From an uncultured Gammaproteobacteria bacterium (GTDB lineage: Bacteria > Patescibacteriota > Microgenomatia > Levybacterales > GWA1-39-11), in assembly GCA_964452165.1 (NCBI GenBank), contig CAYVKP010000001.1, positions 426,375 to 490,374 on the forward strand: a DNA stretch of 64,000 nucleotides. The letters are read 5' to 3'. How positions within the stretch are numbered: position 1 is the first letter of the stretch; each line of letters opens with the position of its first letter. A model generated the notes under the pieces. That model was not told the origin of the DNA. It was given only the letters and a program-made list of their open reading frames with translations, and ran no database searches. The translations under genes and the position numbers were made by a program. This document shows, one piece after another, positions 1 to 64,000 of this stretch.

Positions 1-979
1 CATTGTAAAAAACCCTAAATACCCCGATGAACCATTAAATCCTGCTTACGTTGCAGGCGTCGATCACCCAAATGAAATATACTCTCATCAGGCAAGTAAA
101 GATCAAATGAGGGGATTTAAAAAACTCGCAGATATGGGAAATCTCGTCGGCTCGAGAGGTGGATTTGTTATTCAGGAAGTATATGTAGGTACGGAAGAAA
201 GAGCAATATTGTACAGGCTTTCGGAGTACGGCTTGAGCGTTCCATTTGATTTTGATCTAATTTTAGGTCCGGACTGGAGCGCTTATGGTGTTAGGAAAAT
301 CATTTTTGACTATTACGCTTTATTAAAAAAGGATGATATTGTTCCCTTGCCTTTGGGAAATCACGATCAACCAAGAGTTGCAACCCGCTTGGGAAGTCAA
401 AAAGACGCCAGGCTTGCCGCAATGCTTCAGATGACGCTCGACTGTCTGCCGGTTGTGTTTCAGGGTGAGGAGATAGGTATGGTAGACGTTGAAATTCCTC
501 CGGAAAAACGTCAGGATCCATTCGTCGATAAACTTAGGGATCCTGCACGTACACCAATGCAGTGGGACGATACTGATAATGCAGGTTTTACAAAAAAAGG
601 AATAGAGCCGTGGTTGCCAGTTGACCCCAACTATAAAGAAACAAATGTAAAAAAACAGCTTTTAGATTCCCGGTCAATGCTCTCACTTTACAAACACCTA
701 ATTTCAATAAGAAAAGAGAGGTTGATGCCCGGCCGACCTAAGGAAGTGGTTGTAAATAACGATAATGTCTTAGCATACAAAAGAAACACGGCAGATGGTA
801 AAAAGGCACTCATCCTTTTAAACTTCGCGGAAGAACAGGTTACCATACATATAAAATCATCAGTATCTCAGTCTGGAAGGTTACTTATTAACACGTCCAT
901 AGATAATCAGATGGGAAAGATTTTTAAATTCGACAACTTCACTCTTGAACCAAAAGAAGGGTATATCTTTCTAGCATAG
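1..979 (+). CDS. Glycoside hydrolase family 13 alpha-glucosidase/oligo-1,6-glucosidase-like protein, C-terminal portion; 5' end lies upstream of the window, since the frame is open from nt 2
   Basis: The translation contains 'PLPLGNHDQPRVATRLG', which matches GH13 conserved region IV (FxxNHD). It also has 'RTPMQWDDTDNAGFT' and 'PWLPVDPNY...NV..Q..D..S.L..YK.LI..RK', typical of the GH13 C-terminal region. No in-frame stop occurs between nt 2 and 107. Confidence 0.8.
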   Translation, partial: IVKNPKYPDEPLNPAYVAGVDHPNEIYSHQASKDQMRGFKKLADMGNLVGSRGGFVIQEVYVGTEERAILYRLSEYGLSVPFDFDLILGPDWSAYGVRKIIFDYYALLKKDDIVPLPLGNHDQPRVATRLGSQKDARLAAMLQMTLDCLPVVFQGEEIGMVDVEIPPEKRQDPFVDKLRDPARTPMQWDDTDNAGFTKKGIEPWLPVDPNYKETNVKKQLLDSRSMLSLYKHLISIRKERLMPGRPKEVVVNNDNVLAYKRNTADGKKALILLNFAEEQVTIHIKSSVSQSGRLLINTSIDNQMGKIFKFDNFTLEPKEGYIFLA

Positions 980-1109
980 AGCAGGCCTCCTTAACGGAAC
1001 GGCTTTACAAGCCTCTTACGCGACGTTTATCCACAGAGCATTTGATAGGTGTATACTTAGTTGTTAAGAGAATCATGTTAATTTTATTAAATGGTAGGGA
1101 GGTGAGAAT

Positions 1110-1307
1110 ATGACGGATAAAAACGAAAAATGTTGTGAAAATTGCGGTAACTGCAATAACTGTGGTTGTAACTGCGGCGGACACGGAATGATGATGATGG
1201 ATTGTTGCCAAGAGCACAAGATGTCTAAGGAGCATCTGGAAGCAAAGAAAACAAGACTTGAGGAAAAACTCAAGTGGGTGAATGAAAAACTAGGAGAGTC
1301 AAAATAA
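1110..1307 (+). CDS. Small Cys-rich protein (65 aa): N-terminal CC/CxxC-rich segment (11 Cys in ~30 aa), an MMMM run, and a C-terminal charged helical tail; possible metal-binding protein
   Basis: A strong Shine-Dalgarno sequence (GGGAGGTGA) sits 6–7 nt upstream of the ATG. The sequence is 'CCENCGNCNNCGCNCGGHGMMMMDCC'. I recognise no homolog. Confidence 0.55.
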   Translation: MTDKNEKCCENCGNCNNCGCNCGGHGMMMMDCCQEHKMSKEHLEAKKTRLEEKLKWVNEKLGESK

Positions 1308-1336
1308 TACCGCCTATCGTTTATAATTAATTAGGT

Positions 1337-1660
1337 ATGGTAGATTTAATAACCGGCAAAGGAAATTTAGCTGGGAAAGGCATTTATGCCGGACGGGATT
1401 TCAAGAAAGGTGAGGTTCTTATTAAGTATCGTCTCAAACACCTGACTCCGGAAGAATTTAATAATCTCCCTGAAAGCGAAAGAGAATTTACTCACGTACA
1501 CCACGGAGTAATTGATCTTTACAGTGAACCCGAGCGATACGTTAATCATTCCGATAGTCCTAATACTTATCAGGATTTGGTAAATATGTGTGATGTTGCT
1601 GCCCGAGATATTAAGAAAGGTGAAATGATAACAACCGATGCTACAAAAGATGATATATAA
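1337..1660 (+). CDS. Minimal SET-domain protein (putative protein-lysine methyltransferase)
   Basis: 'GKGIYAGRDFKKGEVL' resembles the GxG/SET-N region. 'ERYVNHSDSPNT' matches the SET NHSCxPN motif. The C-terminal 'GEMITTD' is ELTxDY-like. Length is 107 aa. Confidence 0.7.
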   Translation: MVDLITGKGNLAGKGIYAGRDFKKGEVLIKYRLKHLTPEEFNNLPESEREFTHVHHGVIDLYSEPERYVNHSDSPNTYQDLVNMCDVAARDIKKGEMITTDATKDDI

Positions 1661-1682
1661 AATCCCCCCAATTCAATCTAAT

Positions 1683-1712
1683 TTGAAAATTTAGCTTCGT
1701 GTTTGCTATAAT
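1683..1712 (+). promoter_or_regulatory. Putative sigma70-like promoter (TTGAAA, 18-nt spacer, TATAAT) immediately upstream of the hydrolase gene; would give a near-leaderless transcript
   Basis: Hexamers were read directly from the sequence. The ATG is at 1722. Confidence 0.3.
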
Positions 1713-1721
1713 GCCTCTCCT

Positions 1722-2309
1722 ATGCATGAAAAGGTCATTTTTATCATTCCGGGATTTAGGCAGAGGTCTAAAAGTCGTGCCTATCGGGAAATTACAAAAA
1801 TATTGGCTAACGAAGGGTATTTTCCTATAGTCGTTTCTTTATCGTGGGATAAAACTACAGTGTCCCAGAATACGGAGCATTTTATTGAAGAGTTTGAGAA
1901 GGCCAAAGGGAAAAAAAGATATATTCTGGGATTTTCTTTTGGTGCGATGATTGGTTTAATTGCATCAACTAAAGTAGAAGTTGATGGTTTGGTTCTTTGT
2001 TCGCTCTCTCCTTACTTTTCCGAAGATTTACCTAAGATCGGCTATCACTGGAAACCGTCAACTTTGGCTCGTTATCAAGATTTTGCAGGACTTTCTTACG
2101 CAAAAATTGCCTCACAAACAAAAGCAAAAAAAGTGCTCATGCTTTATGGAGAAAAAGAGGCGAAGTCGCTTGTCAGAAGAGTTGTGGGAGCTTTTGGGAA
2201 AATACCTGCTGCGAGTAAACGCTTAATTCCGATTGAAAAAACCGAACATGAGATAGGCGATAAAAACTATCTTGCCACGATCCACTGGGTAAGCCGCAAT
2301 CTTCTTTAG
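1722..2309 (+). CDS. Alpha/beta-hydrolase fold protein (serine hydrolase, GxSxG)
   Basis: 'ILGFSFGAMIG' is a GxSxG nucleophile elbow. The protein is 195 aa with a secondary-structure pattern typical of small esterases/thioesterases. Confidence 0.55.
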   Translation: MHEKVIFIIPGFRQRSKSRAYREITKILANEGYFPIVVSLSWDKTTVSQNTEHFIEEFEKAKGKKRYILGFSFGAMIGLIASTKVEVDGLVLCSLSPYFSEDLPKIGYHWKPSTLARYQDFAGLSYAKIASQTKAKKVLMLYGEKEAKSLVRRVVGAFGKIPAASKRLIPIEKTEHEIGDKNYLATIHWVSRNLL

Positions 2310-2366
2310 GTTCGTATCTACCAAAAAGGGTTGACATGACGACCAAAACCATCTAATACTTTAATA

Positions 2367-3158
2367 GTGAAAGATTACTCCTCTATAAATCGCAAGTGGT
2401 GGAATGACGTTACGTTAGTTCATTCAAAATCAAAATTATATGACCTCGAGAATTTTAAAAAAGGAAAAACTAGTTTACAAAAGACTGAAATAGACGAGTT
2501 GGGAAGTGTTCGCAATAAAACATTATTGCATCTCCTTTGTCATTTTGGGATGGATACTCTTTCCTGGGCAAGACGCGGAGCAATTGTGACAGGAGTTGAT
2601 CTATCAGATGATTCAATCCGTTTAGCAAAAAAACTGAGCAGGCAGATCGGAGTCCCCGGAAATTTTGTTTGTTCTGACATTTATAGTCTGCCAAAAGTTT
2701 TGGATAAAAAGTTCGACATAGTTTTTGCTTCTTACGGAGTCCTCTTGTGGCTATCAAGTATTAAGAAATTCGCAAAAATCGTTAAGCACTTTTTGGCTCC
2801 CGGGGGAACGTTTTACATAATAGATCTCCATCCTTTTACAGAAATCATAAGCCATGACTTTAAGTTTGCATATAAATATTTTGACCGCGGACCTTATCTT
2901 GATGATTCGTCCGGTACTTATACGGATTGGAGTAGCGATGACGTAAGTGGTATCACTTATGAATGGAGTCATACAGTAAGTGACGTTATTAATTCATTGA
3001 TAGGGCAAGGTTTGAAAATAGAATTCCTTCACGAATTTCCCTATACCATGTATGACCAGTTCCCCGGATTTATGGAAAAGAATAAAAAAGGACAATACGT
3101 TTTGAAAGATAAGAAGATCCAGGTTCCTTTGCTTTTTTCTCTTAAAGCAACCAAGTAA
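2367..3158 (+). CDS. Class I SAM-dependent methyltransferase (GTG start)
   Basis: 'LLHLLCHFGMDTLSWARRGAIVTGVDLSDDSI' is a motif I-like Rossmann segment (the glycine-rich GxGxG is degenerate here). 'FDIVFASYGVLLWL' is motif II. Upstream lie TTGACA (2331–2336) and TAATAC (2355–2360). Confidence 0.75.
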   Translation: MKDYSSINRKWWNDVTLVHSKSKLYDLENFKKGKTSLQKTEIDELGSVRNKTLLHLLCHFGMDTLSWARRGAIVTGVDLSDDSIRLAKKLSRQIGVPGNFVCSDIYSLPKVLDKKFDIVFASYGVLLWLSSIKKFAKIVKHFLAPGGTFYIIDLHPFTEIISHDFKFAYKYFDRGPYLDDSSGTYTDWSSDDVSGITYEWSHTVSDVINSLIGQGLKIEFLHEFPYTMYDQFPGFMEKNKKGQYVLKDKKIQVPLLFSLKATK

Positions 3159-3176
3159 TTTGCTATACTCACCTTA

Positions 3177-3752
3177 ATGAAGGAAATTATTCTCCCCCTG
3201 AGCATCATTATTAACATGGTTTCATACTCCTCTTATATAATTGCGATTTTCAGGGGTAAAGCAAAACCACACAGGACAACGCGGTTCGTTCTGCTTACAC
3301 TCTCGGCCCTAGCTACACTTTCTCTTCTCGCGCAGCATAACTCCGTAGCGGTTTGGTTGGCGGGAGCAAATCTTACATTCTCTTCGGTTTTGTTTTTGTT
3401 AAGTTTCAAATATGGGATGGGAGGGTGGAGCAAAATGGATATTTTGTGTTTGGTTATAGCCGTGGTTGGAATTATTATTTGGCAGGTAACGGGGAGCTCC
3501 ACACTCGCCTTGTACGCTGCGATTTTGGCAGATTTTACAGGAATGGTACCAACAATTATTAAAAGTTATTATCATCCCAAAACTGAAGTTTGGTATTTCT
3601 TCTTTTTGGCTGGAATTGGTGCTGCTCTTAATCTTTTGGCAACTCGAGTTTGGACATTTCAAGAATACGCCTTCCCTCTTTACATAACATTAATCAATAC
3701 CGGGATGGTGACTTTATTCTTCAGGCATAAACTTCTGAAAAATTTAAAATAA
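3177..3752 (+). CDS. Polytopic membrane protein (~6 TM) of unknown function; sits directly upstream of ribE-ribH and could be a riboflavin/precursor transporter (speculative)
   Basis: The protein is hydrophobic throughout and co-oriented with the rib genes, 20 nt from ribE. No family was recognised confidently. Confidence 0.45.
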   Translation: MKEIILPLSIIINMVSYSSYIIAIFRGKAKPHRTTRFVLLTLSALATLSLLAQHNSVAVWLAGANLTFSSVLFLLSFKYGMGGWSKMDILCLVIAVVGIIIWQVTGSSTLALYAAILADFTGMVPTIIKSYYHPKTEVWYFFFLAGIGAALNLLATRVWTFQEYAFPLYITLINTGMVTLFFRHKLLKNLK

Positions 3753-3772
3753 TCGGGTATACTTAGGCAGTC

Positions 3773-4348
3773 ATGTTTACAGGAATAATTACAAATCTTG
3801 GAGCGGTCATACAAAAAAAACAATCAAAGCTTACCATAAAGGCGGACAAAAGTTTGCTTAAAAAAATCGAAAATGGAACAAGCATTTCAGTAGATGGGAT
3901 CTGTTTGACTGCCGTAGAGATTAATGAAGAGTCTTTCGTAATAGACTTTATGCCGGAGACTCATGAACTGACGAATATAAAATATTTGGTTGACGGTGAT
4001 ATTGTTAATTTAGAGCTACCCGCAACTCCTGCCACTTTTTTGTCAGGACATATTCTTCAGGGGCACGTTGACGGGGTAGGAAGACTTGAGGAGTTAACAG
4101 AGGAAGGGAATAGTCGTATTTTAAAGTTTTCAATACCAAAGTCCTTGTCCAAATATATTGTTGAAAAGGGTTCAATCGGAGTGAATGGAATATCGCTGAC
4201 GGTCATTGATGTTGCCAACGAAATTTTTACAGTTGGTATTATCCCGTACACATGGGATAATACCATGTTGTCGGGACTCATCCGGGGTAGCGCAGTAAAT
4301 ATTGAGGTCGACGTTTTGGCAAAATATTTGGAAAAGCTTAACAAATGA
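3773..4348 (+). CDS. ribE: Riboflavin synthase alpha subunit
   Basis: The N-terminus 'MFTGIITNLG' is diagnostic. Two lumazine-binding repeats are present ('GTSISVDGICLTAVEI', 'GSIGVNGISLTVIDV'). Confidence 0.9.
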   Translation: MFTGIITNLGAVIQKKQSKLTIKADKSLLKKIENGTSISVDGICLTAVEINEESFVIDFMPETHELTNIKYLVDGDIVNLELPATPATFLSGHILQGHVDGVGRLEELTEEGNSRILKFSIPKSLSKYIVEKGSIGVNGISLTVIDVANEIFTVGIIPYTWDNTMLSGLIRGSAVNIEVDVLAKYLEKLNK

Positions 4349-4788
4349 AAAAGACGGAGGAAATTAAAATCGCAATAATTGGGAGTAATTTTCAAAGAGA
4401 AATTACTGATGCTCTTGAGGAGCATTGTATCGATACTCTCTTAGGGAAAGGCATCAGGAAAGAGCAGATACTTTCCGTTCGAGTTCCAGGTTCGCTTGAA
4501 ATACCGCTTGCAGCAAAAAAACTTGCCGAGAAAAATAAATTTGATGCTCTTATCGCTATTGGAGCAATTCACAAAGGTGAGACATATCACTTTGAGCAAG
4601 TTGCAGATCAATGTATTCGCGGCTGCATGGATGTTTCATGGCAGTATGGGATACCGGTGATTTATGAAGTTCTGGCAGTTTACAACATTGAAGATGCAAG
4701 AAAACGAGCAACAAGAGAAGAAGGAAATAGGGGACAAGAAGCAGCGCTGGCCGCATTATCAATGATAGATACAATAGCCAAGATTTAG
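4345..4788 (+). CDS. ribH: 6,7-dimethyl-8-ribityllumazine synthase
   Basis: 'IAIIGSNFQREITDAL...VPGSLEIPLAAKKLA...DALIAIGAIHKGETYHFE' is typical of the DMRL synthase family. It overlaps ribE by 4 nt (ATGA). Confidence 0.9.
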   Translation: MKKTEEIKIAIIGSNFQREITDALEEHCIDTLLGKGIRKEQILSVRVPGSLEIPLAAKKLAEKNKFDALIAIGAIHKGETYHFEQVADQCIRGCMDVSWQYGIPVIYEVLAVYNIEDARKRATREEGNRGQEAALAALSMIDTIAKI

Positions 4789-5153
4789 TCTTTAAAAAGA
4801 TCTTTTACTTCTTCTACATCTTTCTCCATTTGTTTAACTAGCTCTTTTTCCGTATCGAATTTTTTATTCCCACGAATTTTTTTGAACAGTTTAACTGTAA
4901 CTCTTTTGTCATAAATATCTTGATCGAAATCAAAAATATAAGTCTCGGACTTGTAGTCTTTCTCATCAAAGGTTTTTGCCGAGCCAATAAACGTAACTGC
5001 GTTGAAAATTGTTTGGTCAATTGTAATTTGTGAAGCGTAAATTCCCTCCGGAATTTTTTTGTGAAGCGGAACATTTGCGGTAGGGAAACCCAATTGTTTG
5101 CCTCGATTCTTTCCAGAAACAATTTTGCCCCGAAATGTTTGTAAAGATTTCAT
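4785..5153 (-). CDS. Monofunctional riboflavin kinase (RibF C-terminal-domain type / flavokinase)
   Basis: 'GKIVSGKNRGKQLGFPTANV' is the flavokinase signature (G-x-G...LGFPTAN). The protein is 122 aa with no FAD-synthetase domain. It is convergent with ribH and overlaps it by 4 nt. Confidence 0.8.
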   Translation of the reverse strand: MKSLQTFRGKIVSGKNRGKQLGFPTANVPLHKKIPEGIYASQITIDQTIFNAVTFIGSAKTFDEKDYKSETYIFDFDQDIYDKRVTVKLFKKIRGNKKFDTEKELVKQMEKDVEEVKDLFKD

Positions 5154-5280
5154 GCTGATCAGTATACCACCTCTTTTGTGAACATGAAATTGGCTGAGGG
5201 TCGATCAGCTTTCTCTTACTCTATTCTTATTGACTAAGCTTCAGATATGAGCTATATTTAACTGTCTTCAAACGCAGGGG

Positions 5281-5310
5281 TTGACAAATTAGCAAATGCA
5301 GTGCTATACT
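5281..5310 (+). promoter_or_regulatory. Putative sigma70-type promoter for lon (TTGACA, 18 nt spacer, TATACT)
   Basis: TTGACA is at 5281–5286 and TATACT at 5305–5310, 15 nt upstream of the lon ATG. Confidence 0.4.
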
Positions 5311-5324
5311 GCTAAGTATTCGCC

Positions 5325-7727
5325 ATGATACACCTATCAGGTAAGAGAAACGAACAACTGATCCCGGTAATTCCAATAAGAGACGGAATTGTTTTCCCCC
5401 ACACAGAGTCAATTCTTACTTTTGGACGACCGAAAAGCCTAGCCGCTCTGGAATCTGCATTTGCAGGAGAAAGGGTTGTATGCTTTGTTCTTCAAAAAAA
5501 TCCCAAGCAGAACGATCCCGAGCCTTCGGATCTATATTCAATGGGTACAGTTTCCCACATTGAAAGAATGATCCGCACAGATGGTGAGGTTAATGCGCTG
5601 GTTCGTGGATTATCACGTGCCAAGATAGTTTCTTACGATGACAAAACCGGATATTTCCTTGCGCGCGTAGAAGAAATAGATGAGGAGAATGTTGATACCG
5701 CTGAAATTAAAGCCCTTTCAAACCACTTGATTGCTGAATTTAAAAAAGCGCTTTCTTTGGGCAAGCAAGCCGATTTTCTAGTCTTCATGAATATAATGTC
5801 TGAAGTTGCTCCTTCAGAGCTTGCTGATCAAATAGCATCAACCCTTGATATTAAGGGTTCTGAGCGCCAAGAGCTTCTTGAGACGATTGATGTAAAGAAA
5901 AGACTTGAGAAAGTTTCGGAGTTTTTGTCACGTGAGGTAAAAGTTTTGGAGCTTGAGAGAAAAATTTCAAGCAAAACTCAAGAGCAATTTGAGAAAAGCG
6001 CCAAGGAAGCAATACTTCGCGAGAGAATCAAGACAATAGAAAAAGAGCTCGGAGATTCTGAGGAGGGCAGTGAAGTAAAAGAGTTGCTCGATAAAATAAA
6101 AGCTGCCGGAATGCCAAAAGAAGTTGAAGAGAAGGCAAGAAAAGAGTTGAAGAAGCTTTCACAAACTACTCCGTATAATCCCGAGGCTGGCTATATCCGT
6201 AACTACCTCGAGACTTTAGTTTCGCTTCCTTGGAGCAAGAAGTCAAAGAGCAACGTAGACCTTCCGGACGCTGAAAAAATTTTAGATGAAGATCACTATG
6301 GTCTTAAAAAAGCAAAAGAGAGAATAGTTGAATACTTGGCAGTTCACAAGCTGGCTGGAAAAATGAGAGGTCCAATTCTATGTTTTGCCGGACCCCCCGG
6401 AGTTGGAAAAACATCAATAGGTAAATCAATAGCGCGAGCACTGGGCAGAAAATTCGTCAAAGTCTCTCTTGGAGGAATTCGCGATGAAGCAGAAATCCGC
6501 GGACACAGAAGAACTTATGTTGGAGCGCTTCCCGGACGAATAATCCAGGGAATCAAAGATGCAGGTACAAAAAATCCGGTATTTATGCTTGATGAAATTG
6601 ATAAAGTTGGCGCAGATTACCGTGGTGATCCATCAGCAGCCCTTCTTGAGGCTTTGGATCCAGAGCAGAATGATCAATTCTCAGATCACTACCTTGATGT
6701 TCCTTTCGATTTGTCGGATGTAATGTTTATAACGACAGCAAATATGCTGGATACAATTCCGCCGGCGCTTCGTGATCGACTCGAAATAATCAACTTCGCC
6801 GGATACACGGAAGAAGAGAAGTTCAATATTGCAAGCCGCTTCTTGATTAAAAAACAAATGGAAGCACATGGTCTAAAAGATAGTAATGTTGAGATTAAAG
6901 ATGACGCTGTCCACTTTATTATTGAGCGATATACAAGAGAAGCAGGAGTGAGATCTCTTGAGCGAGAATTTGCCGGAATTTTCAGAAAGATAGCAAAGTT
7001 GGTTGCAGAGAAAAAATCCGAAAAAACCATAGTTGATAAAAAGATGGTTGAAAAATTCCTGGGTCCAACCAAATTTACCTCATCGCTCGCCGAGAAAAAA
7101 GACGAGGTAGGTATGGCAACAGGACTTGCTTGGACTCCTGTTGGTGGGGAGATTTTGTTTATCGAAGTTGCTCTGATGCCTGGAAAAGGACAACTTATTC
7201 TGACGGGGCAATTGGGTGATGTCATGAAAGAATCGGCCCAAGCTGCCATGTCTTATATTCGTTCAAAAGCATCTCGCCTTGGATTGAGAGAAAATTTCTA
7301 CAGCAAAATTGATGTTCATATTCATGTGCCAGAGGGTGCAACGCCAAAAGACGGACCATCAGCCGGTGGAGCCATGACGACAGCTTTGGTTTCGGCGTTT
7401 ACAAAAATTCCCGTGAGCCACTTAGTTGGAATGACAGGTGAAGTGACGCTTCGCGGACGAATTCTTGAGATAGGTGGTCTTAAAGAGAAATTAATTGCTG
7501 CCCACAGGGCAGGTCTTAAGACAATAATTTTACCAAAAGACAATAGAAAAGATTTGGAAGATGTACCAAAACAGGTTCTTAAAGATTTGAGATTTGTTTT
7601 TGTATCTCATATGGATGAAGTATTGAAGGTTGCATTGACAAAAAGACTTGCAGGACTTGAAGATATCAGAGGAGAGCAGGCGCCATCAACTAATATTACT
7701 TCCCCAACCCCAATCGCCGCCGACTAA
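5325..7727 (+). CDS. lon: ATP-dependent Lon protease (LonA type)
   Basis: It has a LON N-terminal domain, an AAA+ Walker A 'GPPGVGKTS', Walker B 'FMLDEIDK', and a proteolytic domain 'DGPSAGGAMTTALVSAF' with the Ser–Lys dyad context. Confidence 0.95.
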   Translation: MIHLSGKRNEQLIPVIPIRDGIVFPHTESILTFGRPKSLAALESAFAGERVVCFVLQKNPKQNDPEPSDLYSMGTVSHIERMIRTDGEVNALVRGLSRAKIVSYDDKTGYFLARVEEIDEENVDTAEIKALSNHLIAEFKKALSLGKQADFLVFMNIMSEVAPSELADQIASTLDIKGSERQELLETIDVKKRLEKVSEFLSREVKVLELERKISSKTQEQFEKSAKEAILRERIKTIEKELGDSEEGSEVKELLDKIKAAGMPKEVEEKARKELKKLSQTTPYNPEAGYIRNYLETLVSLPWSKKSKSNVDLPDAEKILDEDHYGLKKAKERIVEYLAVHKLAGKMRGPILCFAGPPGVGKTSIGKSIARALGRKFVKVSLGGIRDEAEIRGHRRTYVGALPGRIIQGIKDAGTKNPVFMLDEIDKVGADYRGDPSAALLEALDPEQNDQFSDHYLDVPFDLSDVMFITTANMLDTIPPALRDRLEIINFAGYTEEEKFNIASRFLIKKQMEAHGLKDSNVEIKDDAVHFIIERYTREAGVRSLEREFAGIFRKIAKLVAEKKSEKTIVDKKMVEKFLGPTKFTSSLAEKKDEVGMATGLAWTPVGGEILFIEVALMPGKGQLILTGQLGDVMKESAQAAMSYIRSKASRLGLRENFYSKIDVHIHVPEGATPKDGPSAGGAMTTALVSAFTKIPVSHLVGMTGEVTLRGRILEIGGLKEKLIAAHRAGLKTIILPKDNRKDLEDVPKQVLKDLRFVFVSHMDEVLKVALTKRLAGLEDIRGEQAPSTNITSPTPIAAD

Positions 7728-7770
7728 GAAATTTATCCAGGTCTCAAATGCTTTAGTATCGCGATAACCG

Positions 7771-8256
7771 GTGGTACAATATGTCACTATGAAGACTAAA
7801 ACACAAAAAGCAAAAACAATTGTCTTGCAAAACAGGTATCTTACGATTGCCTCCACGGATAAAAATGGTAAGCCCTGGATTACTCCCGTTTTCTTTGCGT
7901 ATGACGATGATCTTAATCTCTATTGGGTATCAGGTAAAAATGCACGACACTCTGAAAATGTTCGCGCCAATCCCCAAGTTGCCATTGTGATTTTTGATTC
8001 AACGGAAGGTGAAGGAGAGGGAGATGCGATATATATAGAAGCAGAAACTCAAGAGTTAAAATCTAATAAGGAAATAGAAAAGGGAATGAGATACTATGAC
8101 GCTCGTGCATCTAAGGCAAAGTTTAAAGTAAAAAAACCTGAAAATGTAAAAGGAGAATCCGAGTGGAGATTTTATAAAGCAACTCCTATGGTGGCTTACA
8201 AGTCTGGAAAGCCAAAGACTGTTAATGGTCAATATATTGATACCAGGAGAAAATAA
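7771..8256 (+). CDS. Pyridoxamine 5'-phosphate oxidase-like (PNPOx-like) FMN-binding split-barrel protein
   Basis: 'LTIASTDKNGKPWITPVFFAYDDDLNLYWVS...RHSENVRANPQVAIVIFD' is the typical PNPOx-like fold signature. The SD 'GGTGGT' lies 6 nt upstream. Confidence 0.6.
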   Translation: MVQYVTMKTKTQKAKTIVLQNRYLTIASTDKNGKPWITPVFFAYDDDLNLYWVSGKNARHSENVRANPQVAIVIFDSTEGEGEGDAIYIEAETQELKSNKEIEKGMRYYDARASKAKFKVKKPENVKGESEWRFYKATPMVAYKSGKPKTVNGQYIDTRRK

Positions 8257-8323
8257 GTCTTTCCGAGCTCAAAGATTTGTTAGAGTTTATTAAAAAATAA
8301 ATTGTTGATTAAGCAAATAACCA

Positions 8324-10804
8324 TTAGGAATTAGAATCCATTTCAAAATCCTGCTCAAGCTTTTCCTCAAGCGTACGCATTATTTTTTTAAGGTCTATAC
8401 CTCTTTCAAGTGTTGGTTTCCAAAGGTCTCCTACCTTTTCAATTCGGGTCAAAATGTTTTTAATTGTAAAGTCACCAGGTGACAATTTCCTGTTAACCTC
8501 ACTCCATTTGAGTGGTGTGGAAACCGTTGCACCAGGACGTGGCCTGATGGAATATGGAGCGGCGAGAGTTTGCCCTATCCTATTTTGTAAAAAATCTAAA
8601 TAAACCTTGCGTTTTCTTTTGGAGGGACTTCTAGCAACACTTGTAAAATCAGGATTTTTACGATTTACAATATTAACGATAATTTCTACAAATTTCCGGC
8701 CTTGTTCGTGAGTGTATTTACCTCCCGTCGGAATATAAATATGAATACCCGTTGCACCTGAGGTCTTTGGATAGCTTTCTATCTCCAGTTTCTCCAAAAC
8801 ACCACGCACTTGGTTGGCAGCATCGACAACCTTATCAAAACCTATTTCTTCAGGATCTAAATCCACAATTACGTAGTCTGGGTTCTCAAGACTTCCAATT
8901 TTGCTGTTCCAGGGATTTATGTCAATACAGCCTAGATTGACCATATAAAGAAGCGCTTCCAAATTATTGCATACAAGGTAATTTATATCCTTTCCCTCGC
9001 TGTCAGATGGTATTTTTACAGAGTCTACAAAGCTTGGCAATTTAAAATTAATGTCTTTTTGAAAAAAACTTTCACCGTTAATTCCATTCGGATAACGCTT
9101 TAAAGATTCCGGCCTGTTTTTAAGATAGGGTAAAATTAGGCCTGAGATTTTTTGATAATACTGTCTGAGATCTCCTTTCGTGTAGCCTTCACCGGGCCAG
9201 AAGACCTTATCAGGGTTAGAAAATTTTAAAGCCTCGGGTTTTGTCGCAGCTTTTACTTCTTTCGGTTTTTCAATGGTTATTTCTTGTGGACTTTTGTCAG
9301 CCCTCAAACCTTTGAAAATAGGTTGCCTCATGTGTCCTCCTTCAGTCCACTGTGAGAATTCAACCTCACAAATAAGCACTGGCTCTACCCAGGTCGCAGG
9401 CATATTGGTAACGGGCACGCGTTTAAAAGGAGATCTATGGGTAACGATTTTTTGTAGTCGTGAGTCCATGCTTTTAAGACTTACCTCATCAAATCCGCTA
9501 CCCGTATGTCCCACATAAGTCAGTTCCCCATTCTTATAGACACCCAAGATTAATGCACCAAAATATTTTCTTCCCCCACGGGGGCGTGTAAAACCGCAAA
9601 TAATTACCTCTTGTCTTGCATGTGTTTTTATTTTCAACCAATTATTTCCCCGAATACCAGCCTGATAAGTGCTGTTCGATTTCTTCGCGATAATCCCTTC
9701 AAGTCCTTCCTTTGCTGCAGCGGCAAAGAATTTTATTCCGTTGCGCGTTATGTGCGATCCTACCTGAATATTGCTGTTCTCAGGAATAAGATTTGCCAAG
9801 ATTTCCTTTCGTTTTACGAGTGGTACGTCCATGAGGTTTTTGTCGTTCAAAAAGAGAATATCAAATGCATAATAAATTAAACTACCCCTGTTAACTTTTC
9901 TGTAATTTTGCAAATTTTGAAAATTGGGCTTTCCATTATCGTCAACTACAACAATTTCCCCGTCGAGCACAGCATTTAACTTAAGTGCGTTGAGCGATTC
10001 CACGAGAGCTGGGTAGTGTGTATTAAAAAGAGTTTCATTCCGGGAATATAATCTAACTTTTTTTTGGGAGCAATCTGCGATTGCTCGATATCCATCCCAT
10101 TTTATTTCAAATATAAACTCCTCATCGTCAAAAGGTTTATCAATAAGCGTAGCAAGCATTGGCTTTATAAACTCTGGGATTTTATCTTTCGGTAGAGATC
10201 TTAAAAATTCCTCGTCAATGCTTCCCTTGCGGGATCCGCTTCCCACCTCATCTACTTTTACTCCCGATACAACAGATCTATCCTGCAAGGTGACATCCTC
10301 ACTGGTTGCGTATTCGTCCTTTTCTTTTATAAGGAGCCACGAATTTTCTTCATCTGCGTTTTTCAATTTTACGAGCGCCCATAACCCTTTTAGCTTTTCC
10401 CCAAACAATCTAAATTTAATATTTCCGGTATGTAATTCTTTCAAGATTTCTTTTTCGGAATTTTCAGGATTGTTCGCCGATTCATAAGTTCCAGCATCCC
10501 AGATAATTACATTCCCTGCTCCATAATTTCCCTCGGGTATTATTCCTTCAAAATTACGATAATCAAAAGGGTGATCTTCAACCATCATGGCAAGACGCTT
10601 GACCGATGTATCCGGTGAAGGGCCTTTTGGAACCGCCCAGCTCTTTAAAACGCCGTCTGCTTCAAGCCTGAAGTCGTAGTGGAGATGGGAAGCGTGGTGC
10701 TTTTGAATTACAAACCGCAGAGGACCCTGATGGTTTTTTTGCATACCCGCGGGTTCCGGTGTTTTATCAAATTTGCGTTTTTCATTATAAAGTTTTAACG
10801 TCAT
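8324..10804 (-). CDS. ligD: Multidomain NHEJ DNA ligase LigD, ordered phosphoesterase – ATP-dependent ligase – polymerase/primase (Pseudomonas-type)
   Basis: The N-terminus 'KRKFDKTPEP...FVIQKHHASHLHYDFRLE...KSWAVPKGPS' is the LigD 3'-phosphoesterase domain. The central 'EIKWDGYRAI' is ligase motif I (KxDG). The C-terminal 'VFWPGEGYTKGDL..YY..IS..ILPYLKNRP.SL.RYPNG' is the LigD Pol domain. Confidence 0.9.
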   Translation of the reverse strand: MTLKLYNEKRKFDKTPEPAGMQKNHQGPLRFVIQKHHASHLHYDFRLEADGVLKSWAVPKGPSPDTSVKRLAMMVEDHPFDYRNFEGIIPEGNYGAGNVIIWDAGTYESANNPENSEKEILKELHTGNIKFRLFGEKLKGLWALVKLKNADEENSWLLIKEKDEYATSEDVTLQDRSVVSGVKVDEVGSGSRKGSIDEEFLRSLPKDKIPEFIKPMLATLIDKPFDDEEFIFEIKWDGYRAIADCSQKKVRLYSRNETLFNTHYPALVESLNALKLNAVLDGEIVVVDDNGKPNFQNLQNYRKVNRGSLIYYAFDILFLNDKNLMDVPLVKRKEILANLIPENSNIQVGSHITRNGIKFFAAAAKEGLEGIIAKKSNSTYQAGIRGNNWLKIKTHARQEVIICGFTRPRGGRKYFGALILGVYKNGELTYVGHTGSGFDEVSLKSMDSRLQKIVTHRSPFKRVPVTNMPATWVEPVLICEVEFSQWTEGGHMRQPIFKGLRADKSPQEITIEKPKEVKAATKPEALKFSNPDKVFWPGEGYTKGDLRQYYQKISGLILPYLKNRPESLKRYPNGINGESFFQKDINFKLPSFVDSVKIPSDSEGKDINYLVCNNLEALLYMVNLGCIDINPWNSKIGSLENPDYVIVDLDPEEIGFDKVVDAANQVRGVLEKLEIESYPKTSGATGIHIYIPTGGKYTHEQGRKFVEIIVNIVNRKNPDFTSVARSPSKRKRKVYLDFLQNRIGQTLAAPYSIRPRPGATVSTPLKWSEVNRKLSPGDFTIKNILTRIEKVGDLWKPTLERGIDLKKIMRTLEEKLEQDFEMDSNS

Positions 10805-11574
10805 TATGCATTTTCTTCGGCAAGACTTTGTTTTAAAAGTGACATTAGATCACGAACATGAGTAGGGGGTTTCGTAGTCTTTGGAGTTGGAAGTTTTTCA
10901 CCCTTTGCTTTTTTTGCGATCATCTTCTCAAGCTTCTCACGATAAGTGTCTTCATAGTCCTCGGGGTTAAAGGGTTTTGTTAACTTATCAATCAATGAAG
11001 TTGCCATATCTATTTCGGTTTTTGATACACGTTCATCTTTTGGAACGGAAAGATCTTTGTGACTTCTTATTTCCTCTCGGAATCTAATTTTATTAAGAAT
11101 TATGATGTTGGAGTGAGGTTTTAAAACTGCTAAAGACTCCCTAGTTCTTAAGATAAAGCTTGCAACCCCAACCGTCTTTGATTCTTTCAGAGCTTCATAC
11201 AAAAGATAATATGCTTTTTGAGCGTTTTTGGCAGGTTCCACATAATAAGGCGTATCAAAATATTCCGTATCAATCTCGTCAGCTTTTGCAAAACTCAGGA
11301 TTTGTATAGAGTCGTGTTTCTCGGGACTTGCGTGTTTTAAATCATCATCTGTTATGACAACATAATCTCCATCCCTAAATTCGAAACCTCTAACCAAGTC
11401 TTTATATTCAATTTCCTTTTCTTCCTTCTCACAGATTTTGGCATATCGGACTCGCGATAAATCTGTTTTATGTAGATAATCAAAATCCAGATTTTTATCT
11501 TCCGTACCCGGGTACAATCTGATGGGAATATTTACTAAACCAAAGTTGATAGAACCTGACCATATCGCTCTCAT
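10804..11574 (-). CDS. ku: Ku DNA end-binding protein (NHEJ). Start placed at the internal 'MRAIWSG'; the ORF track's 11622 start adds 16 hydrophobic residues and is less likely
   Basis: 'MRAIWSGSINFGLVNIPIRLY' is the canonical bacterial Ku N-terminus. Its stop codon overlaps the ligD start (TAATG), indicating translational coupling. Confidence 0.88.
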   Translation of the reverse strand: MRAIWSGSINFGLVNIPIRLYPGTEDKNLDFDYLHKTDLSRVRYAKICEKEEKEIEYKDLVRGFEFRDGDYVVITDDDLKHASPEKHDSIQILSFAKADEIDTEYFDTPYYVEPAKNAQKAYYLLYEALKESKTVGVASFILRTRESLAVLKPHSNIIILNKIRFREEIRSHKDLSVPKDERVSKTEIDMATSLIDKLTKPFNPEDYEDTYREKLEKMIAKKAKGEKLPTPKTTKPPTHVRDLMSLLKQSLAEENA

Positions 11575-11677
11575 AATAAGCAAAGTATAGGTCAAAAAAA
11601 TGGCCAATACAACAATTTTCACGCAACTATTACGAATTGTTTACGCGTTTATTATTCTCTAAAACTAAGGTTAATAT

Positions 11678-11893
11678 GTGGTAAAAACTAAGGTTACGGA
11701 TAATACGCAAAAGGACCCAAAAGATTGGAAAACGGGTGAGGAACGCGCTACGGGAGCCCAGATTTCTTATTTGACCACCATGGCTCAAGAAGCGGGCGTT
11801 AAGATTGATACGAAGGGTTTAACAAAAGCTGCAGCCGCAGAAAAAATAGAAGAACTTCAGAAGGTTACAGGCCGCGGACAATCAGCTAATTGA
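11678..11893 (+). CDS. DUF3072-family small protein (non-ATG start; exact start uncertain)
   Basis: 'DPKDWKTGEERATGAQISYLTTMAQEAG...TKAAAAEKIEELQ' matches the DUF3072 consensus (DP.DW.TGDEPMTGAQ.SYL.TL..EAGE). It is divergent from ku. Confidence 0.5.
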   Translation: MVKTKVTDNTQKDPKDWKTGEERATGAQISYLTTMAQEAGVKIDTKGLTKAAAAEKIEELQKVTGRGQSAN

Positions 11894-12615
11894 TGAAAAT
11901 CCGAATTGGAACCTCGGGCTTCAATTATAAGGAGTGGAAGGGAAGCTTTTATCCTGATAATTTACCGCAAAAAAAGTGGTTGGAGTTTTATGCGTCCAAA
12001 TTTGATTCTGTTGAAATAAATAATAGTTTTTACATTACAGTGAAACCTGCAACTTATGAAAACTGGTATAAGATAACGCCAGCCCATTTTATCTTTGTAA
12101 TAAAAGGACATAGATTTATAACCCAACTGAAAAAACTTGCAGGCGTTGAGGATTCGGTGCGATTGTTTTTTGAAAACGCTAAGCCTTTAGGTGAAAAATT
12201 GAAAGTGGTTCTCTGGCAATTTCCAAGGAATTTTTCGTTCAATGAAAAAAGCTTTGAGCGATTGAAAACTTTTCTGGATTTAGTCCCGCAGAATATTAAA
12301 CACGCTTTTGAATTTAGAGAAAAAGGTTGGTTTAGAGATGAAGTTTGCCAACTTTTAGAAGCCAATAATTCAACGCTTGTAATTGCTCAGTCTTCAAAAT
12401 TTCCGGAGATAGAAATGCCGGGAGGCAAACTTGTATATATAAGGCTTCATGGGCCGAAGGGATTGTATTCGTCGGGATACACAGACAATCAGCTTGAAAA
12501 CTGGGCAAAAAAAATTCGGCTGTATTCAAAAAAAGAAGAAGTTTATGCCTTTTTTAATAATGATAATGGCGGCTACGCAACAGAGAATGCGATGAGATTA
12601 AAATCTCTTATGTGA
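11893..12615 (+). CDS. DUF72 (YecE-like) family protein
   Basis: 'IRIGTSGFNYKEWKGSFYP...LEFYASKFDSVEINNSFY' is the hallmark DUF72 N-terminus. ATG is at 11893; TTG at 11890 is possible. Confidence 0.8.
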   Translation: MKIRIGTSGFNYKEWKGSFYPDNLPQKKWLEFYASKFDSVEINNSFYITVKPATYENWYKITPAHFIFVIKGHRFITQLKKLAGVEDSVRLFFENAKPLGEKLKVVLWQFPRNFSFNEKSFERLKTFLDLVPQNIKHAFEFREKGWFRDEVCQLLEANNSTLVIAQSSKFPEIEMPGGKLVYIRLHGPKGLYSSGYTDNQLENWAKKIRLYSKKEEVYAFFNNDNGGYATENAMRLKSLM

Positions 12616-12628
12616 CCCAAATGTTTTT

Positions 12629-12946
12629 CTACTTCATAAGTTCAAATGCCTCTTTAAGCCATTTGAGTAGATCACTGTCTATGTCCTCTGGTTTTTCGAT
12701 TTTTAATTCATTATGAAATCTGCTCTTTGAGACTTGTTCTTGTTTTGCTATTCTCAAGCTATTAATGGGAGATGCCGAGACGATGTTGAGAATAAAATAT
12801 TCTTTTCTTGGATGTACTCCCGCAAATGCAGCTCTATTTTTGAAATGTATTGAAGTTTTCTTTTCTTCCACAGTGATCTCTCCAAATTTCTTAAGTTCGG
12901 TCAGCAGTTGTTGATAGAGGCTCTTTACATAAGGAGTTAATTCCAT
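12629..12946 (-). CDS. Hypothetical protein (105 aa), DUF5655-like (low certainty)
   Basis: This is an ORF with plausible codon usage, convergent with the DUF72 gene. The family assignment is from memory only. Confidence 0.4.
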   Translation of the reverse strand: MELTPYVKSLYQQLLTELKKFGEITVEEKKTSIHFKNRAAFAGVHPRKEYFILNIVSASPINSLRIAKQEQVSKSRFHNELKIEKPEDIDSDLLKWLKEAFELMK

Positions 12947-13027
12947 GCTGTAATTTTAACAAATTATCGTTCTTTGTGTGACTTACCGGCTACCATCAGG
13001 AATTAGGTCGCTGTTATAATAGTTATC

Positions 13028-13678
13028 ATGTATAAAGATAAAATATCCATCATTACATTAATTCTTGTTAATCTTATTCCGCTTTACGGAGTTTTATTTG
13101 ATAATTGGCAGATATTTACAGTTGTATTTTCGTACTGGTTACAGAGCCTTGTCGTCGGAATGTACACAATATTAAAAATGATGAAAGACCAAGGAATTTC
13201 AGAAAGCCAGAAAGTTACTAAAGATGATAACCAGCTCCTAATGAAGCAATACAGTAGGCTCTCAAATATTATTCTTATTCCATTTTTTTGTTTACATTAC
13301 GGAGGTTTTTTACTTGGTCATCTAGTTTTCATTATCGGTCTTTTTCCGGTAAAAAATTTTCATATTACCCAAATGATTATTCCTTCTATTGCTTTAGTAA
13401 TTAATCACGGCGTTTCATACTGGAAAAATTTCATAGGTCAAAAAGAATATCTTTACATTGCTCCACTAGAGCAAATGGGTACTCCCTACATAAGGGTTTT
13501 TGTTATGCATTTAACTGTTCTTGGTGGGGCATTTATGATTGTGTTGTTGCATTTGCCCATTTTTGCTCTGGTTCTGCTGGTCCTGCTGAAGACATACGGA
13601 GATTATTGGTCGCATATCGTAGAACATAAATTGATTGAACAGAAACGACTACCTACTTACCAAAAACAATCTTTGTGA
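13028..13678 (+). CDS. Hypothetical polytopic membrane protein (216 aa)
   Basis: It has 5–6 predicted hydrophobic helices. No recognisable motif was found. Confidence 0.45.
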   Translation: MYKDKISIITLILVNLIPLYGVLFDNWQIFTVVFSYWLQSLVVGMYTILKMMKDQGISESQKVTKDDNQLLMKQYSRLSNIILIPFFCLHYGGFLLGHLVFIIGLFPVKNFHITQMIIPSIALVINHGVSYWKNFIGQKEYLYIAPLEQMGTPYIRVFVMHLTVLGGAFMIVLLHLPIFALVLLVLLKTYGDYWSHIVEHKLIEQKRLPTYQKQSL

Positions 13679-13814
13679 CCCAGATATTTCTCCTTGTTTA
13701 ACCACCATCAGGAGTTGGCCAGTTTAAATGAATTTTCACATCAGCATCTCCATTAAGAGGTGTGGCCTGAGATGTTCAGGCTCTTTAGATTTGGAGCTTT
13801 CAGTATTCGTATTT

Positions 13815-14285
13815 TCAGTTGATGAAAGGAACTTTTTGGCAAACGGAGTTAATACATTTTGCATTATATCTTTTGCCATTATTGTTGGAACAGATACATG
13901 AAGTTAGCACACTGTTGTGTCGTGGTGGGTTACAACTTTGACTTGCAGATTTGATCCAATCTGTATTAACTGCTTTTGATTCCTCTGAAGAAGATTCACA
14001 ACAGCCTTCGCAAACACTGTATGGATAAGCCAATTCGCAATCTTTATCCATGGAGCACTTATTAAAAAAGGAAGGTTTCTCGCTATGTATGTTGCTTACA
14101 GCAAGATAGCTAATAAAACGGAAAGATAATGGGCCAACGACAAGAATAGTTATAGCCATCAATACAAGAATAATAGACAATGGGATACCTCTAATTTTTC
14201 TACCCGAAAGTTTGTGAACAAGGTTTTCAAATATTTCTTGGTCAGGCTGAGGCAGGTTGGGATGATTTTGATTGTTTTCTTCCAC
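13815..14285 (-). CDS. Hypothetical single-pass membrane protein with a Cys-rich (12 Cys) extracytoplasmic C-terminal domain; GTG start
   Basis: One TM segment ('IPLSIILVLMAITILVVGPL') is followed by 'CELAYPYSVCEGCC...CICSNNNGKRYNAKCINSVC'. No family was recognised. Confidence 0.35.
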   Translation of the reverse strand: MEENNQNHPNLPQPDQEIFENLVHKLSGRKIRGIPLSIILVLMAITILVVGPLSFRFISYLAVSNIHSEKPSFFNKCSMDKDCELAYPYSVCEGCCESSSEESKAVNTDWIKSASQSCNPPRHNSVLTSCICSNNNGKRYNAKCINSVCQKVPFIN

Positions 14286-14431
14286 CTCTCGAGTATTTCA
14301 CGAAGCAAGCTATGTGTCAAATTGCTGTGGCCCAAATGTTTTTGCATTGGAACCAAATATGTAGTTCTTTGGAGCAGTGGAGAAACATACTGCAATCGTT
14401 GTATACTCTTAATGTGAACGAAAATGGTGAG

Positions 14432-15088
14432 ATGCCAGTTAAAGAAGCTGGACAACAAAGTTTTAAAGACGAGCTTGTTGAAAAAATCGGATTTGTTCCC
14501 ACAACAACCCCAGAAGATATAAGACTTGTAAGAGGTACAAATAATGATGAGTCTGAAGACGTGGTACAACATGGTTGGGGAGTAAGTCGTGGAACTGTTT
14601 TCCAAGGAAACGCAGAATACCTTTCAACAGACGCAGATGAGGCAGCTGAAAAAATTGCAAGTTTACATAGAGGGGCAAGAACAGGACTAATCTTTGCGAT
14701 ACCGAATATTTACGCTGAATGGGGAGCCTTAAAAAATGCCAGAAAGATTGATGCTGAGATAAGACCTGAGCTTCCATTTGCTGAACCTGATCCTACCGGT
14801 TCTCGCGTAAGGATAGGAGAAGCAACTGCTGATTATGTTGTTCCACCTGAATATGTCGAGGGATATTATGATAAAGATGAGAAGGCATGGCATCCAAATC
14901 CTTTATTTTGGACCAACGTGGTAAAGAAAAAAGCTATAGATGAAGGGTGGACAGAGGAGCAATTGCAAGCAAAAGTTAGTGAGATGCGAGGGGAAAGAAA
15001 ACAAAAAGGACTCGCGAGATTACGTGAGGAGAATAATAAAACAAATGACCTTAACCGCGAGGCACTGAAGAGTCTTCCTAAGACTTAG
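14432..15088 (+). CDS. Hypothetical soluble protein (219 aa). Start placed at 'MPVKEAG', which has a GGTGAG Shine-Dalgarno; the ORF-track start at 14312 was rejected
   Basis: This is a long ORF ending 17 nt from the 3' end of the convergently oriented tRNA-Glu. No family was recognised. Confidence 0.45.
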   Translation: MPVKEAGQQSFKDELVEKIGFVPTTTPEDIRLVRGTNNDESEDVVQHGWGVSRGTVFQGNAEYLSTDADEAAEKIASLHRGARTGLIFAIPNIYAEWGALKNARKIDAEIRPELPFAEPDPTGSRVRIGEATADYVVPPEYVEGYYDKDEKAWHPNPLFWTNVVKKKAIDEGWTEEQLQAKVSEMRGERKQKGLARLREENNKTNDLNREALKSLPKT

Positions 15089-15105
15089 AAATTTAGCTCC
15101 GTGTG

Positions 15106-15178
15106 TGACCCCAGGCGAAGTCGAATCGCCGTTACCAGGATGAGAACCTGGTGTCCTAGGCCACTAGACGATGGGGCC
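15106..15178 (-). tRNA. tRNA-Glu (anticodon CUC), 73 nt, CCA not encoded
   Basis: The reverse complement folds as a cloverleaf: acceptor GGCCCCA/TGGGGTC, D-arm GTC-TAGTGGCCTAG-GAC, anticodon stem CCAGG/CCTGG with loop TTCTCAT, T-arm GGCGA-TTCGACT-TCGCC. It closely resembles canonical bacterial tRNA-Glu. Confidence 0.8.
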
Positions 15179-15248
15179 AAGTGGTAAAGTATTTTACCTT
15201 AAATTGAGCCTTGAACTCAAGCTCGGCTTGATTTGTTATAATGTTTTT

Positions 15249-16004
15249 ATGAAACCGTTTTTCTTGTCCGTGGTGATTCCCTCCTACAACGAGATGGGAA
15301 ATCTTCGCAAAGGAATACTTGACCACATAGAGCATTACCTTGAGAGACAGAAGTATAAATACGAAGTGATAATAGTTGATGATGGATCAACTGACGGAAG
15401 CCGGGAGTTTGTAAAGGAGTTTGCAAAAGAAAACCATAAGTTTCGTTTAATGGAAAACTCGCATATGGGCAAAGCCGGGGCAGTAACCGCGGGTGTTTTA
15501 ACAGCCGTGGGCGATTATATTCTTTTCACCGATATGGATCAAGCAACCCCCATTGAGGAGCTTGAAAAACTTTTGCCTTTGGCAGAGAAGGGTGGAGATA
15601 TTATCATTGGATCCCGCAATGCAAGGCGTGGTGCACCTTTTTCCCGCCGAGTTATGTCAAAAAGCGCAGCGCTTCTGAGGATTTTGTTCGTAGGTATGCC
15701 GAAGCTCAAGGATACCCAGTGTGGTTTCAAGCTTTTTACAAAAAAAGCCGCTCGCGATATCTTCACCAAGATACACAAGATTCATAATGGATTTAAGACT
15801 ATCAGAGGGTCCTCGGTTACTGCCGGTTTTGATGTAGAGTTGTTGTACCTTGGTAAAAAAATGGGTTATTTTATTGTGGAGGTTCCGGTTGATTGGCTTT
15901 ATGTTGAAACCCGCCGCGTCTCTCCAATAAAAGACTCCATAGGAGGGGTTATTGATCTTATAAAAATTAAAAAGAATATTATAAAAGGGGTCTACAACAA
16001 CTAA
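15249..16004 (+). CDS. GT2 polyprenol-phosphate glycosyltransferase (DPM1/CsbB/GtrB-like). Start at 'MKPFF'; the ORF-track start at 15171 overlaps the tRNA
   Basis: 'LSVVIPSYNEMGNL...YEVIIVDDGSTDGS...GKAGAVTAGV...FTDMDQATP' are the DxD/GT-A motifs of dolichyl-phosphate mannose synthase-like enzymes. Confidence 0.85.
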   Translation: MKPFFLSVVIPSYNEMGNLRKGILDHIEHYLERQKYKYEVIIVDDGSTDGSREFVKEFAKENHKFRLMENSHMGKAGAVTAGVLTAVGDYILFTDMDQATPIEELEKLLPLAEKGGDIIIGSRNARRGAPFSRRVMSKSAALLRILFVGMPKLKDTQCGFKLFTKKAARDIFTKIHKIHNGFKTIRGSSVTAGFDVELLYLGKKMGYFIVEVPVDWLYVETRRVSPIKDSIGGVIDLIKIKKNIIKGVYNN

Positions 16005-16008
16005 TTTT

Positions 16009-17163
16009 ATGAAGAAACTTATCCTGCCTTTGTGGATAGCCACATCAGTTGCTCTTCTTCTTTATTCTTTTACTCAAGTTGATCTTTCTCTCACGCTTTC
16101 AAGAGCTTCAATCTACCAAGCAGTAGAGAAATCATTTCAGTACGTAGGATACTTTAATAGGCCGCTTTCAACATATATTTATATCGGAATTGTAGCTGTT
16201 TTGTTCGTTTTATATCTAATAACACTTAACCTTGTTCGCAAAAAACTAATTGATAGGAGAATGGTATTTGCCATAGTAATTTTTGCAGCGCTAATCCTTT
16301 TTCTCTCCTACAATGCCTTCTCATATGACTTCTTCAACTACATTTTTGACGCAAAGATTCTAACGCATTATCATGCAAACCCTTATTTGCATAAGGCATT
16401 GGATTATCCGGGTGACCCCATGCTTTCATTTATGCATTGGACGCACAGGACCTATCCATATGGGCCAATGTGGCTTGTGGTCACCGTGCCTTTATCTTTT
16501 ATAGGATTCGGATACTTTTTGTTAACGTTCTATTTATTTAAACTACTTATGGCGGCAAGCTTTATTGGATCAGCTTTTTTAATAGAGAAAATAGCAAAAC
16601 GAACAGGGGTTGATACATTACTTGCTGTGGTTGCCTTTGCTCTTAATCCGTTGGTTTTAATTGAATGTTTGGTTTCAGCCCATAACGATATAGTCATGAT
16701 TTTTATTGGTCTTTTTGCACTTCTTGCTTTCCTTGAAGGTAAATATGTTAAGTCTTTGTTCGCTTTAATAATTTCGGTTGCAATAAAGTACGCGACAGCA
16801 CTTATGATACCTGCAATAATCGCCAAGGGTATTTTTAAAGTCGAAAAGGAGAAGTTTTTCTACGTTTTGATTATATCAATGCTTCTTCCTATCGGATTCG
16901 CATCATATAGGACTCAGTTTCAGCCATGGTACCTTCTCTACGCGCTTCCCTTTGCGGCTTTTGTGCAAAAGAAATATTTTGTTATGATTCCCGTCGTCAT
17001 AGTCTCACTTTTTGCTCTACTTAATTACGTTCCGTTTTTATACAATGGTAATTGGGATCCGCCAACACCCACAATTCTTGCCTACATGCTTTACGGTTCA
17101 ATCGCGGCCTCGGTAGTATTGGTTGTGATAAAACCCTTCTTTTTTCCCAACAAGGTTGAGTAG
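16009..17163 (+). CDS. DUF2029/GT87-like GT-C polytopic membrane glycosyltransferase
   Basis: The first-loop motif 'YDFFNYIFDAKILTHYHANPY' follows the DUF2029 pattern (D...Y..aa..ll.g.dPY). It has about 10 TM segments and 'SAHNDIVMIF'. A paralog sits at 53722. Confidence 0.6.
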   Translation: MKKLILPLWIATSVALLLYSFTQVDLSLTLSRASIYQAVEKSFQYVGYFNRPLSTYIYIGIVAVLFVLYLITLNLVRKKLIDRRMVFAIVIFAALILFLSYNAFSYDFFNYIFDAKILTHYHANPYLHKALDYPGDPMLSFMHWTHRTYPYGPMWLVVTVPLSFIGFGYFLLTFYLFKLLMAASFIGSAFLIEKIAKRTGVDTLLAVVAFALNPLVLIECLVSAHNDIVMIFIGLFALLAFLEGKYVKSLFALIISVAIKYATALMIPAIIAKGIFKVEKEKFFYVLIISMLLPIGFASYRTQFQPWYLLYALPFAAFVQKKYFVMIPVVIVSLFALLNYVPFLYNGNWDPPTPTILAYMLYGSIAASVVLVVIKPFFFPNKVE

Positions 17164-17164
17164 C

Positions 17165-17194
17165 TTGCTGCAGATAAGGATTTTCGAGTATAAT
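17165..17194 (+). promoter_or_regulatory. Putative promoter (TTGCTG, 18 nt spacer, TATAAT) upstream of the first GT39-like gene
   Basis: Hexamers were read from the sequence. The ATG is at 17209. Confidence 0.3.
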
Positions 17195-17208
17195 CAATTT
17201 AAAGCAAT

Positions 17209-18765
17209 ATGCTTAAAAATAGATACTTCTCCTTGCTTCTGGGGGCACTTGGAATAGTTGCATTATATTTCTTCTTAAGAATTTTTCACATTCTCAGCTT
17301 GCCTCTTTTTACTGATGAAGCAATTTATATAAGATGGGCACAAATAGCCAAACAAGACGCAGCCTGGCGATTTATTTCGCTGACAGACGGGAAACAGCCC
17401 ATGTTCGTATGGATTGCGATGGTAGCTTTAAAATTTGTCAAAGAGCCTATTTTGGCAGGGCGCTTGGTCTCGGTTTTTGCCGGATTTGCTACAACGATCG
17501 GATTATTTTTCTTGGGGAATGAAGTATTCAAGGAAAAAGATAAGAAGGGAGAATTTAAAATATTTTCGTTCACGAAAGCAACTGTTGCGATAGGACTTCT
17601 CTCAGGTTTTATTTACACAATTTATCCATTCGGCCTAGTTTATGACCGTATGGCTCTCTACGATAGTCTTGCTGCGACTTTTGCGGTTTGGATTTTGTAT
17701 CTTCTTCTTGTGACTGTGCGGACTTTAAGGCTTGACGTCGCTCTCATTACCGGAATCGTTGCCGGTGGAGGGGGTCTGACTAAGTCAAATGATTTCCTGT
17801 CAGTTTATTCCATTCCGTTTTTATTGCTGATTTTTGATTGGAAGAAAAAAGTTGTATCTTCGCGTCTTGCCAGATTTGCTGGGTTGTCTCTGCTCATAGT
17901 AATTTTTACCTACTCAATATATTCAATTCTCAGGCTTTCTCCGTTCTTCCACATAATAGGTGACAAGAACGCTCTTTTTGTCTATCCGGTTCGTGAGTGG
18001 ATAGAACATCCTACCCAATATTTATCAAGTAATCTCTCGGCGCTGGTAAATTGGTTAATAATATACTTTAGTATTCCGGGAATAGTCCTGGTTCTTGCCT
18101 CTTTTTTTGTTAACAAAAAGAACTTTCTTGAAAAATCTGTCCTTGTTTTGTGGTTCTTATTTCCATTTGCAGTGCTTGCGTTTTTTGGCAAATTAATTTA
18201 TCCACGATTTATACTCTTGATGACCCTTCCTTTAATTCCTCTAGTTTCATACAGTATTTATAATTTGCTCGATAATTATAAGAATTTTATTTTTAGAGTA
18301 GCCGTTATAATATTTGCTTTTGCATTTTATGTCTATGCCGACTTTTTCATTATTACCAATTTCTCCGCGGCTCCCATTCCAAGAGCCGATACCGGTCAGT
18401 TCATAAACAACTGGTCTGCGGGAAATGGTGTTAATCAATCCGTTTCGTTTTTCAAAAAACAGGCGGTTAGTCAAAAAATATATATAGCGACAGAAGGAAC
18501 GTTTGGGCTTATGCCATTTGGTCTTGAAATGTATCTTGTTGATAATCCTAATGTTAAAATCCAGGCTTTCTGGCCGATTCAAAATACTCCTCCAGAAGAA
18601 GTGGTAAGTAGCGCAAAAATTATGCCGACGTATGCCATTTTTTATCAGCCTTGTCCTTCGTGTCTTGGTACACAAATTCCAAACGGCTGGAAGGCTCGGG
18701 AAATAGCAAGTTACAAACAAGGGACAAGCGATTATTACTACAGAATTTATCAAATTCTTCCATGA
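17209..18765 (+). CDS. ArnT/PMT-like (GT39/GT83) GT-C membrane glycosyltransferase
   Basis: The N-terminal first-loop 'LPLFTDEAIYIRWAQ' (DE motif), multi-TM topology and C-terminal soluble domain are typical of 4-amino-arabinose/mannosyl transferases. Confidence 0.7.
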   Translation: MLKNRYFSLLLGALGIVALYFFLRIFHILSLPLFTDEAIYIRWAQIAKQDAAWRFISLTDGKQPMFVWIAMVALKFVKEPILAGRLVSVFAGFATTIGLFFLGNEVFKEKDKKGEFKIFSFTKATVAIGLLSGFIYTIYPFGLVYDRMALYDSLAATFAVWILYLLLVTVRTLRLDVALITGIVAGGGGLTKSNDFLSVYSIPFLLLIFDWKKKVVSSRLARFAGLSLLIVIFTYSIYSILRLSPFFHIIGDKNALFVYPVREWIEHPTQYLSSNLSALVNWLIIYFSIPGIVLVLASFFVNKKNFLEKSVLVLWFLFPFAVLAFFGKLIYPRFILLMTLPLIPLVSYSIYNLLDNYKNFIFRVAVIIFAFAFYVYADFFIITNFSAAPIPRADTGQFINNWSAGNGVNQSVSFFKKQAVSQKIYIATEGTFGLMPFGLEMYLVDNPNVKIQAFWPIQNTPPEEVVSSAKIMPTYAIFYQPCPSCLGTQIPNGWKAREIASYKQGTSDYYYRIYQILP

Positions 18766-21161
18766 GAATTCCTCTATTTCCTCTAATCGTTTCGGTTTTA
18801 ATATCTGCTTTCTTTTTCTTTCAGATCTTTTCGGGAAAAATCCCCTTCCCCGGAGATCTACTGGTAGGAAATTACGAGCCCTATAAGTCTTTGTCTTACG
18901 GAGGGTTTGCCCCGGGCGCTGTCCCTAATAAAGCTCAGGGACCTGATGTAATCAAAGAGCTATTGCCGTGGAAAAAATTTACAATCGATAGCTTCAAAAA
19001 AATGGAGCTACCCCTTTGGGATCCTTACAATTTTTCCGGCAATCCAATGATGGCAAATTTTCAAAGTGGAGTTTTCTATCCAGGTAACCTGGTATTCTTT
19101 CTTCTCAGCTTTGAGAACGCATGGACGTTATATATTTTTCTTGCGCCCGTTTTATCCATTCTATTCACTTACCTATTTTTAAGAAGACTAAAGTTGGCCT
19201 TCTGGCCTTCAATTTTTGGTGGAGTCTCTTTTGCGTTCTGCCTTTATATGACGGTTTGGATAGAGTATGGGAATATTGGTCATACTTTTGTTTTTCTCCC
19301 GCTGATCCTTTATTTTGCCGACAAACTAATCGAGAAGACAGATAAAATAAGTTTTCTTGGAATTGTTGTTGCTGGATTTTGCGCGGCTCTCGCAGGCTAC
19401 ATACAGGGTCTTTTTTATATTTACGCAATTGTTTTTGTTTACTTTTTGATAAAAAGCAATTCTCTCAAAAAATTGAATTTCAGAAAAACATTTGTATTTA
19501 TCTCCACCTTAATATTTCCCATAATTCTGTCGGCTTTCCAGATCCTGCCAACACTTGAATTATTTGGTAATTCTACGAGGGGTAATTATACGTTCTCCCA
19601 AATCGAGAAGATGCTTAATCCAATTTATTATTTGATAACAGTTGTGGCTCCTGATTTTTTTGGAAACCCAGCCGCCCGAAATTATTGGTTTAACGGTACA
19701 TATATAGAACGGGCATCGTATTTCGGCTTGATTCCGTTGATTTTTGCAATTCTTGCAATAGTTTCAATCAAAAAAGTAGAAGTGAAAATATTCACGATTC
19801 TTTTTCTTTTTTCTCTTCTAATCTCGACAGACCTTTTTGTTACTAGATTTTTCTATCTGATCCCAATCCCCGTTCTGTCGACTACGGTTGCCACTAGAAT
19901 TCTAAGTATCTTATCTTTTTCCGGGGCAATTCTTGCGGCTTTTGGATTTGATTACGTGTTGGAAAATAAGAACAAGAAAAAGATTTTTATGATTAGTCTT
20001 TCACTGCTTGCAATACTGGGAGGAGCATTTTTGCTTTCGATAATTTATCCTAAGACCACCACCAATATTAGTCTTATTGCGGAGGCGAACATTGCTAAAA
20101 GAAATCTGATCGTTCCGCTTACGACCCTGATTGTATTCATTGGCTCAACTATGATTTTTGTTTCTAGGTTTGAGATATTCAAGAGACATCATAAAAACTT
20201 TTACATTTTCGCTGTTCTTGCCATTACAATTCTTGAGTTGTTTTATTATTTCCAAAAGATTACGCCTTTTGCTCCCAAAAGCTATTTATATCCGCAAGCA
20301 CCCGTCGTTGATTTTATAAAGAATAATGCCGGGATTAATCGTTATTGGGGATACGGTTTTGCATATATCGAAAGTAATTTCCAAACTTTTGACCAAACGT
20401 TTTCAACTGAAGGAAATGATCCTCTCCACATCAAGAACTACACCGAGATTTTGGCCGCTAGTAAAACCGGTAGGCTCCCCGAAATTCTTCCCCGGCCCGA
20501 TGCTAATATTGCTGGGGGGTTTGGTAGTGAGGATCTTTCCGAAAATATTTATCGGCGGAAAATCCTAAATATCACCGGCGTAAAATACGTTTTAAATAAA
20601 GACGAAGGGATAAAGGAAGAAGCAAATCCTGACAATGTTACTTTCCCTCCGGATCGTTATAAATTGGCATGGCAAAATGGTTTCTGGCAAGCATATGAAA
20701 ATTTGGATATGACACCCCGTTTCTTTTTAACAAACGAATATGTTGTTGTCCCGAATAAGAGTAGGGCGCTAGAGACTATTTTTGCTTCGGACTTTGACGA
20801 AAAGAAAAAGCTCATTTTGTATGAAGATCCCAAGGTTTCGGGGGGACAACTTTTGCAAAGCACAAACCTCATTTCCTATTCACAAAATAGAGTAGAGATC
20901 CATTCTAGTTCTTCGGGACCGGCCCTTCTTTACCTTTCAGATAATTACTATCCTGGTTGGCAGGCGAGCATCGATGGAAAAAATAGTAAGATTTATCTTG
21001 CGGATTACAGTTTTAGAGCAGTTGCGGTTCCGGCAGGACCGCATAAAATAGTTTTTTCTTTCCATCCTAAAAAATTTTATTACGGACTTTATATATCAGC
21101 AGTAGCCCTTTTAGGACTTTTGGTCTATTTGTTTAAATTCAATTTCAAAAATGAAAAATAA
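18762..21161 (+). CDS. YfhO-family GT-C membrane protein (800 aa). Start at 'MRIPLFPL', overlapping the upstream stop as ATGA
   Basis: 'LPLWDPYNFSGNPMMANFQSGVFYPGN' and the C-terminal 'YYPGWQASIDGKNSKIYLADYSFRAVAVPAGPHKIVFSFHP' match the YfhO N- and C-terminal signatures. Confidence 0.8.
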   Translation: MRIPLFPLIVSVLISAFFFFQIFSGKIPFPGDLLVGNYEPYKSLSYGGFAPGAVPNKAQGPDVIKELLPWKKFTIDSFKKMELPLWDPYNFSGNPMMANFQSGVFYPGNLVFFLLSFENAWTLYIFLAPVLSILFTYLFLRRLKLAFWPSIFGGVSFAFCLYMTVWIEYGNIGHTFVFLPLILYFADKLIEKTDKISFLGIVVAGFCAALAGYIQGLFYIYAIVFVYFLIKSNSLKKLNFRKTFVFISTLIFPIILSAFQILPTLELFGNSTRGNYTFSQIEKMLNPIYYLITVVAPDFFGNPAARNYWFNGTYIERASYFGLIPLIFAILAIVSIKKVEVKIFTILFLFSLLISTDLFVTRFFYLIPIPVLSTTVATRILSILSFSGAILAAFGFDYVLENKNKKKIFMISLSLLAILGGAFLLSIIYPKTTTNISLIAEANIAKRNLIVPLTTLIVFIGSTMIFVSRFEIFKRHHKNFYIFAVLAITILELFYYFQKITPFAPKSYLYPQAPVVDFIKNNAGINRYWGYGFAYIESNFQTFDQTFSTEGNDPLHIKNYTEILAASKTGRLPEILPRPDANIAGGFGSEDLSENIYRRKILNITGVKYVLNKDEGIKEEANPDNVTFPPDRYKLAWQNGFWQAYENLDMTPRFFLTNEYVVVPNKSRALETIFASDFDEKKKLILYEDPKVSGGQLLQSTNLISYSQNRVEIHSSSSGPALLYLSDNYYPGWQASIDGKNSKIYLADYSFRAVAVPAGPHKIVFSFHPKKFYYGLYISAVALLGLLVYLFKFNFKNEK

Positions 21162-22704
21162 ATACATTTATATTGTCCTCTTAATTTTATTTGTAATTCC
21201 GTCTTTCTGGTTCCTTGCAAAACCGGGTTTTATTACAACGGATGATGGTAATTGGATGATAATCCGCTTCTCAGCTTTTTATCAAGCTTTGCGAGACGGT
21301 CAATTTCCTGTTCGATTTCTAACCAGACTTAATTTTGGATATGGTTATCCGGTTGCAAACTTTTTATATCCCGCATTTATGTATCTTGCCGTTCCTTTTA
21401 AGATTGCCGGTTTGAGTTTTATCAACTGCATAAAAATAATAATAGGACTTAGTATCGTGTCCTCGGGACTATTTATGTTTTTATGGTTGAAACGCTTTTT
21501 TGATGAAGTGAGTTGTTTTTTCGCAAGTCTTTTTTATGTTTACGCCCCGTATCATCTCTACGACCTGTCAAAAAGAGGTTCTGTTGGTGAATTGCTCTCT
21601 CTCGCGGTTTTCCCGTTTGTCTTGTGGCAAGTAGAAAGAGAAGATTTAGTATTATCATCCTTGGGATTGGCACTGCTTATCGTATCTCATAACACCCTGG
21701 CCATTCTGTTCGTTTTAGCAATTATCCTCTATATGATTGGGTCTTTATATTCTCAAAAGAATAAGAAAAAGCTTTTAGACTTTTACAAGAAAACCTTACT
21801 TTTCGGCTTTGGAATTTCTGCTTTTTTCTCCCTGCCCGCGATACTTGAACTGGGCAATACGGTTTTCTCAAAAACTCACATATCCGACTTCAACACGTAT
21901 TTTGCAGACTACAATTTAATAGGAATAACAACGTTTATTATTATTCTTGTTGCGGCGGGGCTTTTAGTAAAAAACAATTTACTTAGAAAACACAAAATGA
22001 CAGTCGTTTTTATAATTGTTGCATTATTTTGTATTTTCCTCGCGTCTTCATTTAGTGCGCCTTTTTGGGAATTTCTTCCCGTGTCGTTTATACAATTTCC
22101 ATTCCGTCTTTTATCACTCGCGCTTATTTGTGTTGCTTTTCTTCTGGCTTTTTCTCTTTCTCAAATCCCAATTAAGTTTAGAATTGGTGCAGGAGTTCTT
22201 CTTGTCATCGCTACAATGTATTTTTCAAAAGATTATTTATTGCCCAAAAATTTTAATCTTCAAGACGATAGTTTTTATTCCACAAACGAAGCAACAACTA
22301 CAGTAATGGACGAATATATGCCAAGGTGGGTTGCAAAAAAACCAAGTAGCCATTTCGAAAATAAGGTTGATGTGGTAAAAGGCGAAGGACAAGTACAAAA
22401 TATCACCTACAATGCTGATAAAATATCATTTGATTATGTATCATCATCTCCCGCGCAAGTCAGAATAAACACAATTTATTATCCCGGGTGGCAAGCATAT
22501 TCCGATAATCAACCCAAAGCCATTTTCTATGATAATGACCAAGGAACCATGGACTTAAAACTGGGGGGCAAAGACCAAAAGATTACTCTTGTTTTTGGTG
22601 AAACTCAAGAAAGATTGCTAGCGGACGCAATTTCAATCATGTCTCTACTCGCATTGTCTACATTGGTATACAAGAATAAAATACTCAATTTGTTTAAGAA
22701 ATGA
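21151..22704 (+). CDS. Short YfhO-related polytopic membrane protein, 'family A' paralog 1 (517 aa)
   Basis: It shares motifs with four paralogs: first-loop 'TDDGNW...FPVRF...NFGYGYPVANFLYP', 'YAPYHLYDLSKRGSVGE', 'FQFPFR', and a C-terminal 'YYPGWQAY.D'. Confidence 0.7.
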   Translation: MKNKYIYIVLLILFVIPSFWFLAKPGFITTDDGNWMIIRFSAFYQALRDGQFPVRFLTRLNFGYGYPVANFLYPAFMYLAVPFKIAGLSFINCIKIIIGLSIVSSGLFMFLWLKRFFDEVSCFFASLFYVYAPYHLYDLSKRGSVGELLSLAVFPFVLWQVEREDLVLSSLGLALLIVSHNTLAILFVLAIILYMIGSLYSQKNKKKLLDFYKKTLLFGFGISAFFSLPAILELGNTVFSKTHISDFNTYFADYNLIGITTFIIILVAAGLLVKNNLLRKHKMTVVFIIVALFCIFLASSFSAPFWEFLPVSFIQFPFRLLSLALICVAFLLAFSLSQIPIKFRIGAGVLLVIATMYFSKDYLLPKNFNLQDDSFYSTNEATTTVMDEYMPRWVAKKPSSHFENKVDVVKGEGQVQNITYNADKISFDYVSSSPAQVRINTIYYPGWQAYSDNQPKAIFYDNDQGTMDLKLGGKDQKITLVFGETQERLLADAISIMSLLALSTLVYKNKILNLFKK

Positions 22705-24233
22705 AAATAAAACAATTCCTAGTAGATAATTGGACATTAATTGTTTATCTTGTCATCTCAATTATTGCAGTCTTGCCGTTCCTGGGAAGCGGTTTTTTCC
22801 AAATTCATGACGATGTCCAAGTGGCACGAGTTTTTGAGATGGCCAAAAGTTTGTCGGCTGGTATGTTTCCTGCCCGGTGGGTTCCCGATCTTGGATACGG
22901 GGCAGGCTATCCCATCTTCAACTTCTATTCTGTCCTACCTTATTATATAGGCGGTTTTTTGACCACCTTAGGTTTGAATGCACTGTTTTCAACGAAAGTG
23001 GTATTTGTTGCAGGGATCATCGGGTCCGGTGTATCCATGTATTTTTTGACAAAATCCTTCTTTGGAAGAGTTCCTGCTCTTGTTTCGGCGATCATTTACT
23101 TATACTTTCCCTACCACGCCGTTAACATCTACGTCAGAGGAGATCTGGCAGAGCTTTTTGCCTATCTCTTCCTTCCATTAGTATTTTTATCTTTCTATAA
23201 AATTCACGAGATTGGAAGGTATACGAAATTCTATATTGCTTTGGGATCGACGTCTATTGCAGCAGTAATCATCTCCCACAATTTATCCTTCCTAATGCTT
23301 TTGCCTTTCATGGTAATTTTTATTTTAGTATCGGTTATTACCGGGAAAGAAAGAAAACAACTATTCGTTTCTTACGCTGCCGTTATTTTTTTGGCGTTTT
23401 TGATTTCCGCATTTTATGCTATCCCCGCTGCCCTTGAAGCCAGATTTACCAACGTAACCTCAGTTTTGGGGGGTGGCTCAGATCCTCGTGATCACTTCAT
23501 TTGTATTTCTCAATTGTGGGATAGTCCATGGGGATTTGGTGGTTCTGCTCCGGGATGCGCTGATGGAATAAGTTTTAAGCTGGGGAAGTCTAATGTGATA
23601 TTTGCATTGCTTGGAATAATCCTCGCTTTGATTAGCACTAAAAGATTGAAAGAAAAAAAGTTCGTGGTCCTATCATCCATAGGATTTCTGGTCTTCTCAA
23701 TTTTTATGCTCCTCCCACTCTCATTACCAATTTGGATTCTGCCCCTTATGGCGTTTCTTCAGTTTCCGTGGAGATTCCTTAATTTTGTGGGGCTTTTCAC
23801 AAGTATTCTAATAGGCTTTGCGGTTTGGGAGATCAGAAGTTTGAGAAATAGAAAATTTCTCATTGTGATATCGGTTTTGATTATCGGGGCAACACTTCTT
23901 CTTAATGCCAAGCTCTTTGCTCCGCAGAGAGTCTTTAGCAGAGCATCTTCCTACTATACAAATACAAATTATCTTAATTGGTCTGCATCAAAAATTTCAG
24001 ATGAGTATATGCCTAAAGGCTTTAAAAGTCCTTCATCTCCGGGTGCGGTTAAGACATCGCTTTCAGGTATACGTCAGGACAGCTTTTATAAAAAAGATTC
24101 TGTTAGTGGCTCATTTAAATTCGAGTCTGGAGAAACCTTACTGGAGAAGGCTTCGAATTTGGTGAGTTTGGTTGGAGTTGTAGCTTTAGTAATTGTTATA
24201 ATAAGTAAACCATATGGCAAAAATACTTCCTGA
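22701..24233 (+). CDS. Short YfhO-related polytopic membrane protein, family A paralog 2 (510 aa)
   Basis: 'HDDVQVARVFEMAKSL..GMFPARWVPDLGYGAGYPIFNFY', 'YFPYHAVNIYVRGDLAE' and 'FLQFPWRF'. It overlaps the upstream gene as ATGA. Confidence 0.7.
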   Translation: MKIKQFLVDNWTLIVYLVISIIAVLPFLGSGFFQIHDDVQVARVFEMAKSLSAGMFPARWVPDLGYGAGYPIFNFYSVLPYYIGGFLTTLGLNALFSTKVVFVAGIIGSGVSMYFLTKSFFGRVPALVSAIIYLYFPYHAVNIYVRGDLAELFAYLFLPLVFLSFYKIHEIGRYTKFYIALGSTSIAAVIISHNLSFLMLLPFMVIFILVSVITGKERKQLFVSYAAVIFLAFLISAFYAIPAALEARFTNVTSVLGGGSDPRDHFICISQLWDSPWGFGGSAPGCADGISFKLGKSNVIFALLGIILALISTKRLKEKKFVVLSSIGFLVFSIFMLLPLSLPIWILPLMAFLQFPWRFLNFVGLFTSILIGFAVWEIRSLRNRKFLIVISVLIIGATLLLNAKLFAPQRVFSRASSYYTNTNYLNWSASKISDEYMPKGFKSPSSPGAVKTSLSGIRQDSFYKKDSVSGSFKFESGETLLEKASNLVSLVGVVALVIVIISKPYGKNTS

Positions 24234-24933
24234 ATTATCCATATTTTTTCCTTTTTGGAACGAGGAAAAAAACATACGAGAAGTAGTTTTAAAAGCTTCT
24301 CAAGTCGCGCACGAAGTAGCTGAGAAATGGGAAATAATAATAGTTAATGATGGCTCTTCTGACAACACGCTTGGCGAGGCAGAAGCTCTTGTTAAATCGG
24401 AAAAAAACATTCGAATTATTTCTCACACGCCTAACAGGGGATACGGAGCTGCAATTAAGGAAGGTCTTGAGAAGTCAAAATACAACTACGTGGTATTTAC
24501 CGATGGGGACGGGCAATTTGATTTTTCCGAGGTGGATAAGTTTGTAGAAAATATTGAAGATGTAGATATGGTCATTGGTTACAGGAAAAAAAGGAGAGAC
24601 CACAATCTAGCAAAAAGACTTATGCTTATGAACTTACTTAAAGCTTGGGATTTTGTCCTCTTTGGGTTTTTGTTTCGCGATATAGACTGCGGTTTTAAAA
24701 TGTTCACACGAAGAGCAATTGATGAAATATCTCCATTACGAAGTGAGGGCGCAATGATAACAACCGAAATTCTTGCAAAGGCTGTAAGGAAGAAACTAAA
24801 AATTAAGCAGGTAGAAGTAAGTCACTACCAAAGAAAATTCGGAAAGCAAACCGGCGCAAATCTCCCCGTTATCGTGCGAGCTATACTCGAGAGTTTGATT
24901 CTTTGGTCCGATATACACAACAAGAGAATATAA
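24214..24933 (+). CDS. GT2 family glycosyltransferase (DPM1-like)
   Basis: 'LSIFFPFWNEEKNI...EIIIVNDGSSDNT...VVFTDGDGQFD' are GT-A DxD motifs. Confidence 0.8.
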   Translation: MAKILPELSIFFPFWNEEKNIREVVLKASQVAHEVAEKWEIIIVNDGSSDNTLGEAEALVKSEKNIRIISHTPNRGYGAAIKEGLEKSKYNYVVFTDGDGQFDFSEVDKFVENIEDVDMVIGYRKKRRDHNLAKRLMLMNLLKAWDFVLFGFLFRDIDCGFKMFTRRAIDEISPLRSEGAMITTEILAKAVRKKLKIKQVEVSHYQRKFGKQTGANLPVIVRAILESLILWSDIHNKRI

Positions 24934-24936
24934 CGA

Positions 24937-26379
24937 ATGGAAAAGTCGAGTTCTTCAATAGTAGAGCAGACGGTTAAAGGGATTATTGCGTTTATCTCTC
25001 GTACGGTCATACTCGATATTCTAACCGTTGGCACATCGATAGTAATATTTAGCATTTTTTCTGCGGCTCAAGTAGGAATATATACTGTTGTAATCGCAAT
25101 TCAAAGAGTAATAAGTTTTTTTACAGACTTTGGTTTTGGTGCAGCACTCGTTCAGAAAAAAGATGATTTAACCCGTGAAGATTTAAGGACGAGCTTTACT
25201 CTCCAGTCTTCTGTAACGGGTGCAATATTTTTGGCTATACTTTTATTGAAATCTCCGATCTCCTCATTGCTCAGATTGAACGGTGACGCATACGGCCTTC
25301 TGCTCGCCTTGGTATTTACGATTTTTCTTTCATCTTTCAAAGTTATTCCGTCAATTCTACTTGAGCGAAAAATCCATTTTCATAAATTAGTTATACCGCA
25401 ACTCGTCGAATCAGTCGTTTTTAATGTCATACTTCTAATTCTTGCCCTAAGACACTTCGGGATTGCAGCCTACACTTGGGCGTTTCTGATATCAAGCATT
25501 GCAAGCGTCCCATTCTATTATATTGTTTCTCCGTGGGAAATTGGTCTCGGCGTACATAAGGCAGCTTTAGTCCATTTAAAGTTCGGCCTTCAATTTCAGG
25601 CAAAAAATGTTTTAGCAACCATCAAGGACGATTTCATGACTGTTGTTTTGAGGTGGTTTTTAAGTTTTTCCCAGATCGGATTTATAGGCTTTGCTCAGAG
25701 CCTCGCCTTTTACCCTTATCGTTATTTTGTTGACAGTGTGACTCGTGTAACATTCTCAACATATGCTCGTTTTCAAAATGATAAAAAAATGCTCACGGCA
25801 TCAGTGGAAAAATCGCTCTTCTTTGTTTCTCTAGTAATGTTTCCGCTATTGACAGGTCTTATAATTGTCGGGCCTTATCTGATCAGATATTTTCCTCATT
25901 GGAATGGTAAATGGGATGCTGCCTATATGTCTCTGGTGTTTTTTTCGCTTAACGCCATGGTGTCCTCGCTTTCGGGGATACTCATCAATGTTTTGGACTC
26001 CAACGGCAAAGTTAAGTGGACCTTACAGCTTATGGTTATTTGGACGATCATGATCTGGGTTGTTACTCCTATTATGATATTGCTCTTCAGTTTCAATGGT
26101 GTTGCTATTGCTTCCTTCCTGGTTACTCTTACGATCCTATACACGGTCAGTCTCGTCCATAAAATTATCGACTTCAAGTTTTGGACGAGTATTTATCAAC
26201 CTATCGTGGCTGCTGTTATAATGGGAATAATTACTTATGTCCTGTGTGTAGTATTGGTCAAGACTTTTGTGGCACTTATTATTGTGAGTCTTGTTTGTGG
26301 AGGAATATATTTTGGGATAATGTACGTATTCAAGGGTAAAGAGGTCATAAGCGATGTAAGAAAGTTAATCAAAAAATGA
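24937..26379 (+). CDS. wzx: Wzx/RfbX-type oligosaccharide flippase (MOP superfamily)
   Basis: It has 12–14 TM segments and an N-terminus 'SRTVILDILTVGTSIVIFSIFSAAQVGIYTVVIAIQ' typical of polysaccharide biosynthesis proteins. Confidence 0.7.
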   Translation: MEKSSSSIVEQTVKGIIAFISRTVILDILTVGTSIVIFSIFSAAQVGIYTVVIAIQRVISFFTDFGFGAALVQKKDDLTREDLRTSFTLQSSVTGAIFLAILLLKSPISSLLRLNGDAYGLLLALVFTIFLSSFKVIPSILLERKIHFHKLVIPQLVESVVFNVILLILALRHFGIAAYTWAFLISSIASVPFYYIVSPWEIGLGVHKAALVHLKFGLQFQAKNVLATIKDDFMTVVLRWFLSFSQIGFIGFAQSLAFYPYRYFVDSVTRVTFSTYARFQNDKKMLTASVEKSLFFVSLVMFPLLTGLIIVGPYLIRYFPHWNGKWDAAYMSLVFFSLNAMVSSLSGILINVLDSNGKVKWTLQLMVIWTIMIWVVTPIMILLFSFNGVAIASFLVTLTILYTVSLVHKIIDFKFWTSIYQPIVAAVIMGIITYVLCVVLVKTFVALIIVSLVCGGIYFGIMYVFKGKEVISDVRKLIKK

Positions 26380-27311
26380 ACAAGATCAGGCTATCAGTCG
26401 TAATATCCGCTTATAATGAAGAGAAGAATCTTGAAGGTTGCTTAAGGTCGGTAGAAAAGTTGGCAGACGAAATAATAGTAGTCGATAACTCTTCCCTCGA
26501 TGATACGGCCAAGATTGCTAAAAAATATACAGATAAGGTCTATCAACAAAAAAACGATCCACGTAAAATTGATGAACAAAAAAATTTTGGATTCTCAAAA
26601 GCTACTGGAGACTGGATTTTCTCTATTGATGCGGATGAGAAAGTTACCTTAGAGCTTGGCTCAGAAATTAAAAAATCACTGGACAAAGACAAGAACGCCG
26701 ATGGATATTGGATCCCCAGAAAAAACATAATATTCGGAAAATGGATTAAGAGTGATATGTGGTGGCCCGACTACCAGCTCAAGCTTTTTAGAAAAGGTGC
26801 TGGAAGTTTTAGAAAGAACGATGTTCATAAGGCCCTTGAGGTTATTGGCGCTACGCAAAAATTGGAGAATCCTCTTCTCCATAATAACTATTCAACAATC
26901 TCTCAATATCTCGTTAAGCTCAATAATTATACGGATATTGAAGCTGAGAATATAACTTCCGGCAACTATACCTTTTCATGGCTAGATGCTGTAAGATTTC
27001 CGGTTGATGACTTTGTAAAGACGTTCTTTTTACAAAAGGGGTATGGGGACGGTTTGCACGGTTTGGTTTTAAGCATGCTGCAAGCATTTTACATGGAAGT
27101 GGTATTTGCAAAAATTTGGGAAAAACATAAGTTTGTAGAAATAGAAAATCAAAACTTTCTCCAGGAAGTTAATAAGGAACTTAAAAAATCTAAAGATAAA
27201 GTAAAGTATTGGTTTACAACTGCTTTGATCCGGAATTCAAACAATCCCATTAAGAAAATTGCACTTCGAGCTATCCGAAAAATAACCACCTCAGACCTTA
27301 AGAAATCGTAA
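26376..27311 (+). CDS. GT2 family glycosyltransferase (WaaE/KdtX-like 'ADEIIVVD' subfamily)
   Basis: 'LSVVISAYNEEKNLEGCLRSVEKLADEIIVVDNSSLDDT...FSIDADE'. Paralogs lie at 35030 and 51454. Confidence 0.8.
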   Translation: MNKIRLSVVISAYNEEKNLEGCLRSVEKLADEIIVVDNSSLDDTAKIAKKYTDKVYQQKNDPRKIDEQKNFGFSKATGDWIFSIDADEKVTLELGSEIKKSLDKDKNADGYWIPRKNIIFGKWIKSDMWWPDYQLKLFRKGAGSFRKNDVHKALEVIGATQKLENPLLHNNYSTISQYLVKLNNYTDIEAENITSGNYTFSWLDAVRFPVDDFVKTFFLQKGYGDGLHGLVLSMLQAFYMEVVFAKIWEKHKFVEIENQNFLQEVNKELKKSKDKVKYWFTTALIRNSNNPIKKIALRAIRKITTSDLKKS

Positions 27312-27313
27312 TA

Positions 27314-28225
27314 ATGAAAAAGGTTTTTGTAGTCATCTTAAATTTCAATGGCTTTGAGGATACCATTGCATGCGTAAAGTCTCTTCAGAAGATGGAAAAA
27401 AACGAGACACTGGAGATAGTGGTTATTGATAACGCCTCAAACAACGAATCCGTTGAGGAGATTAATAAAGCTCTGAGCGGCATAGTTTTTCTCAGGAATA
27501 AAGAAAATCTAGGGTTTTCCGGAGGTTGTAACGTGGGAATGCGTTATGCTATGGATAATGGAGCCGATTTCATAATGCTTCTCAATAACGATACTTTGGT
27601 AGATAAGAATTTACTAGACAATCTATTGAACACGTTTGGCCAAAGCGAAAATATTGGTGGAGTAGTCCCCAAAATATATTTTGCAAAAGGTCACGAATTT
27701 CACAAAGACAAATATAAAAAAAACGAACTCGGAAAAGTCATTTGGTATGCCGGAGGAAAAATGGACTGGAAAAACCTGATAGGAGAAAATATTGGAGTTG
27801 ATCAAGTGGATCATGGACAGTTTGATGTAGAGGCTGAAACTGAACTTGCAACAGGGTGTTGCTTTCTCATTAAAACGGAAGCTCTAAAAAAGGTGGGGGT
27901 TTTTGATGAAAGATATTATCTCTATTACGAAGATGCAGACCTCACGCAAAGGATGAAGAAGGCGGGTATGCGTGTCGTTTACAATCCCAAGGGTATAGTT
28001 TGGCATCTTAATGCAGGATCCGGTGGCGGTTCGGGATCAACTCTTCAGGACTATTACATAACACGCAACAGGCTTTTATTTGGATCCGCATATGCTTCGA
28101 TAAGAACTAAAATTGCTCTTCTTCGTGAGAGTCTCAAAATTTTCAAAGAGGGAAGGCAGTGGCAAAAAAAGGGAGTGGTGGATTTCTATCTTGGACGCTT
28201 TGGAAAAGGAAGCTTTCCAATTTAA
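27314..28225 (+). CDS. GT2 family glycosyltransferase (rhamnosyl/WbbL-like)
   Basis: 'VFVVILNFNGFEDTIACVKSL...VVIDNASNNES...LLNNDT'. Its C-terminal end is duplicated at 31007–31102. Confidence 0.8.
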   Translation: MKKVFVVILNFNGFEDTIACVKSLQKMEKNETLEIVVIDNASNNESVEEINKALSGIVFLRNKENLGFSGGCNVGMRYAMDNGADFIMLLNNDTLVDKNLLDNLLNTFGQSENIGGVVPKIYFAKGHEFHKDKYKKNELGKVIWYAGGKMDWKNLIGENIGVDQVDHGQFDVEAETELATGCCFLIKTEALKKVGVFDERYYLYYEDADLTQRMKKAGMRVVYNPKGIVWHLNAGSGGGSGSTLQDYYITRNRLLFGSAYASIRTKIALLRESLKIFKEGRQWQKKGVVDFYLGRFGKGSFPI

Positions 28226-28265
28226 AGTTAAGTGGTAAAATGCAGATATTATAAAGGTAACTAGT

Positions 28266-28838
28266 ATGAAGAATAATCTAAAAGACTTTCATCATTATAA
28301 AGGCGATGATCTCTCTCCTGCAGAGAAAATTGAAAGAAGAATTTTAGAGTTAATTATAGCTTCGAAAAATCCGGACGAAGAGAGGGAAGACTCTAAGATA
28401 TTTGAGCTGATGCATGCTTCGGGTTGTATGCAGATTGCTAGAATTTTAGCTCAGAAGAGAAATTTGGATGTAGAAATGTGTGAAATTGCGGCAATGCTAC
28501 ATGACATTTATGTAATTATTAACGGAACATATAAAAATCACGGTAAAGAAGGTTCTCCAATTGCTAGGCAAGTATTGGAAGAAGTTGGTGGTTTTAGCGA
28601 AGATCAAATCATTACAATTACTCAAGCAGTAGCCCACCACAGTGAGAAAGAAGTTTATTCAGATAATCCATACATGGAATTAGTAAAAGACGTTGACGTC
28701 TTCGATTGCTCTTTATATAAAAACGCTGAGGGATTTTATAGAATTCATAAGCCAGAACCAATTTTTAATGAATACGTTAAAAGAATTAAAAAAGTCAGAG
28801 AAGAACTTGGTTTGCTTCCGGGGGAGATATTTAGATAA
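28266..28838 (+). CDS. HD-domain metal-dependent phosphohydrolase
   Basis: 'HASGCMQIARILA...AAMLHDI...AHHSEKE' gives the H...HD...H...D spacing typical of HD domains. Confidence 0.65.
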   Translation: MKNNLKDFHHYKGDDLSPAEKIERRILELIIASKNPDEEREDSKIFELMHASGCMQIARILAQKRNLDVEMCEIAAMLHDIYVIINGTYKNHGKEGSPIARQVLEEVGGFSEDQIITITQAVAHHSEKEVYSDNPYMELVKDVDVFDCSLYKNAEGFYRIHKPEPIFNEYVKRIKKVREELGLLPGEIFR

Positions 28839-30161
28839 ATGCAAGATAAATGGTTTAGGTGGGAAAGAGAGGCGGCAATCCATCTTTTATTTCCGACTCT
28901 TGAAGGTTCGATGAAGCCCCTCGAGAAATTTACGGGTTTTGGATTTCCTACCACGATTTTAATCTTTAAAAATGGATTAGTTACTTGGTGTATGAAGGAT
29001 GCTGAGTTCTATGGATTGGGCTCTAAGCTTCTTGAGATTTACAAAGATCAAGAGAAAGAACGGGAGATGATAGAAGAGATGACTAGAAGATTAAAGGTCT
29101 TGGGGAGAATCGAGAAGGAAATAGATAAAATAGCTCTTTCGGGATTAAAAAATGGACAGCTAGCTGAGTTACATTCCAGGCTTCACGATGCTTTCGTAAA
29201 TTATTACGGAATAGGAGCAATACAAGAACCGCTTGCTATGCAAGCAGAAATAGAATTAAAAGAGGTTTCTGAATTAAATAGTGATGAGATAGCCCATCTT
29301 GTTGTTCCAGATAAACTTTCCTATATTCAGGAAGCTGACACTTATCTTTTAGATACAAAAGACATCGATGGTTTTATAAATAAGTATTTTTGGATAGATA
29401 ATAACTATTCCCAAACTAAAGTATTGTCCCAAGAGGAAGTTCAGAAAAGACTTTCCAGTATTAAGCCGGTTAAGTCCTCAGATAACAGTTCCCAAATTGC
29501 AGATTTAAATCCGGAATCAAAGAGGTTAGTAGAGTTATTAAAAAACTTTGCTAATTATCAGGATGATAGAAAAGCAAACATCTTAGTGTATTTGCATTAT
29601 CTAGAAGTTTTATTGAGAGAAATTGGAAGAAGAGCAAGCATTTCCATAAATGTAATGAGAGATACCTTTCCCCACGAAATAAAAGATATATTGGATAGAA
29701 ATGTTACTGAAGAGTTCATAAGTAAAAGAAGAGAGAAGTGTTTTGTGGTTTGGGAAGAAAATGCGGAAAAACCTTCAATTTTGGTTGGCGAAGAAACAAA
29801 AGAATGGGAGAAGATGTTAAGTTTACAAACAAAAGGTCCCCGTGTTGTTAAGGGTAACTGTGCCTCTAAAGGAATAATAACGGGTAAAGTTAGGGTGCTA
29901 TTAAATGCTAGCGAAAATGATAAATTAGAAGATGGAGAAGTTTTAGTCACATTTATGACCTCACCTGATTTCATGAGTGCGGTTAGAAAGTGTTCCGCAA
30001 TTGTCACTAACTATGGGGGTATTACATCTCACGCGGCAATTATCTCAAGGGAGTTAAGAATACCTTGCGTAGTCGGGACTAAAAATGCAACTGAAGTTTT
30101 AAAGACGGGTGACGTGGTGGAAGTAAATGCTGACAAGGGAGAGATAAGAATTCTATCATAA
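28839..30161 (+). CDS. PEP-utilising-enzyme mobile (phospho-histidine swivel) domain protein with a ~330-aa N-terminal domain of unknown, putatively substrate-binding function
   Basis: The C-terminal 'VTNYGGITSHAAIISRELRIPCVVGT' is the canonical GGxTSHAAI swivel-domain motif with the phospho-acceptor His. Its start codon abuts the HD gene stop. Confidence 0.8.
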   Translation: MQDKWFRWEREAAIHLLFPTLEGSMKPLEKFTGFGFPTTILIFKNGLVTWCMKDAEFYGLGSKLLEIYKDQEKEREMIEEMTRRLKVLGRIEKEIDKIALSGLKNGQLAELHSRLHDAFVNYYGIGAIQEPLAMQAEIELKEVSELNSDEIAHLVVPDKLSYIQEADTYLLDTKDIDGFINKYFWIDNNYSQTKVLSQEEVQKRLSSIKPVKSSDNSSQIADLNPESKRLVELLKNFANYQDDRKANILVYLHYLEVLLREIGRRASISINVMRDTFPHEIKDILDRNVTEEFISKRREKCFVVWEENAEKPSILVGEETKEWEKMLSLQTKGPRVVKGNCASKGIITGKVRVLLNASENDKLEDGEVLVTFMTSPDFMSAVRKCSAIVTNYGGITSHAAIISRELRIPCVVGTKNATEVLKTGDVVEVNADKGEIRILS

Positions 30162-30162
30162 A

Positions 30163-30996
30163 ATGGGATTTATCAAAAAATTTGGCGAAATATCCAAGGG
30201 AGACACAAAACAGGTAGGTGGTAAAGGCGCCTCTTTGGGAGAAATGGTAAAAGCGGGTATTCAAGTTCCCTCCGGTTTTGTTATAACTGCTCAAGCTCAC
30301 CAAAAATTTGTCAACGACTCTCTACCGGTTAATGTGAGAAAAGGAATTTTAAAAGCCTTTGATGAACTTGATGCCCAACAAGTTGCGGTTAGATCGTCAG
30401 CCATTGCAGAGGATTCATCTCAGGCTTCGTGGGCCGGACAATTAGAAACCTATCTTAATGTTTCAAGAGATGATTTAATAAATAAAGTTAGGGATTGTTG
30501 GAGTTCTGTTAAATCAGAAAGAGCTTTATCTTATGCGGGTGGACAGGACTTGGCAGAAGATGATTTATTCGTAGCTGTTGTCGTACAAAAAATGATTGAT
30601 AGTAAAACTTCGGGAGTAATGTTTACTGTCAATCCGATTACAAAAGACACAAATGAAGTTATGATCGAAGCAGGCTTTGGGTTGGGTGAGCTATTAGTTC
30701 AAGGATTAATTACGCCTGATAACTTTATCATTAATAAGAATACTTTCGAAATCAAAAGTAAAGATGTTCAAGCTCAAGATACTATGTTGGTATTTCAAGA
30801 GGGAGAAAATAAAGAAATCCCCGTCCCATCCGATAAGAGAAATGAACAAAAAGTTTCAGATGAAAACATCAGGGAATTAGTTAATATGGCTATAAAAATA
30901 GAAACACATTATGGAAAACCTCAGGACATAGAGTGGGCAATTGACGATCAAAATCGAATCTGGATTTTACAGTCAAGACCAATAACGACACTTTGA
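30163..30996 (+). CDS. Pyruvate phosphate dikinase / PEP synthase N-terminal ATP-grasp (PPDK_N) domain protein, stand-alone
   Basis: 'VGGKGASLGEMVKAGIQVPSGFVITAQA' and the C-terminal 'QDIEWAIDDQNRIWILQSRPIT' are PPDK_N signatures. It begins 1 nt after the upstream stop. Confidence 0.8.
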   Translation: MGFIKKFGEISKGDTKQVGGKGASLGEMVKAGIQVPSGFVITAQAHQKFVNDSLPVNVRKGILKAFDELDAQQVAVRSSAIAEDSSQASWAGQLETYLNVSRDDLINKVRDCWSSVKSERALSYAGGQDLAEDDLFVAVVVQKMIDSKTSGVMFTVNPITKDTNEVMIEAGFGLGELLVQGLITPDNFIINKNTFEIKSKDVQAQDTMLVFQEGENKEIPVPSDKRNEQKVSDENIRELVNMAIKIETHYGKPQDIEWAIDDQNRIWILQSRPITTL

Positions 30997-31006
30997 AGCT
31001 AAATTT

Positions 31007-31102
31007 ATGCAATTATTAAGTAAGTTAAAGATATTTGAGAACCAGGCGGGGGTTCTGGATTTTTACTTGGGTAGATTTGGAAGAGGAAGCTTTCCAATTT
31101 AA
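31007..31102 (+). pseudogene. 31-codon remnant homologous to the 3' end of the GT2 gene 27314–28225 (MQLLSKLKIFENQAGVLDFYLGRFGRGSFPI*)
   Basis: It aligns with '...LKIFKEGRQWQKKGVVDFYLGRFGKGSFPI*' at 28130–28225. The last 24 nt, including the stop, are identical. The next gene's ATG follows directly. Confidence 0.6.
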
Positions 31103-32749
31103 ATGGTAAGGAAATATTTAGGTTTTATACTTATTGTAGTCTTAGGCTTTGTGCCTTTAATTCCTTTGTTGCACGCAGGTTTGCCGATTACTCACGATGG
31201 GCAAGACCACGTAGCAAGAATTGCCAATTTCTATACTTCACTCTCCGAAGGAATTGTTATTCCGCGTTGGGCAGGTAATCTCAACTGGGGATACGGTCAC
31301 CCAATCTTAATGTTTTTATACCCCCTCTCATCTTACAGCGCTTCCCTGTTTCATTTTTTGGGCTTTTCATTCGTTGACAGTTTAAAGATAGTCTTCGGGT
31401 TAACTTTCATACTTAGTGGAATTTTTATGTACATGTGGGTCAGAGAGTTTTTGGGGGAAGAAGCAGGAGTTGTCAGCGGATTCTTATATATGTTTGCCCC
31501 CTACAGATTTGTAGATCTCTATGTTAGAGGAGCGATCGGCGAACACGTTGCGTTTATCTTTCCGCCTTTAATAGCTTATTTTCTTTTGAAAATCTCAACT
31601 TCCAAAAAACCTAATGGAGTTTATTTTGCAGGAGCGTCGATGTCGCTGGCCGGATTAATTCTTGCACACAATGCTATAAGCTTAATGTTTCTTCCTTTTA
31701 TAATTTTCTACGGAGTATATCTTCTCTTTCTATCGAAGAGAAGATCAGTCATTTTAGAATACGCTGCTGTTCTCTTTTTGGGATTTGCTCTATCCGCTTT
31801 TTTCTGGGTGCCGGCCTTCATGGAGGGAAAGTATACTTTGCGGGATATCGTAACTGAAGGAATCACTCTTTCTAGATTTGTGAACCTTAATAGTCTATTG
31901 TACGGCCCGTGGAATTATGGACAGACCGGCCAGTTTAGCTTACAGGTGGGAATCCTGTCTTGGTTGGCAGTCATTGTCTCGCCAGTTCTGCTCGTCAGAA
32001 AATTAAAAGCGGAAAAGAAGACTCGAGCTCTTTACCTCCTTGCGTTGATTTACTTCGCTGGCAGTCTTTTCATAATGCTTCCTATCTCGGCTCCGCTTTG
32101 GAAAGCAATAGGTACTCTTCAGAAATTTCAATTTCCGTGGAGATTTCTTTCAGTTTCTGTTTTTGCTGCAGCACTTATTGGTGCCATTGTGGCATCGGTT
32201 TTTAAGAAGTCAGCCAGATTATTAATGTTTGGAACAATAGTTCTATCATTAGTTTTAACTCATACTTACTGGATACCTAAAGGATACTTAGTTCGCCCCG
32301 AGTCTTTCTACAGCGGAATTTATAATGGCACAACAGATACCGGTGAAAGCGCGCCTATCTGGTCAGTCCGATTTATGGAGAGAAGACCAAAGGCCCGGGC
32401 TGAGATAATAGACGGCACCGCGCAAATAAAATACATACTGCGGAATTCAATTCATCACGCATACGAAGTTGACGCTAAAGACAGAATTAGAGTCAAAGAG
32501 AATACATTGTATTTTCCCGGTTGGAAAGTATACGTCGATGGAAAGGAATATCAAGACATCCAATTTCAAGATCCGGTAAATCGCGGGCTAATGACTTTTT
32601 TTGTATCCCCGGGGAATCATAGGATCGATGTCGTTTTTACCGATACCAAAATAAGAAAAATTTCAAACTACATTTCGTTAATCAGTTTATTTGTGATGTT
32701 GGCTTTCTCTGGAGTTTTTATCAGAAAATATGCAAAAGATACTAAATAA
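31103..32749 (+). CDS. Short YfhO-related polytopic membrane protein, family A paralog 3 (548 aa)
   Basis: 'THDGQDHVARIANFY...PRWAGNLNWGYGHPILMFLYP', 'FAPYRFVDLYVRGAIGE', 'FQFPWRF' and a C-terminal 'LYFPGWKVYVDGKEY'. Confidence 0.7.
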   Translation: MVRKYLGFILIVVLGFVPLIPLLHAGLPITHDGQDHVARIANFYTSLSEGIVIPRWAGNLNWGYGHPILMFLYPLSSYSASLFHFLGFSFVDSLKIVFGLTFILSGIFMYMWVREFLGEEAGVVSGFLYMFAPYRFVDLYVRGAIGEHVAFIFPPLIAYFLLKISTSKKPNGVYFAGASMSLAGLILAHNAISLMFLPFIIFYGVYLLFLSKRRSVILEYAAVLFLGFALSAFFWVPAFMEGKYTLRDIVTEGITLSRFVNLNSLLYGPWNYGQTGQFSLQVGILSWLAVIVSPVLLVRKLKAEKKTRALYLLALIYFAGSLFIMLPISAPLWKAIGTLQKFQFPWRFLSVSVFAAALIGAIVASVFKKSARLLMFGTIVLSLVLTHTYWIPKGYLVRPESFYSGIYNGTTDTGESAPIWSVRFMERRPKARAEIIDGTAQIKYILRNSIHHAYEVDAKDRIRVKENTLYFPGWKVYVDGKEYQDIQFQDPVNRGLMTFFVSPGNHRIDVVFTDTKIRKISNYISLISLFVMLAFSGVFIRKYAKDTK

Positions 32750-35054
32750 ATTTTGGCCAATATTGTTTATTATTACGCTTTGGTTCGTTTTTTCGAGCCC
32801 GTATTTAATCCGCCACAAAATACCTTTTCCTTCAACATATCTTGCTTCCAATTTTGCCCCGTGGAATTCTTACGGATTATATATGGGTCCTGTAAAAAAC
32901 GGGGCTGCACCGGATGTAATTGATCAAATATATCCTTGGAAAAAATTAGTTATAGATTCTTACAAAAGAGGAGTTTTTCCGTTATGGAATTCCTACGCTT
33001 TCTCCGGCACCCCGCTTCTTGCTAACTATCAGTCGGCCGCCCTTACTCCGGTTAACCTCCTTTATTTCGTACTACCGTTTATTGATGCTTGGAGTCTTCA
33101 GGTTCTTGCTCAGCCATTATTGGCCGCCCTGTTCATGTATTTTTTCGCTCGCGCCTTAAAAAGAAGCCAAGCAGCAGCACTTATCTCATCAGTTGCCTTC
33201 ATGTTCTGTGGATTTATAACAACCTGGGGACTATATGGAACGTTAGGCTACGCAATACTATTTCTTCCTTTGGCACTTTTTTCAATCGAAAAAATTTATG
33301 AAACGAAAAAATGGCACTACAAACTGCTTCTGGCACTGTCGGTTCCACTGTCTTTTTTCAGCGGACATTTCCAAACCAGTCTTTATTTTCTAGCTCTAGT
33401 ATTTGCCTATGGCATATTCAAATACATTGAAAAAAAAGACTTGAGACTTTTTATTGAAAATATTTTATTTGTTGTTTTTGGTATCTTACTTTGTTCTCCT
33501 CAGCTTTTACCGTCAATAGAGCTGTATTTCGCATCTGTCAGAAGTGGAATATTTATGAAAACCGAAGTTATTCCATGGGCATATTTGCCAACTTTCTTAT
33601 CACCTGATTTTTTTGGAAATCCTGTCACCCGCAACGATTGGTTTGGACACTACGCCGAGTGGAATGGGTATCTTGGTTTGGTTCCTTTAATTTTGTCATT
33701 TTATAGCTTGAAGAAGAGGAGTGCTCATATAATTTTCTTCTTATGTTCGACGATTATAGTTTTTCTTCTCGCATTTCAAACGCCCATTCTGGATTTACTC
33801 ATTGCTCTAAAAATTCCCGTTATTTCAACGAGCGCTGCGAGTAGAATAATAGTTTTGGCGAGTTTTTCAATCGCTGTTCTCGCGGGATTCGGACTGGACT
33901 ATATCCTTGCCGACATAAAAGATAAGAAGACGAAACACATCTTTGTGTTGGTTGGTATTTTCGCGACGACATTTACAATTCTTTGGGCCATGGTCCTAGG
34001 CAAGCTTCTAATTCCCACAGATAAAGTCTCAATAGCTTTTTCAAATCTCAAACTACCATCGATTTCTTTTGCAATATTTGCGATCTTACTATTAATAGCT
34101 GCTGTGATTAAAAACAAGAAATTCGTCTTTGTCGTTTGTGCGGTTTTAATTATGTTAACGGGCTTTGACTTAACAAGATTTGCAACAAAATGGCAACCCT
34201 TTGATCCGAAGAACCTGCTTTATCCTGAGGTTCCCGTTTCAAAATTTCTTTCTAGAGTAGATTCCAAAGACCGTGTCTTCGGCAATTTTGGACAAGAGTT
34301 GCCTCTAATGTTCGGGGTTTCAGGTACCGAAGGTTACGACCCTCTTTACATAGGCCGTTATGGTGAATTTTCGAATGCGGCACAGGACGGTAATTTTCAT
34401 AGAGCCGCGAGATCTGTTGCGATGGTATCCAAAAACGGCATGTTCACAGAAAAAATCATTGATTTTCTTGGGGTCAAATATATAATCCACAAAGTTTCGG
34501 ATGGACACGCGGTTTGGGCGTTTCCCATATGGGATTATCCTGCCGATCAGTTCAAGGTAGCTTATGAAGATAACAATATTAATGTGTTTGAAAATAGGAA
34601 TGCTTTTCCGAAAGCTTTTTTGGTGGGAAGATATAAGGTAGTTGCGGATAATCACATGATTCTTCGAACTATTTTCAAAAAGGATACTAATCTTCGAGAT
34701 GTTGCAATTCTCGAGAGTAATCCAGGCCTTGATCTTTCGGGTGGCACAACAGGAAGCGTAAATATTACGAAATACGAGCCTAATAAGATAGAAATAAAAG
34801 CCAGCGTTAAGGATTCGTCTCTGTTGGTGCTGTCGGATCCATTTTATCCGGGCTGGAAAGCAGACGTTGATGGAAAACCAGCCTCAATATACAGAGCAGA
34901 CTATGCGTTTCGCGCTGTCTATCTGCCAAAAGGCACACACGAGGTAACGTTTACTTATGATCCGGATAGTTTTAAAATTGGTTTAGCTCTCGCACTTCTT
35001 GGCGTTTTAGGGGTTGGGGGGACGGCTTTATGGAAACAAAAATATCAGTCTTAA
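32730..35054 (+). CDS. YfhO-family GT-C membrane protein (774 aa)
   Basis: 'FPLWNSYAFSGTPLLANYQSAALTPVN' and the C-terminal 'FYPGWKADVDGKPASIYRADYAFRAVYLPKGTHEVTFTYDP'. Confidence 0.8.
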   Translation: MQKILNKFWPILFIITLWFVFSSPYLIRHKIPFPSTYLASNFAPWNSYGLYMGPVKNGAAPDVIDQIYPWKKLVIDSYKRGVFPLWNSYAFSGTPLLANYQSAALTPVNLLYFVLPFIDAWSLQVLAQPLLAALFMYFFARALKRSQAAALISSVAFMFCGFITTWGLYGTLGYAILFLPLALFSIEKIYETKKWHYKLLLALSVPLSFFSGHFQTSLYFLALVFAYGIFKYIEKKDLRLFIENILFVVFGILLCSPQLLPSIELYFASVRSGIFMKTEVIPWAYLPTFLSPDFFGNPVTRNDWFGHYAEWNGYLGLVPLILSFYSLKKRSAHIIFFLCSTIIVFLLAFQTPILDLLIALKIPVISTSAASRIIVLASFSIAVLAGFGLDYILADIKDKKTKHIFVLVGIFATTFTILWAMVLGKLLIPTDKVSIAFSNLKLPSISFAIFAILLLIAAVIKNKKFVFVVCAVLIMLTGFDLTRFATKWQPFDPKNLLYPEVPVSKFLSRVDSKDRVFGNFGQELPLMFGVSGTEGYDPLYIGRYGEFSNAAQDGNFHRAARSVAMVSKNGMFTEKIIDFLGVKYIIHKVSDGHAVWAFPIWDYPADQFKVAYEDNNINVFENRNAFPKAFLVGRYKVVADNHMILRTIFKKDTNLRDVAILESNPGLDLSGGTTGSVNITKYEPNKIEIKASVKDSSLLVLSDPFYPGWKADVDGKPASIYRADYAFRAVYLPKGTHEVTFTYDPDSFKIGLALALLGVLGVGGTALWKQKYQS

Positions 35055-35779
35055 TTATTTCTAAAAACGAAGCGGATGTAATTGGAGATGCAATAAAATC
35101 AGTTAAAGACTTTGCCGATGAAGTTATTGTGGTTGATGATTCAACCGATGAGACTCCCAAAATCGCCAAAAAGCTGGGTGCAAAGGTTACCCACAATACT
35201 TTCAACAATTTTGCAGATCAAAGAAACCTGGCAGCAACATTAGCCGCGAATGAGTGGATATTTTATCTCGATTCCGACGAGCGTGTCACTCAGGATTTTA
35301 TAAAAGAGCTAGAGAGAAATATTTTAGCTTTCAATAGCTCTCAGGATATTGCCGGTTTTTATATAAGGAGAAAAACTTTTTTTTACGGTCGGGATTGGGG
35401 ATTTGTAGACCGCGTTCAAAGAGTATTTAAAAAAGGAAAATTAAAAAGTTGGCGGGGAGTTGTACATGAGACACCCGAGGTTGAGGGAAGACTCGAGACA
35501 ATTCAATCTCCAATAGAGCATTTTACACATCGCAATTTTGAACAAATGATATCAAAGACTAACGAATGGTCTGAGTTTGAGGCGGAGCTGAGGCGCAAAA
35601 CAAATCATCCAAAGATGAATTTTTTTCGCTTTGTTCGCGTAATGGCGACAGGATTTACCTCTTCTTATTTTAAAGAGGGAGGATGGAAGAACGGGACGGC
35701 AGGTGTTATAGAAGGTATCTACCAGGCTTTTTCAATGTTTATAACCTACGCAAAACTTTGGGAGAAACAAGATAAATAA
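35030..35779 (+). CDS. GT2 family glycosyltransferase (WaaE/KdtX-like 'ADEVIVVD' subfamily)
   Basis: 'ISVLIISKNEADVIGDAIKSVKDFADEVIVVDDSTDETPKIAKKLGAKV...YLDSDE'. Confidence 0.8.
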   Translation: METKISVLIISKNEADVIGDAIKSVKDFADEVIVVDDSTDETPKIAKKLGAKVTHNTFNNFADQRNLAATLAANEWIFYLDSDERVTQDFIKELERNILAFNSSQDIAGFYIRRKTFFYGRDWGFVDRVQRVFKKGKLKSWRGVVHETPEVEGRLETIQSPIEHFTHRNFEQMISKTNEWSEFEAELRRKTNHPKMNFFRFVRVMATGFTSSYFKEGGWKNGTAGVIEGIYQAFSMFITYAKLWEKQDK

Positions 35780-35780
35780 A

Positions 35781-36017
35781 CTATTTATTTTTTGAGGGAA
35801 TCCAGGAGCGGACTTCTTTTATGGTCAATCGCTTAGTTGCAAATTTAAACAAATAAACTAGCTCAACAATTCCTATCGTATTTAATACTAATATTGCGAC
35901 AAACCAATTTCTTTGTTTGAGATGTGCTGCTCGCCATAAGGCGATACCCTTAATGATCAGAGACCAAATGTATAAAACTAGGAGCAAATAGGGTGAGCCA
36001 GCAAACTGTGGATTCAT
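35781..36017 (-). CDS. Small 2-TM membrane protein (78 aa), possibly PLDc_N/DUF-type; the only minus-strand gene inside the glycosylation cluster
   Basis: 'LLLVLYIWSLIIKGIALWRAA...NWFVAILVLNTIGIVELVYLF' forms two hydrophobic helices with W/R/N between them. Confidence 0.4.
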   Translation of the reverse strand: MNPQFAGSPYLLLVLYIWSLIIKGIALWRAAHLKQRNWFVAILVLNTIGIVELVYLFKFATKRLTIKEVRSWIPSKNK

Positions 36018-36073
36018 AAGTCTAATTTAGCATAGCTTTTAAACATTATCAATAGCTGATAAAATAGGACAAT

Positions 36074-37144
36074 ATGAGAATTGGGATATACGACCCTTAT
36101 CTTGACGATATGGGAGGAGGGGAAAAATATATGCTGACCATTGCACAGTGTCTGTCCCAAGACCATTCTGTAACCCTTTTTTGGAATGATAAAGAGGACC
36201 TTACGGCTGCAGCCAAACGTTTCTCAATTGATACATCAAAGATTGGATTCTCAGCGAACATTTTCAGCTCTAATGTAGGTTTTTTGAAACGGGTTTTGGA
36301 GACAATAAAATATGACGCGATGGTCATTCTAAGCGACGGAAGTATTCCATTTGTTTTATCAAAAAAAATCTTTATCCATATTCAACAACCAATTCCCGGA
36401 GCAAAATCGAGCCTAAAGACCAAGATCAAACTTTCAAGAATATCAAAGGTTTTTTGTAATTCATATTTTTCAAAGAGCTTTGTTGACAAGCAGTTAGGGG
36501 TAGATAGTGTTGTGGTTTATCCGCCGGTTAAATTATTCCCTAAGAAATTAAAAAAAGAAAATATCATTTTGCATGTTGGCAGATTCAGAGCAAGAAACAT
36601 AGGTGTGTCAGACTATAAAAAACAAGATGTCATGGTTGATGCATTTAAAAAAATGGTAAAAAAGGGATTTAAGGGTTGGAGATTCATACTGGCTGTAAGT
36701 GTAAACGCCGAAGAAGAGAGCGCTTTTGAGGAATTTAAGAAAAAAACTAAAAACATGCCGATCGAATTTTATATTAATAAATCAAATGAGGATCTTTGGG
36801 ACCTATATTCTAAAGCCAAGATTTATTGGCACGCCTCAGGTTTTGGAGAAAATCTTGAAGAGCACCCCGAGTACGCAGAGCATTTTGGGATTTCAACGGT
36901 TGAGGCCATGGGTGCGGGAGCTGTTCCCGTAGTGTTCAATGCGGGTGGACAGAAGGAGATTGTTGAGAACGGAGTCAGTGGATTGGTATGGGACAGTGTA
37001 GGAGAACTTGAAGAAAAAACGCAAATGCTCTCAAAGGAAAAATTAATTCTTGAAAAAATGGCGATTGAGGCAAAGAAAAGAGCCAAAGATTTTGAAGGAA
37101 ACAGATTTTGTGATGAGATAAAACGACTTATTGAAAATGGTTGA
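36074..37144 (+). CDS. GT4 family (GT-B fold) glycosyltransferase
   Basis: 'EHFGISTVEAMGAGAVPVVFNAGGQKEIV' is the E-x7-E motif of retaining GT4 enzymes. Confidence 0.8.
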   Translation: MRIGIYDPYLDDMGGGEKYMLTIAQCLSQDHSVTLFWNDKEDLTAAAKRFSIDTSKIGFSANIFSSNVGFLKRVLETIKYDAMVILSDGSIPFVLSKKIFIHIQQPIPGAKSSLKTKIKLSRISKVFCNSYFSKSFVDKQLGVDSVVVYPPVKLFPKKLKKENIILHVGRFRARNIGVSDYKKQDVMVDAFKKMVKKGFKGWRFILAVSVNAEEESAFEEFKKKTKNMPIEFYINKSNEDLWDLYSKAKIYWHASGFGENLEEHPEYAEHFGISTVEAMGAGAVPVVFNAGGQKEIVENGVSGLVWDSVGELEEKTQMLSKEKLILEKMAIEAKKRAKDFEGNRFCDEIKRLIENG

Positions 37145-39422
37145 CTTACTGCGAAAGAATTTATATCTGTTTCTTCTCATTTTTTCAATTCTTTTCTTCT
37201 TTCAAAAGATTTTTATATCAGGATTGCTTCCGGTTCCCACAGATACAATAGTAGGTCTTTACTATCCCTTCAGAGACATATATGCCAAGGATTATCCTAG
37301 AGGGATTCCGTATAAAAACTTTTTGATTACGGACCCCGTCAGACAAACTTATCCCTGGAGAACTCTAGTAACTGAAATGGAAAGAAAATTTACCTTGCCC
37401 TTATGGAACCCATATAATTTCGCCGGAACTCCCCTGCTTGCTAATTTTCAATCTGCTTCTTTTTATCCTTTGAATATTTTATTTTTTCTATTACCTACCT
37501 CAGCCTCCTGGACAATTTTGATTCTCAGTCAGCCGCTTCTTGCTGGGATATTTATGTTCTTGTTTCTCAATAATCTTAAGCTTAGAAAAGAGGCAAGTTT
37601 TTTGGGCGCAGTATCTTTTTCTTTTTGTGGATTTTTTATTGCGTGGCTTGAATGGGGAAACGTTGTAAGTACAAGTCTGTGGTTACCTCTAGTCTTATTC
37701 TCAATCGACAAGATTATTGAGAAAAACAAAGAGAGAAAAACAACATTGAATTTGAAAAGCATTGGTTGGCCTGCGGTTTTATTATTTTCATTGTTAAGCT
37801 CGTTTTTCGCCGGTCACTTGCAAATCTTTTTCTATATTTTAATTTTGGCTTCTTTCTACCTAGGCTTCCGTTCATTTAATAATAAGATTAACCTTATGGC
37901 CGTCATCCGCTTCTTCGCCGTTTTTATTGTTTTTGTTCTCGTAACATCAATTCAATGGATTCCTACTTTGCAACTCATATCTCTTTCCGCAAGAAACGCA
38001 GACCTTATAAGCTATAACTCTCCAGGGTGGTTCGTGCCCTGGCAACACCTGATTCAGTTTATAATACCTGATTTTTTCGGCAATCCGGCGACCCTCAACT
38101 ATTGGGGAGTTTGGAATTATGGAGAATTGATTGGATATGTGGGAATGTTCCCTCTTCTCCTTGCAGTATTGGCGATTATCTTTAGGAAGGATAAGAATGT
38201 TTTTTTCTTCGCAGGAGCTTTAATCCTCTCACTTATCCTTGCGCTGCCTACTCCCCTTGCAAAATTACCTTTTTTCTTTCATATACCGCTACTTGAAACA
38301 TCGCAGCCTACAAGGCTGATCTTTCTAGCGGATTTTTCGCTCGCAAGTCTATCTGCATTAGGTCTAGATTACTATTTAAAGAAAGGTAGGGGAGTAAATT
38401 ACATTTTAGGTATTTTTGCAGTTTTGTTCATAGGACTATGGGTGTTTGTGTTTGGCCACGGATTTAATCTAACAACCATCACAAATGTTTCTGTCACAAA
38501 ACAAAATCTTATACTACCTACGCTAATTTTCTTAAGTTTATTTGCAATTCTAATTTTAAGATCGGCAACAAGCAAATTAAAAACCCCGGCGTCTCAGGTT
38601 TTATTAGTCTTTTTGATTGGCATTTCTATATTTGATCTATTTAGGTTTGGCTGGAAATTTGAGACGTTCGCCAAGAAAGATTACCTCTTTCCCGGTTCTT
38701 CCGTTCTCACTTACTTACAAAATCAAAGAGAACCGTATCGAGTGATGGCGACGGATTCTCAAATCTTACCGCCTAATTTTTCGGCAGTGTATCATATACA
38801 AACAGCGGACGGTTATGATCCGCTTTATCTCAGGCGTTTCGGAGAACTTATGGCAGCCTACTCACGGTCAAGACCAGATATATCTGCGCCATTTGGGTTC
38901 AATAGAATCATTACGCCTCAAAGTGTCAATTCTGACATTATTAACTTGCTAGGTATTAAATATGTTCTTTCATTTACAGATCTGGATGCTGGTAAATTCA
39001 AGCAAGTATTTACGGACGGAACAGTAAAAGTCTTTGAAAACCGTAATGTCTTACCTCGGGCTTTCTTTGTTTTTTATGCACAAGTTGCTAGTAATAAACA
39101 GGACGCTATTAACGCATTGTTTGACAGTAAATACCCATTAACAGATAGAGCGATAGTGGAAGATCCAGGTGATAAAAATATTTTGTCAGGGCACTGGAGT
39201 AAAGGTACTGCGACATTCAATACCTATTCAGAGAATAAAGTAGTTGTTGATACCAAAAGTCCAGGAAAAAGCTTTCTTGTTTTGACTGATGCTTACTATC
39301 CAACTTGGCGTGCTAGAATTGACGGAAAAGATTCCAAAATTTACCTTGCGGACTATGCTTTTCGAGGAGTTATAATTCCAGCCGGAAACCATAGAATAGA
39401 ATTTTATAATACACTTTTTTAA
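37131..39422 (+). CDS. YfhO-family GT-C membrane protein (763 aa)
   Basis: 'LPLWNPYNFAGTPLLANFQSASFYPLN' and the C-terminal 'YYPTWRARIDGKDSKIYLADYAFRGVIIPAGNHRIEFY'. Confidence 0.8.
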   Translation: MKMVDLLRKNLYLFLLIFSILFFFQKIFISGLLPVPTDTIVGLYYPFRDIYAKDYPRGIPYKNFLITDPVRQTYPWRTLVTEMERKFTLPLWNPYNFAGTPLLANFQSASFYPLNILFFLLPTSASWTILILSQPLLAGIFMFLFLNNLKLRKEASFLGAVSFSFCGFFIAWLEWGNVVSTSLWLPLVLFSIDKIIEKNKERKTTLNLKSIGWPAVLLFSLLSSFFAGHLQIFFYILILASFYLGFRSFNNKINLMAVIRFFAVFIVFVLVTSIQWIPTLQLISLSARNADLISYNSPGWFVPWQHLIQFIIPDFFGNPATLNYWGVWNYGELIGYVGMFPLLLAVLAIIFRKDKNVFFFAGALILSLILALPTPLAKLPFFFHIPLLETSQPTRLIFLADFSLASLSALGLDYYLKKGRGVNYILGIFAVLFIGLWVFVFGHGFNLTTITNVSVTKQNLILPTLIFLSLFAILILRSATSKLKTPASQVLLVFLIGISIFDLFRFGWKFETFAKKDYLFPGSSVLTYLQNQREPYRVMATDSQILPPNFSAVYHIQTADGYDPLYLRRFGELMAAYSRSRPDISAPFGFNRIITPQSVNSDIINLLGIKYVLSFTDLDAGKFKQVFTDGTVKVFENRNVLPRAFFVFYAQVASNKQDAINALFDSKYPLTDRAIVEDPGDKNILSGHWSKGTATFNTYSENKVVVDTKSPGKSFLVLTDAYYPTWRARIDGKDSKIYLADYAFRGVIIPAGNHRIEFYNTLF

Positions 39423-39424
39423 TA

Positions 39425-40360
39425 ATGAAAATAGATGTTGTGATTCCAAATTATAATGGTTTCAATTTGATTGAAAAAAATTTGCCCATTTTGATCAAGT
39501 GCATTAAGAAATATGATGTTGGGAAAATAATAATAGTCGACGATTTCTCTGAGAGTGAGGATTACGATAAACTTGAGGAGCAAGTTACCGGCTTAAAAAA
39601 AGCTTCTTCCATTGATTTAGTACTTCTCAGGAATGATAAAAATATGGGTTTCTCATCAACGGTTGATAGAGGAGTTGAAGAGGCAAAAAGCGAGTTGGTT
39701 TTGTTGCTTAACTCAGACGTTTTGGTCCAAGAAAAATTCCTAGATGCGGTTTTTGAAGATTTCAAGAAAGATAAGAATCTTTTTGGTGTCGGAATGATGG
39801 ACAAGAGCATAGAGGAGGGGCGTGTAGTTTTGAGAGGTAGAGGGAAAGCTTCCTGGCAACGTGGTTTTTTAATTCACAGTCGAGCAGAAGTTAATGAAGA
39901 GAGTACGTTTTGGGTTTCGGGAGGAAGTAGTATTGTTAGGCGAGACTTATTTAATAAGCTTTCAGGCTTTGATAGCCTTTATAATCCCTTCTATTGGGAA
40001 GATATAGACTTATCCTACAGAGCGCAAAAGGCAGGTTATTCTGTAAAATTTCAACCAAAAAGTATAGTCGAGCACTATCATTTGCAAGGTGCAATTAAAA
40101 AAACATACAGTCCGCAGCAAGTTAAAAAAATTGCCTATCGTAATCAGTTTATTTTTGTTTGGAAAAATATTACGGATAACTCCCTAGTCTTCTCTCATAT
40201 TCTTTGGCTTCCTTATCATATATTCAGCGCCGTAATCCGATCAGATACCGCCCTTTTGTGGGGTTTCATTCTTGCATTTCTACGAATAGGAGCGATAATT
40301 AATAAAAGAAATTTGCAAAAAGCAATTTTCAAAAAAAAGGACACGGAGTTGCTTAAATGA
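39425..40360 (+). CDS. GT2 family glycosyltransferase (rhamnosyl/WbbL-like)
   Basis: 'IDVVIPNYNGFNLIEKNLPIL...IIIVDDFSES...LLNSDV', with a C-terminal membrane-associated tail. Confidence 0.75.
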   Translation: MKIDVVIPNYNGFNLIEKNLPILIKCIKKYDVGKIIIVDDFSESEDYDKLEEQVTGLKKASSIDLVLLRNDKNMGFSSTVDRGVEEAKSELVLLLNSDVLVQEKFLDAVFEDFKKDKNLFGVGMMDKSIEEGRVVLRGRGKASWQRGFLIHSRAEVNEESTFWVSGGSSIVRRDLFNKLSGFDSLYNPFYWEDIDLSYRAQKAGYSVKFQPKSIVEHYHLQGAIKKTYSPQQVKKIAYRNQFIFVWKNITDNSLVFSHILWLPYHIFSAVIRSDTALLWGFILAFLRIGAIINKRNLQKAIFKKKDTELLK

Positions 40361-41076
40361 AGTTATCCATAATCATTCCCGTATTTAATGAGGAAAAAAC
40401 AATCTCCAAGGTTTTAGACAGGGTGTCAGAAGTTAGAATAAAAGGTACGGAAAAAGAAATAATTGTAGTAGATGACGGGTCAAGTGATAAAACAGCTTCA
40501 AAAATTAAAACCTATTTATCAAACAAAAACAAAAAAACGTTTAAATTCATTCAACACGAAAAGAACAAAGGTAAAGGGTCGGCTGTTCGAACGGGAATTG
40601 ATGCAGCAAGCGGAGACTATCTAATAATCCAAGATGCAGATCTAGAGTATGACGTAGATGATATTCCTAGACTTTTCTCAAATATTCAAGGAAAACTTGA
40701 TGTGGTTTACGGGACTCGGCTAAATCGCCTTCCGAGGCTTGGCGATGAAGAGAGACGTTTCCAATTCTTGGCTCATTATTTTGGAAACCGATTTTTGAGT
40801 CTTGTCACTAGTGTCCTTTACGGACAATGGATAACCGATATGGAGACATGTTATAAAATTTTTCCTAGGGCATCAGTTAAAAATATGAACTTAGTTTCAC
40901 GCCGATTCGATTTTGAGCCTGAAATCACGGCAAAACTTTTAAAAAGACGGTTGAAAATTAAAGAAATACCTATCAAGACAAACCCTCGCGGTTACGAAGA
41001 AGGTAAAAAATTGAATACTGTTCGCGACGGAGTGGTTGCTTTATGGACTTTAATAAAATTCAGATTAACAAACTGA
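40357..41076 (+). CDS. GT2 polyprenol-phosphate glycosyltransferase (DPM1/CsbB-like)
   Basis: 'LSIIIPVFNEEKTISKVL...EIIVVDDGSSDKT...LIIQDADLEYD'. It overlaps the upstream gene as ATGA. Confidence 0.8.
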   Translation: MKLSIIIPVFNEEKTISKVLDRVSEVRIKGTEKEIIVVDDGSSDKTASKIKTYLSNKNKKTFKFIQHEKNKGKGSAVRTGIDAASGDYLIIQDADLEYDVDDIPRLFSNIQGKLDVVYGTRLNRLPRLGDEERRFQFLAHYFGNRFLSLVTSVLYGQWITDMETCYKIFPRASVKNMNLVSRRFDFEPEITAKLLKRRLKIKEIPIKTNPRGYEEGKKLNTVRDGVVALWTLIKFRLTN

Positions 41077-43451
41077 TCGGAAAAAAGGCGAGTCTACTTT
41101 TGCTTTTGATCTTTTCCCTTTGTATTGTTTTTATCTTCAGGAATTATTTTTTCCGTAATCAGGTTCCGTTTCCTGCAAATTTATTAATGGCTTATTATCA
41201 GCCATGGAAAACCTATGGAGTTCCCGGTTATCCATCGGGACCACCAAACAAGCCAATAGGCTTTGATAATCTACGAATTTTCTACCCTCTTAGAAGAATA
41301 TCTATGGATGAGATAAAATCCTTGACTGTCCCTCTATGGAATCCGTATGTTTTCTCAGGCAACACCCTGCTTGGGACTTATCAATCTGCGATTTTTCATC
41401 CGTTAGGTTTTTTATTTTTGATTTTGCCCCAGATAGATGCATGGTCACTAATCATAATTGTATCGCCCATATTTTGTTATTTTTTCACCTACTTATATTT
41501 GCAGGAGTTAGGTTTATCAAAGACAGCCAGCTTCTTTGGTTCTGTGGTTTTTTCTCTGTCTCTTTTTTCTATAGTTTGGTGGGAAGAATCGTTTATGTCA
41601 TATTATTCATGCCTTTTTTTGCCTCTCGCTTTGTATTCCGTGGAGAAAATATTTAAGAAAATAGAGTGGTGGAATTTCTTGTTGCTTGTTGCTGCTCTGG
41701 CTTTTTCAATACTTTCCGGTTGGTTTCAAATGAGCATGTATCTATATCTCTTTGTGTTTTTATATTCCGGTTTACAACTTTTCAAAACCAAAAAAATTGG
41801 ACCATTGGTACTTATTGCAGCCGCATTTATTTTATCAGCTCTCATTTCCTTCATTCATCTTCTTCCGTCATTTGAGGCACTAAAGTATTCCCCACGTGAT
41901 ACAACTGATGTTCGGTACCTATTTAATGAATACCTCTTAAGACTTCCGGATATTGCAAGATTTTTAGTTCCGGATCTGCATGGAAGTCCTGCCACTTATA
42001 ACTACTTTGGTAGGGGGTTCTACTATGAGAGGGTAATGTACGTTGGAATACCGGCACTGTTTTTTATTCTATACGAAATGCTTACTGTTAAAGTTTCAGC
42101 AAAAGAATGGTTTTATAAAGCTGTTTCAGTTGTTTCTCTTTCTTTAGCACTATATATTCCAACATCGTGGTTTATTCTTTATAGCTTGGGTTTGCCTCTG
42201 GTTACAAAAGTTATACCCTCAAGAATTTTGTATCTTTCAATGTTTTCTTTCGCGGTCCTAGCGGCTTATGGTTTTGAAAAATATCTATCCAAAGTCGACA
42301 TGAAAAAAACCCTTTTCTCGCTTCTATTTATTGCTCTTGCCCTCTTAAAAATTCATATGCTTGCAAAAAACTCCGGCCCGCTACTTGAGATTCCACCTCA
42401 GGATCTTTCCATCTCTTTGAGAAATATTTATCTTCAGTTTGCATTTTTAGTTGCAACAAGCGTTTTTATATTGTTGGGGAGTTTTAAAAAAATTAAAACA
42501 ATCGCCGTGGTGTGCATAATCGCCGTTGCAATTGCCGGATCCTTTTATTTTGCAAATAAGTATCTGTATTTTTCCCAAAGACAATTCGTTTTTCCCCAAA
42601 ACCAAGTTTTCTCTCAACTTAAAAATGCAGGTATAGGCATAGACAGAGTAGTAAGCGCGGGCGATGCGTATGTGGAGAGAAACATGTTTGCATATTATGG
42701 TCTACAGTCACCCGAAGGATACGACTCCATTTATATATCCCGATATGGAGAGCTAATTAACTCTATGACTAAAAATGGTAAGTACTTCTCGAGTATCCCA
42801 AGAGCCGATGCCAAAATTTTTGTAGATAATAAGAACAGGTTCAACGCTAGCATTTACTACTCGCGTATCGCTCAGATACTGGGAATAAAATATGTAGTGG
42901 AGCCAGCCAAAGACGGACTTGCCCCAACTCCAAACTTCAAAAAAGTTTGGTCTGACGATAAATTTAACATTTCTTCTTATGACAGCGCTCTTCCGAGGTA
43001 CTTTCTTGCAGGCGATTATGTAGTCGAGAAAAATCCTCAGGCGATCCTAAATAGGCTTTACGATTCTAATTTTGATATTTCTAAAAAACTAGTGCTTGAG
43101 GAAAGTCTAGGAAAGCACTTGGATAGTTTGCCTCAGGGAAAAGTTACCCTAGACAGCTATAAGCCAAACAGGGTTCTGTTTGACGTCGATACGGAGGGTA
43201 ATAAACTTTTATTCTTGTCGGATAATTATTTTGCGGGTTGGAAGGTTTATGTTGATGGAGCCGAGAATAAAATCTACAGAGCTGATTATTCCTTCAGGGC
43301 AGTATTCGTTCCGAAGGGACAACATAAGGTGTCATTTATTTATGATCCAACAAGCTTTAGGGTTGGCCTTTGGGTAACTATAGCTTCAATTGGGGCAACG
43401 ATTGCTGTGGCAATTTTGATTAAAAAAAAGAGATATGGAATTTTTGAATAA
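41043..43451 (+). CDS. YfhO-family GT-C membrane protein (802 aa)
   Basis: 'VPLWNPYVFSGNTLLGTYQSAIFHPLG' and the C-terminal 'NYFAGWKVYVDGAENKIYRADYSFRAVFVPKGQHKVSFIYDP'. Confidence 0.8.
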   Translation: MDFNKIQINKLIGKKASLLLLLIFSLCIVFIFRNYFFRNQVPFPANLLMAYYQPWKTYGVPGYPSGPPNKPIGFDNLRIFYPLRRISMDEIKSLTVPLWNPYVFSGNTLLGTYQSAIFHPLGFLFLILPQIDAWSLIIIVSPIFCYFFTYLYLQELGLSKTASFFGSVVFSLSLFSIVWWEESFMSYYSCLFLPLALYSVEKIFKKIEWWNFLLLVAALAFSILSGWFQMSMYLYLFVFLYSGLQLFKTKKIGPLVLIAAAFILSALISFIHLLPSFEALKYSPRDTTDVRYLFNEYLLRLPDIARFLVPDLHGSPATYNYFGRGFYYERVMYVGIPALFFILYEMLTVKVSAKEWFYKAVSVVSLSLALYIPTSWFILYSLGLPLVTKVIPSRILYLSMFSFAVLAAYGFEKYLSKVDMKKTLFSLLFIALALLKIHMLAKNSGPLLEIPPQDLSISLRNIYLQFAFLVATSVFILLGSFKKIKTIAVVCIIAVAIAGSFYFANKYLYFSQRQFVFPQNQVFSQLKNAGIGIDRVVSAGDAYVERNMFAYYGLQSPEGYDSIYISRYGELINSMTKNGKYFSSIPRADAKIFVDNKNRFNASIYYSRIAQILGIKYVVEPAKDGLAPTPNFKKVWSDDKFNISSYDSALPRYFLAGDYVVEKNPQAILNRLYDSNFDISKKLVLEESLGKHLDSLPQGKVTLDSYKPNRVLFDVDTEGNKLLFLSDNYFAGWKVYVDGAENKIYRADYSFRAVFVPKGQHKVSFIYDPTSFRVGLWVTIASIGATIAVAILIKKKRYGIFE

Positions 43452-45090
43452 GATTCTTAAAATCATTGAAAAGAAAACTTACCTGCAAATATGCTTCTTG
43501 CTACTCATCGGATTAGTATTTTTAGTTCCTCTTTTTAAGAACAATTTTTATTTATCTCATGATGGAGAGGCGCAGGTTGCAAGATTTGGAGCTTACGTTA
43601 AGGCATTTGAAGACAAACAGTTTCCACCAAGGTGGGCAGGTGATCTAAATTATCGTTTCGGTTCTCCGGTATTAATTTTCTATTATCCTTTGCCGGGATT
43701 TATATCAGTTCCACTGAGTCTGTCGGGCATAGATCTTGAAACTACATTCAAAATTATAATCGGTTTTTCATTCGTCTTCTCCTTCACCTCATTTTTTCTT
43801 TGGATAAAGCAATTAACCCGCGATGTTATAACGGGCATATTTGGTGCGGCTTTGTACGGACTTGCACCATACCACTTCCTAAATTTATATGTTAGAGGAG
43901 ATATTGCTGAGCTTTTAGCTTTATCTATCGCTCCTCTAGTATTTTACTTTCTGGAAAAAGTCTTCACGACTCAAAAGATTAAGTTTGTGGCATTAACGGC
44001 ATTTTTTTATTCTTTGCTAATTCTATCGCATAATTCGGTCAGTCTTGTATTTTCAATAATTTTAGCTCTATACGTATTATTCCGTTCAAAATCCAAAAAA
44101 AATCTATTTTTGAGTTTTCTTTCTTTGGGGATTGGTCTTGTGGCTTCTTCATTTTTTTGGCTACCCGCAATAGTGGAAGCAAAATATACGAACTCAGACT
44201 TATTTATAGGACAAATGTTTAAAGATAACTTTCCATCCTTGCTGTCCTTGGTTTACTCCAGGTGGGGCTTTGGTCCTGAAGTTAATAGGGTGGGCGGTCT
44301 TTCTCCCCAGATAGGAACAATACACTGGTTACTAGTTTTATGCTCAGTGCCATATCTATTTAAAAAGACCAAGAGTGCTCTTAGCCTAAAATTCTGGATC
44401 ATAACATTTGTTCTACTCGTTTTTATGACTATCTCGTTATCGTCCCCGGTTTGGAAAGTAATTCCTCTTTTGCCTAAGTTTCAATTTCCATGGAGATTTA
44501 TAGGAGTTGCGGGTTTCTGCGCCTCTGTCATCGGAGCATTGTTCTCTCAAATGCTTACTAAGCAAGTTAAGGTTATTCTCTTAATTTTGATAGTAATATA
44601 CTCATTTGGTTTTTTGGTTCTAAAGCAAATTCCTAAAAAATCCGACTTTTTTTATTTTTCATACCCTGGAACTACTTATTATCATGGTCAAGCGAGCTCC
44701 ATATGGACCGCTGGAGACTTTTACTCCTTCCCAAAAAATAAGTTAGAAATAATAGGTGGAAAAGGTAAATTTACAAACCAAAATATAAAGTCCAACAAAC
44801 ATGATATATCTCTATCGGCAAAAACGGAGTTAACAATTCTTGATAATACTGTATATTTTCCAGGTTGGAGAGCAATGGTTGATGGCGTTAGGGTCCCAGT
44901 CGAATTTCAAGATATGAATCATAGGGGTCTCATAACATTTAAAGTCCCCAAGGGAATTCATAAGGTTAATGTCATATTTGGAGAATCGGCCATAAGATTA
45001 ATGTCGGATTGCCTTAGTCTCGTAGGATTTTTTCTGATAATATTGTTACTGTCTTTTGCTAGTAAGATCGATAAAATTTTTAAAAAGTGA
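43435..45090 (+). CDS. Short YfhO-related polytopic membrane protein, family A paralog 4 (551 aa)
   Basis: 'SHDGEAQVARFGAYVKAF..KQFPPRWAGDLNYRFGSPVLIFYYP', 'LAPYHFLNLYVRGDIAE', 'FQFPWRF' and 'VYFPGWRAMVDGVRV'. Confidence 0.7.
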   Translation: MEFLNKILKIIEKKTYLQICFLLLIGLVFLVPLFKNNFYLSHDGEAQVARFGAYVKAFEDKQFPPRWAGDLNYRFGSPVLIFYYPLPGFISVPLSLSGIDLETTFKIIIGFSFVFSFTSFFLWIKQLTRDVITGIFGAALYGLAPYHFLNLYVRGDIAELLALSIAPLVFYFLEKVFTTQKIKFVALTAFFYSLLILSHNSVSLVFSIILALYVLFRSKSKKNLFLSFLSLGIGLVASSFFWLPAIVEAKYTNSDLFIGQMFKDNFPSLLSLVYSRWGFGPEVNRVGGLSPQIGTIHWLLVLCSVPYLFKKTKSALSLKFWIITFVLLVFMTISLSSPVWKVIPLLPKFQFPWRFIGVAGFCASVIGALFSQMLTKQVKVILLILIVIYSFGFLVLKQIPKKSDFFYFSYPGTTYYHGQASSIWTAGDFYSFPKNKLEIIGGKGKFTNQNIKSNKHDISLSAKTELTILDNTVYFPGWRAMVDGVRVPVEFQDMNHRGLITFKVPKGIHKVNVIFGESAIRLMSDCLSLVGFFLIILLLSFASKIDKIFKK

Positions 45091-46778
45091 AAAAAATAAA
45101 TTTCTTTTTGGTCGCTATTTTTATTTTAGGATTATTGCTTCGCTTCTACAGCTTGGGAATTGTTCCGGCAGGTTTTCATACAGATGAGGCCTACTTTGGG
45201 TTGAACGCCTTTTCAATTCTTAAGACAGGAAGAGAAATAACGGGAGACTTTCTCCCTGTTCATTTAAGGTCATTCTTGTTTAGTCCCGCAGCATACTCTT
45301 ATTTCTCAGTCCCTCCAATCCTATTTTTTGGTCTAAACGAATTTTCAACTCGGTTTGCCTCTGCTTTATTTGGCTCGTTGACCATAATAACTACATACTT
45401 ACTTGTAAAAAAGCTTTTCAAAAAAAACGAAGGATCGGAAATTGTTGCCCTTGTGAGTGCATTGTTTTTGGCTGTATCTGCTTGGCATATAAATTTGTCA
45501 CGCGTCGCTACTGAAAACGTTATAGTAGTTTTTCTAATAAGTCTTGGAGTATATTTGTATCTTCTTTGGCAGGAGAAGAATAGACCCTCACTGTTCGTTC
45601 TAAGTTTTTTGTCCTTTTTCGTCGCGCTCTTTACTTATCAAGCACCAAGAAGTTTTCTACCACTGTTTCTTCCTCTACTATTTATATTTACTTACAAACC
45701 AAATAAAGGCAAAACCATAATGCAGTCGTCTATCTACGTTTTGTTAATAATCCTTCCTCTTATCTACATTCTGCTTTCTCCCAGTCTTTCATTTAGAATA
45801 AGGACCTTATCAATCCTGCAAAATCCCGGCACACAGCTTGTTCTTGAGGAGCAATTACGTGAGGATGGGGTCATGAGAGTCCCATCGGTTGTTGCCAGAC
45901 TATTCCACAACAAAGCCATAGATTACTCAACCACATTTCTACACAATTACTTCCAGCATTTCTCCTACGATTTTCTCTTTACGGATTCTGGTCTTCCGGA
46001 AAGATATAGGGTGCCTAATATGGGGCTTCTGTATCTTCTTGATTTACCATTCATCATATCCGGCCTTTGGAGTCTATTCACAAAAAACAAAAAAATGGCT
46101 TGGTTTTTTACAGGGTGGATTCTTCTTGCGCCTGTAGGAAGCGCGATGACATTTGACGATGTCCCAAATCTTCAAAGAACATTATTGGTTTTTCCTGCGC
46201 TGTCGATAATTGCTGCTAACGGATTTCTGTTTATAACCGAACAGATAAAGAAGCATAAGGTTAAGTACGTGAGGCTAGCGTATCCCTTGATACTTATTTT
46301 TATGGTCTATAATTTTGCATTTTACTTGCATTCGTATTTTGTACATCAAGTTGTGCATAGGCCTTGGCATAGGGAAGAAGGGTATAAGGACCTAATTGGT
46401 GTTTTGAATCAACACGAAAAGTCCTACAATAGAATAGTATTTACTGATGCCACGGGTAGTCCCTCAATCTTTATCTTCTTCTATAACAAATATAATCCTT
46501 CCCTAATTCAAAAAATCATCAAAAATAATACAAAGGGAGAAAATTACGGAAGTGTTTCCTTTGGTAAATATGATATAAGTCATGACGCGTGTCCCCTGAG
46601 GCAGTCAGTAGACGTTGACCCAAATACGGGCCTGACCACAACGAAAATAATAGGACAAAAAGGGGTTCTTTATGTTGACGAAGGGGAATGTAAACTTTCC
46701 GAGGAAGGGATAAAAAATATCTCTGTAATAAATAAGGGAGATGGAACAGCCGCCTTTAGAGTACTGGCTGTCGAATAG
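45087..46778 (+). CDS. ArnT/PMT-like (GT39/GT83) GT-C membrane glycosyltransferase, tandem paralog 1
   Basis: 'GFHTDEAYFGLNAFSI' is the DE motif in loop 1. It has about 11 TM segments plus a C-terminal periplasmic domain. Confidence 0.75.
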   Translation: MKKINFFLVAIFILGLLLRFYSLGIVPAGFHTDEAYFGLNAFSILKTGREITGDFLPVHLRSFLFSPAAYSYFSVPPILFFGLNEFSTRFASALFGSLTIITTYLLVKKLFKKNEGSEIVALVSALFLAVSAWHINLSRVATENVIVVFLISLGVYLYLLWQEKNRPSLFVLSFLSFFVALFTYQAPRSFLPLFLPLLFIFTYKPNKGKTIMQSSIYVLLIILPLIYILLSPSLSFRIRTLSILQNPGTQLVLEEQLREDGVMRVPSVVARLFHNKAIDYSTTFLHNYFQHFSYDFLFTDSGLPERYRVPNMGLLYLLDLPFIISGLWSLFTKNKKMAWFFTGWILLAPVGSAMTFDDVPNLQRTLLVFPALSIIAANGFLFITEQIKKHKVKYVRLAYPLILIFMVYNFAFYLHSYFVHQVVHRPWHREEGYKDLIGVLNQHEKSYNRIVFTDATGSPSIFIFFYNKYNPSLIQKIIKNNTKGENYGSVSFGKYDISHDACPLRQSVDVDPNTGLTTTKIIGQKGVLYVDEGECKLSEEGIKNISVINKGDGTAAFRVLAVE

Positions 46779-46815
46779 ATATCTTTTTGTGATTGTGGTA
46801 ACTTAAATAAGCACA

Positions 46816-48477
46816 GTGGAAAAAATATTCAAGCAAAAATCGATTTTATTTCTTGCACTAATAATAATTATTGCAGCTTTTCTAAGATTTTATCATCTAG
46901 CCAGTAATCCTCCAAGTCTGACGTGGGACGAAGCCGCTTGGGGTTACAATGCCTATTCGATAGGAATTGATGGAAAAGATGAGTTTGGGAGATTTCTTCC
47001 AATAACATATCTGGAGTCTTTTGGAGACTTTAAGCCTCCAATGTACGCATATCTTGATGTGCTACCTGTAAAAATTCTAGGCTTAAACGAGTTTGCTACG
47101 CGTTTTCCCTCTGCTTTTTTTGGAGTCCTTACTATTCTAGTATGTTATTTCTTGACCAAGAGAATATTTAAGGGATCTAAAAATGTTGAACTTTATGCAG
47201 GTCTGTCATCTCTGCTTCTCGCTATTTCTCCATGGCATATTCTCCTCTCACGCGCGGCATTTGAAGCAAACGTTGCATCATTTTTTATAGCCCTTGGAAT
47301 ATTATGCTTTCTTGAGGCAGTCCAGAGGAAAAAATGGTTTATCGTGGGTTCTGCGATTTCATTCGTCTTATCTATGTATACGTTTAATACCGCCAGGGTT
47401 TTTACTCCCATCATTGTCTTGGTGCTGGTTTTTGCTTTCAGAAAAAAACTTTTTCAAATTAAGAAAGAGATTATAATTGCCGCGGTAGTTGGCGGATTAA
47501 TGTTTATCCCGCTTTTCTTCTTTCTGTTGACTCCTCAAGCCAAGCTGAGATTTCAAGAGGTTAATATTTTTAGTGATCCCGGTATTGTCAAAACTTCAAA
47601 TCAAAAAATAGCAAACGATGACGGCGCCATTTGGTCAAAAGTCATCAATAATAGAAGGGTTTATTATGGTTTAAGTTTTATGAATCACTATTTTGACAAT
47701 CTCGGTCCTCTGTTCTTATTCATAAGAGGAGATGGGAATCCCAAGTTTTCAATCCAAACAGTCGGCCAAATGTATATTTGGGAAATCATAACTTTGGCGG
47801 CCGGAGTTATTTTGCTCTTCAGAAAAAGAGAGGGAGAGTGGTGGTTAATTCCTGTCTGGCTCCTGCTGGGAATTATTCCTGCGGCAACTGCTAGGGAAAC
47901 TCCACATGCTTTAAGAATTGAAACAACACTACCAACATTCCAAATTCTTTCAGCCTACGGACTTGTAGGTTTGTATCAGATTATTGCCGAAACAAAACGA
48001 AGGATTTTTAAAATACATTTGTCCACAATCGTTTTGTATTATTTTCTAATCTTTGCCATATTCAACTTCTTATATTTTTACCATGACTATTTTGCAAACT
48101 ACCCAAAGGTTTATTCTCGGGAGTGGCAGTATGGCTATAAAGATTCAATAGATTACGTCAGTCAGGTTGCGAATAGGTACGACAGGGTATACACCACAAC
48201 TTCTTTGGGAAGACCATATATTTACTACCTATACTATATGAAGATTTCACCCGATGAATTCAGAAAAAATTCTACTGTCAGTCGCGACCCCTTTGGATTT
48301 GTAACAGTAAAAAGAGTTGGAAAATTTTATTTCGGTAGCAACGATTCTCGAGATCGCGCAAAACAGCACAGCGTTCTTTACATAATGGGTAATCCTGACA
48401 TTCCGGGTAATGCTCAAATTCTTAAAAAGTTTAATTCACTTGACGGTAGCTTTGTTCTTGCAGCTTACACTTTATAA
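46816..48477 (+). CDS. ArnT/PMT-like (GT39/GT83) GT-C membrane glycosyltransferase, tandem paralog 2
   Basis: 'PSLTWDEAAWGYNAYSI'. The architecture matches 45087 and 48480. Confidence 0.75.
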   Translation: MEKIFKQKSILFLALIIIIAAFLRFYHLASNPPSLTWDEAAWGYNAYSIGIDGKDEFGRFLPITYLESFGDFKPPMYAYLDVLPVKILGLNEFATRFPSAFFGVLTILVCYFLTKRIFKGSKNVELYAGLSSLLLAISPWHILLSRAAFEANVASFFIALGILCFLEAVQRKKWFIVGSAISFVLSMYTFNTARVFTPIIVLVLVFAFRKKLFQIKKEIIIAAVVGGLMFIPLFFFLLTPQAKLRFQEVNIFSDPGIVKTSNQKIANDDGAIWSKVINNRRVYYGLSFMNHYFDNLGPLFLFIRGDGNPKFSIQTVGQMYIWEIITLAAGVILLFRKREGEWWLIPVWLLLGIIPAATARETPHALRIETTLPTFQILSAYGLVGLYQIIAETKRRIFKIHLSTIVLYYFLIFAIFNFLYFYHDYFANYPKVYSREWQYGYKDSIDYVSQVANRYDRVYTTTSLGRPYIYYLYYMKISPDEFRKNSTVSRDPFGFVTVKRVGKFYFGSNDSRDRAKQHSVLYIMGNPDIPGNAQILKKFNSLDGSFVLAAYTL

Positions 48478-48479
48478 AT

Positions 48480-50132
48480 ATGTCTAAAAAAACAGTTATA
48501 TTAATGCTTGTTGGGATTGTTTTTGTAGCGTCCATTTTGCGCTTGTGGCAGCTCGGGAGTATTCCGCCCTCACCGGACTGGGACGAGGCAGCCCTTGGTT
48601 ATAATGCCTACTCAATTTTGCTGACAGGCAAAGATGAGTACGGGAAAGTGCTGCCGGTAGTATTGCGATCGTTCGACGATTACAAGCCGGCATTCTACGT
48701 CTATCTGATAGTTCCGTTAATTAAGCTTTTTGACCTTAGTACTTTCACGGTTAGATTACCATCTGCAATATTCGGTGTTATCGCAGTTGTTGCAACTTTC
48801 TTTCTTGTCCAGACGATTTTTGACAAACACAAATACAGGGATTCACTTTCACTTCTCGCGGCGTTTATCCTAGCAATTTCACCAATTGCGCTTCAAGTCT
48901 CCCGTATCGCATTTGAATCAAACGTTGGAATGGCATTAAATCTTCTAGCCGCCCTATTTTTTATCAGAGGTCTTAAGAACCATAAACTAATTTTCTTATC
49001 GGTGGCGTGTGCTGTACTTTCAATATATACATACCAAAGCGAAAAAGTTTTTACCCCGCTTTTTATGTTTGTGCTCGTAGTTATCTACTGGAAGAATTTT
49101 TTTGCTTTACCCAAGAGATACATAGTTGGCAGCATAGTTTTTGGAATAATTATTATTTCCCCCATGCTTATTTTCCTGACCACAAATAAAGCCGCGCTCT
49201 TGCGCGCTCAGGCAACTAGCATTCTTGCTGACAAGACTGGTCTTTTGAAGCAAAATGTTACCAGGCAAACTTATGACAGGCAAAGTGGTGATAAGCTGGG
49301 ACAGGTTCTTGATAATAGGAGGTTTGAATACGCAAAAGATTTTGTAGCAGGTTACATTTCACATTTTGATTTTAATTGGGCGTTTATAAATGGTGATCTA
49401 AAACGTCACCATGCACCCAATACTGCGCTTTTGTACCTTTGGGAAATCCCCTTCTTGCTACTTGGGATATATTATTTGATTTTTGGTGAGATTGAAACTA
49501 AAACTAAATTGTTAGTTTTCTCGTGGTTTCTCATAGCCCCAGTACCCGCAGCGTTTACAACCGGTGTTCCTCACGCGCTTAGAACTCTAAATTTCCTACC
49601 AACTTTTCAAATATTCACCGCAGTGGGTTTACTCGGTGCAATTCATGTTGGCTTAAAGAACAAAAATAAGCTTAGATATCTTCCCATTCTTGGAGCAGCA
49701 ATCTTCATAGTCTTTAATTTCATTTTCTTTTTGGATCAATACTATAACCAGCAAAACTATTTTTATGCTGCCGAGTGGCAGTATGGTTGGCAACAAGCGG
49801 TAGATTTTGTAAAGCCTGTCGAAGGAAAATACGACAAAATAATAGTTTCGACTAAAGAACCCCTCGACGAGGCGCATATGTTTTTTGCCTTTTACTTAAA
49901 GTATCCCCCATTGGATTATCAAAAGACTGCCGGACAAAAGTCTGGTGGATTTGGAGTAGAAAGACATTACGGAAAATATGAATTTAGACCTGTTGACTGG
50001 GATAAAGACTCTAAATTACCAAATACTTTGATAGTCGCAACCCCACACGAGATTCCCGATACGACGGCAACAGTTGAAACGATTAACGATCTAAATGGTT
50101 CCACAGTAATGAGAATTGCCAGCACTAAATGA
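48480..50132 (+). CDS. ArnT/PMT-like (GT39/GT83) GT-C membrane glycosyltransferase, tandem paralog 3
   Basis: 'PSPDWDEAALGYNAYSI', with 'AEWQYGWQQAVDFV' in the C-terminal domain, shared with paralog 2 ('REWQYGYKDSIDYV'). Confidence 0.75.
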   Translation: MSKKTVILMLVGIVFVASILRLWQLGSIPPSPDWDEAALGYNAYSILLTGKDEYGKVLPVVLRSFDDYKPAFYVYLIVPLIKLFDLSTFTVRLPSAIFGVIAVVATFFLVQTIFDKHKYRDSLSLLAAFILAISPIALQVSRIAFESNVGMALNLLAALFFIRGLKNHKLIFLSVACAVLSIYTYQSEKVFTPLFMFVLVVIYWKNFFALPKRYIVGSIVFGIIIISPMLIFLTTNKAALLRAQATSILADKTGLLKQNVTRQTYDRQSGDKLGQVLDNRRFEYAKDFVAGYISHFDFNWAFINGDLKRHHAPNTALLYLWEIPFLLLGIYYLIFGEIETKTKLLVFSWFLIAPVPAAFTTGVPHALRTLNFLPTFQIFTAVGLLGAIHVGLKNKNKLRYLPILGAAIFIVFNFIFFLDQYYNQQNYFYAAEWQYGWQQAVDFVKPVEGKYDKIIVSTKEPLDEAHMFFAFYLKYPPLDYQKTAGQKSGGFGVERHYGKYEFRPVDWDKDSKLPNTLIVATPHEIPDTTATVETINDLNGSTVMRIASTK

Positions 50133-51409
50133 AAAAATCAATTTCGAAATTTTGGAATACAGAAATTTTTGGAGTCGGCCTTCCTGTAATTATCGTTTTT
50201 GCTATAGAGATAGTCTTAAGATCTTATCAAATTGATATCAAAAACCCGTTTGGATATGATCAAGTTGATAATGCATGGGCCGCCAAAAACATAATAGTTA
50301 ACCACTGGTATCCTCTCGTTGGAATGGTGGCAAAAGCCAATTCGGGAATTTATATAGGACCGGCATATTATTATTTGATATCTGTCTTCTATTGGTTTTC
50401 AAACCTTAATCCGGTTGCGTCAAGTCTATTTGCTATTTTCACAAGCGCCGTCTCTTTTTGGATTTTATATTACGCGACTTCTCGTTTATTTTCAAAAGAA
50501 GTGGCATTTATTGCAGTTTTCATAAATACGTTTAACTTCATAACAATGTTATTTGACAAAATCCAATGGCCCGTAGGGTTTTTGCCTGCGATATCACTTT
50601 TGATTTTCTACCTTTTATATAAATCAATAACAGGGGATATCAAGAAATTAATCCCATTAGGTATCGCAATAGGAATTGCTTTTAATCTACATTTCACAGC
50701 AATATTTTTTCCAATTATCGCACTTCTATGCTTTCCTTTTTTGCCCAGAACCCGACAAACTCTTAAGTATTTATTTTTGTCGCTTCTATCGTTTATTCCA
50801 TGGCTCATCCCGAGCGGCATTTACATGTGGGTAAACAAAACGTCAGGTTCCAACGTTTCATATATCAATAACTATTATCACGGATTTCATCTTCGAAGAT
50901 TCCTGCAGATAATAGGTGATGCATTTTTGCATTTTGATACTTATCTTCCTGATAATATCAAAAAGATAAAGTTAGCATTGCCCATAATTTTTGCGATAGT
51001 ATATCTTAAGGATAAAATCAAAAATGAAAATAAAATTAAATTTCTTTACATTGCCGGTCTATTCTTCTTAGTGCCATGGATAGTTTTTTCTACCTATAAA
51101 GGTGAGATGACTGATTATTATTACTCCATACATCGTTTTTTGGCCTTAGTAATTATCTCCTACCTAATTTATAAAATTTGGTTGGTAAAAAATATTGTCG
51201 CAAAAGCATTCGTCTTGGTGATGCTTAGTATTTACGCGTACTACAACCTGGCTATGTATTTGCCCTATAAAGATGTAGGTCTTGCAAAGCGAACCGAAAG
51301 AGCGGTGGATGCAGTTAACGGGGGAAGCAGGATAGAATTTCAGGTTGGGGTTCCTGAGTCATATATATATTACTACTTGATGAGACAAAGGGGAAAAGAC
51401 GTTTACTAA
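50129..51409 (+). CDS. Polytopic membrane protein, GT-C-like (426 aa), family uncertain
   Basis: It has an early-loop acidic motif 'YDQVDNAWAAKNI' and about 11 TM segments. It overlaps the upstream gene as ATGA. Confidence 0.5.
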   Translation: MKKSISKFWNTEIFGVGLPVIIVFAIEIVLRSYQIDIKNPFGYDQVDNAWAAKNIIVNHWYPLVGMVAKANSGIYIGPAYYYLISVFYWFSNLNPVASSLFAIFTSAVSFWILYYATSRLFSKEVAFIAVFINTFNFITMLFDKIQWPVGFLPAISLLIFYLLYKSITGDIKKLIPLGIAIGIAFNLHFTAIFFPIIALLCFPFLPRTRQTLKYLFLSLLSFIPWLIPSGIYMWVNKTSGSNVSYINNYYHGFHLRRFLQIIGDAFLHFDTYLPDNIKKIKLALPIIFAIVYLKDKIKNENKIKFLYIAGLFFLVPWIVFSTYKGEMTDYYYSIHRFLALVIISYLIYKIWLVKNIVAKAFVLVMLSIYAYYNLAMYLPYKDVGLAKRTERAVDAVNGGSRIEFQVGVPESYIYYYLMRQRGKDVY

Positions 51410-51453
51410 TACTGCCTCAAGCTCAGCCAATTGTGATATCATAATATTTATCA

Positions 51454-52227
51454 ATGCAGACCCTATCTGTAGTACTTGCGACATATAACGAAGAAAAAAA
51501 TCTAAAAGCTTGTCTTGAGAGTTTTGCCGACTTTGCAGATGAGATCGTAATCGTTGACGGTTCATCTACCGACAAAACTGCTGAGATTGCTCGTGAATTC
51601 GGGGCAAAAGTTAAAGAGACCACAAACAAGCCGAATTTTCATATTAATAAGCAGATGGCAATTGATGCCGCAAAATGTGACTGGATACTTCAAATGGACG
51701 CCGATGAGCATGTCTCAAAAGAATTGAAGGAAGAAATTGCGGAAATACTAAAGGAGAATCCCAAGGAATACAATGGATATTGGATTTCGAGAAAAAACTT
51801 TTTCTTAGGCAGATTTCTTAAAAAGGGCGGGCAATTTCCGGATTACACACTGAGGCTTTATCGGAAAGGAAAAGGAAGGCTTCCACAAAAAGACGTGCAT
51901 GAACAGGCGGAAGTTGAGGGGAAAGTGGGACATCTTAAACACTCCTTATTACACTATCCTTATTCGAGCTTCGGTTTTTATTTGAAAAAGTGGAATAGGT
52001 ATAACGACTTCTCAGCAGCTCAGATCAAGGAAGAAGAAGAGAGTAAAAATATAATCCTGAAAATTTATGACGCATGTTTATATCTATTTGTGAAACCCAT
52101 TGTGTGGTTTCTTACAACCTACATTAGACATAAGGGATTTGTTGATTCTTGGCAGGGATTCGTTTTCTCGTTTTTCTCAGCTGCTAGATTTCCTGTATCT
52201 TATGTAATATATTTAACCAGATCATGA
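51454..52227 (+). CDS. GT2 family glycosyltransferase (WaaE/KdtX-like 'ADEIVIVD' subfamily)
   Basis: 'LSVVLATYNEEKNLKACLESFADFADEIVIVDGSSTDKTAEIAREFGAKV...LQMDADE'. Confidence 0.8.
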   Translation: MQTLSVVLATYNEEKNLKACLESFADFADEIVIVDGSSTDKTAEIAREFGAKVKETTNKPNFHINKQMAIDAAKCDWILQMDADEHVSKELKEEIAEILKENPKEYNGYWISRKNFFLGRFLKKGGQFPDYTLRLYRKGKGRLPQKDVHEQAEVEGKVGHLKHSLLHYPYSSFGFYLKKWNRYNDFSAAQIKEEEESKNIILKIYDACLYLFVKPIVWFLTTYIRHKGFVDSWQGFVFSFFSAARFPVSYVIYLTRS

Positions 52228-53210
52228 AAATTTTAGTAACCGGAGGAGCAGGATATATTGGAAGTTTTATGGCACGCGCCTTACTAGATAGGGGAGATCA
52301 GGTTGTGGTCTTCGATAGTCTTGAGAGAGGTCACGCTGAAGTCATTGACTCCAGATCGGAGTTTATTAAAGGCGATCTTAAGAACAAAACAGATGTTGAG
52401 GCAGTTTTTCAAAATAGAGGAATAGAAGCTGTTATGCATTTCGGTGCTTATGCGCTTGTAGAGGAGTCAACTCGGGAGCCAGATTTGTATTATCAAAACA
52501 ACGTAGTAGGTTCAGATAATCTATTTAGAGCGGCCGTAAAAAATGGTATCCATAGTTTAATATTCTCCTCAACTGCCGCGGTTTACGGCATTCCATCTCA
52601 AGTTCCAATTCCGGAAGATCACCCTAAGAATCCTACTAATCCTTATGGACAGACTAAACTAAAGGTGGAAGAGAATTTAGAGCAATTGAGAACAGAAAAT
52701 CCGGATACAAATTTTGCAGTACTACGCTACTTTAATGCAGCAGGCGCTGCTCCGACTGGACGATTCGGGGAGAACCACAAGCCGGAGACTCATATAATTC
52801 CACTTGCGATAAGAGCGGCTCTTTCGGGTTCTGAATTTAGTCTTTTCGGAACCGACTATGATACCCCAGATGGGACATGTATACGAGATTACATACACGT
52901 TCTCGATTTAGTTGATGCTCACATTCTGGCACTTCAAAAACTAAACCAAACTCTGGGTGGATTTTATTACAATGTTGGTACAGGCAAGGGGTATTCGAAT
53001 AGAGAAGTGGTTAGTGCAATTGAGAAAGTGAGCGGCAAAAAAATTGATGTAATTGAGAAGGGTAGAAGAGCCGGAGACCCCGATAGGTTGGTGGCAGATC
53101 CTTCCAGAATAAACCGAGAACTTTCTTTTAATCCTCATAATTCTGACCTTGAGACAATAGTCAAGAATGCTTGGGTTTGGCACAAAAACCAGTTTGATCA
53201 AATACAATGA
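52224..53210 (+). CDS. galE: UDP-glucose 4-epimerase
   Basis: 'MKILVTGGAGYIGS' is the NAD-binding GxxGxxG. 'SSTAAVYG' and 'PYGQTKL' give the catalytic YxxxK. 'LRYFNAAGA' is also present. Confidence 0.9.
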   Translation: MKILVTGGAGYIGSFMARALLDRGDQVVVFDSLERGHAEVIDSRSEFIKGDLKNKTDVEAVFQNRGIEAVMHFGAYALVEESTREPDLYYQNNVVGSDNLFRAAVKNGIHSLIFSSTAAVYGIPSQVPIPEDHPKNPTNPYGQTKLKVEENLEQLRTENPDTNFAVLRYFNAAGAAPTGRFGENHKPETHIIPLAIRAALSGSEFSLFGTDYDTPDGTCIRDYIHVLDLVDAHILALQKLNQTLGGFYYNVGTGKGYSNREVVSAIEKVSGKKIDVIEKGRRAGDPDRLVADPSRINRELSFNPHNSDLETIVKNAWVWHKNQFDQIQ

Positions 53211-53725
53211 GACGGTTACTCTCGTCGGTTATTCTTCTGTTTTTCCTATCTTCCCATGTAGTCTACGCCAGCTCTTCATACGTTTTGCCTTATCCATCAG
53301 CCATGCCAGGGAGCATATTCTACAAAATAGATCAGGTCAAAGAGCGACTCATGGGCCTATGGACTTTTGGTGATTTTGGGCAGTTCACATACAACCTGAA
53401 AGAATCGGATAAATATTTAGTAGAAGCAAAAACTTTATTTGATTACAACCAATACTTACTAGGTTATCAAGCCCTAATTAAATCGGACAATTATTTTAGG
53501 AAAATCGAACCTCATATTATTGCAGCAAAGAAACACGGCAAGAATATACAGGCGGAGGCCGCGACCCTGAAAGAAGCAGAGGAAAAACATATTGGAGAGC
53601 TCACAAAAATGAAAATGAATGTTCCGCAGATCTTCAATTGGCAACCGGAGAAGTCAAAATCTACAAATCTTGAACTTTGGTCTGCTATTGATAATTCTAT
53701 TAAACAAAGAGAAGGGGCTTTATGA
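53207..53725 (+). CDS. Hypothetical secreted protein (signal peptide, 172 aa)
   Basis: The N-terminus 'MRRLLSSVILLFFLSSHVVYASS' looks like a signal peptide. No family was recognised. Confidence 0.45.
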   Translation: MRRLLSSVILLFFLSSHVVYASSSYVLPYPSAMPGSIFYKIDQVKERLMGLWTFGDFGQFTYNLKESDKYLVEAKTLFDYNQYLLGYQALIKSDNYFRKIEPHIIAAKKHGKNIQAEAATLKEAEEKHIGELTKMKMNVPQIFNWQPEKSKSTNLELWSAIDNSIKQREGAL

Positions 53726-54840
53726 TTCGCTCGGTTTTAATTTATATCGTACTATTTTTCTTGTTCTCACTATTTACTTATCTTTTCATAGATCCTAATT
53801 TTTTATATCTTAAGTTTTTGTATTCGGGATTTTTCAGTGCTAATAGGTTAGTTACCACAACACTATACGTTTTCTTTATCTCAACGCTATTCTATCTGTA
53901 TGTGATTATTTTAAAAAAATCTAAAGATAGAGGGGTCGGTAAAATGAAAAAGCTAATAATAATACCACTTGCCGGTTTATTATCCTATCCGGCAGCACTT
54001 TCATTCGACCTATTCAACTATATAGCAACCGCAAAAGTTACTTTTCACTATTTTGAAAATCCGTACGTAATTATGCCGATTCAATTTTTTGGTGATCCAG
54101 TATTACTTTTTACTCACGCAGCTAATAAAACAGCGCTCTACGGGCCATTATGGATTCTATTGACATCTGTACCTTTTTATTCATCCTTTAATAATTACCT
54201 AATTTCCATAGCCCTTTTTAAATTACTGATAGCCGGGTTTTTCTTCGGAATAGTTTGGCTAATTTGGAAGATGACCAAAAGCTCCATGTCCGTATTATAT
54301 TTTGCCGCAAGTCCTTTGGTTTTGATCGAAACATTTGTGAGCGGACACAACGATGTGGTTATGATGTTTTTCGCTCTTGCTTCATTATATTTTCTTAAAG
54401 AAAAAAAAATCTACTATTCGATTATTCTACTTATATGCTCAATCCTCATAAAGTTTGCAACTCTGTTTCTCCTTCCCGTGTTCATTTACTATCTTTACCT
54501 CAAAATTAATAAGAAAGAAGTAGACTGGAATAGAATGTTTTTCATTTCCTTCTTTTTAATGTCGGTAGTATTTTTTCTCGCTCCAATTCGAGAGGAAATT
54601 TATCCATGGTATGCAATATGGCCCATGACATTCCTGTCACTATTTGTGACAGCAAAAAAGACAATTGCAGGAATTTTTACCGTTTTTTCTCTCGGCCTTA
54701 TGCTGCGGTATATTCCATTCATGTTGCTAGGCACGTATTTTGGTCCCACTCCTTTGATTAAAATACTTTTAACTTTTCTACCACCGACGTTATATTTTGC
54801 ATCGACCATTTTAATGAAGAAGAATAAGACTATCCAATAA
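53722..54840 (+). CDS. DUF2029/GT87-like GT-C polytopic membrane glycosyltransferase (paralog of 16009)
   Basis: 'FDLFNYIATAKVTFHYFENPY', 'SGHNDVVMMFFALASLYFLKEKK' and 'EEIYPWYAIWP' are collinear with the 16009 protein. Confidence 0.6.
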   Translation: MIRSVLIYIVLFFLFSLFTYLFIDPNFLYLKFLYSGFFSANRLVTTTLYVFFISTLFYLYVIILKKSKDRGVGKMKKLIIIPLAGLLSYPAALSFDLFNYIATAKVTFHYFENPYVIMPIQFFGDPVLLFTHAANKTALYGPLWILLTSVPFYSSFNNYLISIALFKLLIAGFFFGIVWLIWKMTKSSMSVLYFAASPLVLIETFVSGHNDVVMMFFALASLYFLKEKKIYYSIILLICSILIKFATLFLLPVFIYYLYLKINKKEVDWNRMFFISFFLMSVVFFLAPIREEIYPWYAIWPMTFLSLFVTAKKTIAGIFTVFSLGLMLRYIPFMLLGTYFGPTPLIKILLTFLPPTLYFASTILMKKNKTIQ

Positions 54841-54841
54841 G

Positions 54842-56665
54842 ATGTTGGCTTTATTTTTTCTACTGACAGTAATAAGTAATGGTTGGCTTTTGTCGAAGAA
54901 CTTCCTCTCAGATTACAAAAAAAACCTTCTTGCAAATTCTTTTATCCTTGGATCAATAACTTCTGTTTCGTTAATTACAGTTTTATTATTTGTAACTCAT
55001 GAGATTTCTCATGCGTTGTGGATATACGCTGGGATATCGGTATTTTTTTTCTTAATAAATCACAAAAGTGTTGGGGATATAAGGGAAACCCTCGATAGGA
55101 AAAACCTCATACATTTGGCAGTTTTTTTGTTAACGTTTCTAGTCTTTGAAAAATCTTTTTCTTACGACCCGCATAACAAACAATTTTTGATAGCATCGAA
55201 TCTATATCAAGATTTTGGTGCCCATATACCCTTTATGCGTTATCTGACTTTCGGAAAGAACTATATCCCAGAAATACCCTTTTTTGGTGGATCAGGCCTT
55301 ACATATCACTTTATGTTCGATTTTTACGCTGGAATACTTGAGTACTTAGGCTTGAGATTAGACTATGCCATCAATTTAATATCCACTCTTTCTTTTGTGT
55401 CGTTTGCCAGTGTAATGGTTACATTTGGCTACCGCTTTTTTAAAAGTAGAGCGGTGGGAGTTGTTGCGATTATTTTCATGATTCTAAATAGCGACTTATC
55501 AATCATGAATCTTATTGGTAAATACGGCTTATCTTTTGCTTCTATTTACCACAATAATACTTATCCTGTGGGAAATATATTGGGGTTGGTTATTAATGAG
55601 AACTTTCTTAATATAAATGTACTTCTTAATCAACGCCATTTAATTTTCGCGCTAGCAAGTTTGATTTTGATTTGCTCCAGCTTATTTGCTTCAAAAGGAA
55701 AACTAAACGGTATCCAAACGATTTTCTTAGGTACCATTATCGGACTTATGGTTTTCTGGCATGTATCCGTTTCGATTTGCATTTTCATTTTACTTTTTTC
55801 TTTCGGCTTATTTTTTAAAGACCTGAGAGGAGTTATCGTTAGGGTGTTGTTGGTCGCCTTGGTAGTAAGCGCCCCGCAATTTTACTATATCAAACTGCAT
55901 TCAGACAATAACATTGTATTTATGCCGGGATTCATGATAGCAAAATCTTTATCGGCTAAGAATTTTATTCTATTCTGGATATGGAATTTAGGGTTTTCAA
56001 TTCCAGTGGTAATATTCGGGTTTCTGGCTGGTAACAATCACCAGAGGAAGTTTTTCCTGTGTTTCTTACCCATTTTTATAGTTGCGAATTTGTTTCAATT
56101 CTCAAAAGACATGTTTGATAACCATAAGTTCTTCAATGTTTGGATAGTCTCACTGAACATGCTTGCAGCATATGGCGTTTGGAGCATTTTTAATAGGCAA
56201 AATTATAGATTTGTAGTAATACCCTTAGTTCTCCTTTTGACGGTTTCCGGGTTTCTTCATTTGGTGGTCGTAAAAAATGATGTGTATGCTCGGATAACAG
56301 ATTACAAGTTCAGTAGTACGTTCTCGTGGATAAATAAGAATACAAAATCGGAGGAGATATTGCTTACAAATGGGGAAATCTACGATCCTCTATCTATCGC
56401 AGGCGCCAAAATATTCCTAGGAAGACCCCGATATATTTATCTTTACGGAGGAGACCCGGGCGTTAGAATGTTTGATGAGTCATTAGTTTTTTCTGGCACA
56501 AATAAAAAAGCAATATTTAGCGTTCTAAAATCAAGTAAAATCAGATATATCGTAATTTATAAGACGGGATTTGCAACAAACGCCCAAAAAGTTAATACAG
56601 CCTTTATGAATGATAACTTTTTAAAAATTTATGAGAACAGCGAAAGCACTGTATACAAAATATAA
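54842..56665 (+). CDS. Large polytopic membrane protein (607 aa) of unknown family, possibly GT-C or polymerase-like
   Basis: It has about 12+ TM segments and a C-terminal soluble region. No motif was confidently assigned. Confidence 0.45.
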   Translation: MLALFFLLTVISNGWLLSKNFLSDYKKNLLANSFILGSITSVSLITVLLFVTHEISHALWIYAGISVFFFLINHKSVGDIRETLDRKNLIHLAVFLLTFLVFEKSFSYDPHNKQFLIASNLYQDFGAHIPFMRYLTFGKNYIPEIPFFGGSGLTYHFMFDFYAGILEYLGLRLDYAINLISTLSFVSFASVMVTFGYRFFKSRAVGVVAIIFMILNSDLSIMNLIGKYGLSFASIYHNNTYPVGNILGLVINENFLNINVLLNQRHLIFALASLILICSSLFASKGKLNGIQTIFLGTIIGLMVFWHVSVSICIFILLFSFGLFFKDLRGVIVRVLLVALVVSAPQFYYIKLHSDNNIVFMPGFMIAKSLSAKNFILFWIWNLGFSIPVVIFGFLAGNNHQRKFFLCFLPIFIVANLFQFSKDMFDNHKFFNVWIVSLNMLAAYGVWSIFNRQNYRFVVIPLVLLLTVSGFLHLVVVKNDVYARITDYKFSSTFSWINKNTKSEEILLTNGEIYDPLSIAGAKIFLGRPRYIYLYGGDPGVRMFDESLVFSGTNKKAIFSVLKSSKIRYIVIYKTGFATNAQKVNTAFMNDNFLKIYENSESTVYKI

Positions 56666-58271
56666 ATTCTTGCTTTTAAGCATAATTGTCTCCATCTTTG
56701 CCATTTTGGATTTATTCAATTATGGAATTCCTCCAACTCACGACGGAGAGTATCACGTTTTAAGATTCTGGCAATTTTATAAAGTTCTTGCATCTGGATT
56801 TTTGTATCCAAGATGGGCGCCCGATTTTAATAATGGTTTTGGGGTCCCTCTTTTTAATTATGTATATCCTCTTCCCAACTACATTGCCTCACTTTTTCAT
56901 TTTCTAGGATTTGGTTTTATCGATTCGCTCAAATTGAATATGGTGTCGGCAACCATTATAGGTGGGATATTTTTTTATCTCTGGACAAAAAAATATTGGG
57001 GGGAATTGGGAGGAGCGTTATCTTCAGTTTTTTATACTTTTTCTCCTTACCATTTCGTTGATATATATGTAAGAGGATCTGTTGGAGAGGTATGGGCCCT
57101 TGCTATCTTCCCGATACTTTTGTGGTCTTACGACGGTTTTATTGCAACTAAAAAAAGAACTTATCTTGCATTTTCTTGCGTAAGTCTGGGGCTTTTAATA
57201 CTTGCACATAACATATTAGCGTTAATGTTCTTCTGTTTTTTTATTTTATATTCTGCAATAGGATTTAAAAATAAAAGTGATTTATTGGCGTTTGCAATAA
57301 TAGTTTTGGTTGGGTTGGGTCTTGCCTCTCCTTTCTGGCTTCCCGCTCTTCTTGAGACCAAGTATGTTCAGGGACTTGCGATATTTGATATCAGTGCAGG
57401 TTTTACTGCCGTACATAAGTTTTTCGTCCCCACCTGGGGTTTCGGTATTTCTCCAAATGACCCATTAAATCCGATGTCGGTACAGATAGGCTATGCAAAT
57501 CTGTTTGCAATTTTTGTAAGTGCCATTTCCCTTATTTTTAAGAAACTAGGTAAGCTATCCATATTCTTTCTATTGTCATTTTTTGCAGTATTTTTCTTAA
57601 TGACTCCTTACTCAATTTTCCTTTGGAAACATATTCCTCTTTTTTCATATTTTCAATTTCCCTGGCGGCTTTTAAGTCTTGAGATTTTGATTTGCTCATA
57701 TCTTGCGGGGGGTGTAGTTTCAAATATAAAGGTGGAAAACAAAAAAATGAAATTCGTATTAATTATTGGCCTTTTTAGTTTGCCTTTATTGTTAGGTATT
57801 AGATATAGAAAGGCTTTCGTTTACTATCCAAGAAATGATAGTCATTATCTATCAAGATCTAACTTTACAGATGGGACTAATAGTCCGGGAAATGCATTTA
57901 ATACAAAGTGGTTGGACAAAGTTCCTCCTAAAGCCAAGAGCAGGATTAGTATTACAGGTGGTTCGGTTACATTAAAAAACTTGAAGATAACTCCCTTGTC
58001 TTATAATTTAGAAACAAGCTCCAGCCTAAGCTCTACCCTGCGAATTAATGCTGCCTATTTCCCGGGTTGGGAGGGGTCGCTCGACGGGCATAAGGTTTCC
58101 CTAGTTAACAAAAAAGGTTTAATATCGCTTGATATTCCAGAAGGCAACCATAAAGTACGGGTTTTTCTTGGAAGCACCAATATTCAAAAAATTTCCTATG
58201 TTTATTTTCTCCTTTCCCTCTTGTTTTTGGCTTTAATAACCAGAAGAACTATTGGTATAATTAAAAAATGA
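56631..58271 (+). CDS. Short YfhO-related polytopic membrane protein, family A paralog 5 (546 aa)
   Basis: 'THDGEYHVLRFWQFYKVL..GFLYPRWAPDFNNGFGVPLFNYVYP', 'FSPYHFVDIYVRGSVGE', 'FQFPWRL' and 'AYFPGWEGSLDGHKV'. Confidence 0.7.
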   Translation: MRTAKALYTKYKFLLLSIIVSIFAILDLFNYGIPPTHDGEYHVLRFWQFYKVLASGFLYPRWAPDFNNGFGVPLFNYVYPLPNYIASLFHFLGFGFIDSLKLNMVSATIIGGIFFYLWTKKYWGELGGALSSVFYTFSPYHFVDIYVRGSVGEVWALAIFPILLWSYDGFIATKKRTYLAFSCVSLGLLILAHNILALMFFCFFILYSAIGFKNKSDLLAFAIIVLVGLGLASPFWLPALLETKYVQGLAIFDISAGFTAVHKFFVPTWGFGISPNDPLNPMSVQIGYANLFAIFVSAISLIFKKLGKLSIFFLLSFFAVFFLMTPYSIFLWKHIPLFSYFQFPWRLLSLEILICSYLAGGVVSNIKVENKKMKFVLIIGLFSLPLLLGIRYRKAFVYYPRNDSHYLSRSNFTDGTNSPGNAFNTKWLDKVPPKAKSRISITGGSVTLKNLKITPLSYNLETSSSLSSTLRINAAYFPGWEGSLDGHKVSLVNKKGLISLDIPEGNHKVRVFLGSTNIQKISYVYFLLSLLFLALITRRTIGIIKK

Positions 58272-59323
58272 GAATAGCAGTTGATACGTCTCCTATAGGA
58301 AAAAAATCGGACTCGGCGCATAAGGTTCGTGGTGTAGGCATGTACATAAATATGTTGGTAGATAACCTTCCAAAATTTGATAAAAAGAATGAATATATTT
58401 TTTTTGAGGGGAATAAGTATCCTGAAAATGTGGATTTAGTTCATTATCCCTATTTCGATCCCTTTTTTTTGACTTTACCCTCCAGCATTAAAAAAAAGTT
58501 TGCAGTTACTGTTCACGATTTAACTCCACTTGTGTTCAAAAAAAATTTCCCTGCTGGATTAAAGGGTAACATCAGATGGCTACTTCAGAAGAAGAGATTA
58601 CAAGGGGCAGGAGTTGTAATTGCCGATTCCCAAGTTTCCAAGAGTGACATAGCAAAGATTGCCAGCATAGATCAGAATAAAATTAAAGTAGTATATCTTG
58701 CGGCAGACGCAAAGCTTAAAAAAATTACAGGTTCTTCCTGGAAAATTTCGATCAGGAAAAAATATTCACTGCCCGACAATTTCTTACTTTACGTAGGTGA
58801 TGCCACGTGGAATAAAAATTTACCAAATCTCATTGAGGCAATTCAAAAAACTGATAGCAAACTGGTTATGGTTGGCAAAGTATGGGAAAATTCCTCAACA
58901 GAAATTCTGAATCACCCCTGGAATAATGATCTGAAAAAAACTCTATCGCAAGTTCAAAAAGACGATAGATTTATTCGTTTGGGTTTTGTCCCAACTGAAG
59001 ATCTTGCCGCGATATATAATTTGTCGACAGCGCTTTTAATGCCTTCAATATACGAGGGTTTTGGCCTACCGGTACTTGAGGCAATGTCTTGCGGGTGTCC
59101 AGTTATCTGTTCTCGAGGAGGAAGTCTGCCGGAAGTCGGAGCAGAAGCCGCATATTATATGGACGGATTTGATAGTAGCAGCATAGCCGAGGCAATAGAA
59201 AAAGTTGTCGGAGGTATTGACTTACAAAAGAAGTTATCAGAAAGAGGGTTGGTCCAAGCAAAGAAGTTTTCAATTGAAAAATCAATTAGATCCCTCGTGG
59301 AAACATATGAAGGCATTTATTAA
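58268..59323 (+). CDS. GT4 family (GT-B) glycosyltransferase
   Basis: 'EGFGLPVLEAMSCGCPVICSRGGSLPEV' is the E-x7-E motif. Confidence 0.8.
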   Translation: MRIAVDTSPIGKKSDSAHKVRGVGMYINMLVDNLPKFDKKNEYIFFEGNKYPENVDLVHYPYFDPFFLTLPSSIKKKFAVTVHDLTPLVFKKNFPAGLKGNIRWLLQKKRLQGAGVVIADSQVSKSDIAKIASIDQNKIKVVYLAADAKLKKITGSSWKISIRKKYSLPDNFLLYVGDATWNKNLPNLIEAIQKTDSKLVMVGKVWENSSTEILNHPWNNDLKKTLSQVQKDDRFIRLGFVPTEDLAAIYNLSTALLMPSIYEGFGLPVLEAMSCGCPVICSRGGSLPEVGAEAAYYMDGFDSSSIAEAIEKVVGGIDLQKKLSERGLVQAKKFSIEKSIRSLVETYEGIY

Positions 59324-60566
59324 AAAAACTTTTGCTAACAAATTTTTGTCGGCCACCCTTTGGGTATTCCTTGGAACCGGTTTCATGAATTTCGGGAGTT
59401 ACGTCTACCACCTGTTGATGGGTAGAATGCTGGGTGTTTCTCTATATGGAGCACTTGAGAGCGTTATCTCGCTTCTTTATATATTGTTTGTGCCAACTCT
59501 TGCTCTAAGTTTGGTAGTCGTCAAGTTCGTCTCAGAGTATAAAGGCAAGGGAGAGAAAACCTTAATGAGCGATCTGTATAACTACGCCTTCAGTAAGTTG
59601 GTTTTGCTTGGGGTTGCAACTTCGGTCTTGGTTATTCTTTTGACTCCTATTCTAAAATCATTCTTGCATCTTTCATCAAACTTTTTAATTCCAATTCTTG
59701 CGTTGACCTTTTTGCTAAATCTTGTTTACACCCTTAATAAGAGTGTAGTCCAGGGTACATCATCATTTTTTAAATTCGGAATTCTAAACTTTCTTGAAAC
59801 AGCCGGAAAGCTTGTTTTTGCTGTTGTATTGGTTTGGTTGGGTTTTAAAGTGGAGGGCGCATTCGCCGCTACCGGAATAGGACTTTTGTTAGGATTTGTC
59901 CTATCGATAAGTTTTATACGTGGCATTATTAAAACTAAATTTGATATTAGTGCTAAATTCTCAAAGCAAAAAAACCTACTTAAATTTGCAATCCCCACAT
60001 TTATAACAACGCTTGCTCTCATGTCATTGTTCACAACTGACATCGTTTTGGTCAGACATTTTTTCAGCGGAACAGAATCGGGGTATTACTCAGCGTTGTC
60101 GGTTTTGGGAAAGATAGTTTACTACGGAGCATCGCCGATTGTTTTTGTAGTCTTTCCCATGGTGTCAGAATCTCACGCAAGAGGAGATAGATATCAAAAG
60201 TTTTTGATAGGCGGTTTTGCTATTACTCTTGCAATATGTTCTGCGATAACTATTATTTACTTTACTGCCTCAAATCTAATGGTTAATCTACTGTTCGGAC
60301 CTAAATTTTCACCAATTGCTCCCCTCCTTGGTTTGTTCGCAGTATTCATTTCCATATATGCTTTGGGATCATTGCTCGCAAACTTTTATCTTTCTATTCA
60401 TAAAACAACATCTTCTATAATCGTTGCTGTTGCCGCTATCGCGCAGATAATTTTGATAAATTTTTTCCACGCAAATCTCTCTCAGGTAATATGGGTTTCT
60501 ATAATAGTTACATTTTTACTTCTAATATCCCTTTTGCTATACTATCCGCATGCAAAAAGTGGATAA
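59307..60566 (+). CDS. Wzx/MOP-superfamily polysaccharide flippase (second copy). Start at 'MKAFIKK'; the ORF-track start at 59205 lies inside the GT4 gene
   Basis: It has about 12–14 TM segments, and 'polysaccharide biosynthesis protein'-like N-terminal helices ('LWVFLGTGFMNFGSYVYHLLMGRMLG'). Confidence 0.65.
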   Translation: MKAFIKKTFANKFLSATLWVFLGTGFMNFGSYVYHLLMGRMLGVSLYGALESVISLLYILFVPTLALSLVVVKFVSEYKGKGEKTLMSDLYNYAFSKLVLLGVATSVLVILLTPILKSFLHLSSNFLIPILALTFLLNLVYTLNKSVVQGTSSFFKFGILNFLETAGKLVFAVVLVWLGFKVEGAFAATGIGLLLGFVLSISFIRGIIKTKFDISAKFSKQKNLLKFAIPTFITTLALMSLFTTDIVLVRHFFSGTESGYYSALSVLGKIVYYGASPIVFVVFPMVSESHARGDRYQKFLIGGFAITLAICSAITIIYFTASNLMVNLLFGPKFSPIAPLLGLFAVFISIYALGSLLANFYLSIHKTTSSIIVAVAAIAQIILINFFHANLSQVIWVSIIVTFLLLISLLLYYPHAKSG

Positions 60567-61323
60567 AATCAATCTCATTTCGTTTGTTGTCCCAGCTTAC
60601 AAACAACAAAAAACAATAGTAAAAGACATAAGTAATCTTAAGAAAGTTCTGTCAGCCCTTCCTTACAAATATGAAATAATTGTTGTGGTTGATGGAAGAC
60701 TTGATAACACCGCCGACAGATTAAATCGGTACAGGAAAGATGATACCGTCGTCTTAGAATATGAAAAAAATCAAGGCAAGGGTTTTGCTGTTAAACACGG
60801 CGTATTAACAGCAAAGGGAGACCTTATAGGTTTTATTGATGCGGGAATGGATCTTGATCCGTCTGTAATTTCGATAATGATAGATTTGATGGAATGGAAC
60901 AACGCCGACATTGTGATTGGCAGTAAGCTTCATCCTGATTCTAAAGTTAAATATCCGCTCATAAGAAAAATCTTATCCTGGGGGTGGAGGAGCTTGACAC
61001 ATATAATATTCGGATTTTCAATCAAAGATACTCAGGTGGGTCTTAAATTATTTAAAAGAAGGGTAGCAAGAGATGTATTTCCGAGGCTTCTCGTAAAGAG
61101 ATTTGCTTTTGATGTTGAGATGCTATCTTTGGCGTATGCTTTGGGTTATAGGAAGATAATCGAGGCACCCGTTAGGCTTAATTTTAGGAATACTAGCTCC
61201 ATCACGTCCTCTAATTTCTGGAAAGAGATATTTCAAATGCTTTGGGACAGCGCTGCTGTTTTTTATAGAGTTAAGTTAATTAAATACTACAGAAAAAGTA
61301 ATAAAAAAAACTGGTTAAATTAG
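60550..61323 (+). CDS. GT2 polyprenol-phosphate glycosyltransferase-like (DPM1/CsbB-like)
   Basis: 'ISFVVPAYKQQKTI...YEIIVVVDGRLDNT...GFIDAGMDLD' and a C-terminal amphipathic region. Confidence 0.7.
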   Translation: MQKVDKINLISFVVPAYKQQKTIVKDISNLKKVLSALPYKYEIIVVVDGRLDNTADRLNRYRKDDTVVLEYEKNQGKGFAVKHGVLTAKGDLIGFIDAGMDLDPSVISIMIDLMEWNNADIVIGSKLHPDSKVKYPLIRKILSWGWRSLTHIIFGFSIKDTQVGLKLFKRRVARDVFPRLLVKRFAFDVEMLSLAYALGYRKIIEAPVRLNFRNTSSITSSNFWKEIFQMLWDSAAVFYRVKLIKYYRKSNKKNWLN

Positions 61324-61324
61324 A

Positions 61325-62437
61325 GTGAATATATTAATTCTTAATTGGAGAGATATTAAAAATCCGCAATCTGGTGGAGCTGAGATTTTGACACACGAAT
61401 TGGCAAAGAGAATGGTTGGGGACGGTCAGAACGTCATCCAATTTTCCTCAAGATACAAAAACTCAAAGGCGAGTGAGATGGTGGATGGGGTAAAAATAAT
61501 AAGAAGGGGTAATCCTGATGCTAGGACGCTCTTTTCCTCCGTTCATTATGAAGCTTACAAATATTATAAAAAAAATTTAAAAGGGAAAGTCGATTTGGTT
61601 ATTGATGAAGTTCATGGTATTCCTTTCTTTACCCCCTTGTATGTTAAAGAAAAAAAAGTAGTTTTAATATGCGAGGTCGCAGGAAAGTTGTGGGACGTTG
61701 CCGTAAAGTTCCCTTTTAATTTTTTTGGGAAAAGCGTTGAAAAAATTTATCCTTTTCTTTATAAAAACTTACCCGTGATAACAATATCCAATTCTTCAAA
61801 GAATGAACTTGTAGACTTGGGATTTTCAAAAAAAAGTACAAGCGTAATTAAGCTCGGCTGTGATACTCCAATCATCTCAAATCCAAAAAAAAATAAATTT
61901 CCAACTCTCATATTCGTAGGAAGACTGACTCGTCAGAAGGGAATAGAAGACGCAATTCTGGTAACGTCTATCTTAAAAAAAAGTTTTCCCAGGATTTGCC
62001 TATGGGTTATAGGTAGGGGACAGGATAGATATGTGAGATACTTGAATGAGCTTATTAAAAAAAGTTCTCTTGAACAGAATGTGAAGCTTTGGGGTTTTGT
62101 AGAAGACGATGAAAAAAATAAATTACTCGAGAAGTCTCATGTATTGATTTCTCCCTCAGCCAAGGAGGGCTGGGGATTAACAGTGCATGAAGCGGGCGCA
62201 AGGGGTACTCCGTCTGTGACCTATAACGTTGAAGGTTTGAGGGAAGTGGTTATTCCCGGTAAGAATGGATTACTATCAAAAACCAATACACCGGGGGACA
62301 TGGCAAAATCAGTAGAGCTCTTACTAAGTGACAAAAAAAAGTATGAGCAAATGCAGCAAGGAGCGATAGAGGAGAGGAAAAAGTTTACCTGGCAGGCAAC
62401 TTATAACAACTTCAAATCTATAATTGACAATGATTAA
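61325..62437 (+). CDS. GT4 family (GT-B) glycosyltransferase
   Basis: 'EGWGLTVHEAGARGTPSVTYNVEGLREVV' is the E-x7-E motif. The N-terminus is 'ILILNWRDIKNPQSGGAE'. Confidence 0.8.
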   Translation: MNILILNWRDIKNPQSGGAEILTHELAKRMVGDGQNVIQFSSRYKNSKASEMVDGVKIIRRGNPDARTLFSSVHYEAYKYYKKNLKGKVDLVIDEVHGIPFFTPLYVKEKKVVLICEVAGKLWDVAVKFPFNFFGKSVEKIYPFLYKNLPVITISNSSKNELVDLGFSKKSTSVIKLGCDTPIISNPKKNKFPTLIFVGRLTRQKGIEDAILVTSILKKSFPRICLWVIGRGQDRYVRYLNELIKKSSLEQNVKLWGFVEDDEKNKLLEKSHVLISPSAKEGWGLTVHEAGARGTPSVTYNVEGLREVVIPGKNGLLSKTNTPGDMAKSVELLLSDKKKYEQMQQGAIEERKKFTWQATYNNFKSIIDND

Positions 62438-63758
62438 GGTTATCAAAAAGAAATATATTTACATCATCCTTCTGGTAATTATAGTTCTCGGCTTTTTTCT
62501 GAGAAAGCACGACTTAAATACATGGCCAAGACTTGGGGCAACCTTTGATGAATATGCATGGACCTGGCAGGGAATGAATCTTATAGAGAAGGGGGTACCG
62601 ATTTCTTGGTCTCCTCATCCTCAGTATAAAAATGCAAAAGAAATCATTTACCAAAAAACACATTTTAGACTCGTAACTCCATACCTTGAGCACCCGCCAC
62701 TATTTGGTCTGGTTGCGGGAGGGTTTGCTATATTAAGAGGTGCACAAGACATGTATCATCTTGAGCTTAGATATATTCGTCCTCTGGCATTGTTACTTGG
62801 AACAATTAGTATATTTTTGGTTTATTTACTCGCAAGCGAAATATACGACAAAAGAGTAGGCATTCTTTCCTCAGTACTTTATGCTGTTGTTCCTACTGTC
62901 GCGGTTGGATCAAGAATAGTCCAGAATGAAAACTTTTTCATACCTCTTTGGTTGTGTAGTCTATTTTTAATAACGAAATTTATCAAAACGAAAAATCCCA
63001 CATATAGAAATATTGCTGCCGTTATTTGTGGACTTTTGATTTTAGCCAAAATTCCTTGGATCGCAGCCGCTGGATCAATAATTCTCATCTTGATGTATTT
63101 GAAGAAATATAAAGACGCTGGAATGTTTGCCGCCATTGTAATTCCGATCGCACTTATTTATCTTGTTTATGGAATTTATTTTGATTCCAAACTTTTCTTC
63201 AGTCTTTGGGGACTCCAGCTTAACCGATACGACATAAGTTTTACAAGTATATTTGCCTTATTCCAAAAGCCATATCTCGTTGACCGTTTTTTAACTGATG
63301 GGTGGATTTATTTTGGTTGGTTTGCCTACGTCTTATTGTTGGCCAAAGATTTTAAGAAAAATTTTATTATAATCCTGGCCTTATTATCTTATTTTGTAAT
63401 TTTTCTGGCTGGAATTCCGGATGAACCGGGACACGGCTGGTATAGATATCCATTCTATCCCTTCCTGATTATTTCTATTGCTCTTTTCATTAAGGAATAT
63501 TTCAATAAAAATTATCTCCTAACGTTTTTCTTCCTGGTTTTGGTAGGTGCTCCCCTGTTACAGTTGACATGGGTTCCAGTATTCGGATTTTCATATTTCA
63601 TATTTAGGTTGGCGATAATAGGCTGGAGTACATCTTTATTACCCGTTTTTATTCCAAATAAGAGCTTAGCTAGGTTTTCGCATGTAGCGAGCTACATCTG
63701 GTTTGGATTGTTTATCATCCTTAGTATTTTTGCCACGCTACAGTATAATGAACAATAG
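62424..63758 (+). CDS. PMT_2/GT39-like GT-C polytopic membrane glycosyltransferase (444 aa)
   Basis: 'GATFDEYAWTWQGMNLIEKG' is a DE-type first-loop motif. It has about 11 TM segments. Confidence 0.6.
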   Translation: MTMIKVIKKKYIYIILLVIIVLGFFLRKHDLNTWPRLGATFDEYAWTWQGMNLIEKGVPISWSPHPQYKNAKEIIYQKTHFRLVTPYLEHPPLFGLVAGGFAILRGAQDMYHLELRYIRPLALLLGTISIFLVYLLASEIYDKRVGILSSVLYAVVPTVAVGSRIVQNENFFIPLWLCSLFLITKFIKTKNPTYRNIAAVICGLLILAKIPWIAAAGSIILILMYLKKYKDAGMFAAIVIPIALIYLVYGIYFDSKLFFSLWGLQLNRYDISFTSIFALFQKPYLVDRFLTDGWIYFGWFAYVLLLAKDFKKNFIIILALLSYFVIFLAGIPDEPGHGWYRYPFYPFLIISIALFIKEYFNKNYLLTFFFLVLVGAPLLQLTWVPVFGFSYFIFRLAIIGWSTSLLPVFIPNKSLARFSHVASYIWFGLFIILSIFATLQYNEQ

Positions 63759-63779
63759 TAAAAAAAATCCACAGAAAGT

Positions 63780-64000
63780 ATGAAAGTTTTTATTACAGGT
63801 GCCGGAGGGCAGCTAGCCAGATCATTTTCAGAGATTAATTCTAAAAACGAGTTGCACCTCGTGGGTAAAGAAGACCTAGACGTTACAAATTTGAATCAAG
63901 TCCTTCAACAAGTAGCTGCATTTAAGCCCGATATAATTTTCCATTTTGCCTCTATGACACGCGGAGATGAATGTACAAAAAATCCAGACCGAGCGTATGA
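63780..64000 (+). CDS. rfbD: dTDP-4-dehydrorhamnose reductase, N-terminal fragment (continues past the window end)
   Basis: 'MKVFITGAGGQLARSF...DLDVTN...KPDIIFHFAS' is the RmlD NAD(P)-binding N-terminus. Confidence 0.7.
   Translation, partial: MKVFITGAGGQLARSFSEINSKNELHLVGKEDLDVTNLNQVLQQVAAFKPDIIFHFASMTRGDECTKNPDRAY

Follow-up and report, generated by a model that had tools for sequence, protein, structure and literature searches.

A 65-aa Cys/His/Met-rich mini-protein and a minimal 107-aa SET-domain protein are encoded one directly after the other near the start of the 64,000-nt stretch of DNA analyzed here (referred to as the window; G+C content 37.9%), which raises the question of what the small protein does and whether the two genes belong together. 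From ORF translation, homologues and dN/dS analysis, the small gene was placed at 1110..1307 (+ strand, stop codon included), and the 65-aa ORF claimed in an earlier note on this DNA was recovered there with the translation MTDKNEKCCENCGNCNNCGCNCGGHGMMMMDCCQEHKMSKEHLEAKKTRLEEKLKWVNEKLGESK. The Cys-rich block quoted in that note, ‘CCENCGNCNNCGCNCGGHGMMMMDCC’, was present as given but the ORF contains 9 Cys and not 11 as had been counted. The claim of a near-perfect Shine-Dalgarno (SD) sequence proved accurate. Specifically, GGGAGGTGA (1097..1105, +) lies 4 nt before the ATG of the small ORF, the sequence GGAGGTGA occurs once on the two strands of the 64-kb window, ahead of this ORF, and the small ORF has the sole 8/8 SD match among the approximately 54 genes of the window, with alternative start codons allowed. 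A GGAGGTG SD with a 6–7/7 match precedes the start in nearly all relatives of the small gene, in which the reading frame is also open. Such an exceptional SD would fit a protein that is needed in bulk and highly expressed. Further upstream, a weak sigma-70-like promoter candidate (TCCACA-16 nt-TATACT, 1030..1057, +) matches the consensus at only 9/12 positions.

The coding status of the small ORF was supported by its conservation as a protein, the check that had been suggested earlier, in 96 loci elsewhere, of which 19 were found by DNA scans in species-representative genomes (out of 185,579 species genomes scanned) and 77 in metagenomes, corresponding to about 57 non-redundant loci. Across 30 core codons of the family the variation was mostly at third positions, giving a dN/dS of 0.056 with a dS of ~1.3. 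The small ORF is a genuine protein-coding gene under strong purifying selection. The small protein of the window was found in the protein collection only among proteins from Logan assemblies and is absent from the NCBI record carrying the SET protein, in which the small gene is probably unannotated. The sequencing runs SRR9179559-63, from the source samples, contain an identical locus. A tandem-repeat origin of the Cys block was not indicated by a TRF analysis of the sequence, and the sole Rfam match in the window was a tRNA-Glu at 15105-15178.

A word-indexed search with the small protein returned 56 clusters of 38–80 aa with E values down to 4e-20. In total, 135 distinct relatives of 38–89 aa were collected (a short-form homologue being, for example, MMDKKCNCGGHEMPECCQEHKMSKEHLEMKKKMLEEKLKWVKEKLEEK), all from Microgenomates-type Patescibacteria (CPR), and the lineage names they carry are Levy-, Woyke-, Gottesman- and Daviesbacteria (Microgenomates group, Patescibacteria). 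Three copies of the small gene (L015, L016 and L019) were found in a single MAG. When 1.84 billion representatives were searched exhaustively with a profile HMM, only 19 proteins were returned, all of them small (29–89 aa), with no remote relatives, multidomain forms or fusions of the small protein among these representatives. The small protein showed no match to Pfam-A or NCBIfam at E ≤ 1, and the family profile gave two non-significant matches to PDB sequences at E ≤ 10 (E 1.1 and 4.3), both to unrelated coiled-coil proteins and at chance level. A Foldseek search of the PDB with the AlphaFold2 (AF2) monomer of the small protein returned no match, a result that is uninformative since the model is mostly one helix. 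A phage origin of the family was also considered and rejected, as no relative was present in viral contigs, and the literature provided nothing relevant tying Patescibacteria to metallothioneins, SET domains or Cys-rich small proteins. The earlier statement that the ORF belongs to no recognized family thus agrees with the Pfam, NCBIfam and PDB searches, and the small family is an unnamed one, restricted to Microgenomates-group Patescibacteria and belonging to no described family.

The Cys block by which the small protein had first been singled out is the variable part of this family, and the conserved part lies elsewhere. All 9 Cys of the window copy fall within residues 8–33. What is conserved across the family is the segment (D/E)-C-C-x-E-H-K-M-S-K-E-H-L and, after it, an amphipathic helix, represented in the window copy by a core at residues 31–61 (1200..1292, +; D-CC-QEH-KMSKEHL and then the helix), as defined by residue counts over the 135 relatives and by AF2. 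The ligand-type residues of this core are near-invariant, with C32 retained in 131, C33 in 132, H36 in 132 and H42 in 133 of the 135 relatives. The same holds for the residues around them (M38 in 129, S39 in 132, K40 in 131, E41 in 134 and L43 in all 135), for the first part of the helix (K46 in 134, K47 in 133, L50 in 132, E51 in 135 and K53 in 134) and for its C-terminal part (L54 in 134, W56 in 128, V57 in 132 and L61 in 133). Ahead of the core, a GGHG-MMMM linker at residues 23–30 (1176..1199, +) carries a His and a Met run, with Met mostly in columns 27–30, and most relatives have 2–4 Met just ahead of the CC pair, initiator excluded. The N-terminal thiolate tail, CCENCGNCNNCGCNC, at residues 8–22 (1131..1175, +), has 7 Cys in the window copy and 0–7 among relatives.

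Conservation of Cys spacing, which had been proposed as a check, was therefore found, across the family as a whole, for the CC pair of the core and not for the N-terminal Cys. Counts of additional Cys ahead of this pair had their modes at 0 (14 sequences), 2 (46 sequences) and 5 (31 sequences), with the 7 extra Cys of the window copy being the single maximum of the family. Total Cys across the family ranges from 2 to 9, many members having 2–4, and the CC pair provides the only Cys in 14 of the ~131 members scored. At least one His was found upstream of the CC pair in 113 of the ~131 relatives scored. In the long-form subgroup, the KCCENCDKCxC block is under purifying selection with a dN/dS of 0.07. 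Three divergent members depart from the common pattern at the core site: P0190 has HH where the others have CC, and P0191 and P0193 have lost both His and have extra Cys beside the site. The HH of P0190 and the gained Cys of P0191 and P0193 suggest that these are ligand swaps and not random changes.

In an AF2 model built with the family alignment, residues 1–28 were predicted to be disordered (pLDDT < 50 for the thiolate tail), followed by a short helix at 29–35 and a helix at 40–64 with pLDDT > 90. Read from the sequence, the latter would span three heptads, with L43/L50/V57 at one core position and L54/L61 at the other, and would carry a second hydrophobic stripe formed by M38, M45, M49 and W56. 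The charged surface of the helix (K40, E41, K46, K47, E51 and K53) is the best-conserved part.

The gene that follows was confirmed to encode a SET-domain protein. The SET ORF (1337..1660, +) starts 29 nt past the stop of the small ORF, and its 107-aa product matched Pfam SET (PF00856; cutoff 22.4 bits) with 44.2 bits (E 2.9e-11) over profile positions 1–103 of 105, so that both the SET call and the HMM check proposed for it were upheld. The AF2 model (pLDDT 78.6) also adopts a SET fold, and its top Foldseek matches in the PDB were all SET proteins (PfSET 4rz0, MLL3 and vSET 3kma; TM 0.6–0.66). The SET motifs were assessed using the definitions given in PMC3585878. Motif I is represented by G13-K-G15, of which G13 and G15 show little or no variation in the family, and the Tyr of motif II by the invariant Y31, which aligns with IEYIG of KMT2D, with the G of YxG replaced by L33. 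Motif III, RYVNHSDSPN (residues 67–76; 1535..1564, +), includes the NHSxxPN motif reported earlier as NHSDSPN at residues 70–76; N70, H71, S72 and N76 vary little or not at all, and Asp occupies the Cys position of RFINHxCxPN. Motif IV is a variant, GEMITTDA (residues 95–102; 1619..1642, +), in which the canonical Tyr is replaced by Ala; EMITTDA aligns with EELTYDY of KMT2D, and among 54 members of the family A102 hardly varies. The ELxFDY tyrosine of motif IV is thus missing from the SET protein and is the sole canonical motif Tyr lost. In yeast Set1, the counterpart of this loss, Y1054A, abolished activity (PMC3585878). The members of the 107-aa SET family are thus putative methyltransferases, which lack a Tyr thought to be needed for activity.

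Bacterial SET proteins had been presented in the earlier note as sporadic and usually horizontally acquired, which does not hold for this clade. The 107-aa SET family comprises > 880 clusters in Microgenomates, mostly of 107–108 aa, and the best 120 matches listed for the window protein were all at least 70% identical to it. The SET gene therefore belongs to a common family of the clade and is an ordinary representative of it. This corrects a common assumption, in that the 107-aa SET protein is widespread in Microgenomates and not a sporadic import.

The two genes are separated by a 29-nt spacer (1308..1336, +) with a TATAAT at 1322-1327 and with neither a terminator nor a structured RNA (fold z-score −0.67). 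Since no terminator intervenes and the SET gene is only 29 nt on, the small gene and the SET gene are probably co-transcribed here, so that the co-transcription suggested previously is plausible in this genome. The further proposal that the pair is a conserved module failed the synteny check from both sides. On the small-gene side, SET was directly downstream in 2/57 other non-redundant loci, Pfam analysis of neighbours gave SET in 2/93 downstream and 0/85 upstream genes, and a SET HMM run over the 96 loci gave a match in L038 and a weak one in L105 only. On the SET side, the small gene was absent within 2.5–3 kb at 7/7 loci of SET relatives sharing 74–79% identity with the window protein, where the upstream genes were a glyoxalase, an 87-aa ORF, GrpB (twice), ParE, a 131-aa ORF and GatB. 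The closest relative of the window small protein, from L121, is 79% identical to it with the same CCxxCxxCxxCxC layout, and a 107-type SET lies 130 nt downstream, sharing only 56% identity with the window SET. A canonical 136-aa SET (EITVDY) lies 72 nt downstream of the small gene in L038, L116 and L117, which represent one organism (DNA 100% identical), and in L105/L106 the small gene is followed by a Fic gene, after which, two genes downstream of the small gene, a SET-like N-terminus is encoded. No terminator was found between the small gene and SET in the three adjacent cases (window, L121 and L038/L116/L117). The adjacency is a feature of few lineages and not of the small family.

These cases nevertheless bear on the view that the small protein and SET are linked in function, with the small protein serving either as a lysine-rich substrate (K37, K40, K46, K47, K53 and K55) or as a trans-acting Cys/metal module that would complete a mini-SET devoid of the post-SET region and of the motif IV tyrosine. 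In three separate lineages of the small gene, the gene immediately downstream, on the same strand, encodes a SET, SET is never upstream, the window and L121 SETs have diverged to 56% identity although the small proteins remain 79% identical, and the L105/L106 arrangement and the missing terminators point the same way. By a rough estimate in ~57 lineages, which assumes a SET share of 0.2–0.4% of genes, 2–3 adjacencies were observed against 0.2–0.4 expected. However, ~54/57 non-redundant relatives have no SET nearby, none of the seven loci of close SET relatives has the small gene, no fusion protein occurs among the 1.84 billion representatives, and SET is no commoner downstream than Fic, GNAT, NUDIX or GT2. 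The small gene and the SET gene are moreover both found in one type of variable neighbourhood, made up of small genes (glyoxalase, UDG, CSD, GNAT), which inflates chance adjacency, and the window itself was chosen for the adjacency. With > 880 clusters against 56, the SET family greatly outnumbers the small family, so that an obligatory partnership is ruled out for the small protein. If the small protein were dedicated to CPR mini-SET methyltransferases, as their partner or substrate, this would explain why SETs of three lineages (two divergent 107-aa proteins and one of 136 aa) lie downstream without a terminator; given the selection of the window, the frequency of SET relative to Fic, GNAT and NUDIX and the shared type of neighbourhood, we retain functional coupling as a minority possibility and regard such a dedicated role as improbable. 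If real, the weak but recurrent SET adjacency would be notable. The dedicated role would imply either a lysine-methylated bacterial metalloprotein or a SET enzyme, devoid of the post-SET region and of the motif IV tyrosine, that receives a metal-cluster subunit in trans.

No other conserved neighbour of the small gene emerged from all-against-all clustering of neighbours or from Pfam analysis of 68, 93 and 85 flanking proteins. The flanking genes of relatives include LUD, DUF488, AlkA, CPSase, RRM, CSD, Fic, GNAT, NUDIX and surface proteins. An ArsR-type regulator was considered as a partner and rejected, there being one clear case (L001), and the neighbour in L004 is of HxlR type. In 43 distinct relatives, a direct repeat, TT(C/A)AGC-N5-YTCAG(A/G)AA, was found 57–84 nt upstream of the ATG, followed by a TAnAAT hexamer; the background of the strict repeat pattern is 0.006 per 130 nt. 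This promoter motif of the relatives is absent upstream of the window copy. A hairpin with a T-run occurs within 110 nt after the stop of the small gene in 29/52 relatives. In most relatives the small gene, equipped with a promoter motif, an SD, an ORF and a terminator of its own, is thus a stand-alone unit in changing neighbourhoods, and its usual state is self-contained and monocistronic.

The reading of the small protein that we modestly favor, at somewhat better than even confidence, is that of a cytosolic metal-binding mini-protein that oligomerizes through its helix. Where two Cys are adjacent in a cytosolic protein, metal binding is indicated rather than a disulfide. Together with the near-invariant Cys and His and the ligand swaps in divergent members, the CC pair argues for metal binding. 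The metallothionein-like or metal-chaperone character suggested in the earlier note thus remains the best reading, now drawn from the conservation of C32, C33, H36 and H42. In the proposed mechanism, the two vicinal thiolates of C32 and C33 and the two imidazoles of H36 and H42 would be placed at the N-terminal end of the amphipathic helix, which would drive homo-oligomerization; in the oligomer, the CC/H/H sites of the chains would come together with any thiolate tails to form a site or cluster in which metal is bound by thiolates and imidazoles. Capacity would be added by the tail of thiolates, Met and His, whose length differs between lineages. A soft or borderline metal, for example Cu(I), Zn(II), Cd(II) and possibly As(III), would then be buffered, stored or chaperoned by the protein in stoichiometric fashion, with the Met runs favoring Cu(I). 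Metal binding, oligomerization and metal identity are all predictions from sequence and modeling, and the AF2 model, being that of a monomer, carries no information on oligomer state. The patchy spread of the family, the three copies in one MAG and the 8/8 SD describe an accessory, dosage-type behavior.

Several observations count against a metal buffer. Genes for metal homeostasis (P-type ATPase, CopZ/HMA, CsoR, Zur etc.) did not recur among 178 flanking genes, and the absence of such neighbours argues against this role, as do the 14 members in which the CC pair provides the only Cys and the lack of a match between the family and any known model of a metallothionein or chaperone. A simple metal sponge would also not need a conserved charged helix surface, which suggests a specific partner. 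The helix might thus be the working part of a small regulator or adaptor, for example an anti-sigma factor, in which the Cys and His would form a structural or sensing metal site. Near-invariant exposed charged residues and W56, the dN/dS of 0.056, a regulated-looking promoter motif common to few other genes and an ECF-like sigma factor encoded just upstream in L010 are all consistent with such a role, but no partner gene recurs, the sigma-factor neighbour was seen in that one locus only, a patchy, multi-copy spread would be unusual for a regulator of the core machinery, and the exceptional SD suggests abundance and not regulatory stoichiometry. A regulatory or adaptor function is on balance unlikely, although the invariance of the charged helix surface leaves some weight on partner binding.

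The Cys of the family could alternatively serve redox chemistry, in which an iron-sulfur cluster would be ligated by the CC pair and by the long-form CxxCxxC, or these Cys would form an oxidant-sensing thiol switch. The C-x2-C-x2-C of long forms (CCENCDKCxC) resembles a ferredoxin motif, total Cys has modes of 4 and 7, and the neighbours often resemble small stress genes (Transgly_assoc, YGGT, CSD and RRM). The CxxCxxC is however missing from most members, the invariant site is a mix of Cys and His with Met runs ahead of it, the HH of P0190 in place of CC does not fit a thiol switch, and no gene for Fe-S assembly or for a redox partner is recurrent among the flanking genes, so that we hold a redox or iron-sulfur protein to be unlikely, though still worth considering. 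The small protein might lastly be a RiPP precursor, as its variable Cys-rich N-terminus adjoins a conserved segment and could form the core next to a C-terminal recognition ‘follower’. The modified peptide imagined earlier found nothing in its support: no modifying enzyme, protease or exporter recurs among 178 flanking genes at 57 non-redundant loci, a signal or leader cleavage motif is absent, and extra Cys are lacking altogether in 14 members, making this option scarcely credible.

If the favored metal-binding reading is true, the family would represent a new metallothionein or chaperone solution, in which sites are assembled by oligomerization instead of within a single-chain cluster. To our knowledge, almost nothing is known of metal handling in CPR/Patescibacteria, whose genomes are small and rich in unassigned genes. 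The small family offers a well-bounded case, with ~50 aa under very strong purifying selection, a ribosome-binding site stronger than any other in its vicinity, an invariant Cys2His2-type segment joined to a coiled-coil-like helix, and a thiolate tail whose length appears tuned between lineages.

Both proteins can be set against known systems. The window SET resembles PBCV-1 vSET (3kma) and P. falciparum PFL0690c (4rz0) in its size (~105–120 aa) and in having no pre- or post-SET region; it shares with them motif I, the Tyr of motif II and motif III, at a Foldseek TM of 0.61–0.65, and differs from them in motif IV, which is EMITTDA and not ELxFDY, with Ala for Tyr family-wide. The pre-SET (Zn3Cys9) and post-SET (CxCx4C) modules of SUV39-type enzymes are Cys-rich metal clusters that accompany SET domains, and the window copy of the small protein, as it happens, has 9 Cys, but these modules are part of the same polypeptide as SET and have a fixed Cys spacing, whereas the Cys number of the small family varies from 2 to 9. 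The CxCx4C post-SET motif is absent from the 65-aa protein, in which the Cys spacing differs, and the window SET lacks the motif III Cys that pairs with the post-SET region, having Asp there (NHSDSPN).

Bacterial metallothioneins such as SmtA/BmtA and MymT are ~50–65 aa, cytosolic proteins with CC, CxC and CxxC motifs and His, and share with the small family a disordered apo-region, a variable copy and Cys number and an expected role in metal buffering. The two are unlike in that there is no sequence relationship (Pfam and NCBIfam giving no match even at E ≤ 1) and in that the small family has a conserved Cys2His2-type segment and a long amphipathic helix, with many members having only 2–4 Cys. 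Hpn and Hpn-like of Helicobacter pylori are ~60-aa cytosolic, low-complexity proteins with His runs that act as abundant metal stores, and the vicinal CC pairs of Hpn follow acidic residues (EEGCC). This EEGCC is reminiscent of the (D/E)CC of the small family, a likeness drawn by description only, while Hpn is His-dominated, without a conserved helix and from an unrelated lineage. Soft-metal sites are also known from the TRI/CoilSer de novo three-stranded coiled-coil metallopeptides and from the end of the dimerization helix in MerR/CueR. In these, as in the oligomer predicted for the small protein, a short amphipathic helix joins Cys or His of several chains; the small protein is unlike them in that TRI/CoilSer are designed peptides and the MerR/CueR sites are parts of DNA-binding regulators. 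In the way it is predicted to work, the small protein may come closest to a metallothionein or to metal stores of the Hpn type, with an architecture distinct from either.

The terminator hairpin 3' of the small gene has the sequence ACATAACTTTGC...GCAGAGTTATGTATTTTTT, which was conserved at ten loci of small-gene relatives (L005, L013, L039, L048, L051, L068, L080, L093, L099 and L108) despite their differing flanking genes, and compensatory variants of the hairpin were seen at two further loci (L009 and L098). Given this conservation amid varying flanking genes, promoter, small gene and terminator travel together as a unit of roughly 300 bp. A single MAG, Candidatus Microgenomates CRAIB_MAG102, harbors the small gene in triplicate, with each copy on its own contig and in a different neighborhood (L015 5932-6114, L016 5935-6114 and L019 5917-6105). 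At L011 1876-2049, an in-frame TAG (CAG to TAG) immediately follows the CC pair while the remaining frame is intact; this copy is a recently formed pseudogene, or else the stop codon reflects misassembly.

Among the roughly 54 genes of window 1-64000, a full GGAGGTGA Shine-Dalgarno was present only at the small gene (1110-1307), the majority having no recognisable Shine-Dalgarno and a typical match of 3-5/8. The exact 65-aa protein encoded there is recorded only from Logan assemblies (runs SRR9179559-63). Since the NCBI record bearing the identical SET protein (a 650-kb contig) does not yield the 65-aa protein, the small ORF is probably unannotated in GenBank.

In the 107-aa SET family, the motif IV tyrosine is replaced by Ala throughout (EMITTDA for ELxFDY; window 1619-1642 and family alignment), and the family alignment further showed that these proteins lack both the post-SET region and the Cys of motif III. 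Other genes in the window include a class I methyltransferase gene (2367-3158) and, immediately 3' of it, a gene (3177-3752) whose 191-aa product is a multi-pass membrane protein unmatched in Pfam. A riboflavin-related cluster occupies 3773-5153. Its first gene, at 3773-4348, is of the Lum_binding type (RibE-like), and its second, at 4345-4788, encodes DMRL synthase (RibH); a flavokinase-domain gene on the minus strand (4785-5153) is convergent with them. The cluster is followed by Lon protease (5325-7727).

Genes for other mini-proteins occur near the small gene in its relatives. A 62-63-aa two-TM mini-protein (MELxTRLIVFVAIIISVNNF...) was observed at five non-redundant loci (L018 5587-5772, L118 476-667, L015 6525-6713, L040 2150-2338 and L099 1966-2187), less than 2 kb from the small gene and, in two of the five, directly 5' of it; it could be assigned to no family. 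Just upstream of the small gene, a 56-74-aa protein combines a His/Met/Pro-rich N-terminus (e.g. MAHPSPAAHANLMAHANPMMYRGMHPGM) with one transmembrane helix (L013 1940-2164; L078 2921-3091); it has no match in Pfam and may be a metal binder as well.

At both of these loci, the gene for the His/Met/Pro-rich mini-protein carries the same promoter motif as the small gene, a TT(C/A)AGC-N5-YTCAG(A/G)AA direct repeat with an 11-bp period. The motif was found in 43 distinct relatives, 57-84 nt 5' of the small-gene ATG (as at L005 about 5915-5940, L056, L088 and L099), with a TAnAAT hexamer about 14 nt 3' of it, and was not found in the window. Further sites lie at L013 1875, L078 2858, L024 1521 and L093 617 (minus strand). 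Other genes with the same motif upstream, in addition to that of the His/Met-rich one-TM mini-protein, encode a Big_1/fn3 surface protein and a secreted 172-aa protein, along with a DUF1059-like gene. The layout of the direct repeat in the relatives resembles that of a pho-box-type response-regulator site.

Follow-up and report, generated by a model that had tools for sequence, protein, structure and literature searches.

The Ku–LigD systems of Pseudomonas aeruginosa, Mycobacterium tuberculosis and various Bacteroidota are the closest described counterparts of the NHEJ locus considered here, which lies in a 64,000-nt stretch of DNA (hereafter the window). The P. aeruginosa system (Ku, PA2150; LigD, PA2138) shares with it the PE-Lig-Pol domain order, the catalytic residues and a single Ku of ~260 aa. 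The PE domain of the window LigD aligns to the P. aeruginosa structures 2lj6 and 3n9b at 1e-49 to 4e-47 and its Pol domain to 2fao at 7e-36, although overall sequence identity appears only moderate. The two systems differ in that ku and ligD of the window overlap in one operon. Their hosts differ as well, P. aeruginosa having 6.3 Mb and 66% GC whereas the CPR host of the window presumably has ~1 Mb and 38% GC.

In M. tuberculosis, Ku (Rv0937c) and LigD (Rv0938) are likewise encoded by adjacent genes and the same three activities are found. For the ligase domain of the window LigD, the alignment with 1vs0 (2e-49) retains the catalytic lysine, and the mycobacterial Ku chains solved by cryo-EM (8v53 and 9i91) align to the window Ku at 4e-48. 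However, the domain order of the mycobacterial LigD is Pol-PE-Lig, and the mycobacterial ku and ligD genes are divergent whereas those of the window are co-directional and overlapping. The C-terminus of the M. tuberculosis Ku also differs from that of the window in being longer, extended and Lys-rich (PMC9638933), and a role of M. tuberculosis NHEJ in non-replicating or dormant cells is proposed (PMC12784962).

Among Bacteroidota, Cytophaga, Chitinophagaceae, Pedobacter and Mucilaginibacter encode PE-Lig-Pol LigD proteins sharing 44-50% identity with that of the window, and in many of these loci Ku is directly upstream, with an overlapping or near-abutting junction. Unlike the window, these loci belong to hosts with large genomes and lack DUF3072. 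Their neighbourhoods are general-stress islands that include PAS kinases, response regulators, ferritin-like proteins of the YciE/F type, SDRs and a likely topoisomerase IB, as named from a reading of the sequences.

The Ku–LigD operon

The original prediction of a complete Ku and a complete PE-Lig-Pol LigD coupled by a TAATG overlap holds, since coordinates (Table 1), models and overlap all agree.

Table 1. Features in and around the ku–ligD operon (positions in the window).
Feature	Positions	Strand	Description
ribE	3773-4348		Riboflavin gene
ribH	4345-4788		Riboflavin gene
Riboflavin kinase	4785-5153		Riboflavin gene
lon	5325..7727	+	Left anchor of the hotspot and taxonomic marker; Pfam Lon_C, LON_substr_bdg, AAA
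Variable cargo block	7728..15104	.	7.4 kb, Lon to tRNA-Glu; nine proteins
PNPOx-like gene	7771-8256		In cargo block
ligD	8324..10804	-	Three-domain DNA ligase D, 826 aa; order PE-Lig-Pol, as in P. aeruginosa
LigD primase-polymerase (AEP) domain	8417..9226	-	aa 527-796; TIGR02778, 236 bits (cut-off 215)
LigD ATP-dependent ligase domain	9275..10162	-	aa 215-510; TIGR02779, 305 bits (cut-off 228)
LigD 3'-phosphoesterase (PE) domain	10313..10798	-	aa 3-164; TIGR02777, 219 bits (cut-off 144)
TAATG stop/start overlap, Ku/LigD	10802..10806	-	Ku TAA 10806-10804, LigD ATG 10804-10802; read from the sequence
ku	10804..11574	-	Bacterial Ku, predicted homodimer subunit, 256 aa; PF02735 aa 11-190 (7e-47)
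Divergent intergenic region, ku/DUF3072	11575..11677	.	103 nt
DUF3072 small protein	11678..11893	+	71 aa; GTG start, SD-like AAGG 7 nt upstream; PF11272, 9e-23
DUF72 (YecE/TM1631 family) TIM-barrel protein	11893..12615	+	240 aa; PF01904, 4e-68
DUF5655 gene	12629-12946		In cargo block
DUF6498 gene	13028-13678		In cargo block
Two ORFs	13815-14285, 14312-15088		In cargo block; no Pfam match
tRNA-Glu(CTC)	15105..15178	-	Conserved right anchor; ARAGORN and Rfam; 3' end faces the cargo block

The phosphoesterase, ligase and polymerase of LigD, as well as Ku, are all recognized above cut-offs by Pfam and NCBIfam models. Pfam detects LigD_N (aa 34-146, 9e-43), DNA_ligase_A_M (215-393, 2e-38), DNA_ligase_A_C (412-504, 1e-27) and LigD_Prim-Pol (PF21686, 542-795, 5.5e-87), and the NCBIfam model TIGR02776 scores 558 bits for a cut-off of 373. 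The solved LigD domains 5dmu, 2lj6, 1vs0, 3n9b, 2fao and 2iru give full-length alignments to the matching domains. In the same way, TIGR02772 (Ku_bact) covers aa 2-251 of Ku with 304.6 bits (cut-off 150), and the solved bacterial Ku proteins 9vnq (2e-56), 8v53 and 9i91 align to it from residue 1. The GTG at 11622 given by the ORF lister lies upstream of the true ku start, as independent gene calls and the alignments to solved Ku both begin at MRAIW (ATG).

Catalytic residues of LigD were assigned from motif positions and from HMMER alignments to 1vs0, 5dmu and 2lj6. In the PE domain, H36, H42, D44, R46, H78 and Y82 are conserved in the alignment to the P. aeruginosa domain (2lj6/3n9b), on P. 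aeruginosa residue numbers that we take to be the corresponding ones, and lie in the motifs KHHASHLHYDFR and EDHPFDY. The motif I lysine of the ligase, K235 (EIKWDGYR), aligns with K481, the catalytic residue of the M. tuberculosis enzyme (1vs0) that is M in the mutant structures 6nhz and 6nhx. In the Pol domain, the metal ligands D648/D650 (VDLDP) and D737 are in place, as is the ribonucleotide-selecting histidine, H688, within SGATGIH. The catalytic motifs of PE, Lig and Pol are all intact. With PE, LIG and POL in one polypeptide and Ku in the same genome, the pair is a conventional NHEJ system in the sense of Sharda 2020.

The TAATG coupling is a common arrangement for Ku–LigD. Of the 32 other loci in which ku precedes ligD in the same orientation, 9 (L007, L009 and L060 among them) have a Ku stop and a LigD start that overlap or are at most 4 nt apart, and the CPR locus L098 also has an overlapping or near-abutting junction. 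More generally, in 60% of conventional NHEJ genomes ku and ligD are co-oriented and no more than 10 kb apart (Sharda et al.).

From what is known of these families, the Ku homodimer would be threaded by the ends of a DSB and would then recruit LigD. The AEP polymerase domain would fill gaps or extend ends, preferably with ribonucleotides, while the PE domain would remove 3'-phosphates and trim ribonucleotide tracts until a single 3'-monoribonucleotide is left, the break being finally sealed by the ATP-dependent ligase domain. This mechanism accords with that reviewed in PMC8656161. Judging from its sequence, the operon very probably (at roughly 85%) encodes a functional bacterial NHEJ system of the conventional two-component kind in a Levybacteria-like CPR bacterium.

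Spacer and genes beyond Ku

Beyond Ku, DUF3072 and DUF72 genes had been expected in divergent orientation across a spacer of about 100 nt, with possible co-regulation with Ku. Both genes are indeed there, and the spacer is 103 nt long. The co-regulation fares differently for each of them, since comparison between loci gives support for DUF72 but not for DUF3072, which adjoins Ku only in the window and in one sibling species (L086-L088). The DUF3072 HMM has no match in any of the other LigD loci. The AF2 model of this small protein consists of two helices (pLDDT 72.6), and a fold search with it returned no significant match.

The DUF72 protein, whose ATG overlaps the TGA stop of DUF3072 (TGATG), is covered by PF01904 over model positions 1-216 of 217 (230 bits) and matches TM1631 (PDB 1VPQ) at 8.7e-23. 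Of 83 loci, 10 have a DUF72 gene next to Ku/LigD. This gene adjoins Ku divergently in three of the four genomes of the CPR clade, two of which also have a Fpg/Nei glycosylase close by. Other arrangements are the order DUF72-Ku-LigD in Cytophaga, a DUF72 start overlapping the LigD stop in a Sphingobacteriaceae MAG and a DUF72 gene downstream of LigD in Mucilaginibacter, adjacency being also seen in L039 and L027. The neighbourship of DUF72, which spans unrelated lineages and varying gene orders, recurs in several Bacteroidota lineages whereas that of DUF3072 does not.

What is described for the little-studied DUF72 family, putatively involved in repair, consists only of a structural relation to UV-damage endonuclease and of neighbourhood association (PMC11791011). 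Its neighbourhood suggests that this UVDE/EndoIV-like TIM barrel could be an auxiliary nuclease that processes damage or ends. That DUF72 would be a hitherto overlooked accessory component of bacterial NHEJ, cleaning ends or incising clustered damage with Ku–LigD, is a tentative proposal that we hold to be rather doubtful. Among the leads that the locus provides, the link with DUF72 is the most promising.

The spacer contains, on the Ku strand, a -10-like box (TATACT, 11589-11584) located 9 nt 5' of the Ku ATG, and four loci (window, L086, L097 and L098) share TATAC[T/C] at 9-10 nt 5' of the ku start. No Shine-Dalgarno sequence precedes ku, and a generic promoter scan of the 103 nt found no promoter. 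An inverted repeat, AACAATT-N17-AATTGTT (11611-11641), is also present in the spacer and is not conserved in the siblings. A single ku-ligD mRNA would start in this spacer. Because of the position of the TATAC box and the lack of a Shine-Dalgarno sequence, the transcript would probably be leaderless or have a very short leader, as suggested by a box of 5-6 nt in four loci. Termination of Ku would be coupled to LigD translation through the TAATG.

Host, descent and the Lon–tRNA-Glu hotspot

The assignment of the host to the CPR draws on the similarity of Lon, on the labels of MAGs and on gene content; the window contains neither rRNA nor ribosomal-protein genes. The best 120 Lon matches listed are 75-92% identical, with 80-92% identity to Candidatus Levybacteria/Patescibacteria (CPR) MAGs, and the named ones among them are all CPR (six Levybacteria/Levyibacteriota, one Patescibacteria and one Parcubacteria). 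The nearest relatives of LigD, Ku and DUF3072 also belong to Patescibacteria MAGs. The remainder of the window consists of an envelope glycosylation cluster of the CPR type, whose GT2/MptA_B/YfhO/PTPS genes are syntenic with those of the sibling L095 (57-69% identity).

It should be stressed that the Ku–LigD system itself is ordinary and that it is the host that is unexpected. NHEJ tracks large genomes (median size of 5.4 Mb where NHEJ is present and of 2.9 Mb where it is absent) and is linked to large genomes and slow growth in a comparison of complete genomes that does not include the CPR (PMC7719229), while CPR MAGs average ~0.87 Mb (PMC11608272). A Levybacteria-like host (Microgenomates, CPR/Patescibacteria) goes against this published trend. 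The operon is not confined to this host, as Ku–LigD is present in other CPR MAGs, which bear the labels Saccharibacteria, Parcubacteria and Microgenomates. The reduced genome put forward in the original prediction is backed by the taxonomy of these CPR relatives but not by composition: the coding density of the window (at least 93%) and its GC content (37.9%) are unremarkable taken alone, and about 90-95% coding with 38% GC would fit many Bacteroidota.

Phylogenetic analyses place the pair in a CPR-specific Ku/LigD clade. Each protein groups with those of three other CPR genomes at 100% bootstrap and the two trees agree on the branching ((window, L086), SMAG_U6198), L098, with 100% bootstrap each. 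The operon is kept in these orthologues at 62-80% identity. The SMAG_U6198 orthologues (Ku, 68%; LigD, 66%) diverge from those of the window as much as other non-core genes do at that Lon distance. Deep nodes have less than 50% bootstrap in both trees, so that neither a single gain nor a donor is fixed by them. A single gain at or before the base of the CPR subclade, followed by relocation or loss in descendants, would be compatible with these data.

The adjacency of the operon to Lon and riboflavin genes, previously regarded as notable, turns out to have no functional meaning, as the Lon side is the edge of a variable hotspot. In L093-L096, the same tRNA-Glu follows Lon at a distance of 0-8 kb. 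In L095, the block is absent, with 0 nt between the Lon stop and the tRNA, and in L093, L094 and L096, unrelated genes fill the interval. In L086, the tRNA-Glu is near the Ku–LigD block, which lies on its opposite side. As the interval is empty in one sibling and filled by unrelated genes in three others, the Ku–LigD operon is accessory cargo of a hypervariable hotspot. The patchy distribution anticipated for the system is therefore borne out by the siblings, absence being scored within +-10 kb of Lon.

Like tRNA-associated genomic islands, the hotspot has a conserved housekeeping gene at one border and a tRNA 3' end at the other, with variable strain-specific cargo in between. The 7.4-kb block could therefore be viewed as a recently acquired, tRNA-Glu-targeting integrative island, of which NHEJ would be passenger cargo and not an adapted host function. 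The junction of the block with the tRNA-Glu(CTC) 3' end, the cargo differing sibling by sibling and the mixed phyla of the nearest non-CPR LigD/Ku relatives (~50% identity) all point that way. However, unlike such islands, the block encodes neither an integrase nor a recombinase or transposase (Pfam, all nine proteins) and shows no att direct repeat, no k-mer of at least 11 nt from 15085-15200 recurring in 7000-15100 on either strand. Nor is there any compositional anomaly: GC is 0.380 in the block and 0.379 in the window, and the z-scores of GC3 range from -1.53 to +0.81. Furthermore, the divergence of the SMAG_U6198 orthologues fits vertical descent inside the CPR clade, and viral contigs yielded no close relatives. 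Recent acquisition of the block as an island is consequently unlikely.

A functional host repair system in a region of high gene turnover could also serve mainly in the capture or circularisation of incoming linear DNA, or act on breaks inflicted by phages or defence systems, in a naturally competent episymbiont. Published work indicates that stress-inducible NHEJ aids the acquisition of heterologous DNA in Sinorhizobium (PMC6379672) and that CPR Saccharibacteria are naturally competent (PMC10633639). The sequence, however, offers nothing that separates DNA capture from ordinary repair, and the neighbours are of the repair/stress type (DUF72 and PNPOx-like in the window; Fpg/Nei-type H2TH glycosylase, AlkZ-like and GIY-YIG genes in siblings) rather than of competence or defence, which makes this main role quite improbable.

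Lastly, that a Ku–LigD block from a non-CPR organism was chimerically joined to CPR sequence during assembly or binning is hardly conceivable: LigD relatives in reference genomes are mostly Bacteroidota and the 'Saccharibacteria' locus L007 has a suspicious 63.6% GC, but the Lon-PNPOx-LigD-Ku-DUF3072-DUF72-DUF5655-DUF6498 junctions were assembled independently from three sequencing runs and are present on a 650-kb (650,109 bp) NCBI contig, composition is uniform throughout the block, the closest non-CPR LigD is a mere 52% identical, and three other genomes carry orthologous operons in CPR-type contexts, including that of L098, whose position between FtsA/FtsZ and IleRS/L21/L27 rules out a binning artefact.

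NHEJ in CPR bacteria

A functional NHEJ system serving its CPR host would have a plausible benefit. A cell that is tiny, grows slowly, is probably often dormant and has a single chromosome would usually lack a sister copy for RecA-dependent repair, so that template-independent joining would pay despite genome streamlining. In a secondary reading, NHEJ would be retained by soil CPR because it adapts them to desiccation or dormancy, and genome size would then be a poor predictor of NHEJ.

An intact Ku–LigD, retained and diversified within a clade of ultra-small CPR, means that genome streamlining is compatible with NHEJ, and it fits the lack of a template (one chromosome copy, dormancy, desiccation) as the real driver over genome size. 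Active NHEJ would also influence how attempts at genetic manipulation, as well as CRISPR self-targeting, turn out in CPR bacteria. Besides, the DUF72 linkage provides a concrete and cheap hypothesis for a widespread family to which no function is assigned, and the Lon–tRNA-Glu hotspot gives a handle on gene flux in the CPR.

The Ku–LigD operon

The genes ku and ligD are encoded head to tail at the places first proposed for them (see the table), and the claimed overlap can be read directly as TAATG at 10806-10802, where one base is common to the TAA stop of ku and the ATG start of ligD. The start of ku is the ATG at 11574 (MRAIW...); independent gene calls and alignment to solved Ku structures favour it over the GTG at 11622 given by a mechanical ORF list.

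The original prediction of a Ku and a complete three-domain LigD is borne out by domain models. Pfam searches detect in LigD, in the order phosphoesterase (PE), ligase, polymerase, the domains LigD_N (aa 34-146, 9e-43), DNA_ligase_A_M (aa 215-393, 2e-38), DNA_ligase_A_C (aa 412-504, 1e-27) and LigD_Prim-Pol (aa 542-795, 6e-87), and in Ku the Ku core (aa 11-190, 7e-47). Furthermore, the NCBIfam equivalog and domain models for LigD (TIGR02776, TIGR02777, TIGR02778 and TIGR02779) and for Ku (Ku_bact, TIGR02772) all score above their curated cut-offs. Each LigD domain aligns end to end with a solved structure: the polymerase with the NHEJ polymerase 5dmu (1e-53), the PE with those of P. aeruginosa (2lj6, 1e-49; 3n9b, 4e-47) and the ligase with that of M. 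tuberculosis (1vs0, 2e-49). All the catalytic positions are present, namely K235 of ligase motif I (EIKWDGYR, aligned with K481 of M. tuberculosis), D648 and D650 (VDLDP), D737 and H688 (SGATGIH) of the polymerase, and H36, H42, D44 and R46 in KHHASHLHYDFR with H78 and Y82 in EDHPFDY of the PE. The roles of the ligase lysine and of the polymerase histidine that selects rNTPs have been reviewed (PMC8656161).

In this family, LigD is brought to the break by Ku dimers bound there. Its polymerase domain has a preference for ribonucleotides in the nucleotides that it adds, its PE turns 3'-phosphates into hydroxyls and shortens tracts of ribonucleotides, and its ligase, which prefers a 3'-monoribonucleotide, seals the break (PMC8656161). 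With all the needed parts intact, the Ku–LigD of the window would act by the same route.

Coordinates of the features discussed (L086 and L097 are loci of related CPR genomes, L027 and L078 other LigD loci)
Feature	Sequence	Position	Strand	Remarks
ligD	window	8324-10804	-	826 aa
ku	window	10804-11574	-	256 aa
TATAC[T/C] box	window	11584-11589	ku strand	
DUF3072 gene	window	11678-11893	+	GTG start; TGATG overlap with DUF72 gene
DUF72 gene	window	11893-12615	+	TGATG overlap with DUF3072 gene
Lon–tRNA block	window	7728-15104		PNPOx-like, LigD, Ku, DUF3072, DUF72, DUF5655, DUF6498, two ORFs without Pfam match
GT-C-like membrane ORF	window	17209	+	518 aa
Four YfhO paralogues	window	18651, 32730, 37131, 41043	+	
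Five PTPS-related membrane proteins	window	21151, 22701, 31103, 43435, 56631	+	Further candidate at 54842
Four PMT/PMT_2 GT-C enzymes	window	45087, 46816, 48480, 50129	+	
Whole glycosylation cluster	window	15171-63758	+	Besides the above, about 10 GT2, several GT4, two flippases, epimerase
H2TH glycosylase	L086	11789-12553		
H2TH glycosylase	L097	3574-4341		
H2TH glycosylase	L027	2226-2963		
H2TH glycosylase	L078	9803-10531		

Host lineage and relatives of the operon

The suggestion of a reduced genome was right in substance but had been drawn from weak grounds. A GC content of 37.9% and a coding density of at least 93% (the apparent non-coding gaps at 17574-18650 and 58272-59204 are both coding) are not diagnostic, and it is the taxonomic evidence that counts. 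Among 185,579 species-representative genomes, the best LigD match (66% identity) belongs to SMAG_U6198, a 'Patescibacteria group bacterium' MAG whose LigD contig (L001) also bears a Lon 90% identical to that of the window. The best 120 hits of a Lon search share 75-92% identity, and all the named ones among them are CPR: six Candidatus Levybacteria/Levyibacteriota (80-85%), one Patescibacteria and one Parcubacteria. In the same way, the glycosyltransferase cluster of the window is syntenic with that of the sibling contig L095 (57-69% protein identity). Lon similarity, MAG labels and gene content thus place the host, as far as sequence can tell, in a reduced-genome CPR lineage. CPR MAGs average 0.87+-0.23 Mb (PMC11608272).

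Orthologous Ku–LigD pairs occur in four CPR genomes: that of the window, L086/L087 (GCA_035549315.1 and GCA_964585445.1; Ku 80% and LigD 71% identical to the window), SMAG_U6198, whose Ku lies at the end of contig 33 (L097) and whose LigD lies at the start of contig 46 (68% and 66%), and the JGI contig L098 (66% and 62%). Neighbour-joining trees (100 bootstraps) of the two proteins are congruent, each giving ((window, L086), SMAG_U6198), L098 with 100% bootstrap. In L098, the overlapping Ku->LigD pair lies between MraY/FtsW/MurG/FtsA/FtsZ and IleRS/L21/L27/ParB; this placement among cell-division and ribosomal-protein genes excludes a binning artefact and shows that Ku–LigD moves as a two-gene unit. 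A Ku search added some 13 clusters at 64-72% identity, of which those that bear a name are Patescibacteria; beyond these, similarity falls to about 50% and phyla are mixed, including Parcubacteria and Microgenomates MAGs.

The phylogeny, proposed as a means of assessing horizontal origin, delimits a CPR clade at 100% but points to no donor: every node above this clade has less than 50% bootstrap, so that neither the donor nor the number of gains across CPR is fixed by the trees. Saccharibacteria-labelled LigDs, of which L003 and L009 pair with 99% support, may or may not be sister to the CPR clade, and a Patescibacteria-labelled LigD (L024) groups with Cytophagales (69-72% support). Another locus labelled Candidatus Saccharibacteria, L007 (CAYZCS010000001.1), has a GC content of 63.6%, unusually high for Saccharibacteria, and a LigD whose grouping with Gemmataceae is weak; here the MAG label or binning may be wrong.

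The coupling of ku and ligD is typical rather than special, since a stop/start overlap or a gap of at most 4 nt is found in 9 of the 32 other loci with Ku upstream of LigD on the same strand. The four CPR loci (window, L086, L097 and L098) share a TATAC[T/C] box, placed 9-10 nt before the start of ku, and no Shine-Dalgarno precedes ku. This conserved short motif, together with the missing Shine-Dalgarno, suggests that the ku-ligD mRNA of the CPR clade may be leaderless or near-leaderless. Scanned for generic sigma-70 promoters and terminators, 7700-13100 gave 18 promoter-like matches, against 12.4+-3.4 expected by chance, and none in the divergent spacer upstream of ku. An inverted repeat of this spacer, AACAATT-N17-AATTGTT, was rejected as a candidate operator, since neither L086 nor L097 conserves it in the corresponding spacer.

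The interval between lon and tRNA-Glu

In the window, 7.4 kb (7728-15104) separate Lon from the 3' end of tRNA-Glu(CTC). Four sibling contigs (L093 to L096) were chosen via their Lon proteins, 92, 89, 86 and 81% identical to that of the window. The tRNA lies 0-8 kb downstream of Lon in all of them. Up to 10 kb from Lon, they contain neither Ku nor LigD, nor any remnant detectable by tblastn, in agreement with the patchy distribution that had been anticipated. In L095, the Lon stop directly abuts the tRNA (0 nt), past which lie GT2, MptA_B, PMT, YfhO and PTPS-related genes orthologous to those of the window from 15171 onward. The three others hold 3.5-8 kb of unrelated genes in this interval. 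In SMAG_U6198, an MFS transporter, a MarR regulator and a hydrolase lie between LigD and Lon.

Judged by gene content and order, the Ku–LigD locus is accessory cargo in a hypervariable hotspot of Levybacteria-like genomes. The simplest reading would be that this CPR subclade acquired the locus long ago and that the locus was later moved and lost, in an interval prone to recombination. A recent insertion of the block as an island is unlikely: the block has no detected integrase or other mobility gene, no att-like repeat of at least 11 nt and no compositional deviation, and IMG/VR viral contigs, searched at close-relative sensitivity, gave no Ku or LigD relatives. Composition is itself uninformative as a sign of horizontal transfer, the block matching its host in GC (0.380 vs 0.379 for the window) and GC3 (z-scores -1.53 to +0.81).

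Lon and the riboflavin genes said to lie near the operon are indeed there (lon, ribE, ribH and riboflavin kinase). At 3773-5153, ribE and ribH overlap and the riboflavin kinase, a stand-alone protein of 122 aa lacking an FAD-synthetase domain, converges on both. Not every CPR bacterium has even a partial set of genes for flavin biosynthesis. Two PNPOx-like FMN-binding proteins are encoded in or near the hotspot of the window, L093 and L097.

Beyond the tRNA, about 48 kb are occupied by envelope-glycosylation genes, tightly packed or overlapping on one strand, a large investment if the genome is of about 1 Mb. Inside this cluster, 28839-30996 encodes two proteins with 1 nt between their genes, first one with a PEP-utilising mobile domain (440 aa) and then one with a PPDK_N ATP-binding domain (277 aa); the pair resembles a PEP synthase/PPDK-like enzyme that has been split or rearranged. 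At the other end of the window, the match of the ORF at 107-979 to the alpha-amylase catalytic domain is confined to the C-terminal part (model 235-439 of 446); the ORF may be a fragment, or its true start may precede the listed one, the window edge being at base 1.

DUF72, DUF3072 and the place of the system among known NHEJ

As had been described, genes for a DUF3072 and a DUF72 protein lie beyond ku and diverge from it, across a spacer of 103 nt. DUF72 is also divergent from Ku in L086, in the order DUF3072-SDR-DUF72-H2TH glycosylase, and in SMAG_U6198, in the order SDR-DUF72, beyond which come an H2TH glycosylase and a PNPOx-like gene. All-against-all ORF clustering found DUF72 in 10 of 83 LigD loci, in several arrangements. 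Across unrelated lineages, it directly adjoins Ku or LigD in L011, L013, L014, L027, L039, L048, L049, L080, L086 and L097. For example, a single strand carries DUF72->Ku->LigD in three Cytophaga loci, L039 has a LigD stop that overlaps the start of DUF72, DUF72 is downstream of LigD in Mucilaginibacter, and in L027 it adjoins Ku and an H2TH gene. With about one DUF72 gene per genome, chance would place it beside Ku or LigD, on a rough estimate, in well under one locus. The DUF72 family consists of TIM barrels with a relationship to UV-damage endonuclease, and its members are enriched in the neighbourhood of PolB2 damage-response operons (PMC11791011). The DUF72 protein of the window matches TM1631 (1VPQ) at 9e-23. 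No paper joining DUF72 and NHEJ was found in the literature searched.

In two genomes of CPR and two MAGs of Bacteroidota, an H2TH (Fpg/Nei-type) glycosylase gene clusters with DUF72 and Ku–LigD. Within 8 kb, L086 also has an AlkZ-like gene, a GIY-YIG gene and a HAD hydrolase whose match to PNK3P is only faint. As a set, these genes resemble a small DNA-repair island.

DUF3072 adjoins Ku only in the window organism and the L086 lineage; an HMM search of the LigD loci found it in no other, including L097, L098 and all the non-CPR loci. In three other genomes, its neighbours are unrelated and include no Ku or LigD. Its link with Ku thus looks lineage-specific. AF2 models it as a hairpin of two helices connected through an extended linker (pLDDT 72.6), for which Foldseek found no PDB match with E <1. 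A role of DUF3072 as a SAP/HeH-like DNA-binding partner of Ku would be conceivable but gains no support from these results. No paper in the literature searched mentions this family.

In the survey of Sharda et al., 22% of about 6,000 complete genomes have NHEJ, Ku and LigD are at most 10 kb apart in 75% of conventional systems, and the median genome is 5.4 Mb with NHEJ vs 2.9 Mb without (PMC7719229). The system of the window is conventional in the sense of these authors and its machinery is not new. Its host is the unusual part, as it belongs to a CPR lineage outside their data set and stands at the other extreme of the trend in genome size. Public annotation already names Ku proteins in Parcubacteria, Microgenomates and Patescibacteria MAGs; the literature searched yielded no paper on NHEJ, Ku or LigD in CPR, Patescibacteria or Saccharibacteria. 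The rationale of NHEJ for slow growth in the absence of a template still fits a CPR host. Two leads deserve to be pursued, the linkage of DUF72 with NHEJ and the way in which soil CPR bacteria have kept NHEJ.

Follow-up and report, generated by a model that had tools for sequence, protein, structure and literature searches.

What is built by the long run of glycosylation genes between positions 15249 and 64000 of the window (the whole stretch of 64,000 nucleotides analysed)? The host is an ultra-small CPR bacterium from groundwater, a Levybacteria-like member of the Microgenomates. ORF calls and Pfam scans confirm the cluster where a sequence-only reading had placed it, with 39 genes rather than "about 42": 37 complete genes and one partial gene on the + strand, and one small gene on the − strand. 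The tight coupling of co-directional genes by ATGA-type overlaps was borne out. Overlaps occur at 21 of 37 junctions, ten of them four-base start/stop overlaps (nine ATGA and one GTGA) and 11 of other kinds; at nine further junctions the genes are at most 10 bp apart, and gaps wider than 60 bp occur only twice. The cluster extends at least 4.4 kb beyond the window end; on L080, rmlD is followed by genes for a GT2, Polysacc_deac_1, Formyl_trans_N and an SDR epimerase. The locus takes up at least 53 kb, about 8%, of the 650,109-bp contig, and at least 50 kb of a complete 762,565-bp Levybacteria chromosome (CP066685). This gene block almost certainly builds or decorates cell-surface sugars. No earlier description of the cluster was found.

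Table 1. Positions in the window of the cluster genes and the neighbouring tRNA gene
Feature	Position	Strand	Basis
tRNA-Glu(CUC), conserved left-hand anchor	15105..15178	-	ARAGORN, Rfam
Gene 1: soluble GT2, candidate DPM1/ArnC/GtrB-like polyprenyl-phosphate sugar synthase	15249..16004	+	Pfam
Gene 2: MptA/B-family GT-C (GT87-like)	16009..17163	+	
Gene 3: PMT_2-like GT-C, Pfam borderline	17209..18765	+	PMT_2 E 3e-5, 24.7 bits vs cut-off 26.1
Gene 4: YfhO-family GT-C	18762..21161	+	PF09586, 91 bits; own orthogroup clade
Genes 5-6: two PTPS_related (short YfhO-like) GT-Cs	21151..24233	+	Pfam; hhalign to YfhO 97.8%
Gene 7: soluble DPM1/AglJ/PpgS-like GT2	24214..24933	+	NCBIfam alignments
Gene 8: Wzx/MOP flippase	24937..26379	+	Polysacc_synt_3 E 1e-41
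Genes 9-10: cytoplasmic GT2s, one TIGR04283/SunS-like, the other rhamnosyl-/galactofuranosyltransferase-like	26376..28225	+	Pfam, NCBIfam
Genes 11-13: HD phosphohydrolase; domain without known function plus phosphohistidine swivel (PEP-utilizers); PPDK_N ATP-grasp	28266..30996	+	Pfam, NCBIfam
Gene 14: PTPS_related GT-C	31103..32749	+	Pfam; orthogroup tree
Gene 15: YfhO-family GT-C	32730..35054	+	Pfam; orthogroup clade
Gene 16: cytoplasmic GT2	35030..35779	+	Pfam
DUF5652 small two-TM protein, 78 aa	35781..36017	-	ORF; PF18893 E 3e-21
Gene 17: GT4	36074..37144	+	Pfam
Gene 18: YfhO-family GT-C	37137..39422	+	Pfam; orthogroup clade
Gene 19: GT2, one C-terminal hydrophobic segment	39425..40360	+	Pfam, translation
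Gene 20: soluble DPM1/AglJ/ArnC-like GT2	40357..41076	+	Pfam, NCBIfam
Gene 21: YfhO-family GT-C, only in some relatives	41043..43451	+	Pfam; orthogroup clade
Gene 22: PTPS_related GT-C	43435..45090	+	Pfam; orthogroup tree
Genes 23-25: three tandem PMT_2 (ArnT/PMT-like) GT-Cs	45087..50132	+	Pfam
Gene 26: PMT_2 GT-C	50129..51409	+	Pfam
Gene 27: cytoplasmic GT2	51454..52227	+	Pfam
Gene 28: UDP-glucose 4-epimerase GalE	52224..53210	+	TIGR01179, 400.7 bits vs equivalog cut-off 262.3
Genes 29-32: DUF5667 membrane-anchored protein, second MptA/B-family GT-C, 607-aa GT-C without Pfam family, PTPS_related GT-C	53207..58271	+	
Gene 33: GT4	58268..59323	+	Pfam
Gene 34: Wzx/MOP flippase	59307..60566	+	Pfam; start as in L080 gene call
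Gene 35: DPM1/PpgS-like GT2	60550..61323	+	Pfam, NCBIfam, orthogroup tree
Gene 36: GT4	61325..62437	+	Pfam
Gene 37: PMT_2 GT-C	62430..63758	+	Pfam
Gene 38: RmlD, cut off by window end	63789..64000	+	translation

GT-C glycosyltransferases, not unrelated transporters, account for most of the membrane proteins: 18 of the 20 large multi-pass proteins are GT-C and two are Wzx. The 18 (four YfhO, five PTPS_related, six PMT_2, two of the MptA/B family and one without a Pfam model) were assigned by Pfam, the precomputed PF26314, profile-profile comparison or fold. All keep Asp or DE just past TM1, and both the assignments and these acidic residues of the catalytic loop are established. The 607-aa protein (start 54842) has no Pfam match and a GT-C fold. 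Most of the earlier counts agree with the domain scans: four YfhO, three GT4, two Wzx, GalE and RmlD, the latter two passing NCBIfam equivalog cut-offs (full-length RmlD on L080 scores 247.9 against 224.05 for TIGR01214). The five proteins described as short YfhO-like are PTPS_related (PF10131), a family homologous to YfhO (hhalign 97.8%, E 1e-12), and the five or six ArnT/PMT-like proteins are six PMT_2, one just under the Pfam cut-off. GT2 enzymes are present as claimed, but they number nine, not about 11. Eight cytoplasmic GT2 and GT4 enzymes are other than DPM1-like.

At least four DPM1/CsbB-like GT2s had been read from the sequence, and four DPM1/ArnC/GtrB-like ones were found (starting at 15249, 24214, 40357 and 60550). 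They are 239-257 aa long, have no TM helices (in gene 1, with the start placed at 15249) and most resemble DPMS, ArnC and GtrB. These three are the top PDB sequence matches of gene 1 (DPMS 5mlz) and of gene 20 (5mlz, E 6e-18). Gene 7 aligns near full length to AglJ, ArnC and PpgS in NCBIfam, each far under the cut-off. As they have no membrane anchor and all four score below the NCBIfam equivalog cut-offs, they could instead be GT2s of the ordinary kind. Orthologs of gene 1 share 56-68% identity and those of gene 7, 58-69%.

The sequence-only reading saw iterated CsbB/flippase/YfhO modules, which independently would each put a different sugar on a teichoic-acid-like polymer. Four genuine YfhO proteins, four GT2 catalytic domains of the CsbB class and flippases are indeed present, and membrane proteins come after each DPM1-like GT2 (genes 2-6 after 1, 8 after 7, 21-26 after 20, and 37 after 35). 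However, the TM helices found at the C terminus of CsbB and GtrB are missing from the GT2s. No GtrA/GtcA-type flippase was found among the window genes (ORFs, Pfam), where the only flippases are the two Wzx-type MOP proteins, and a ratio of four synthases to two Wzx to 18 GT-Cs is not the 1:1:1 of a module. Nor does the window contain teichoic acid synthesis genes, which leaves that target unsupported. Such modules are quite improbable. What is supported is a GT-C-dominated supercluster for cell-envelope glycosylation with polyprenyl-phosphate-sugar-synthase-like GT2s and flippases.

Firmicutes use multi-component transmembrane glycosylation systems: CsbB/GtcA/YfhO for LTA and GacI/GacJ/GacK/GacL for the streptococcal group A carbohydrate (PMC5836110, PMC7389260, PMC8035078). 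The locus shares with them a GT-A/GT2 of the polyprenyl-phosphate sugar synthase class, a flippase, an outside-acting GT-C and true YfhO members. Its composition matches "variant b" of these systems, with soluble GacI-type GT-A, Wzx-type GacK and GT-C GacL (PMC8035078). It matches the Gac type in its soluble GT-A and in the Wzx-type flippase next to it; the adjacency of genes 7 and 8 is found in 23 loci, and genes 34-35 form the second such pair. RmlD and rhamnosyltransferase-like GT2s also lie in one locus, which recalls the streptococcal rhamnose polysaccharide loci with GacIJKL. The locus differs from the Firmicutes systems, each of which has a single GT-C, in having 18 of them from at least five families; it lacks a GtrA-type flippase and an ABC exporter, and belongs to a CPR host, where it exceeds 50 kb and its order is kept across a whole class-level group. 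In place of the GacJ (DUF2304) partner there is a conserved DUF5652 mini-protein. Its gene lies antisense just upstream of gene 17, leaving a 56-bp divergent intergenic region (36018-36073). It has matches in 22 related loci (tblastn), on the opposite strand every time, and lies upstream of the GT4 ortholog in those loci checked.

In Corynebacterineae, lipomannan/lipoarabinomannan and arabinogalactan are made by Ppm1, PimE, MptA/B/C, AftA-D and EmbA-C. Many GT-Cs act outside the membrane on one polymer and share a few polyprenyl-phosphate sugar donors; the small soluble synthases include PpgS and the catalytic domain of Ppm1. The genes are dispersed or form small groups, and YfhO and PTPS_related are not known to belong to the pathway. 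The locus resembles this pathway in its many GT-Cs and small soluble synthases, and the MptA/B-family and AftA/PimE-like folds among its GT-Cs recall the use of one donor by many enzymes. It differs in that sequences are only about 8-17% identical to those of the mycobacterial enzymes, members of the YfhO and PTPS_related families are present, and the genes form one co-directional block with no sign of a phosphatidylinositol anchor, arabinose or a mycolate layer.

The PMT_2 enzymes raise the question of whether proteins are the target. PMT or PgfM1/PgfM2-like GT-Cs could transfer sugars from polyprenyl-phosphate donors to Ser/Thr-rich surface proteins (S-layer, pilin or other), different GT-Cs extending the glycan or serving different protein targets. 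All six PMT_2 proteins have the DE motif typical of PMT/ArnT, as in PMT-type protein O-mannosylation (the tandem genes 23-25, with 28-35% mutual identity, and the borderline gene 3 among them). In NCBIfam, gene 1 matches PgfS best but scores far under the cut-off, and a membrane-anchored DUF5667 protein is encoded within the cluster. The S. mutans Pgf operon, pgfS-pgfM1-pgfE-pgfM2 (PMC5856776, PMC12041528), likewise combines a GT2 synthase, a GalE-type epimerase (PgfE) and GT-C membrane enzymes. That operon has four genes, whereas the locus has about forty, and known bacterial systems for protein O-glycosylation have one or two GT-Cs against 18. The eight cytoplasmic GT2/GT4 enzymes, two Wzx and the MptA/B- and AftA-like GT-Cs typify polysaccharide building, and no conserved candidate acceptor protein was identified in the locus (DUF5667 is missing from L071 and L079). 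Protein O-glycosylation is unlikely.

Wzx, GT2/GT4 and nucleotide-sugar genes in a co-directional operon-like block are also typical of Wzx/Wzy-dependent O-antigen and capsule loci. A strain-variable serotype island acquired horizontally beside a tRNA gene would fit the tRNA-Glu at the left edge, and some GT-Cs and sugar-modification genes do vary among relatives. But the locus is dominated by GT-Cs, and no initiating transferase, Wzy polymerase, chain-length regulator or O-antigen ligase was found in the window (Pfam). Base composition is like that of the flanks. Among 15 related loci, 13 have the tRNA gene upstream of the gene 1 ortholog, either directly beside it or up to about 3 kb away, on either strand. 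At least five genes are collinear in 47 of 78 related loci and at least ten in 20, across Levy-, Gottesman-, Chisholm-, Curtiss- and Woesebacteria. This conserved synteny largely refutes the island, which is very improbable.

Gene order and its conservation are established at several further junctions: 2-3 in 15 loci, 5-6 in 27, 9-10 in 28 and 17-18 in 29. Many positional orthologs share 45-65% identity (about 35% at YfhO and PMT_2 positions). Paralogs within the genome are less alike, mostly at 27-37% and never above 41%. In the trees, each paralog groups with its own positional orthologs in separate, context-consistent clades. The locus had been called unusually elaborate and combinatorial, with conserved or hypervariable gene content left to comparative genomics. 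It is conserved: the order is common to dozens of Microgenomates genomes, the opposite of what combinatorial surface variation by modules would give. Some individual GT-Cs are gained or lost. In L076 and L078 gene 21 is missing and gene 20 directly precedes gene 22; genes 29-32 are missing from L079, which has galE right next to the GT4 gene. Genes 11-13, which encode a split PEP-synthase/rifampicin-phosphotransferase-like dikinase, are an unrelated insertion outside the conserved cluster with no glycosylation role. No counterpart was found in any of the 78 related loci; in the closest relatives gene 14 directly follows gene 10, and a cassette of these three genes sits elsewhere in other Microgenomates genomes.

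The best fit is a GacIJKL-style multi-component system enlarged to a mycobacterial-like extracytoplasmic assembly line. In the pathway that we infer, GalE, RmlD and the downstream sugar-modifying enzymes would supply nucleotide sugars, and the eight cytoplasmic GT2/GT4 enzymes would make a lipid-linked oligo- or polysaccharide backbone. The four small soluble DPM1/ArnC/PpgS-like GT2s would charge polyprenyl phosphate with single sugars. Lipid-linked intermediates would reach the outer face via the two Wzx-type proteins, each next to one DPM1-like synthase. Outside, the 18 GT-Cs would act in sequence, each contributing its own sugar or linkage as the glycan grows, and one lipid-sugar donor would serve several of them. 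The preferred acceptor would be a wall- or membrane-anchored heteropolysaccharide.

There is about an even chance that Microgenomates possess such a polyprenyl-phosphate-sugar-dependent assembly line, encoded by one locus of over 53 kb that has been inherited vertically, and that it synthesises or elaborates a complex glycopolymer of the cell envelope. The genomic cost of the locus and the presence of an LCP ligase gene in a Levybacteria genome speak for this reading. Against it, the window encodes neither an acceptor nor an LCP ligase, and no initiating phosphoglycosyltransferase, Wzy polymerase or ABC exporter. Because GT-C copy number differs among relatives, not every enzyme is an obligatory step. 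With positional orthologs closer than paralogs and the clades separate, the paralogs are old, fixed specialists of a lineage-wide pathway, and the context-consistent orthogroups suggest that the distinct role of each enzyme predates the split of these lineages.

Genes on the plus strand follow one another nearly without gaps from position 15249 to the end of the window. ORF listing and Pfam scans give 37 complete genes, and a 38th (63789-64000) is the start of RmlD, whose full-length copy on L080, a contig overlapping the window end, scores above the NCBIfam RmlD equivalog cut-off. The genes are numbered 1 to 38 from left to right and are often named by their start. They are assigned to the families listed in the table, in close agreement with what the sequence-only reading had listed for 15249-64000, and the assigned genes occupy 99% of the plus strand of the cluster. 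With gene starts corrected from independent gene calls, ten junctions are four-base overlaps (nine ATGA and one GTGA) and 11 are other overlaps; gaps measure at most 10 bp at nine junctions, 11-60 bp at five, and more than 60 bp at two. Both promoter-like sites (63 vs 51.8±5.8 in shuffled sequence) and terminator-like sites (25 vs 17.6±3.9) are in modest excess, and the terminator scan shows a hairpin 3' of a cassette inserted in the cluster. Between 15000 and 64000 the sequence 5' of gene starts is AT-rich, without recognisable Shine-Dalgarno motifs. Translation in the cluster presumably occurs through coupling or through leader features other than Shine-Dalgarno sequences.

Features of the cluster and its surroundings (window coordinates; single numbers are gene starts)
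Feature	Number	Position	Strand
GT2	9	15249, 24214, 26376, 27314, 35030, 39425, 40357, 51454, 60550	+
GT4	3	36074, 58268, 61325	+
Wzx	2	24937, 59307	+
YfhO	4	18762, 32730, 37137, 41043	+
PTPS_related	5	21151, 22701, 31103, 43435, 56631	+
PMT_2	6	17209, 45087, 46816, 48480, 50129, 62430	+
MptA/B family	2	16009, 53722	+
GT-C without Pfam model	1	54842	+
Other	3	GalE 52224, DUF5667 53207, RmlD 63789	+
Three-gene cassette, genes 11-13 (between cluster genes 10 and 14)	3	28266-30996	+
Hairpin 3' of the cassette		31038-31056
DUF5652 gene	1	35781-36017	-
tRNA-Glu(CUC)	1	15105-15178
ORF of 258 aa	1	14312-15088	+
ORF of 156 aa	1	13815-14285	-
LigD and Ku	2	8324-11622	-
Riboflavin synthase, lumazine synthase, and riboflavin kinase (strand given for the kinase)	3	3773-5153	-

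The sequence-only reading had made its case depend on the membrane proteins being GT-C glycosyltransferases, and Pfam, hhalign and fold comparison place 18 of the 20 large multi-pass proteins of the cluster in this class, the other two being Wzx. YfhO (PF09586) scores of genes 18762, 32730, 37137, and 41043 are 91.3, 91.9, 77.9, and 103 bits (cut-off 28.5). Four of the five short YfhO-like proteins exceed the 26.4-bit cut-off of PTPS_related (PF10131), and gene 21151 is just under it (25.6 bits). PTPS_related aligns with YfhO over 247 columns (hhalign 97.8%, E 1e-12); on this alignment, the two are homologous despite the misleading family name. Five of the six PMT_2 (PF13231) proteins are above the 26.1-bit cut-off, with gene 17209 at 24.7 bits, and their loop-1 motif is DE in five and D-x-x-D in gene 50129. 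All 18 GT-Cs retain an Asp or a DE pair directly following TM helix 1. In active GT-C enzymes, an acidic motif is expected in the first extracytoplasmic loop (PMC8035078).

Genes 16009, 53722, and 54842 have no match in a relaxed Pfam scan (E up to 10). The first two match the HMM of the MptA/MptB family (PF26314; GT87-related) and have the GT-C fold. Some of their homologs carry NCBI names implying a polyprenol-phosphomannose-dependent alpha-1,6-mannosyltransferase acting on lipomannan, a function predicted by name. Fold comparison was needed because PDB sequence searches with profiles of YfhO, PTPS_related, MptA/B-like, and one PMT_2 protein returned nothing useful. Gene 54842 (54842-56665) encodes 607 aa with 12 TM helices, lacks a Pfam family, and has only 91 detectable homologs, mostly in Levy- and Gottesmanbacteria and a few in Clostridiales at 23-25% identity. 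Its high-confidence model has the GT-C fold, with AftA as the nearest structure, making it a candidate for a new GT-C family.

The nine GT2s sort into three groups. Genes 15249, 24214, 40357, and 60550 form one clade in the tree, of the polyprenyl-phosphate synthase class. The alignments of genes 24214 and 40357 to AglJ, ArnC, and PpgS are nearly full-length, and the two genes searched against PDB (15249 and 40357) have Pyrococcus furiosus Dol-P-Man synthase, ArnC, and GtrB as top matches. A TIGR04283/SunS-like N-terminal domain is found in genes 26376, 35030, and 51454, while genes 27314 and 39425 are rhamnosyl-/galactofuranosyltransferase-like. None of the cluster's GT2s reaches an NCBIfam equivalog cut-off, and therefore no sugar specificity can be assigned. 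The four DPM1-like enzymes are 239-257 aa long with zero predicted TM helices, and their orthologs are of equal length. The label 'DPM1/CsbB-like' given by the sequence-only reading is thus right as to the catalytic match (Dol-P-Man synthase, ArnC, GtrB), but CsbB and GtrB synthases have C-terminal TM helices that these four lack.

The same holds for the proposed CsbB/GtcA/YfhO three-component modules. YfhO GT-Cs with the acidic loop-1 motif are present, but the membrane-anchored synthase is missing and so is the flippase: no Pfam scan of the window matches GtrA, the small GtrA/GtcA-type flippase with 3-4 TM helices. Modular decoration of teichoic acids, the function that such triplets would serve, is poorly supported and improbable; teichoic acid genes are absent within the 64-kb window. 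A closer parallel is 'variant b' of multi-component transmembrane glycosylation, which consists of soluble GacI, Wzx-type GacK, and the GT-C GacL (PMC8035078). The cluster likewise combines a soluble GT-A synthase, a Wzx-type flippase (Polysacc_synt_3 143 bits, Polysacc_synt 52.6 bits), and GT-Cs, and a soluble DPM1-like GT2 directly adjoins a Wzx gene twice (genes 7-8 and 34-35). This Gac-type variant fits the cluster better than the CsbB/GtcA/YfhO triplet.

The Gac system differs in having the small membrane partner GacJ, which is not found in the cluster. GacJ/DUF2304 has no match in the window, and the sole small membrane ORF is a DUF5652 gene (78 aa, two TM helices, E 3e-21) within a 294-bp gap. 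By tblastn, 22 related loci have this gene, without exception on the opposite strand; in those inspected for its position, it is 5' of the GT4-YfhO pair. Speculatively, DUF5652 could play the part of GacJ by partnering a soluble GT2 in the membrane; alternatively, its gene could mark an internal promoter. With Wzx/Wzy-dependent loci the cluster shares its two Wzx flippases. As to a Wzy polymerase/O-antigen ligase or an initiating phosphoglycosyltransferase, Wzy_C, Bac_transf, and Glycos_transf_4 have no match in the window or on L080.

With the YfhO alignment as query, 78 loci are found among GTDB species representatives, the best identity being only 46-47%. Nearly all of those named by taxon belong to Microgenomates (Levy-, Gottesman-, Chisholm-, Curtiss-, and Woesebacteria). 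All ORFs of these loci, with flanks of up to 10 kb per relative, were classified by family HMMs and best BLAST match to window genes, and orthology was assigned by best hits and NJ trees. The recurrent order is 1-2-3-4-5-6-7-8-9-10-(14)-15/16-17-18-19-20-(21)-22-23-24-25 … 27-28-33-34-35-36. At least five collinear genes are shared by 47 of the 78 loci, at least eight by 33, and at least ten by 20, the maximum being 14 genes within one 22-kb locus. The adjacencies repeated most are 8->9 (31 times), 17->18 (29), 9->10 (28), 5->6 (27), and 7->8 (23). The combinatorial supercluster envisaged from sequence alone is contradicted by this gene order, kept in dozens of loci. A variable serotype island, also poorly supported, is very improbable.

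Median identity is 35-62% between positional orthologs and 27-41% between paralogs of the same genome, and NJ trees of the YfhO, PTPS_related, and DPM1-like proteins place every paralog with its same-neighbour orthologs. Recent module duplication is rejected, as the paralogs are this diverged and each has its own orthogroup. From the shared gene order and the per-paralog orthogroups of the compared sequences, we infer that the locus is ancient and vertically inherited, its duplications being older than the split of these lineages. A genomic island inserted at the tRNA is likewise rejected. Of 15 relatives (loci L019-L065), 13 have tRNA-Glu(CUC) 5' of the gene-1 ortholog, at distances from adjacent to ~3 kb and on one strand or the other; because this junction is conserved, the tRNA is a synteny anchor and not the mark of an island. 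In three of them, tRNA-Gln(CUG) is found ~3.6-5 kb further upstream of tRNA-Glu(CUC).

Some differences exist among the relatives. Gene 21 is absent from the related loci L076 and L078, and genes 29-32 are absent from L079, where GalE abuts GT4. Additional PTPS_related or PMT_2 genes are found between genes 3, 4, and 5 in some relatives. The locus extends from ~348.5 kb to beyond 398.8 kb in CP066685, a complete chromosome of 762,565 bp from Levybacteria. There it includes a GT87 protein as well as two DegT aminotransferases, a hexapeptide acyltransferase, a GFO/IDH/MocA oxidoreductase, and a deacetylase (L003 3304-5944 and L038 1161-3523, both parts of this chromosome). These sugar-modification genes are missing from the window, which suggests lineage-specific amino-sugar components in the Levybacteria reference cluster.

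Titles such as 'uncultured Gammaproteobacteria', 'Pacearchaeota archaeon', 'Eisenbacteria', and 'Saccharimonadales' are found on many of the GTDB records in which this collinear cluster occurs (L009, L012-L014, L019, L020, L026, L047, L077, L079, and others). These are probably placeholder or wrong names for Microgenomates bins, and the breadth of the locus beyond the named Microgenomates groups is uncertain. DUF5652, DUF5655, and DUF5667 are typical of CPR genomes; all three are present in the window, and its genes lack Shine-Dalgarno sequences.

The cassette of genes 11-13 is not part of the conserved cluster. It encodes an HD phosphohydrolase, a 440-aa protein (28839) with an N-terminal domain without Pfam match (E up to 10) and a phosphohistidine swivel domain, and a 277-aa PPDK_N ATP-grasp protein. 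Together these genes appear to be a relative of PEP synthase and rifampicin phosphotransferase, split into separate genes and with the gene order swapped. No counterpart is found in any of the 78 related clusters, and genes 10 and 14 are neighbours, within 2-22 bp of each other, in the three nearest relatives. Other Levy- and Daviesbacteria have the cassette, 60-76% identical, at unrelated sites. It adjoins genes for an aminoglycoside-nucleotidyltransferase-like protein and an acetyltransferase in locus L084, and FemAB in locus L085, where three PEP-utilizer paralogs are present. DPANN archaea have distant homologs. A role in the glycan-modifying pathway is unlikely, since the cassette is missing from every related cluster and has unrelated contexts elsewhere.

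Positions 4879-9503 of L080 correspond to the window from 63789 to ~68400. The cluster thus runs at least 4.4 kb past the window end, and therefore the whole locus spans no less than 53 kb and takes up 8% or more of the 650,109-bp source contig, pieces of which are also found in Logan assemblies of runs SRR9179560-63. L080 encodes RmlD, a GT2, Polysacc_deac_1, a Formyl_trans_N protein with weak similarity to ArnA formyltransferase, and a GDP-fucose-synthase-like SDR epimerase, as well as the first part of a further epimerase. Along with PMT_2 gene 62430, these loosely recall an Arn-type or formylated amino-sugar branch. On the other side of the cluster, the two ORFs left of the tRNA have no Pfam match at E 10. 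Further left, Ku and a full-length LigD (with phosphoesterase, ligase, and primase-polymerase domains) make up a complete NHEJ pair, encoded here by a small CPR genome, and three riboflavin genes form a group. An Rfam scan of the window finds tRNA only, with no FMN riboswitch anywhere.

The families and folds, the acidic residues of the catalytic loops, the tight co-directional packing, and the deeply conserved gene order can be brought together in one scheme. The soluble DPM1-like GT2s would make polyprenyl-phosphate monosaccharides, and the Wzx-type proteins, each beside one synthase, would translocate lipid-linked intermediates. The GT-Cs would then use lipid-linked donors outside the membrane. 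A backbone would come from eight cytoplasmic GT2/GT4 enzymes with GalE and RmlD, much as it does at the rhamnose polysaccharide loci of streptococci. In mycobacterial LM/LAM/AG synthesis, many GT-Cs share few donors on one growing polymer. A similar sharing, with the GT-Cs acting on one polymer, is indicated here by analogy: synthases, flippases, and GT-Cs are present at 4:2:18, the orthogroups are separate and conserved, and there are folds like those of MptA/B, PimE, and AftA. The acceptor we prefer, with about an even chance of being right, is a wall- or membrane-anchored heteropolysaccharide. Protein O-glycosylation, in which the GT-Cs would act on proteins, is the main rival and distinctly less probable.

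All component families are of known kinds. What appears to be new is the scale, with 18 GT-Cs grouped in a single block, the ultra-small CPR host devoting 6-8% of its genome to it, and the class-wide gene order. No description of the locus was found in the full-text literature, a coverage that leaves out most subscription journals; one Microgenomates genome paper merely remarks on '29 genes of glycosyl transferases' (PMC7143001). The diverged, orthology-resolved set of GT-Cs (YfhO, PTPS_related, PMT_2, MptA/B, and one Pfam-less family) is useful for specificity studies, and the locus gives a concrete handle on the little-known cell-envelope chemistry of Microgenomates.

CPR bacteria have tiny genomes and have lost most biosynthesis. 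Despite this, ~50 kb with ~40 genes and 18 GT-Cs are kept in near-fixed order over several candidate phyla. So costly a locus suggests a surface glycan of central importance to these bacteria, for example in envelope integrity, host attachment, or phage defence. More tentatively, and with the chances somewhat against it, Microgenomates, possibly alone among CPR, may make an essential, lineage-defining envelope heteroglycan almost wholly outside the membrane by means of ~15-20 ordered GT-Cs, encoded by one ancestral locus that includes one or more GT-C families for which Pfam has no model. If so, an ultra-small episymbiont would have its own bacterial counterpart to the AG/LAM pathway of mycobacteria or to the ALG/GPI/PMT pathways of the eukaryotic ER lumen, and the glycan could be a glycocalyx mediating attachment to the host.
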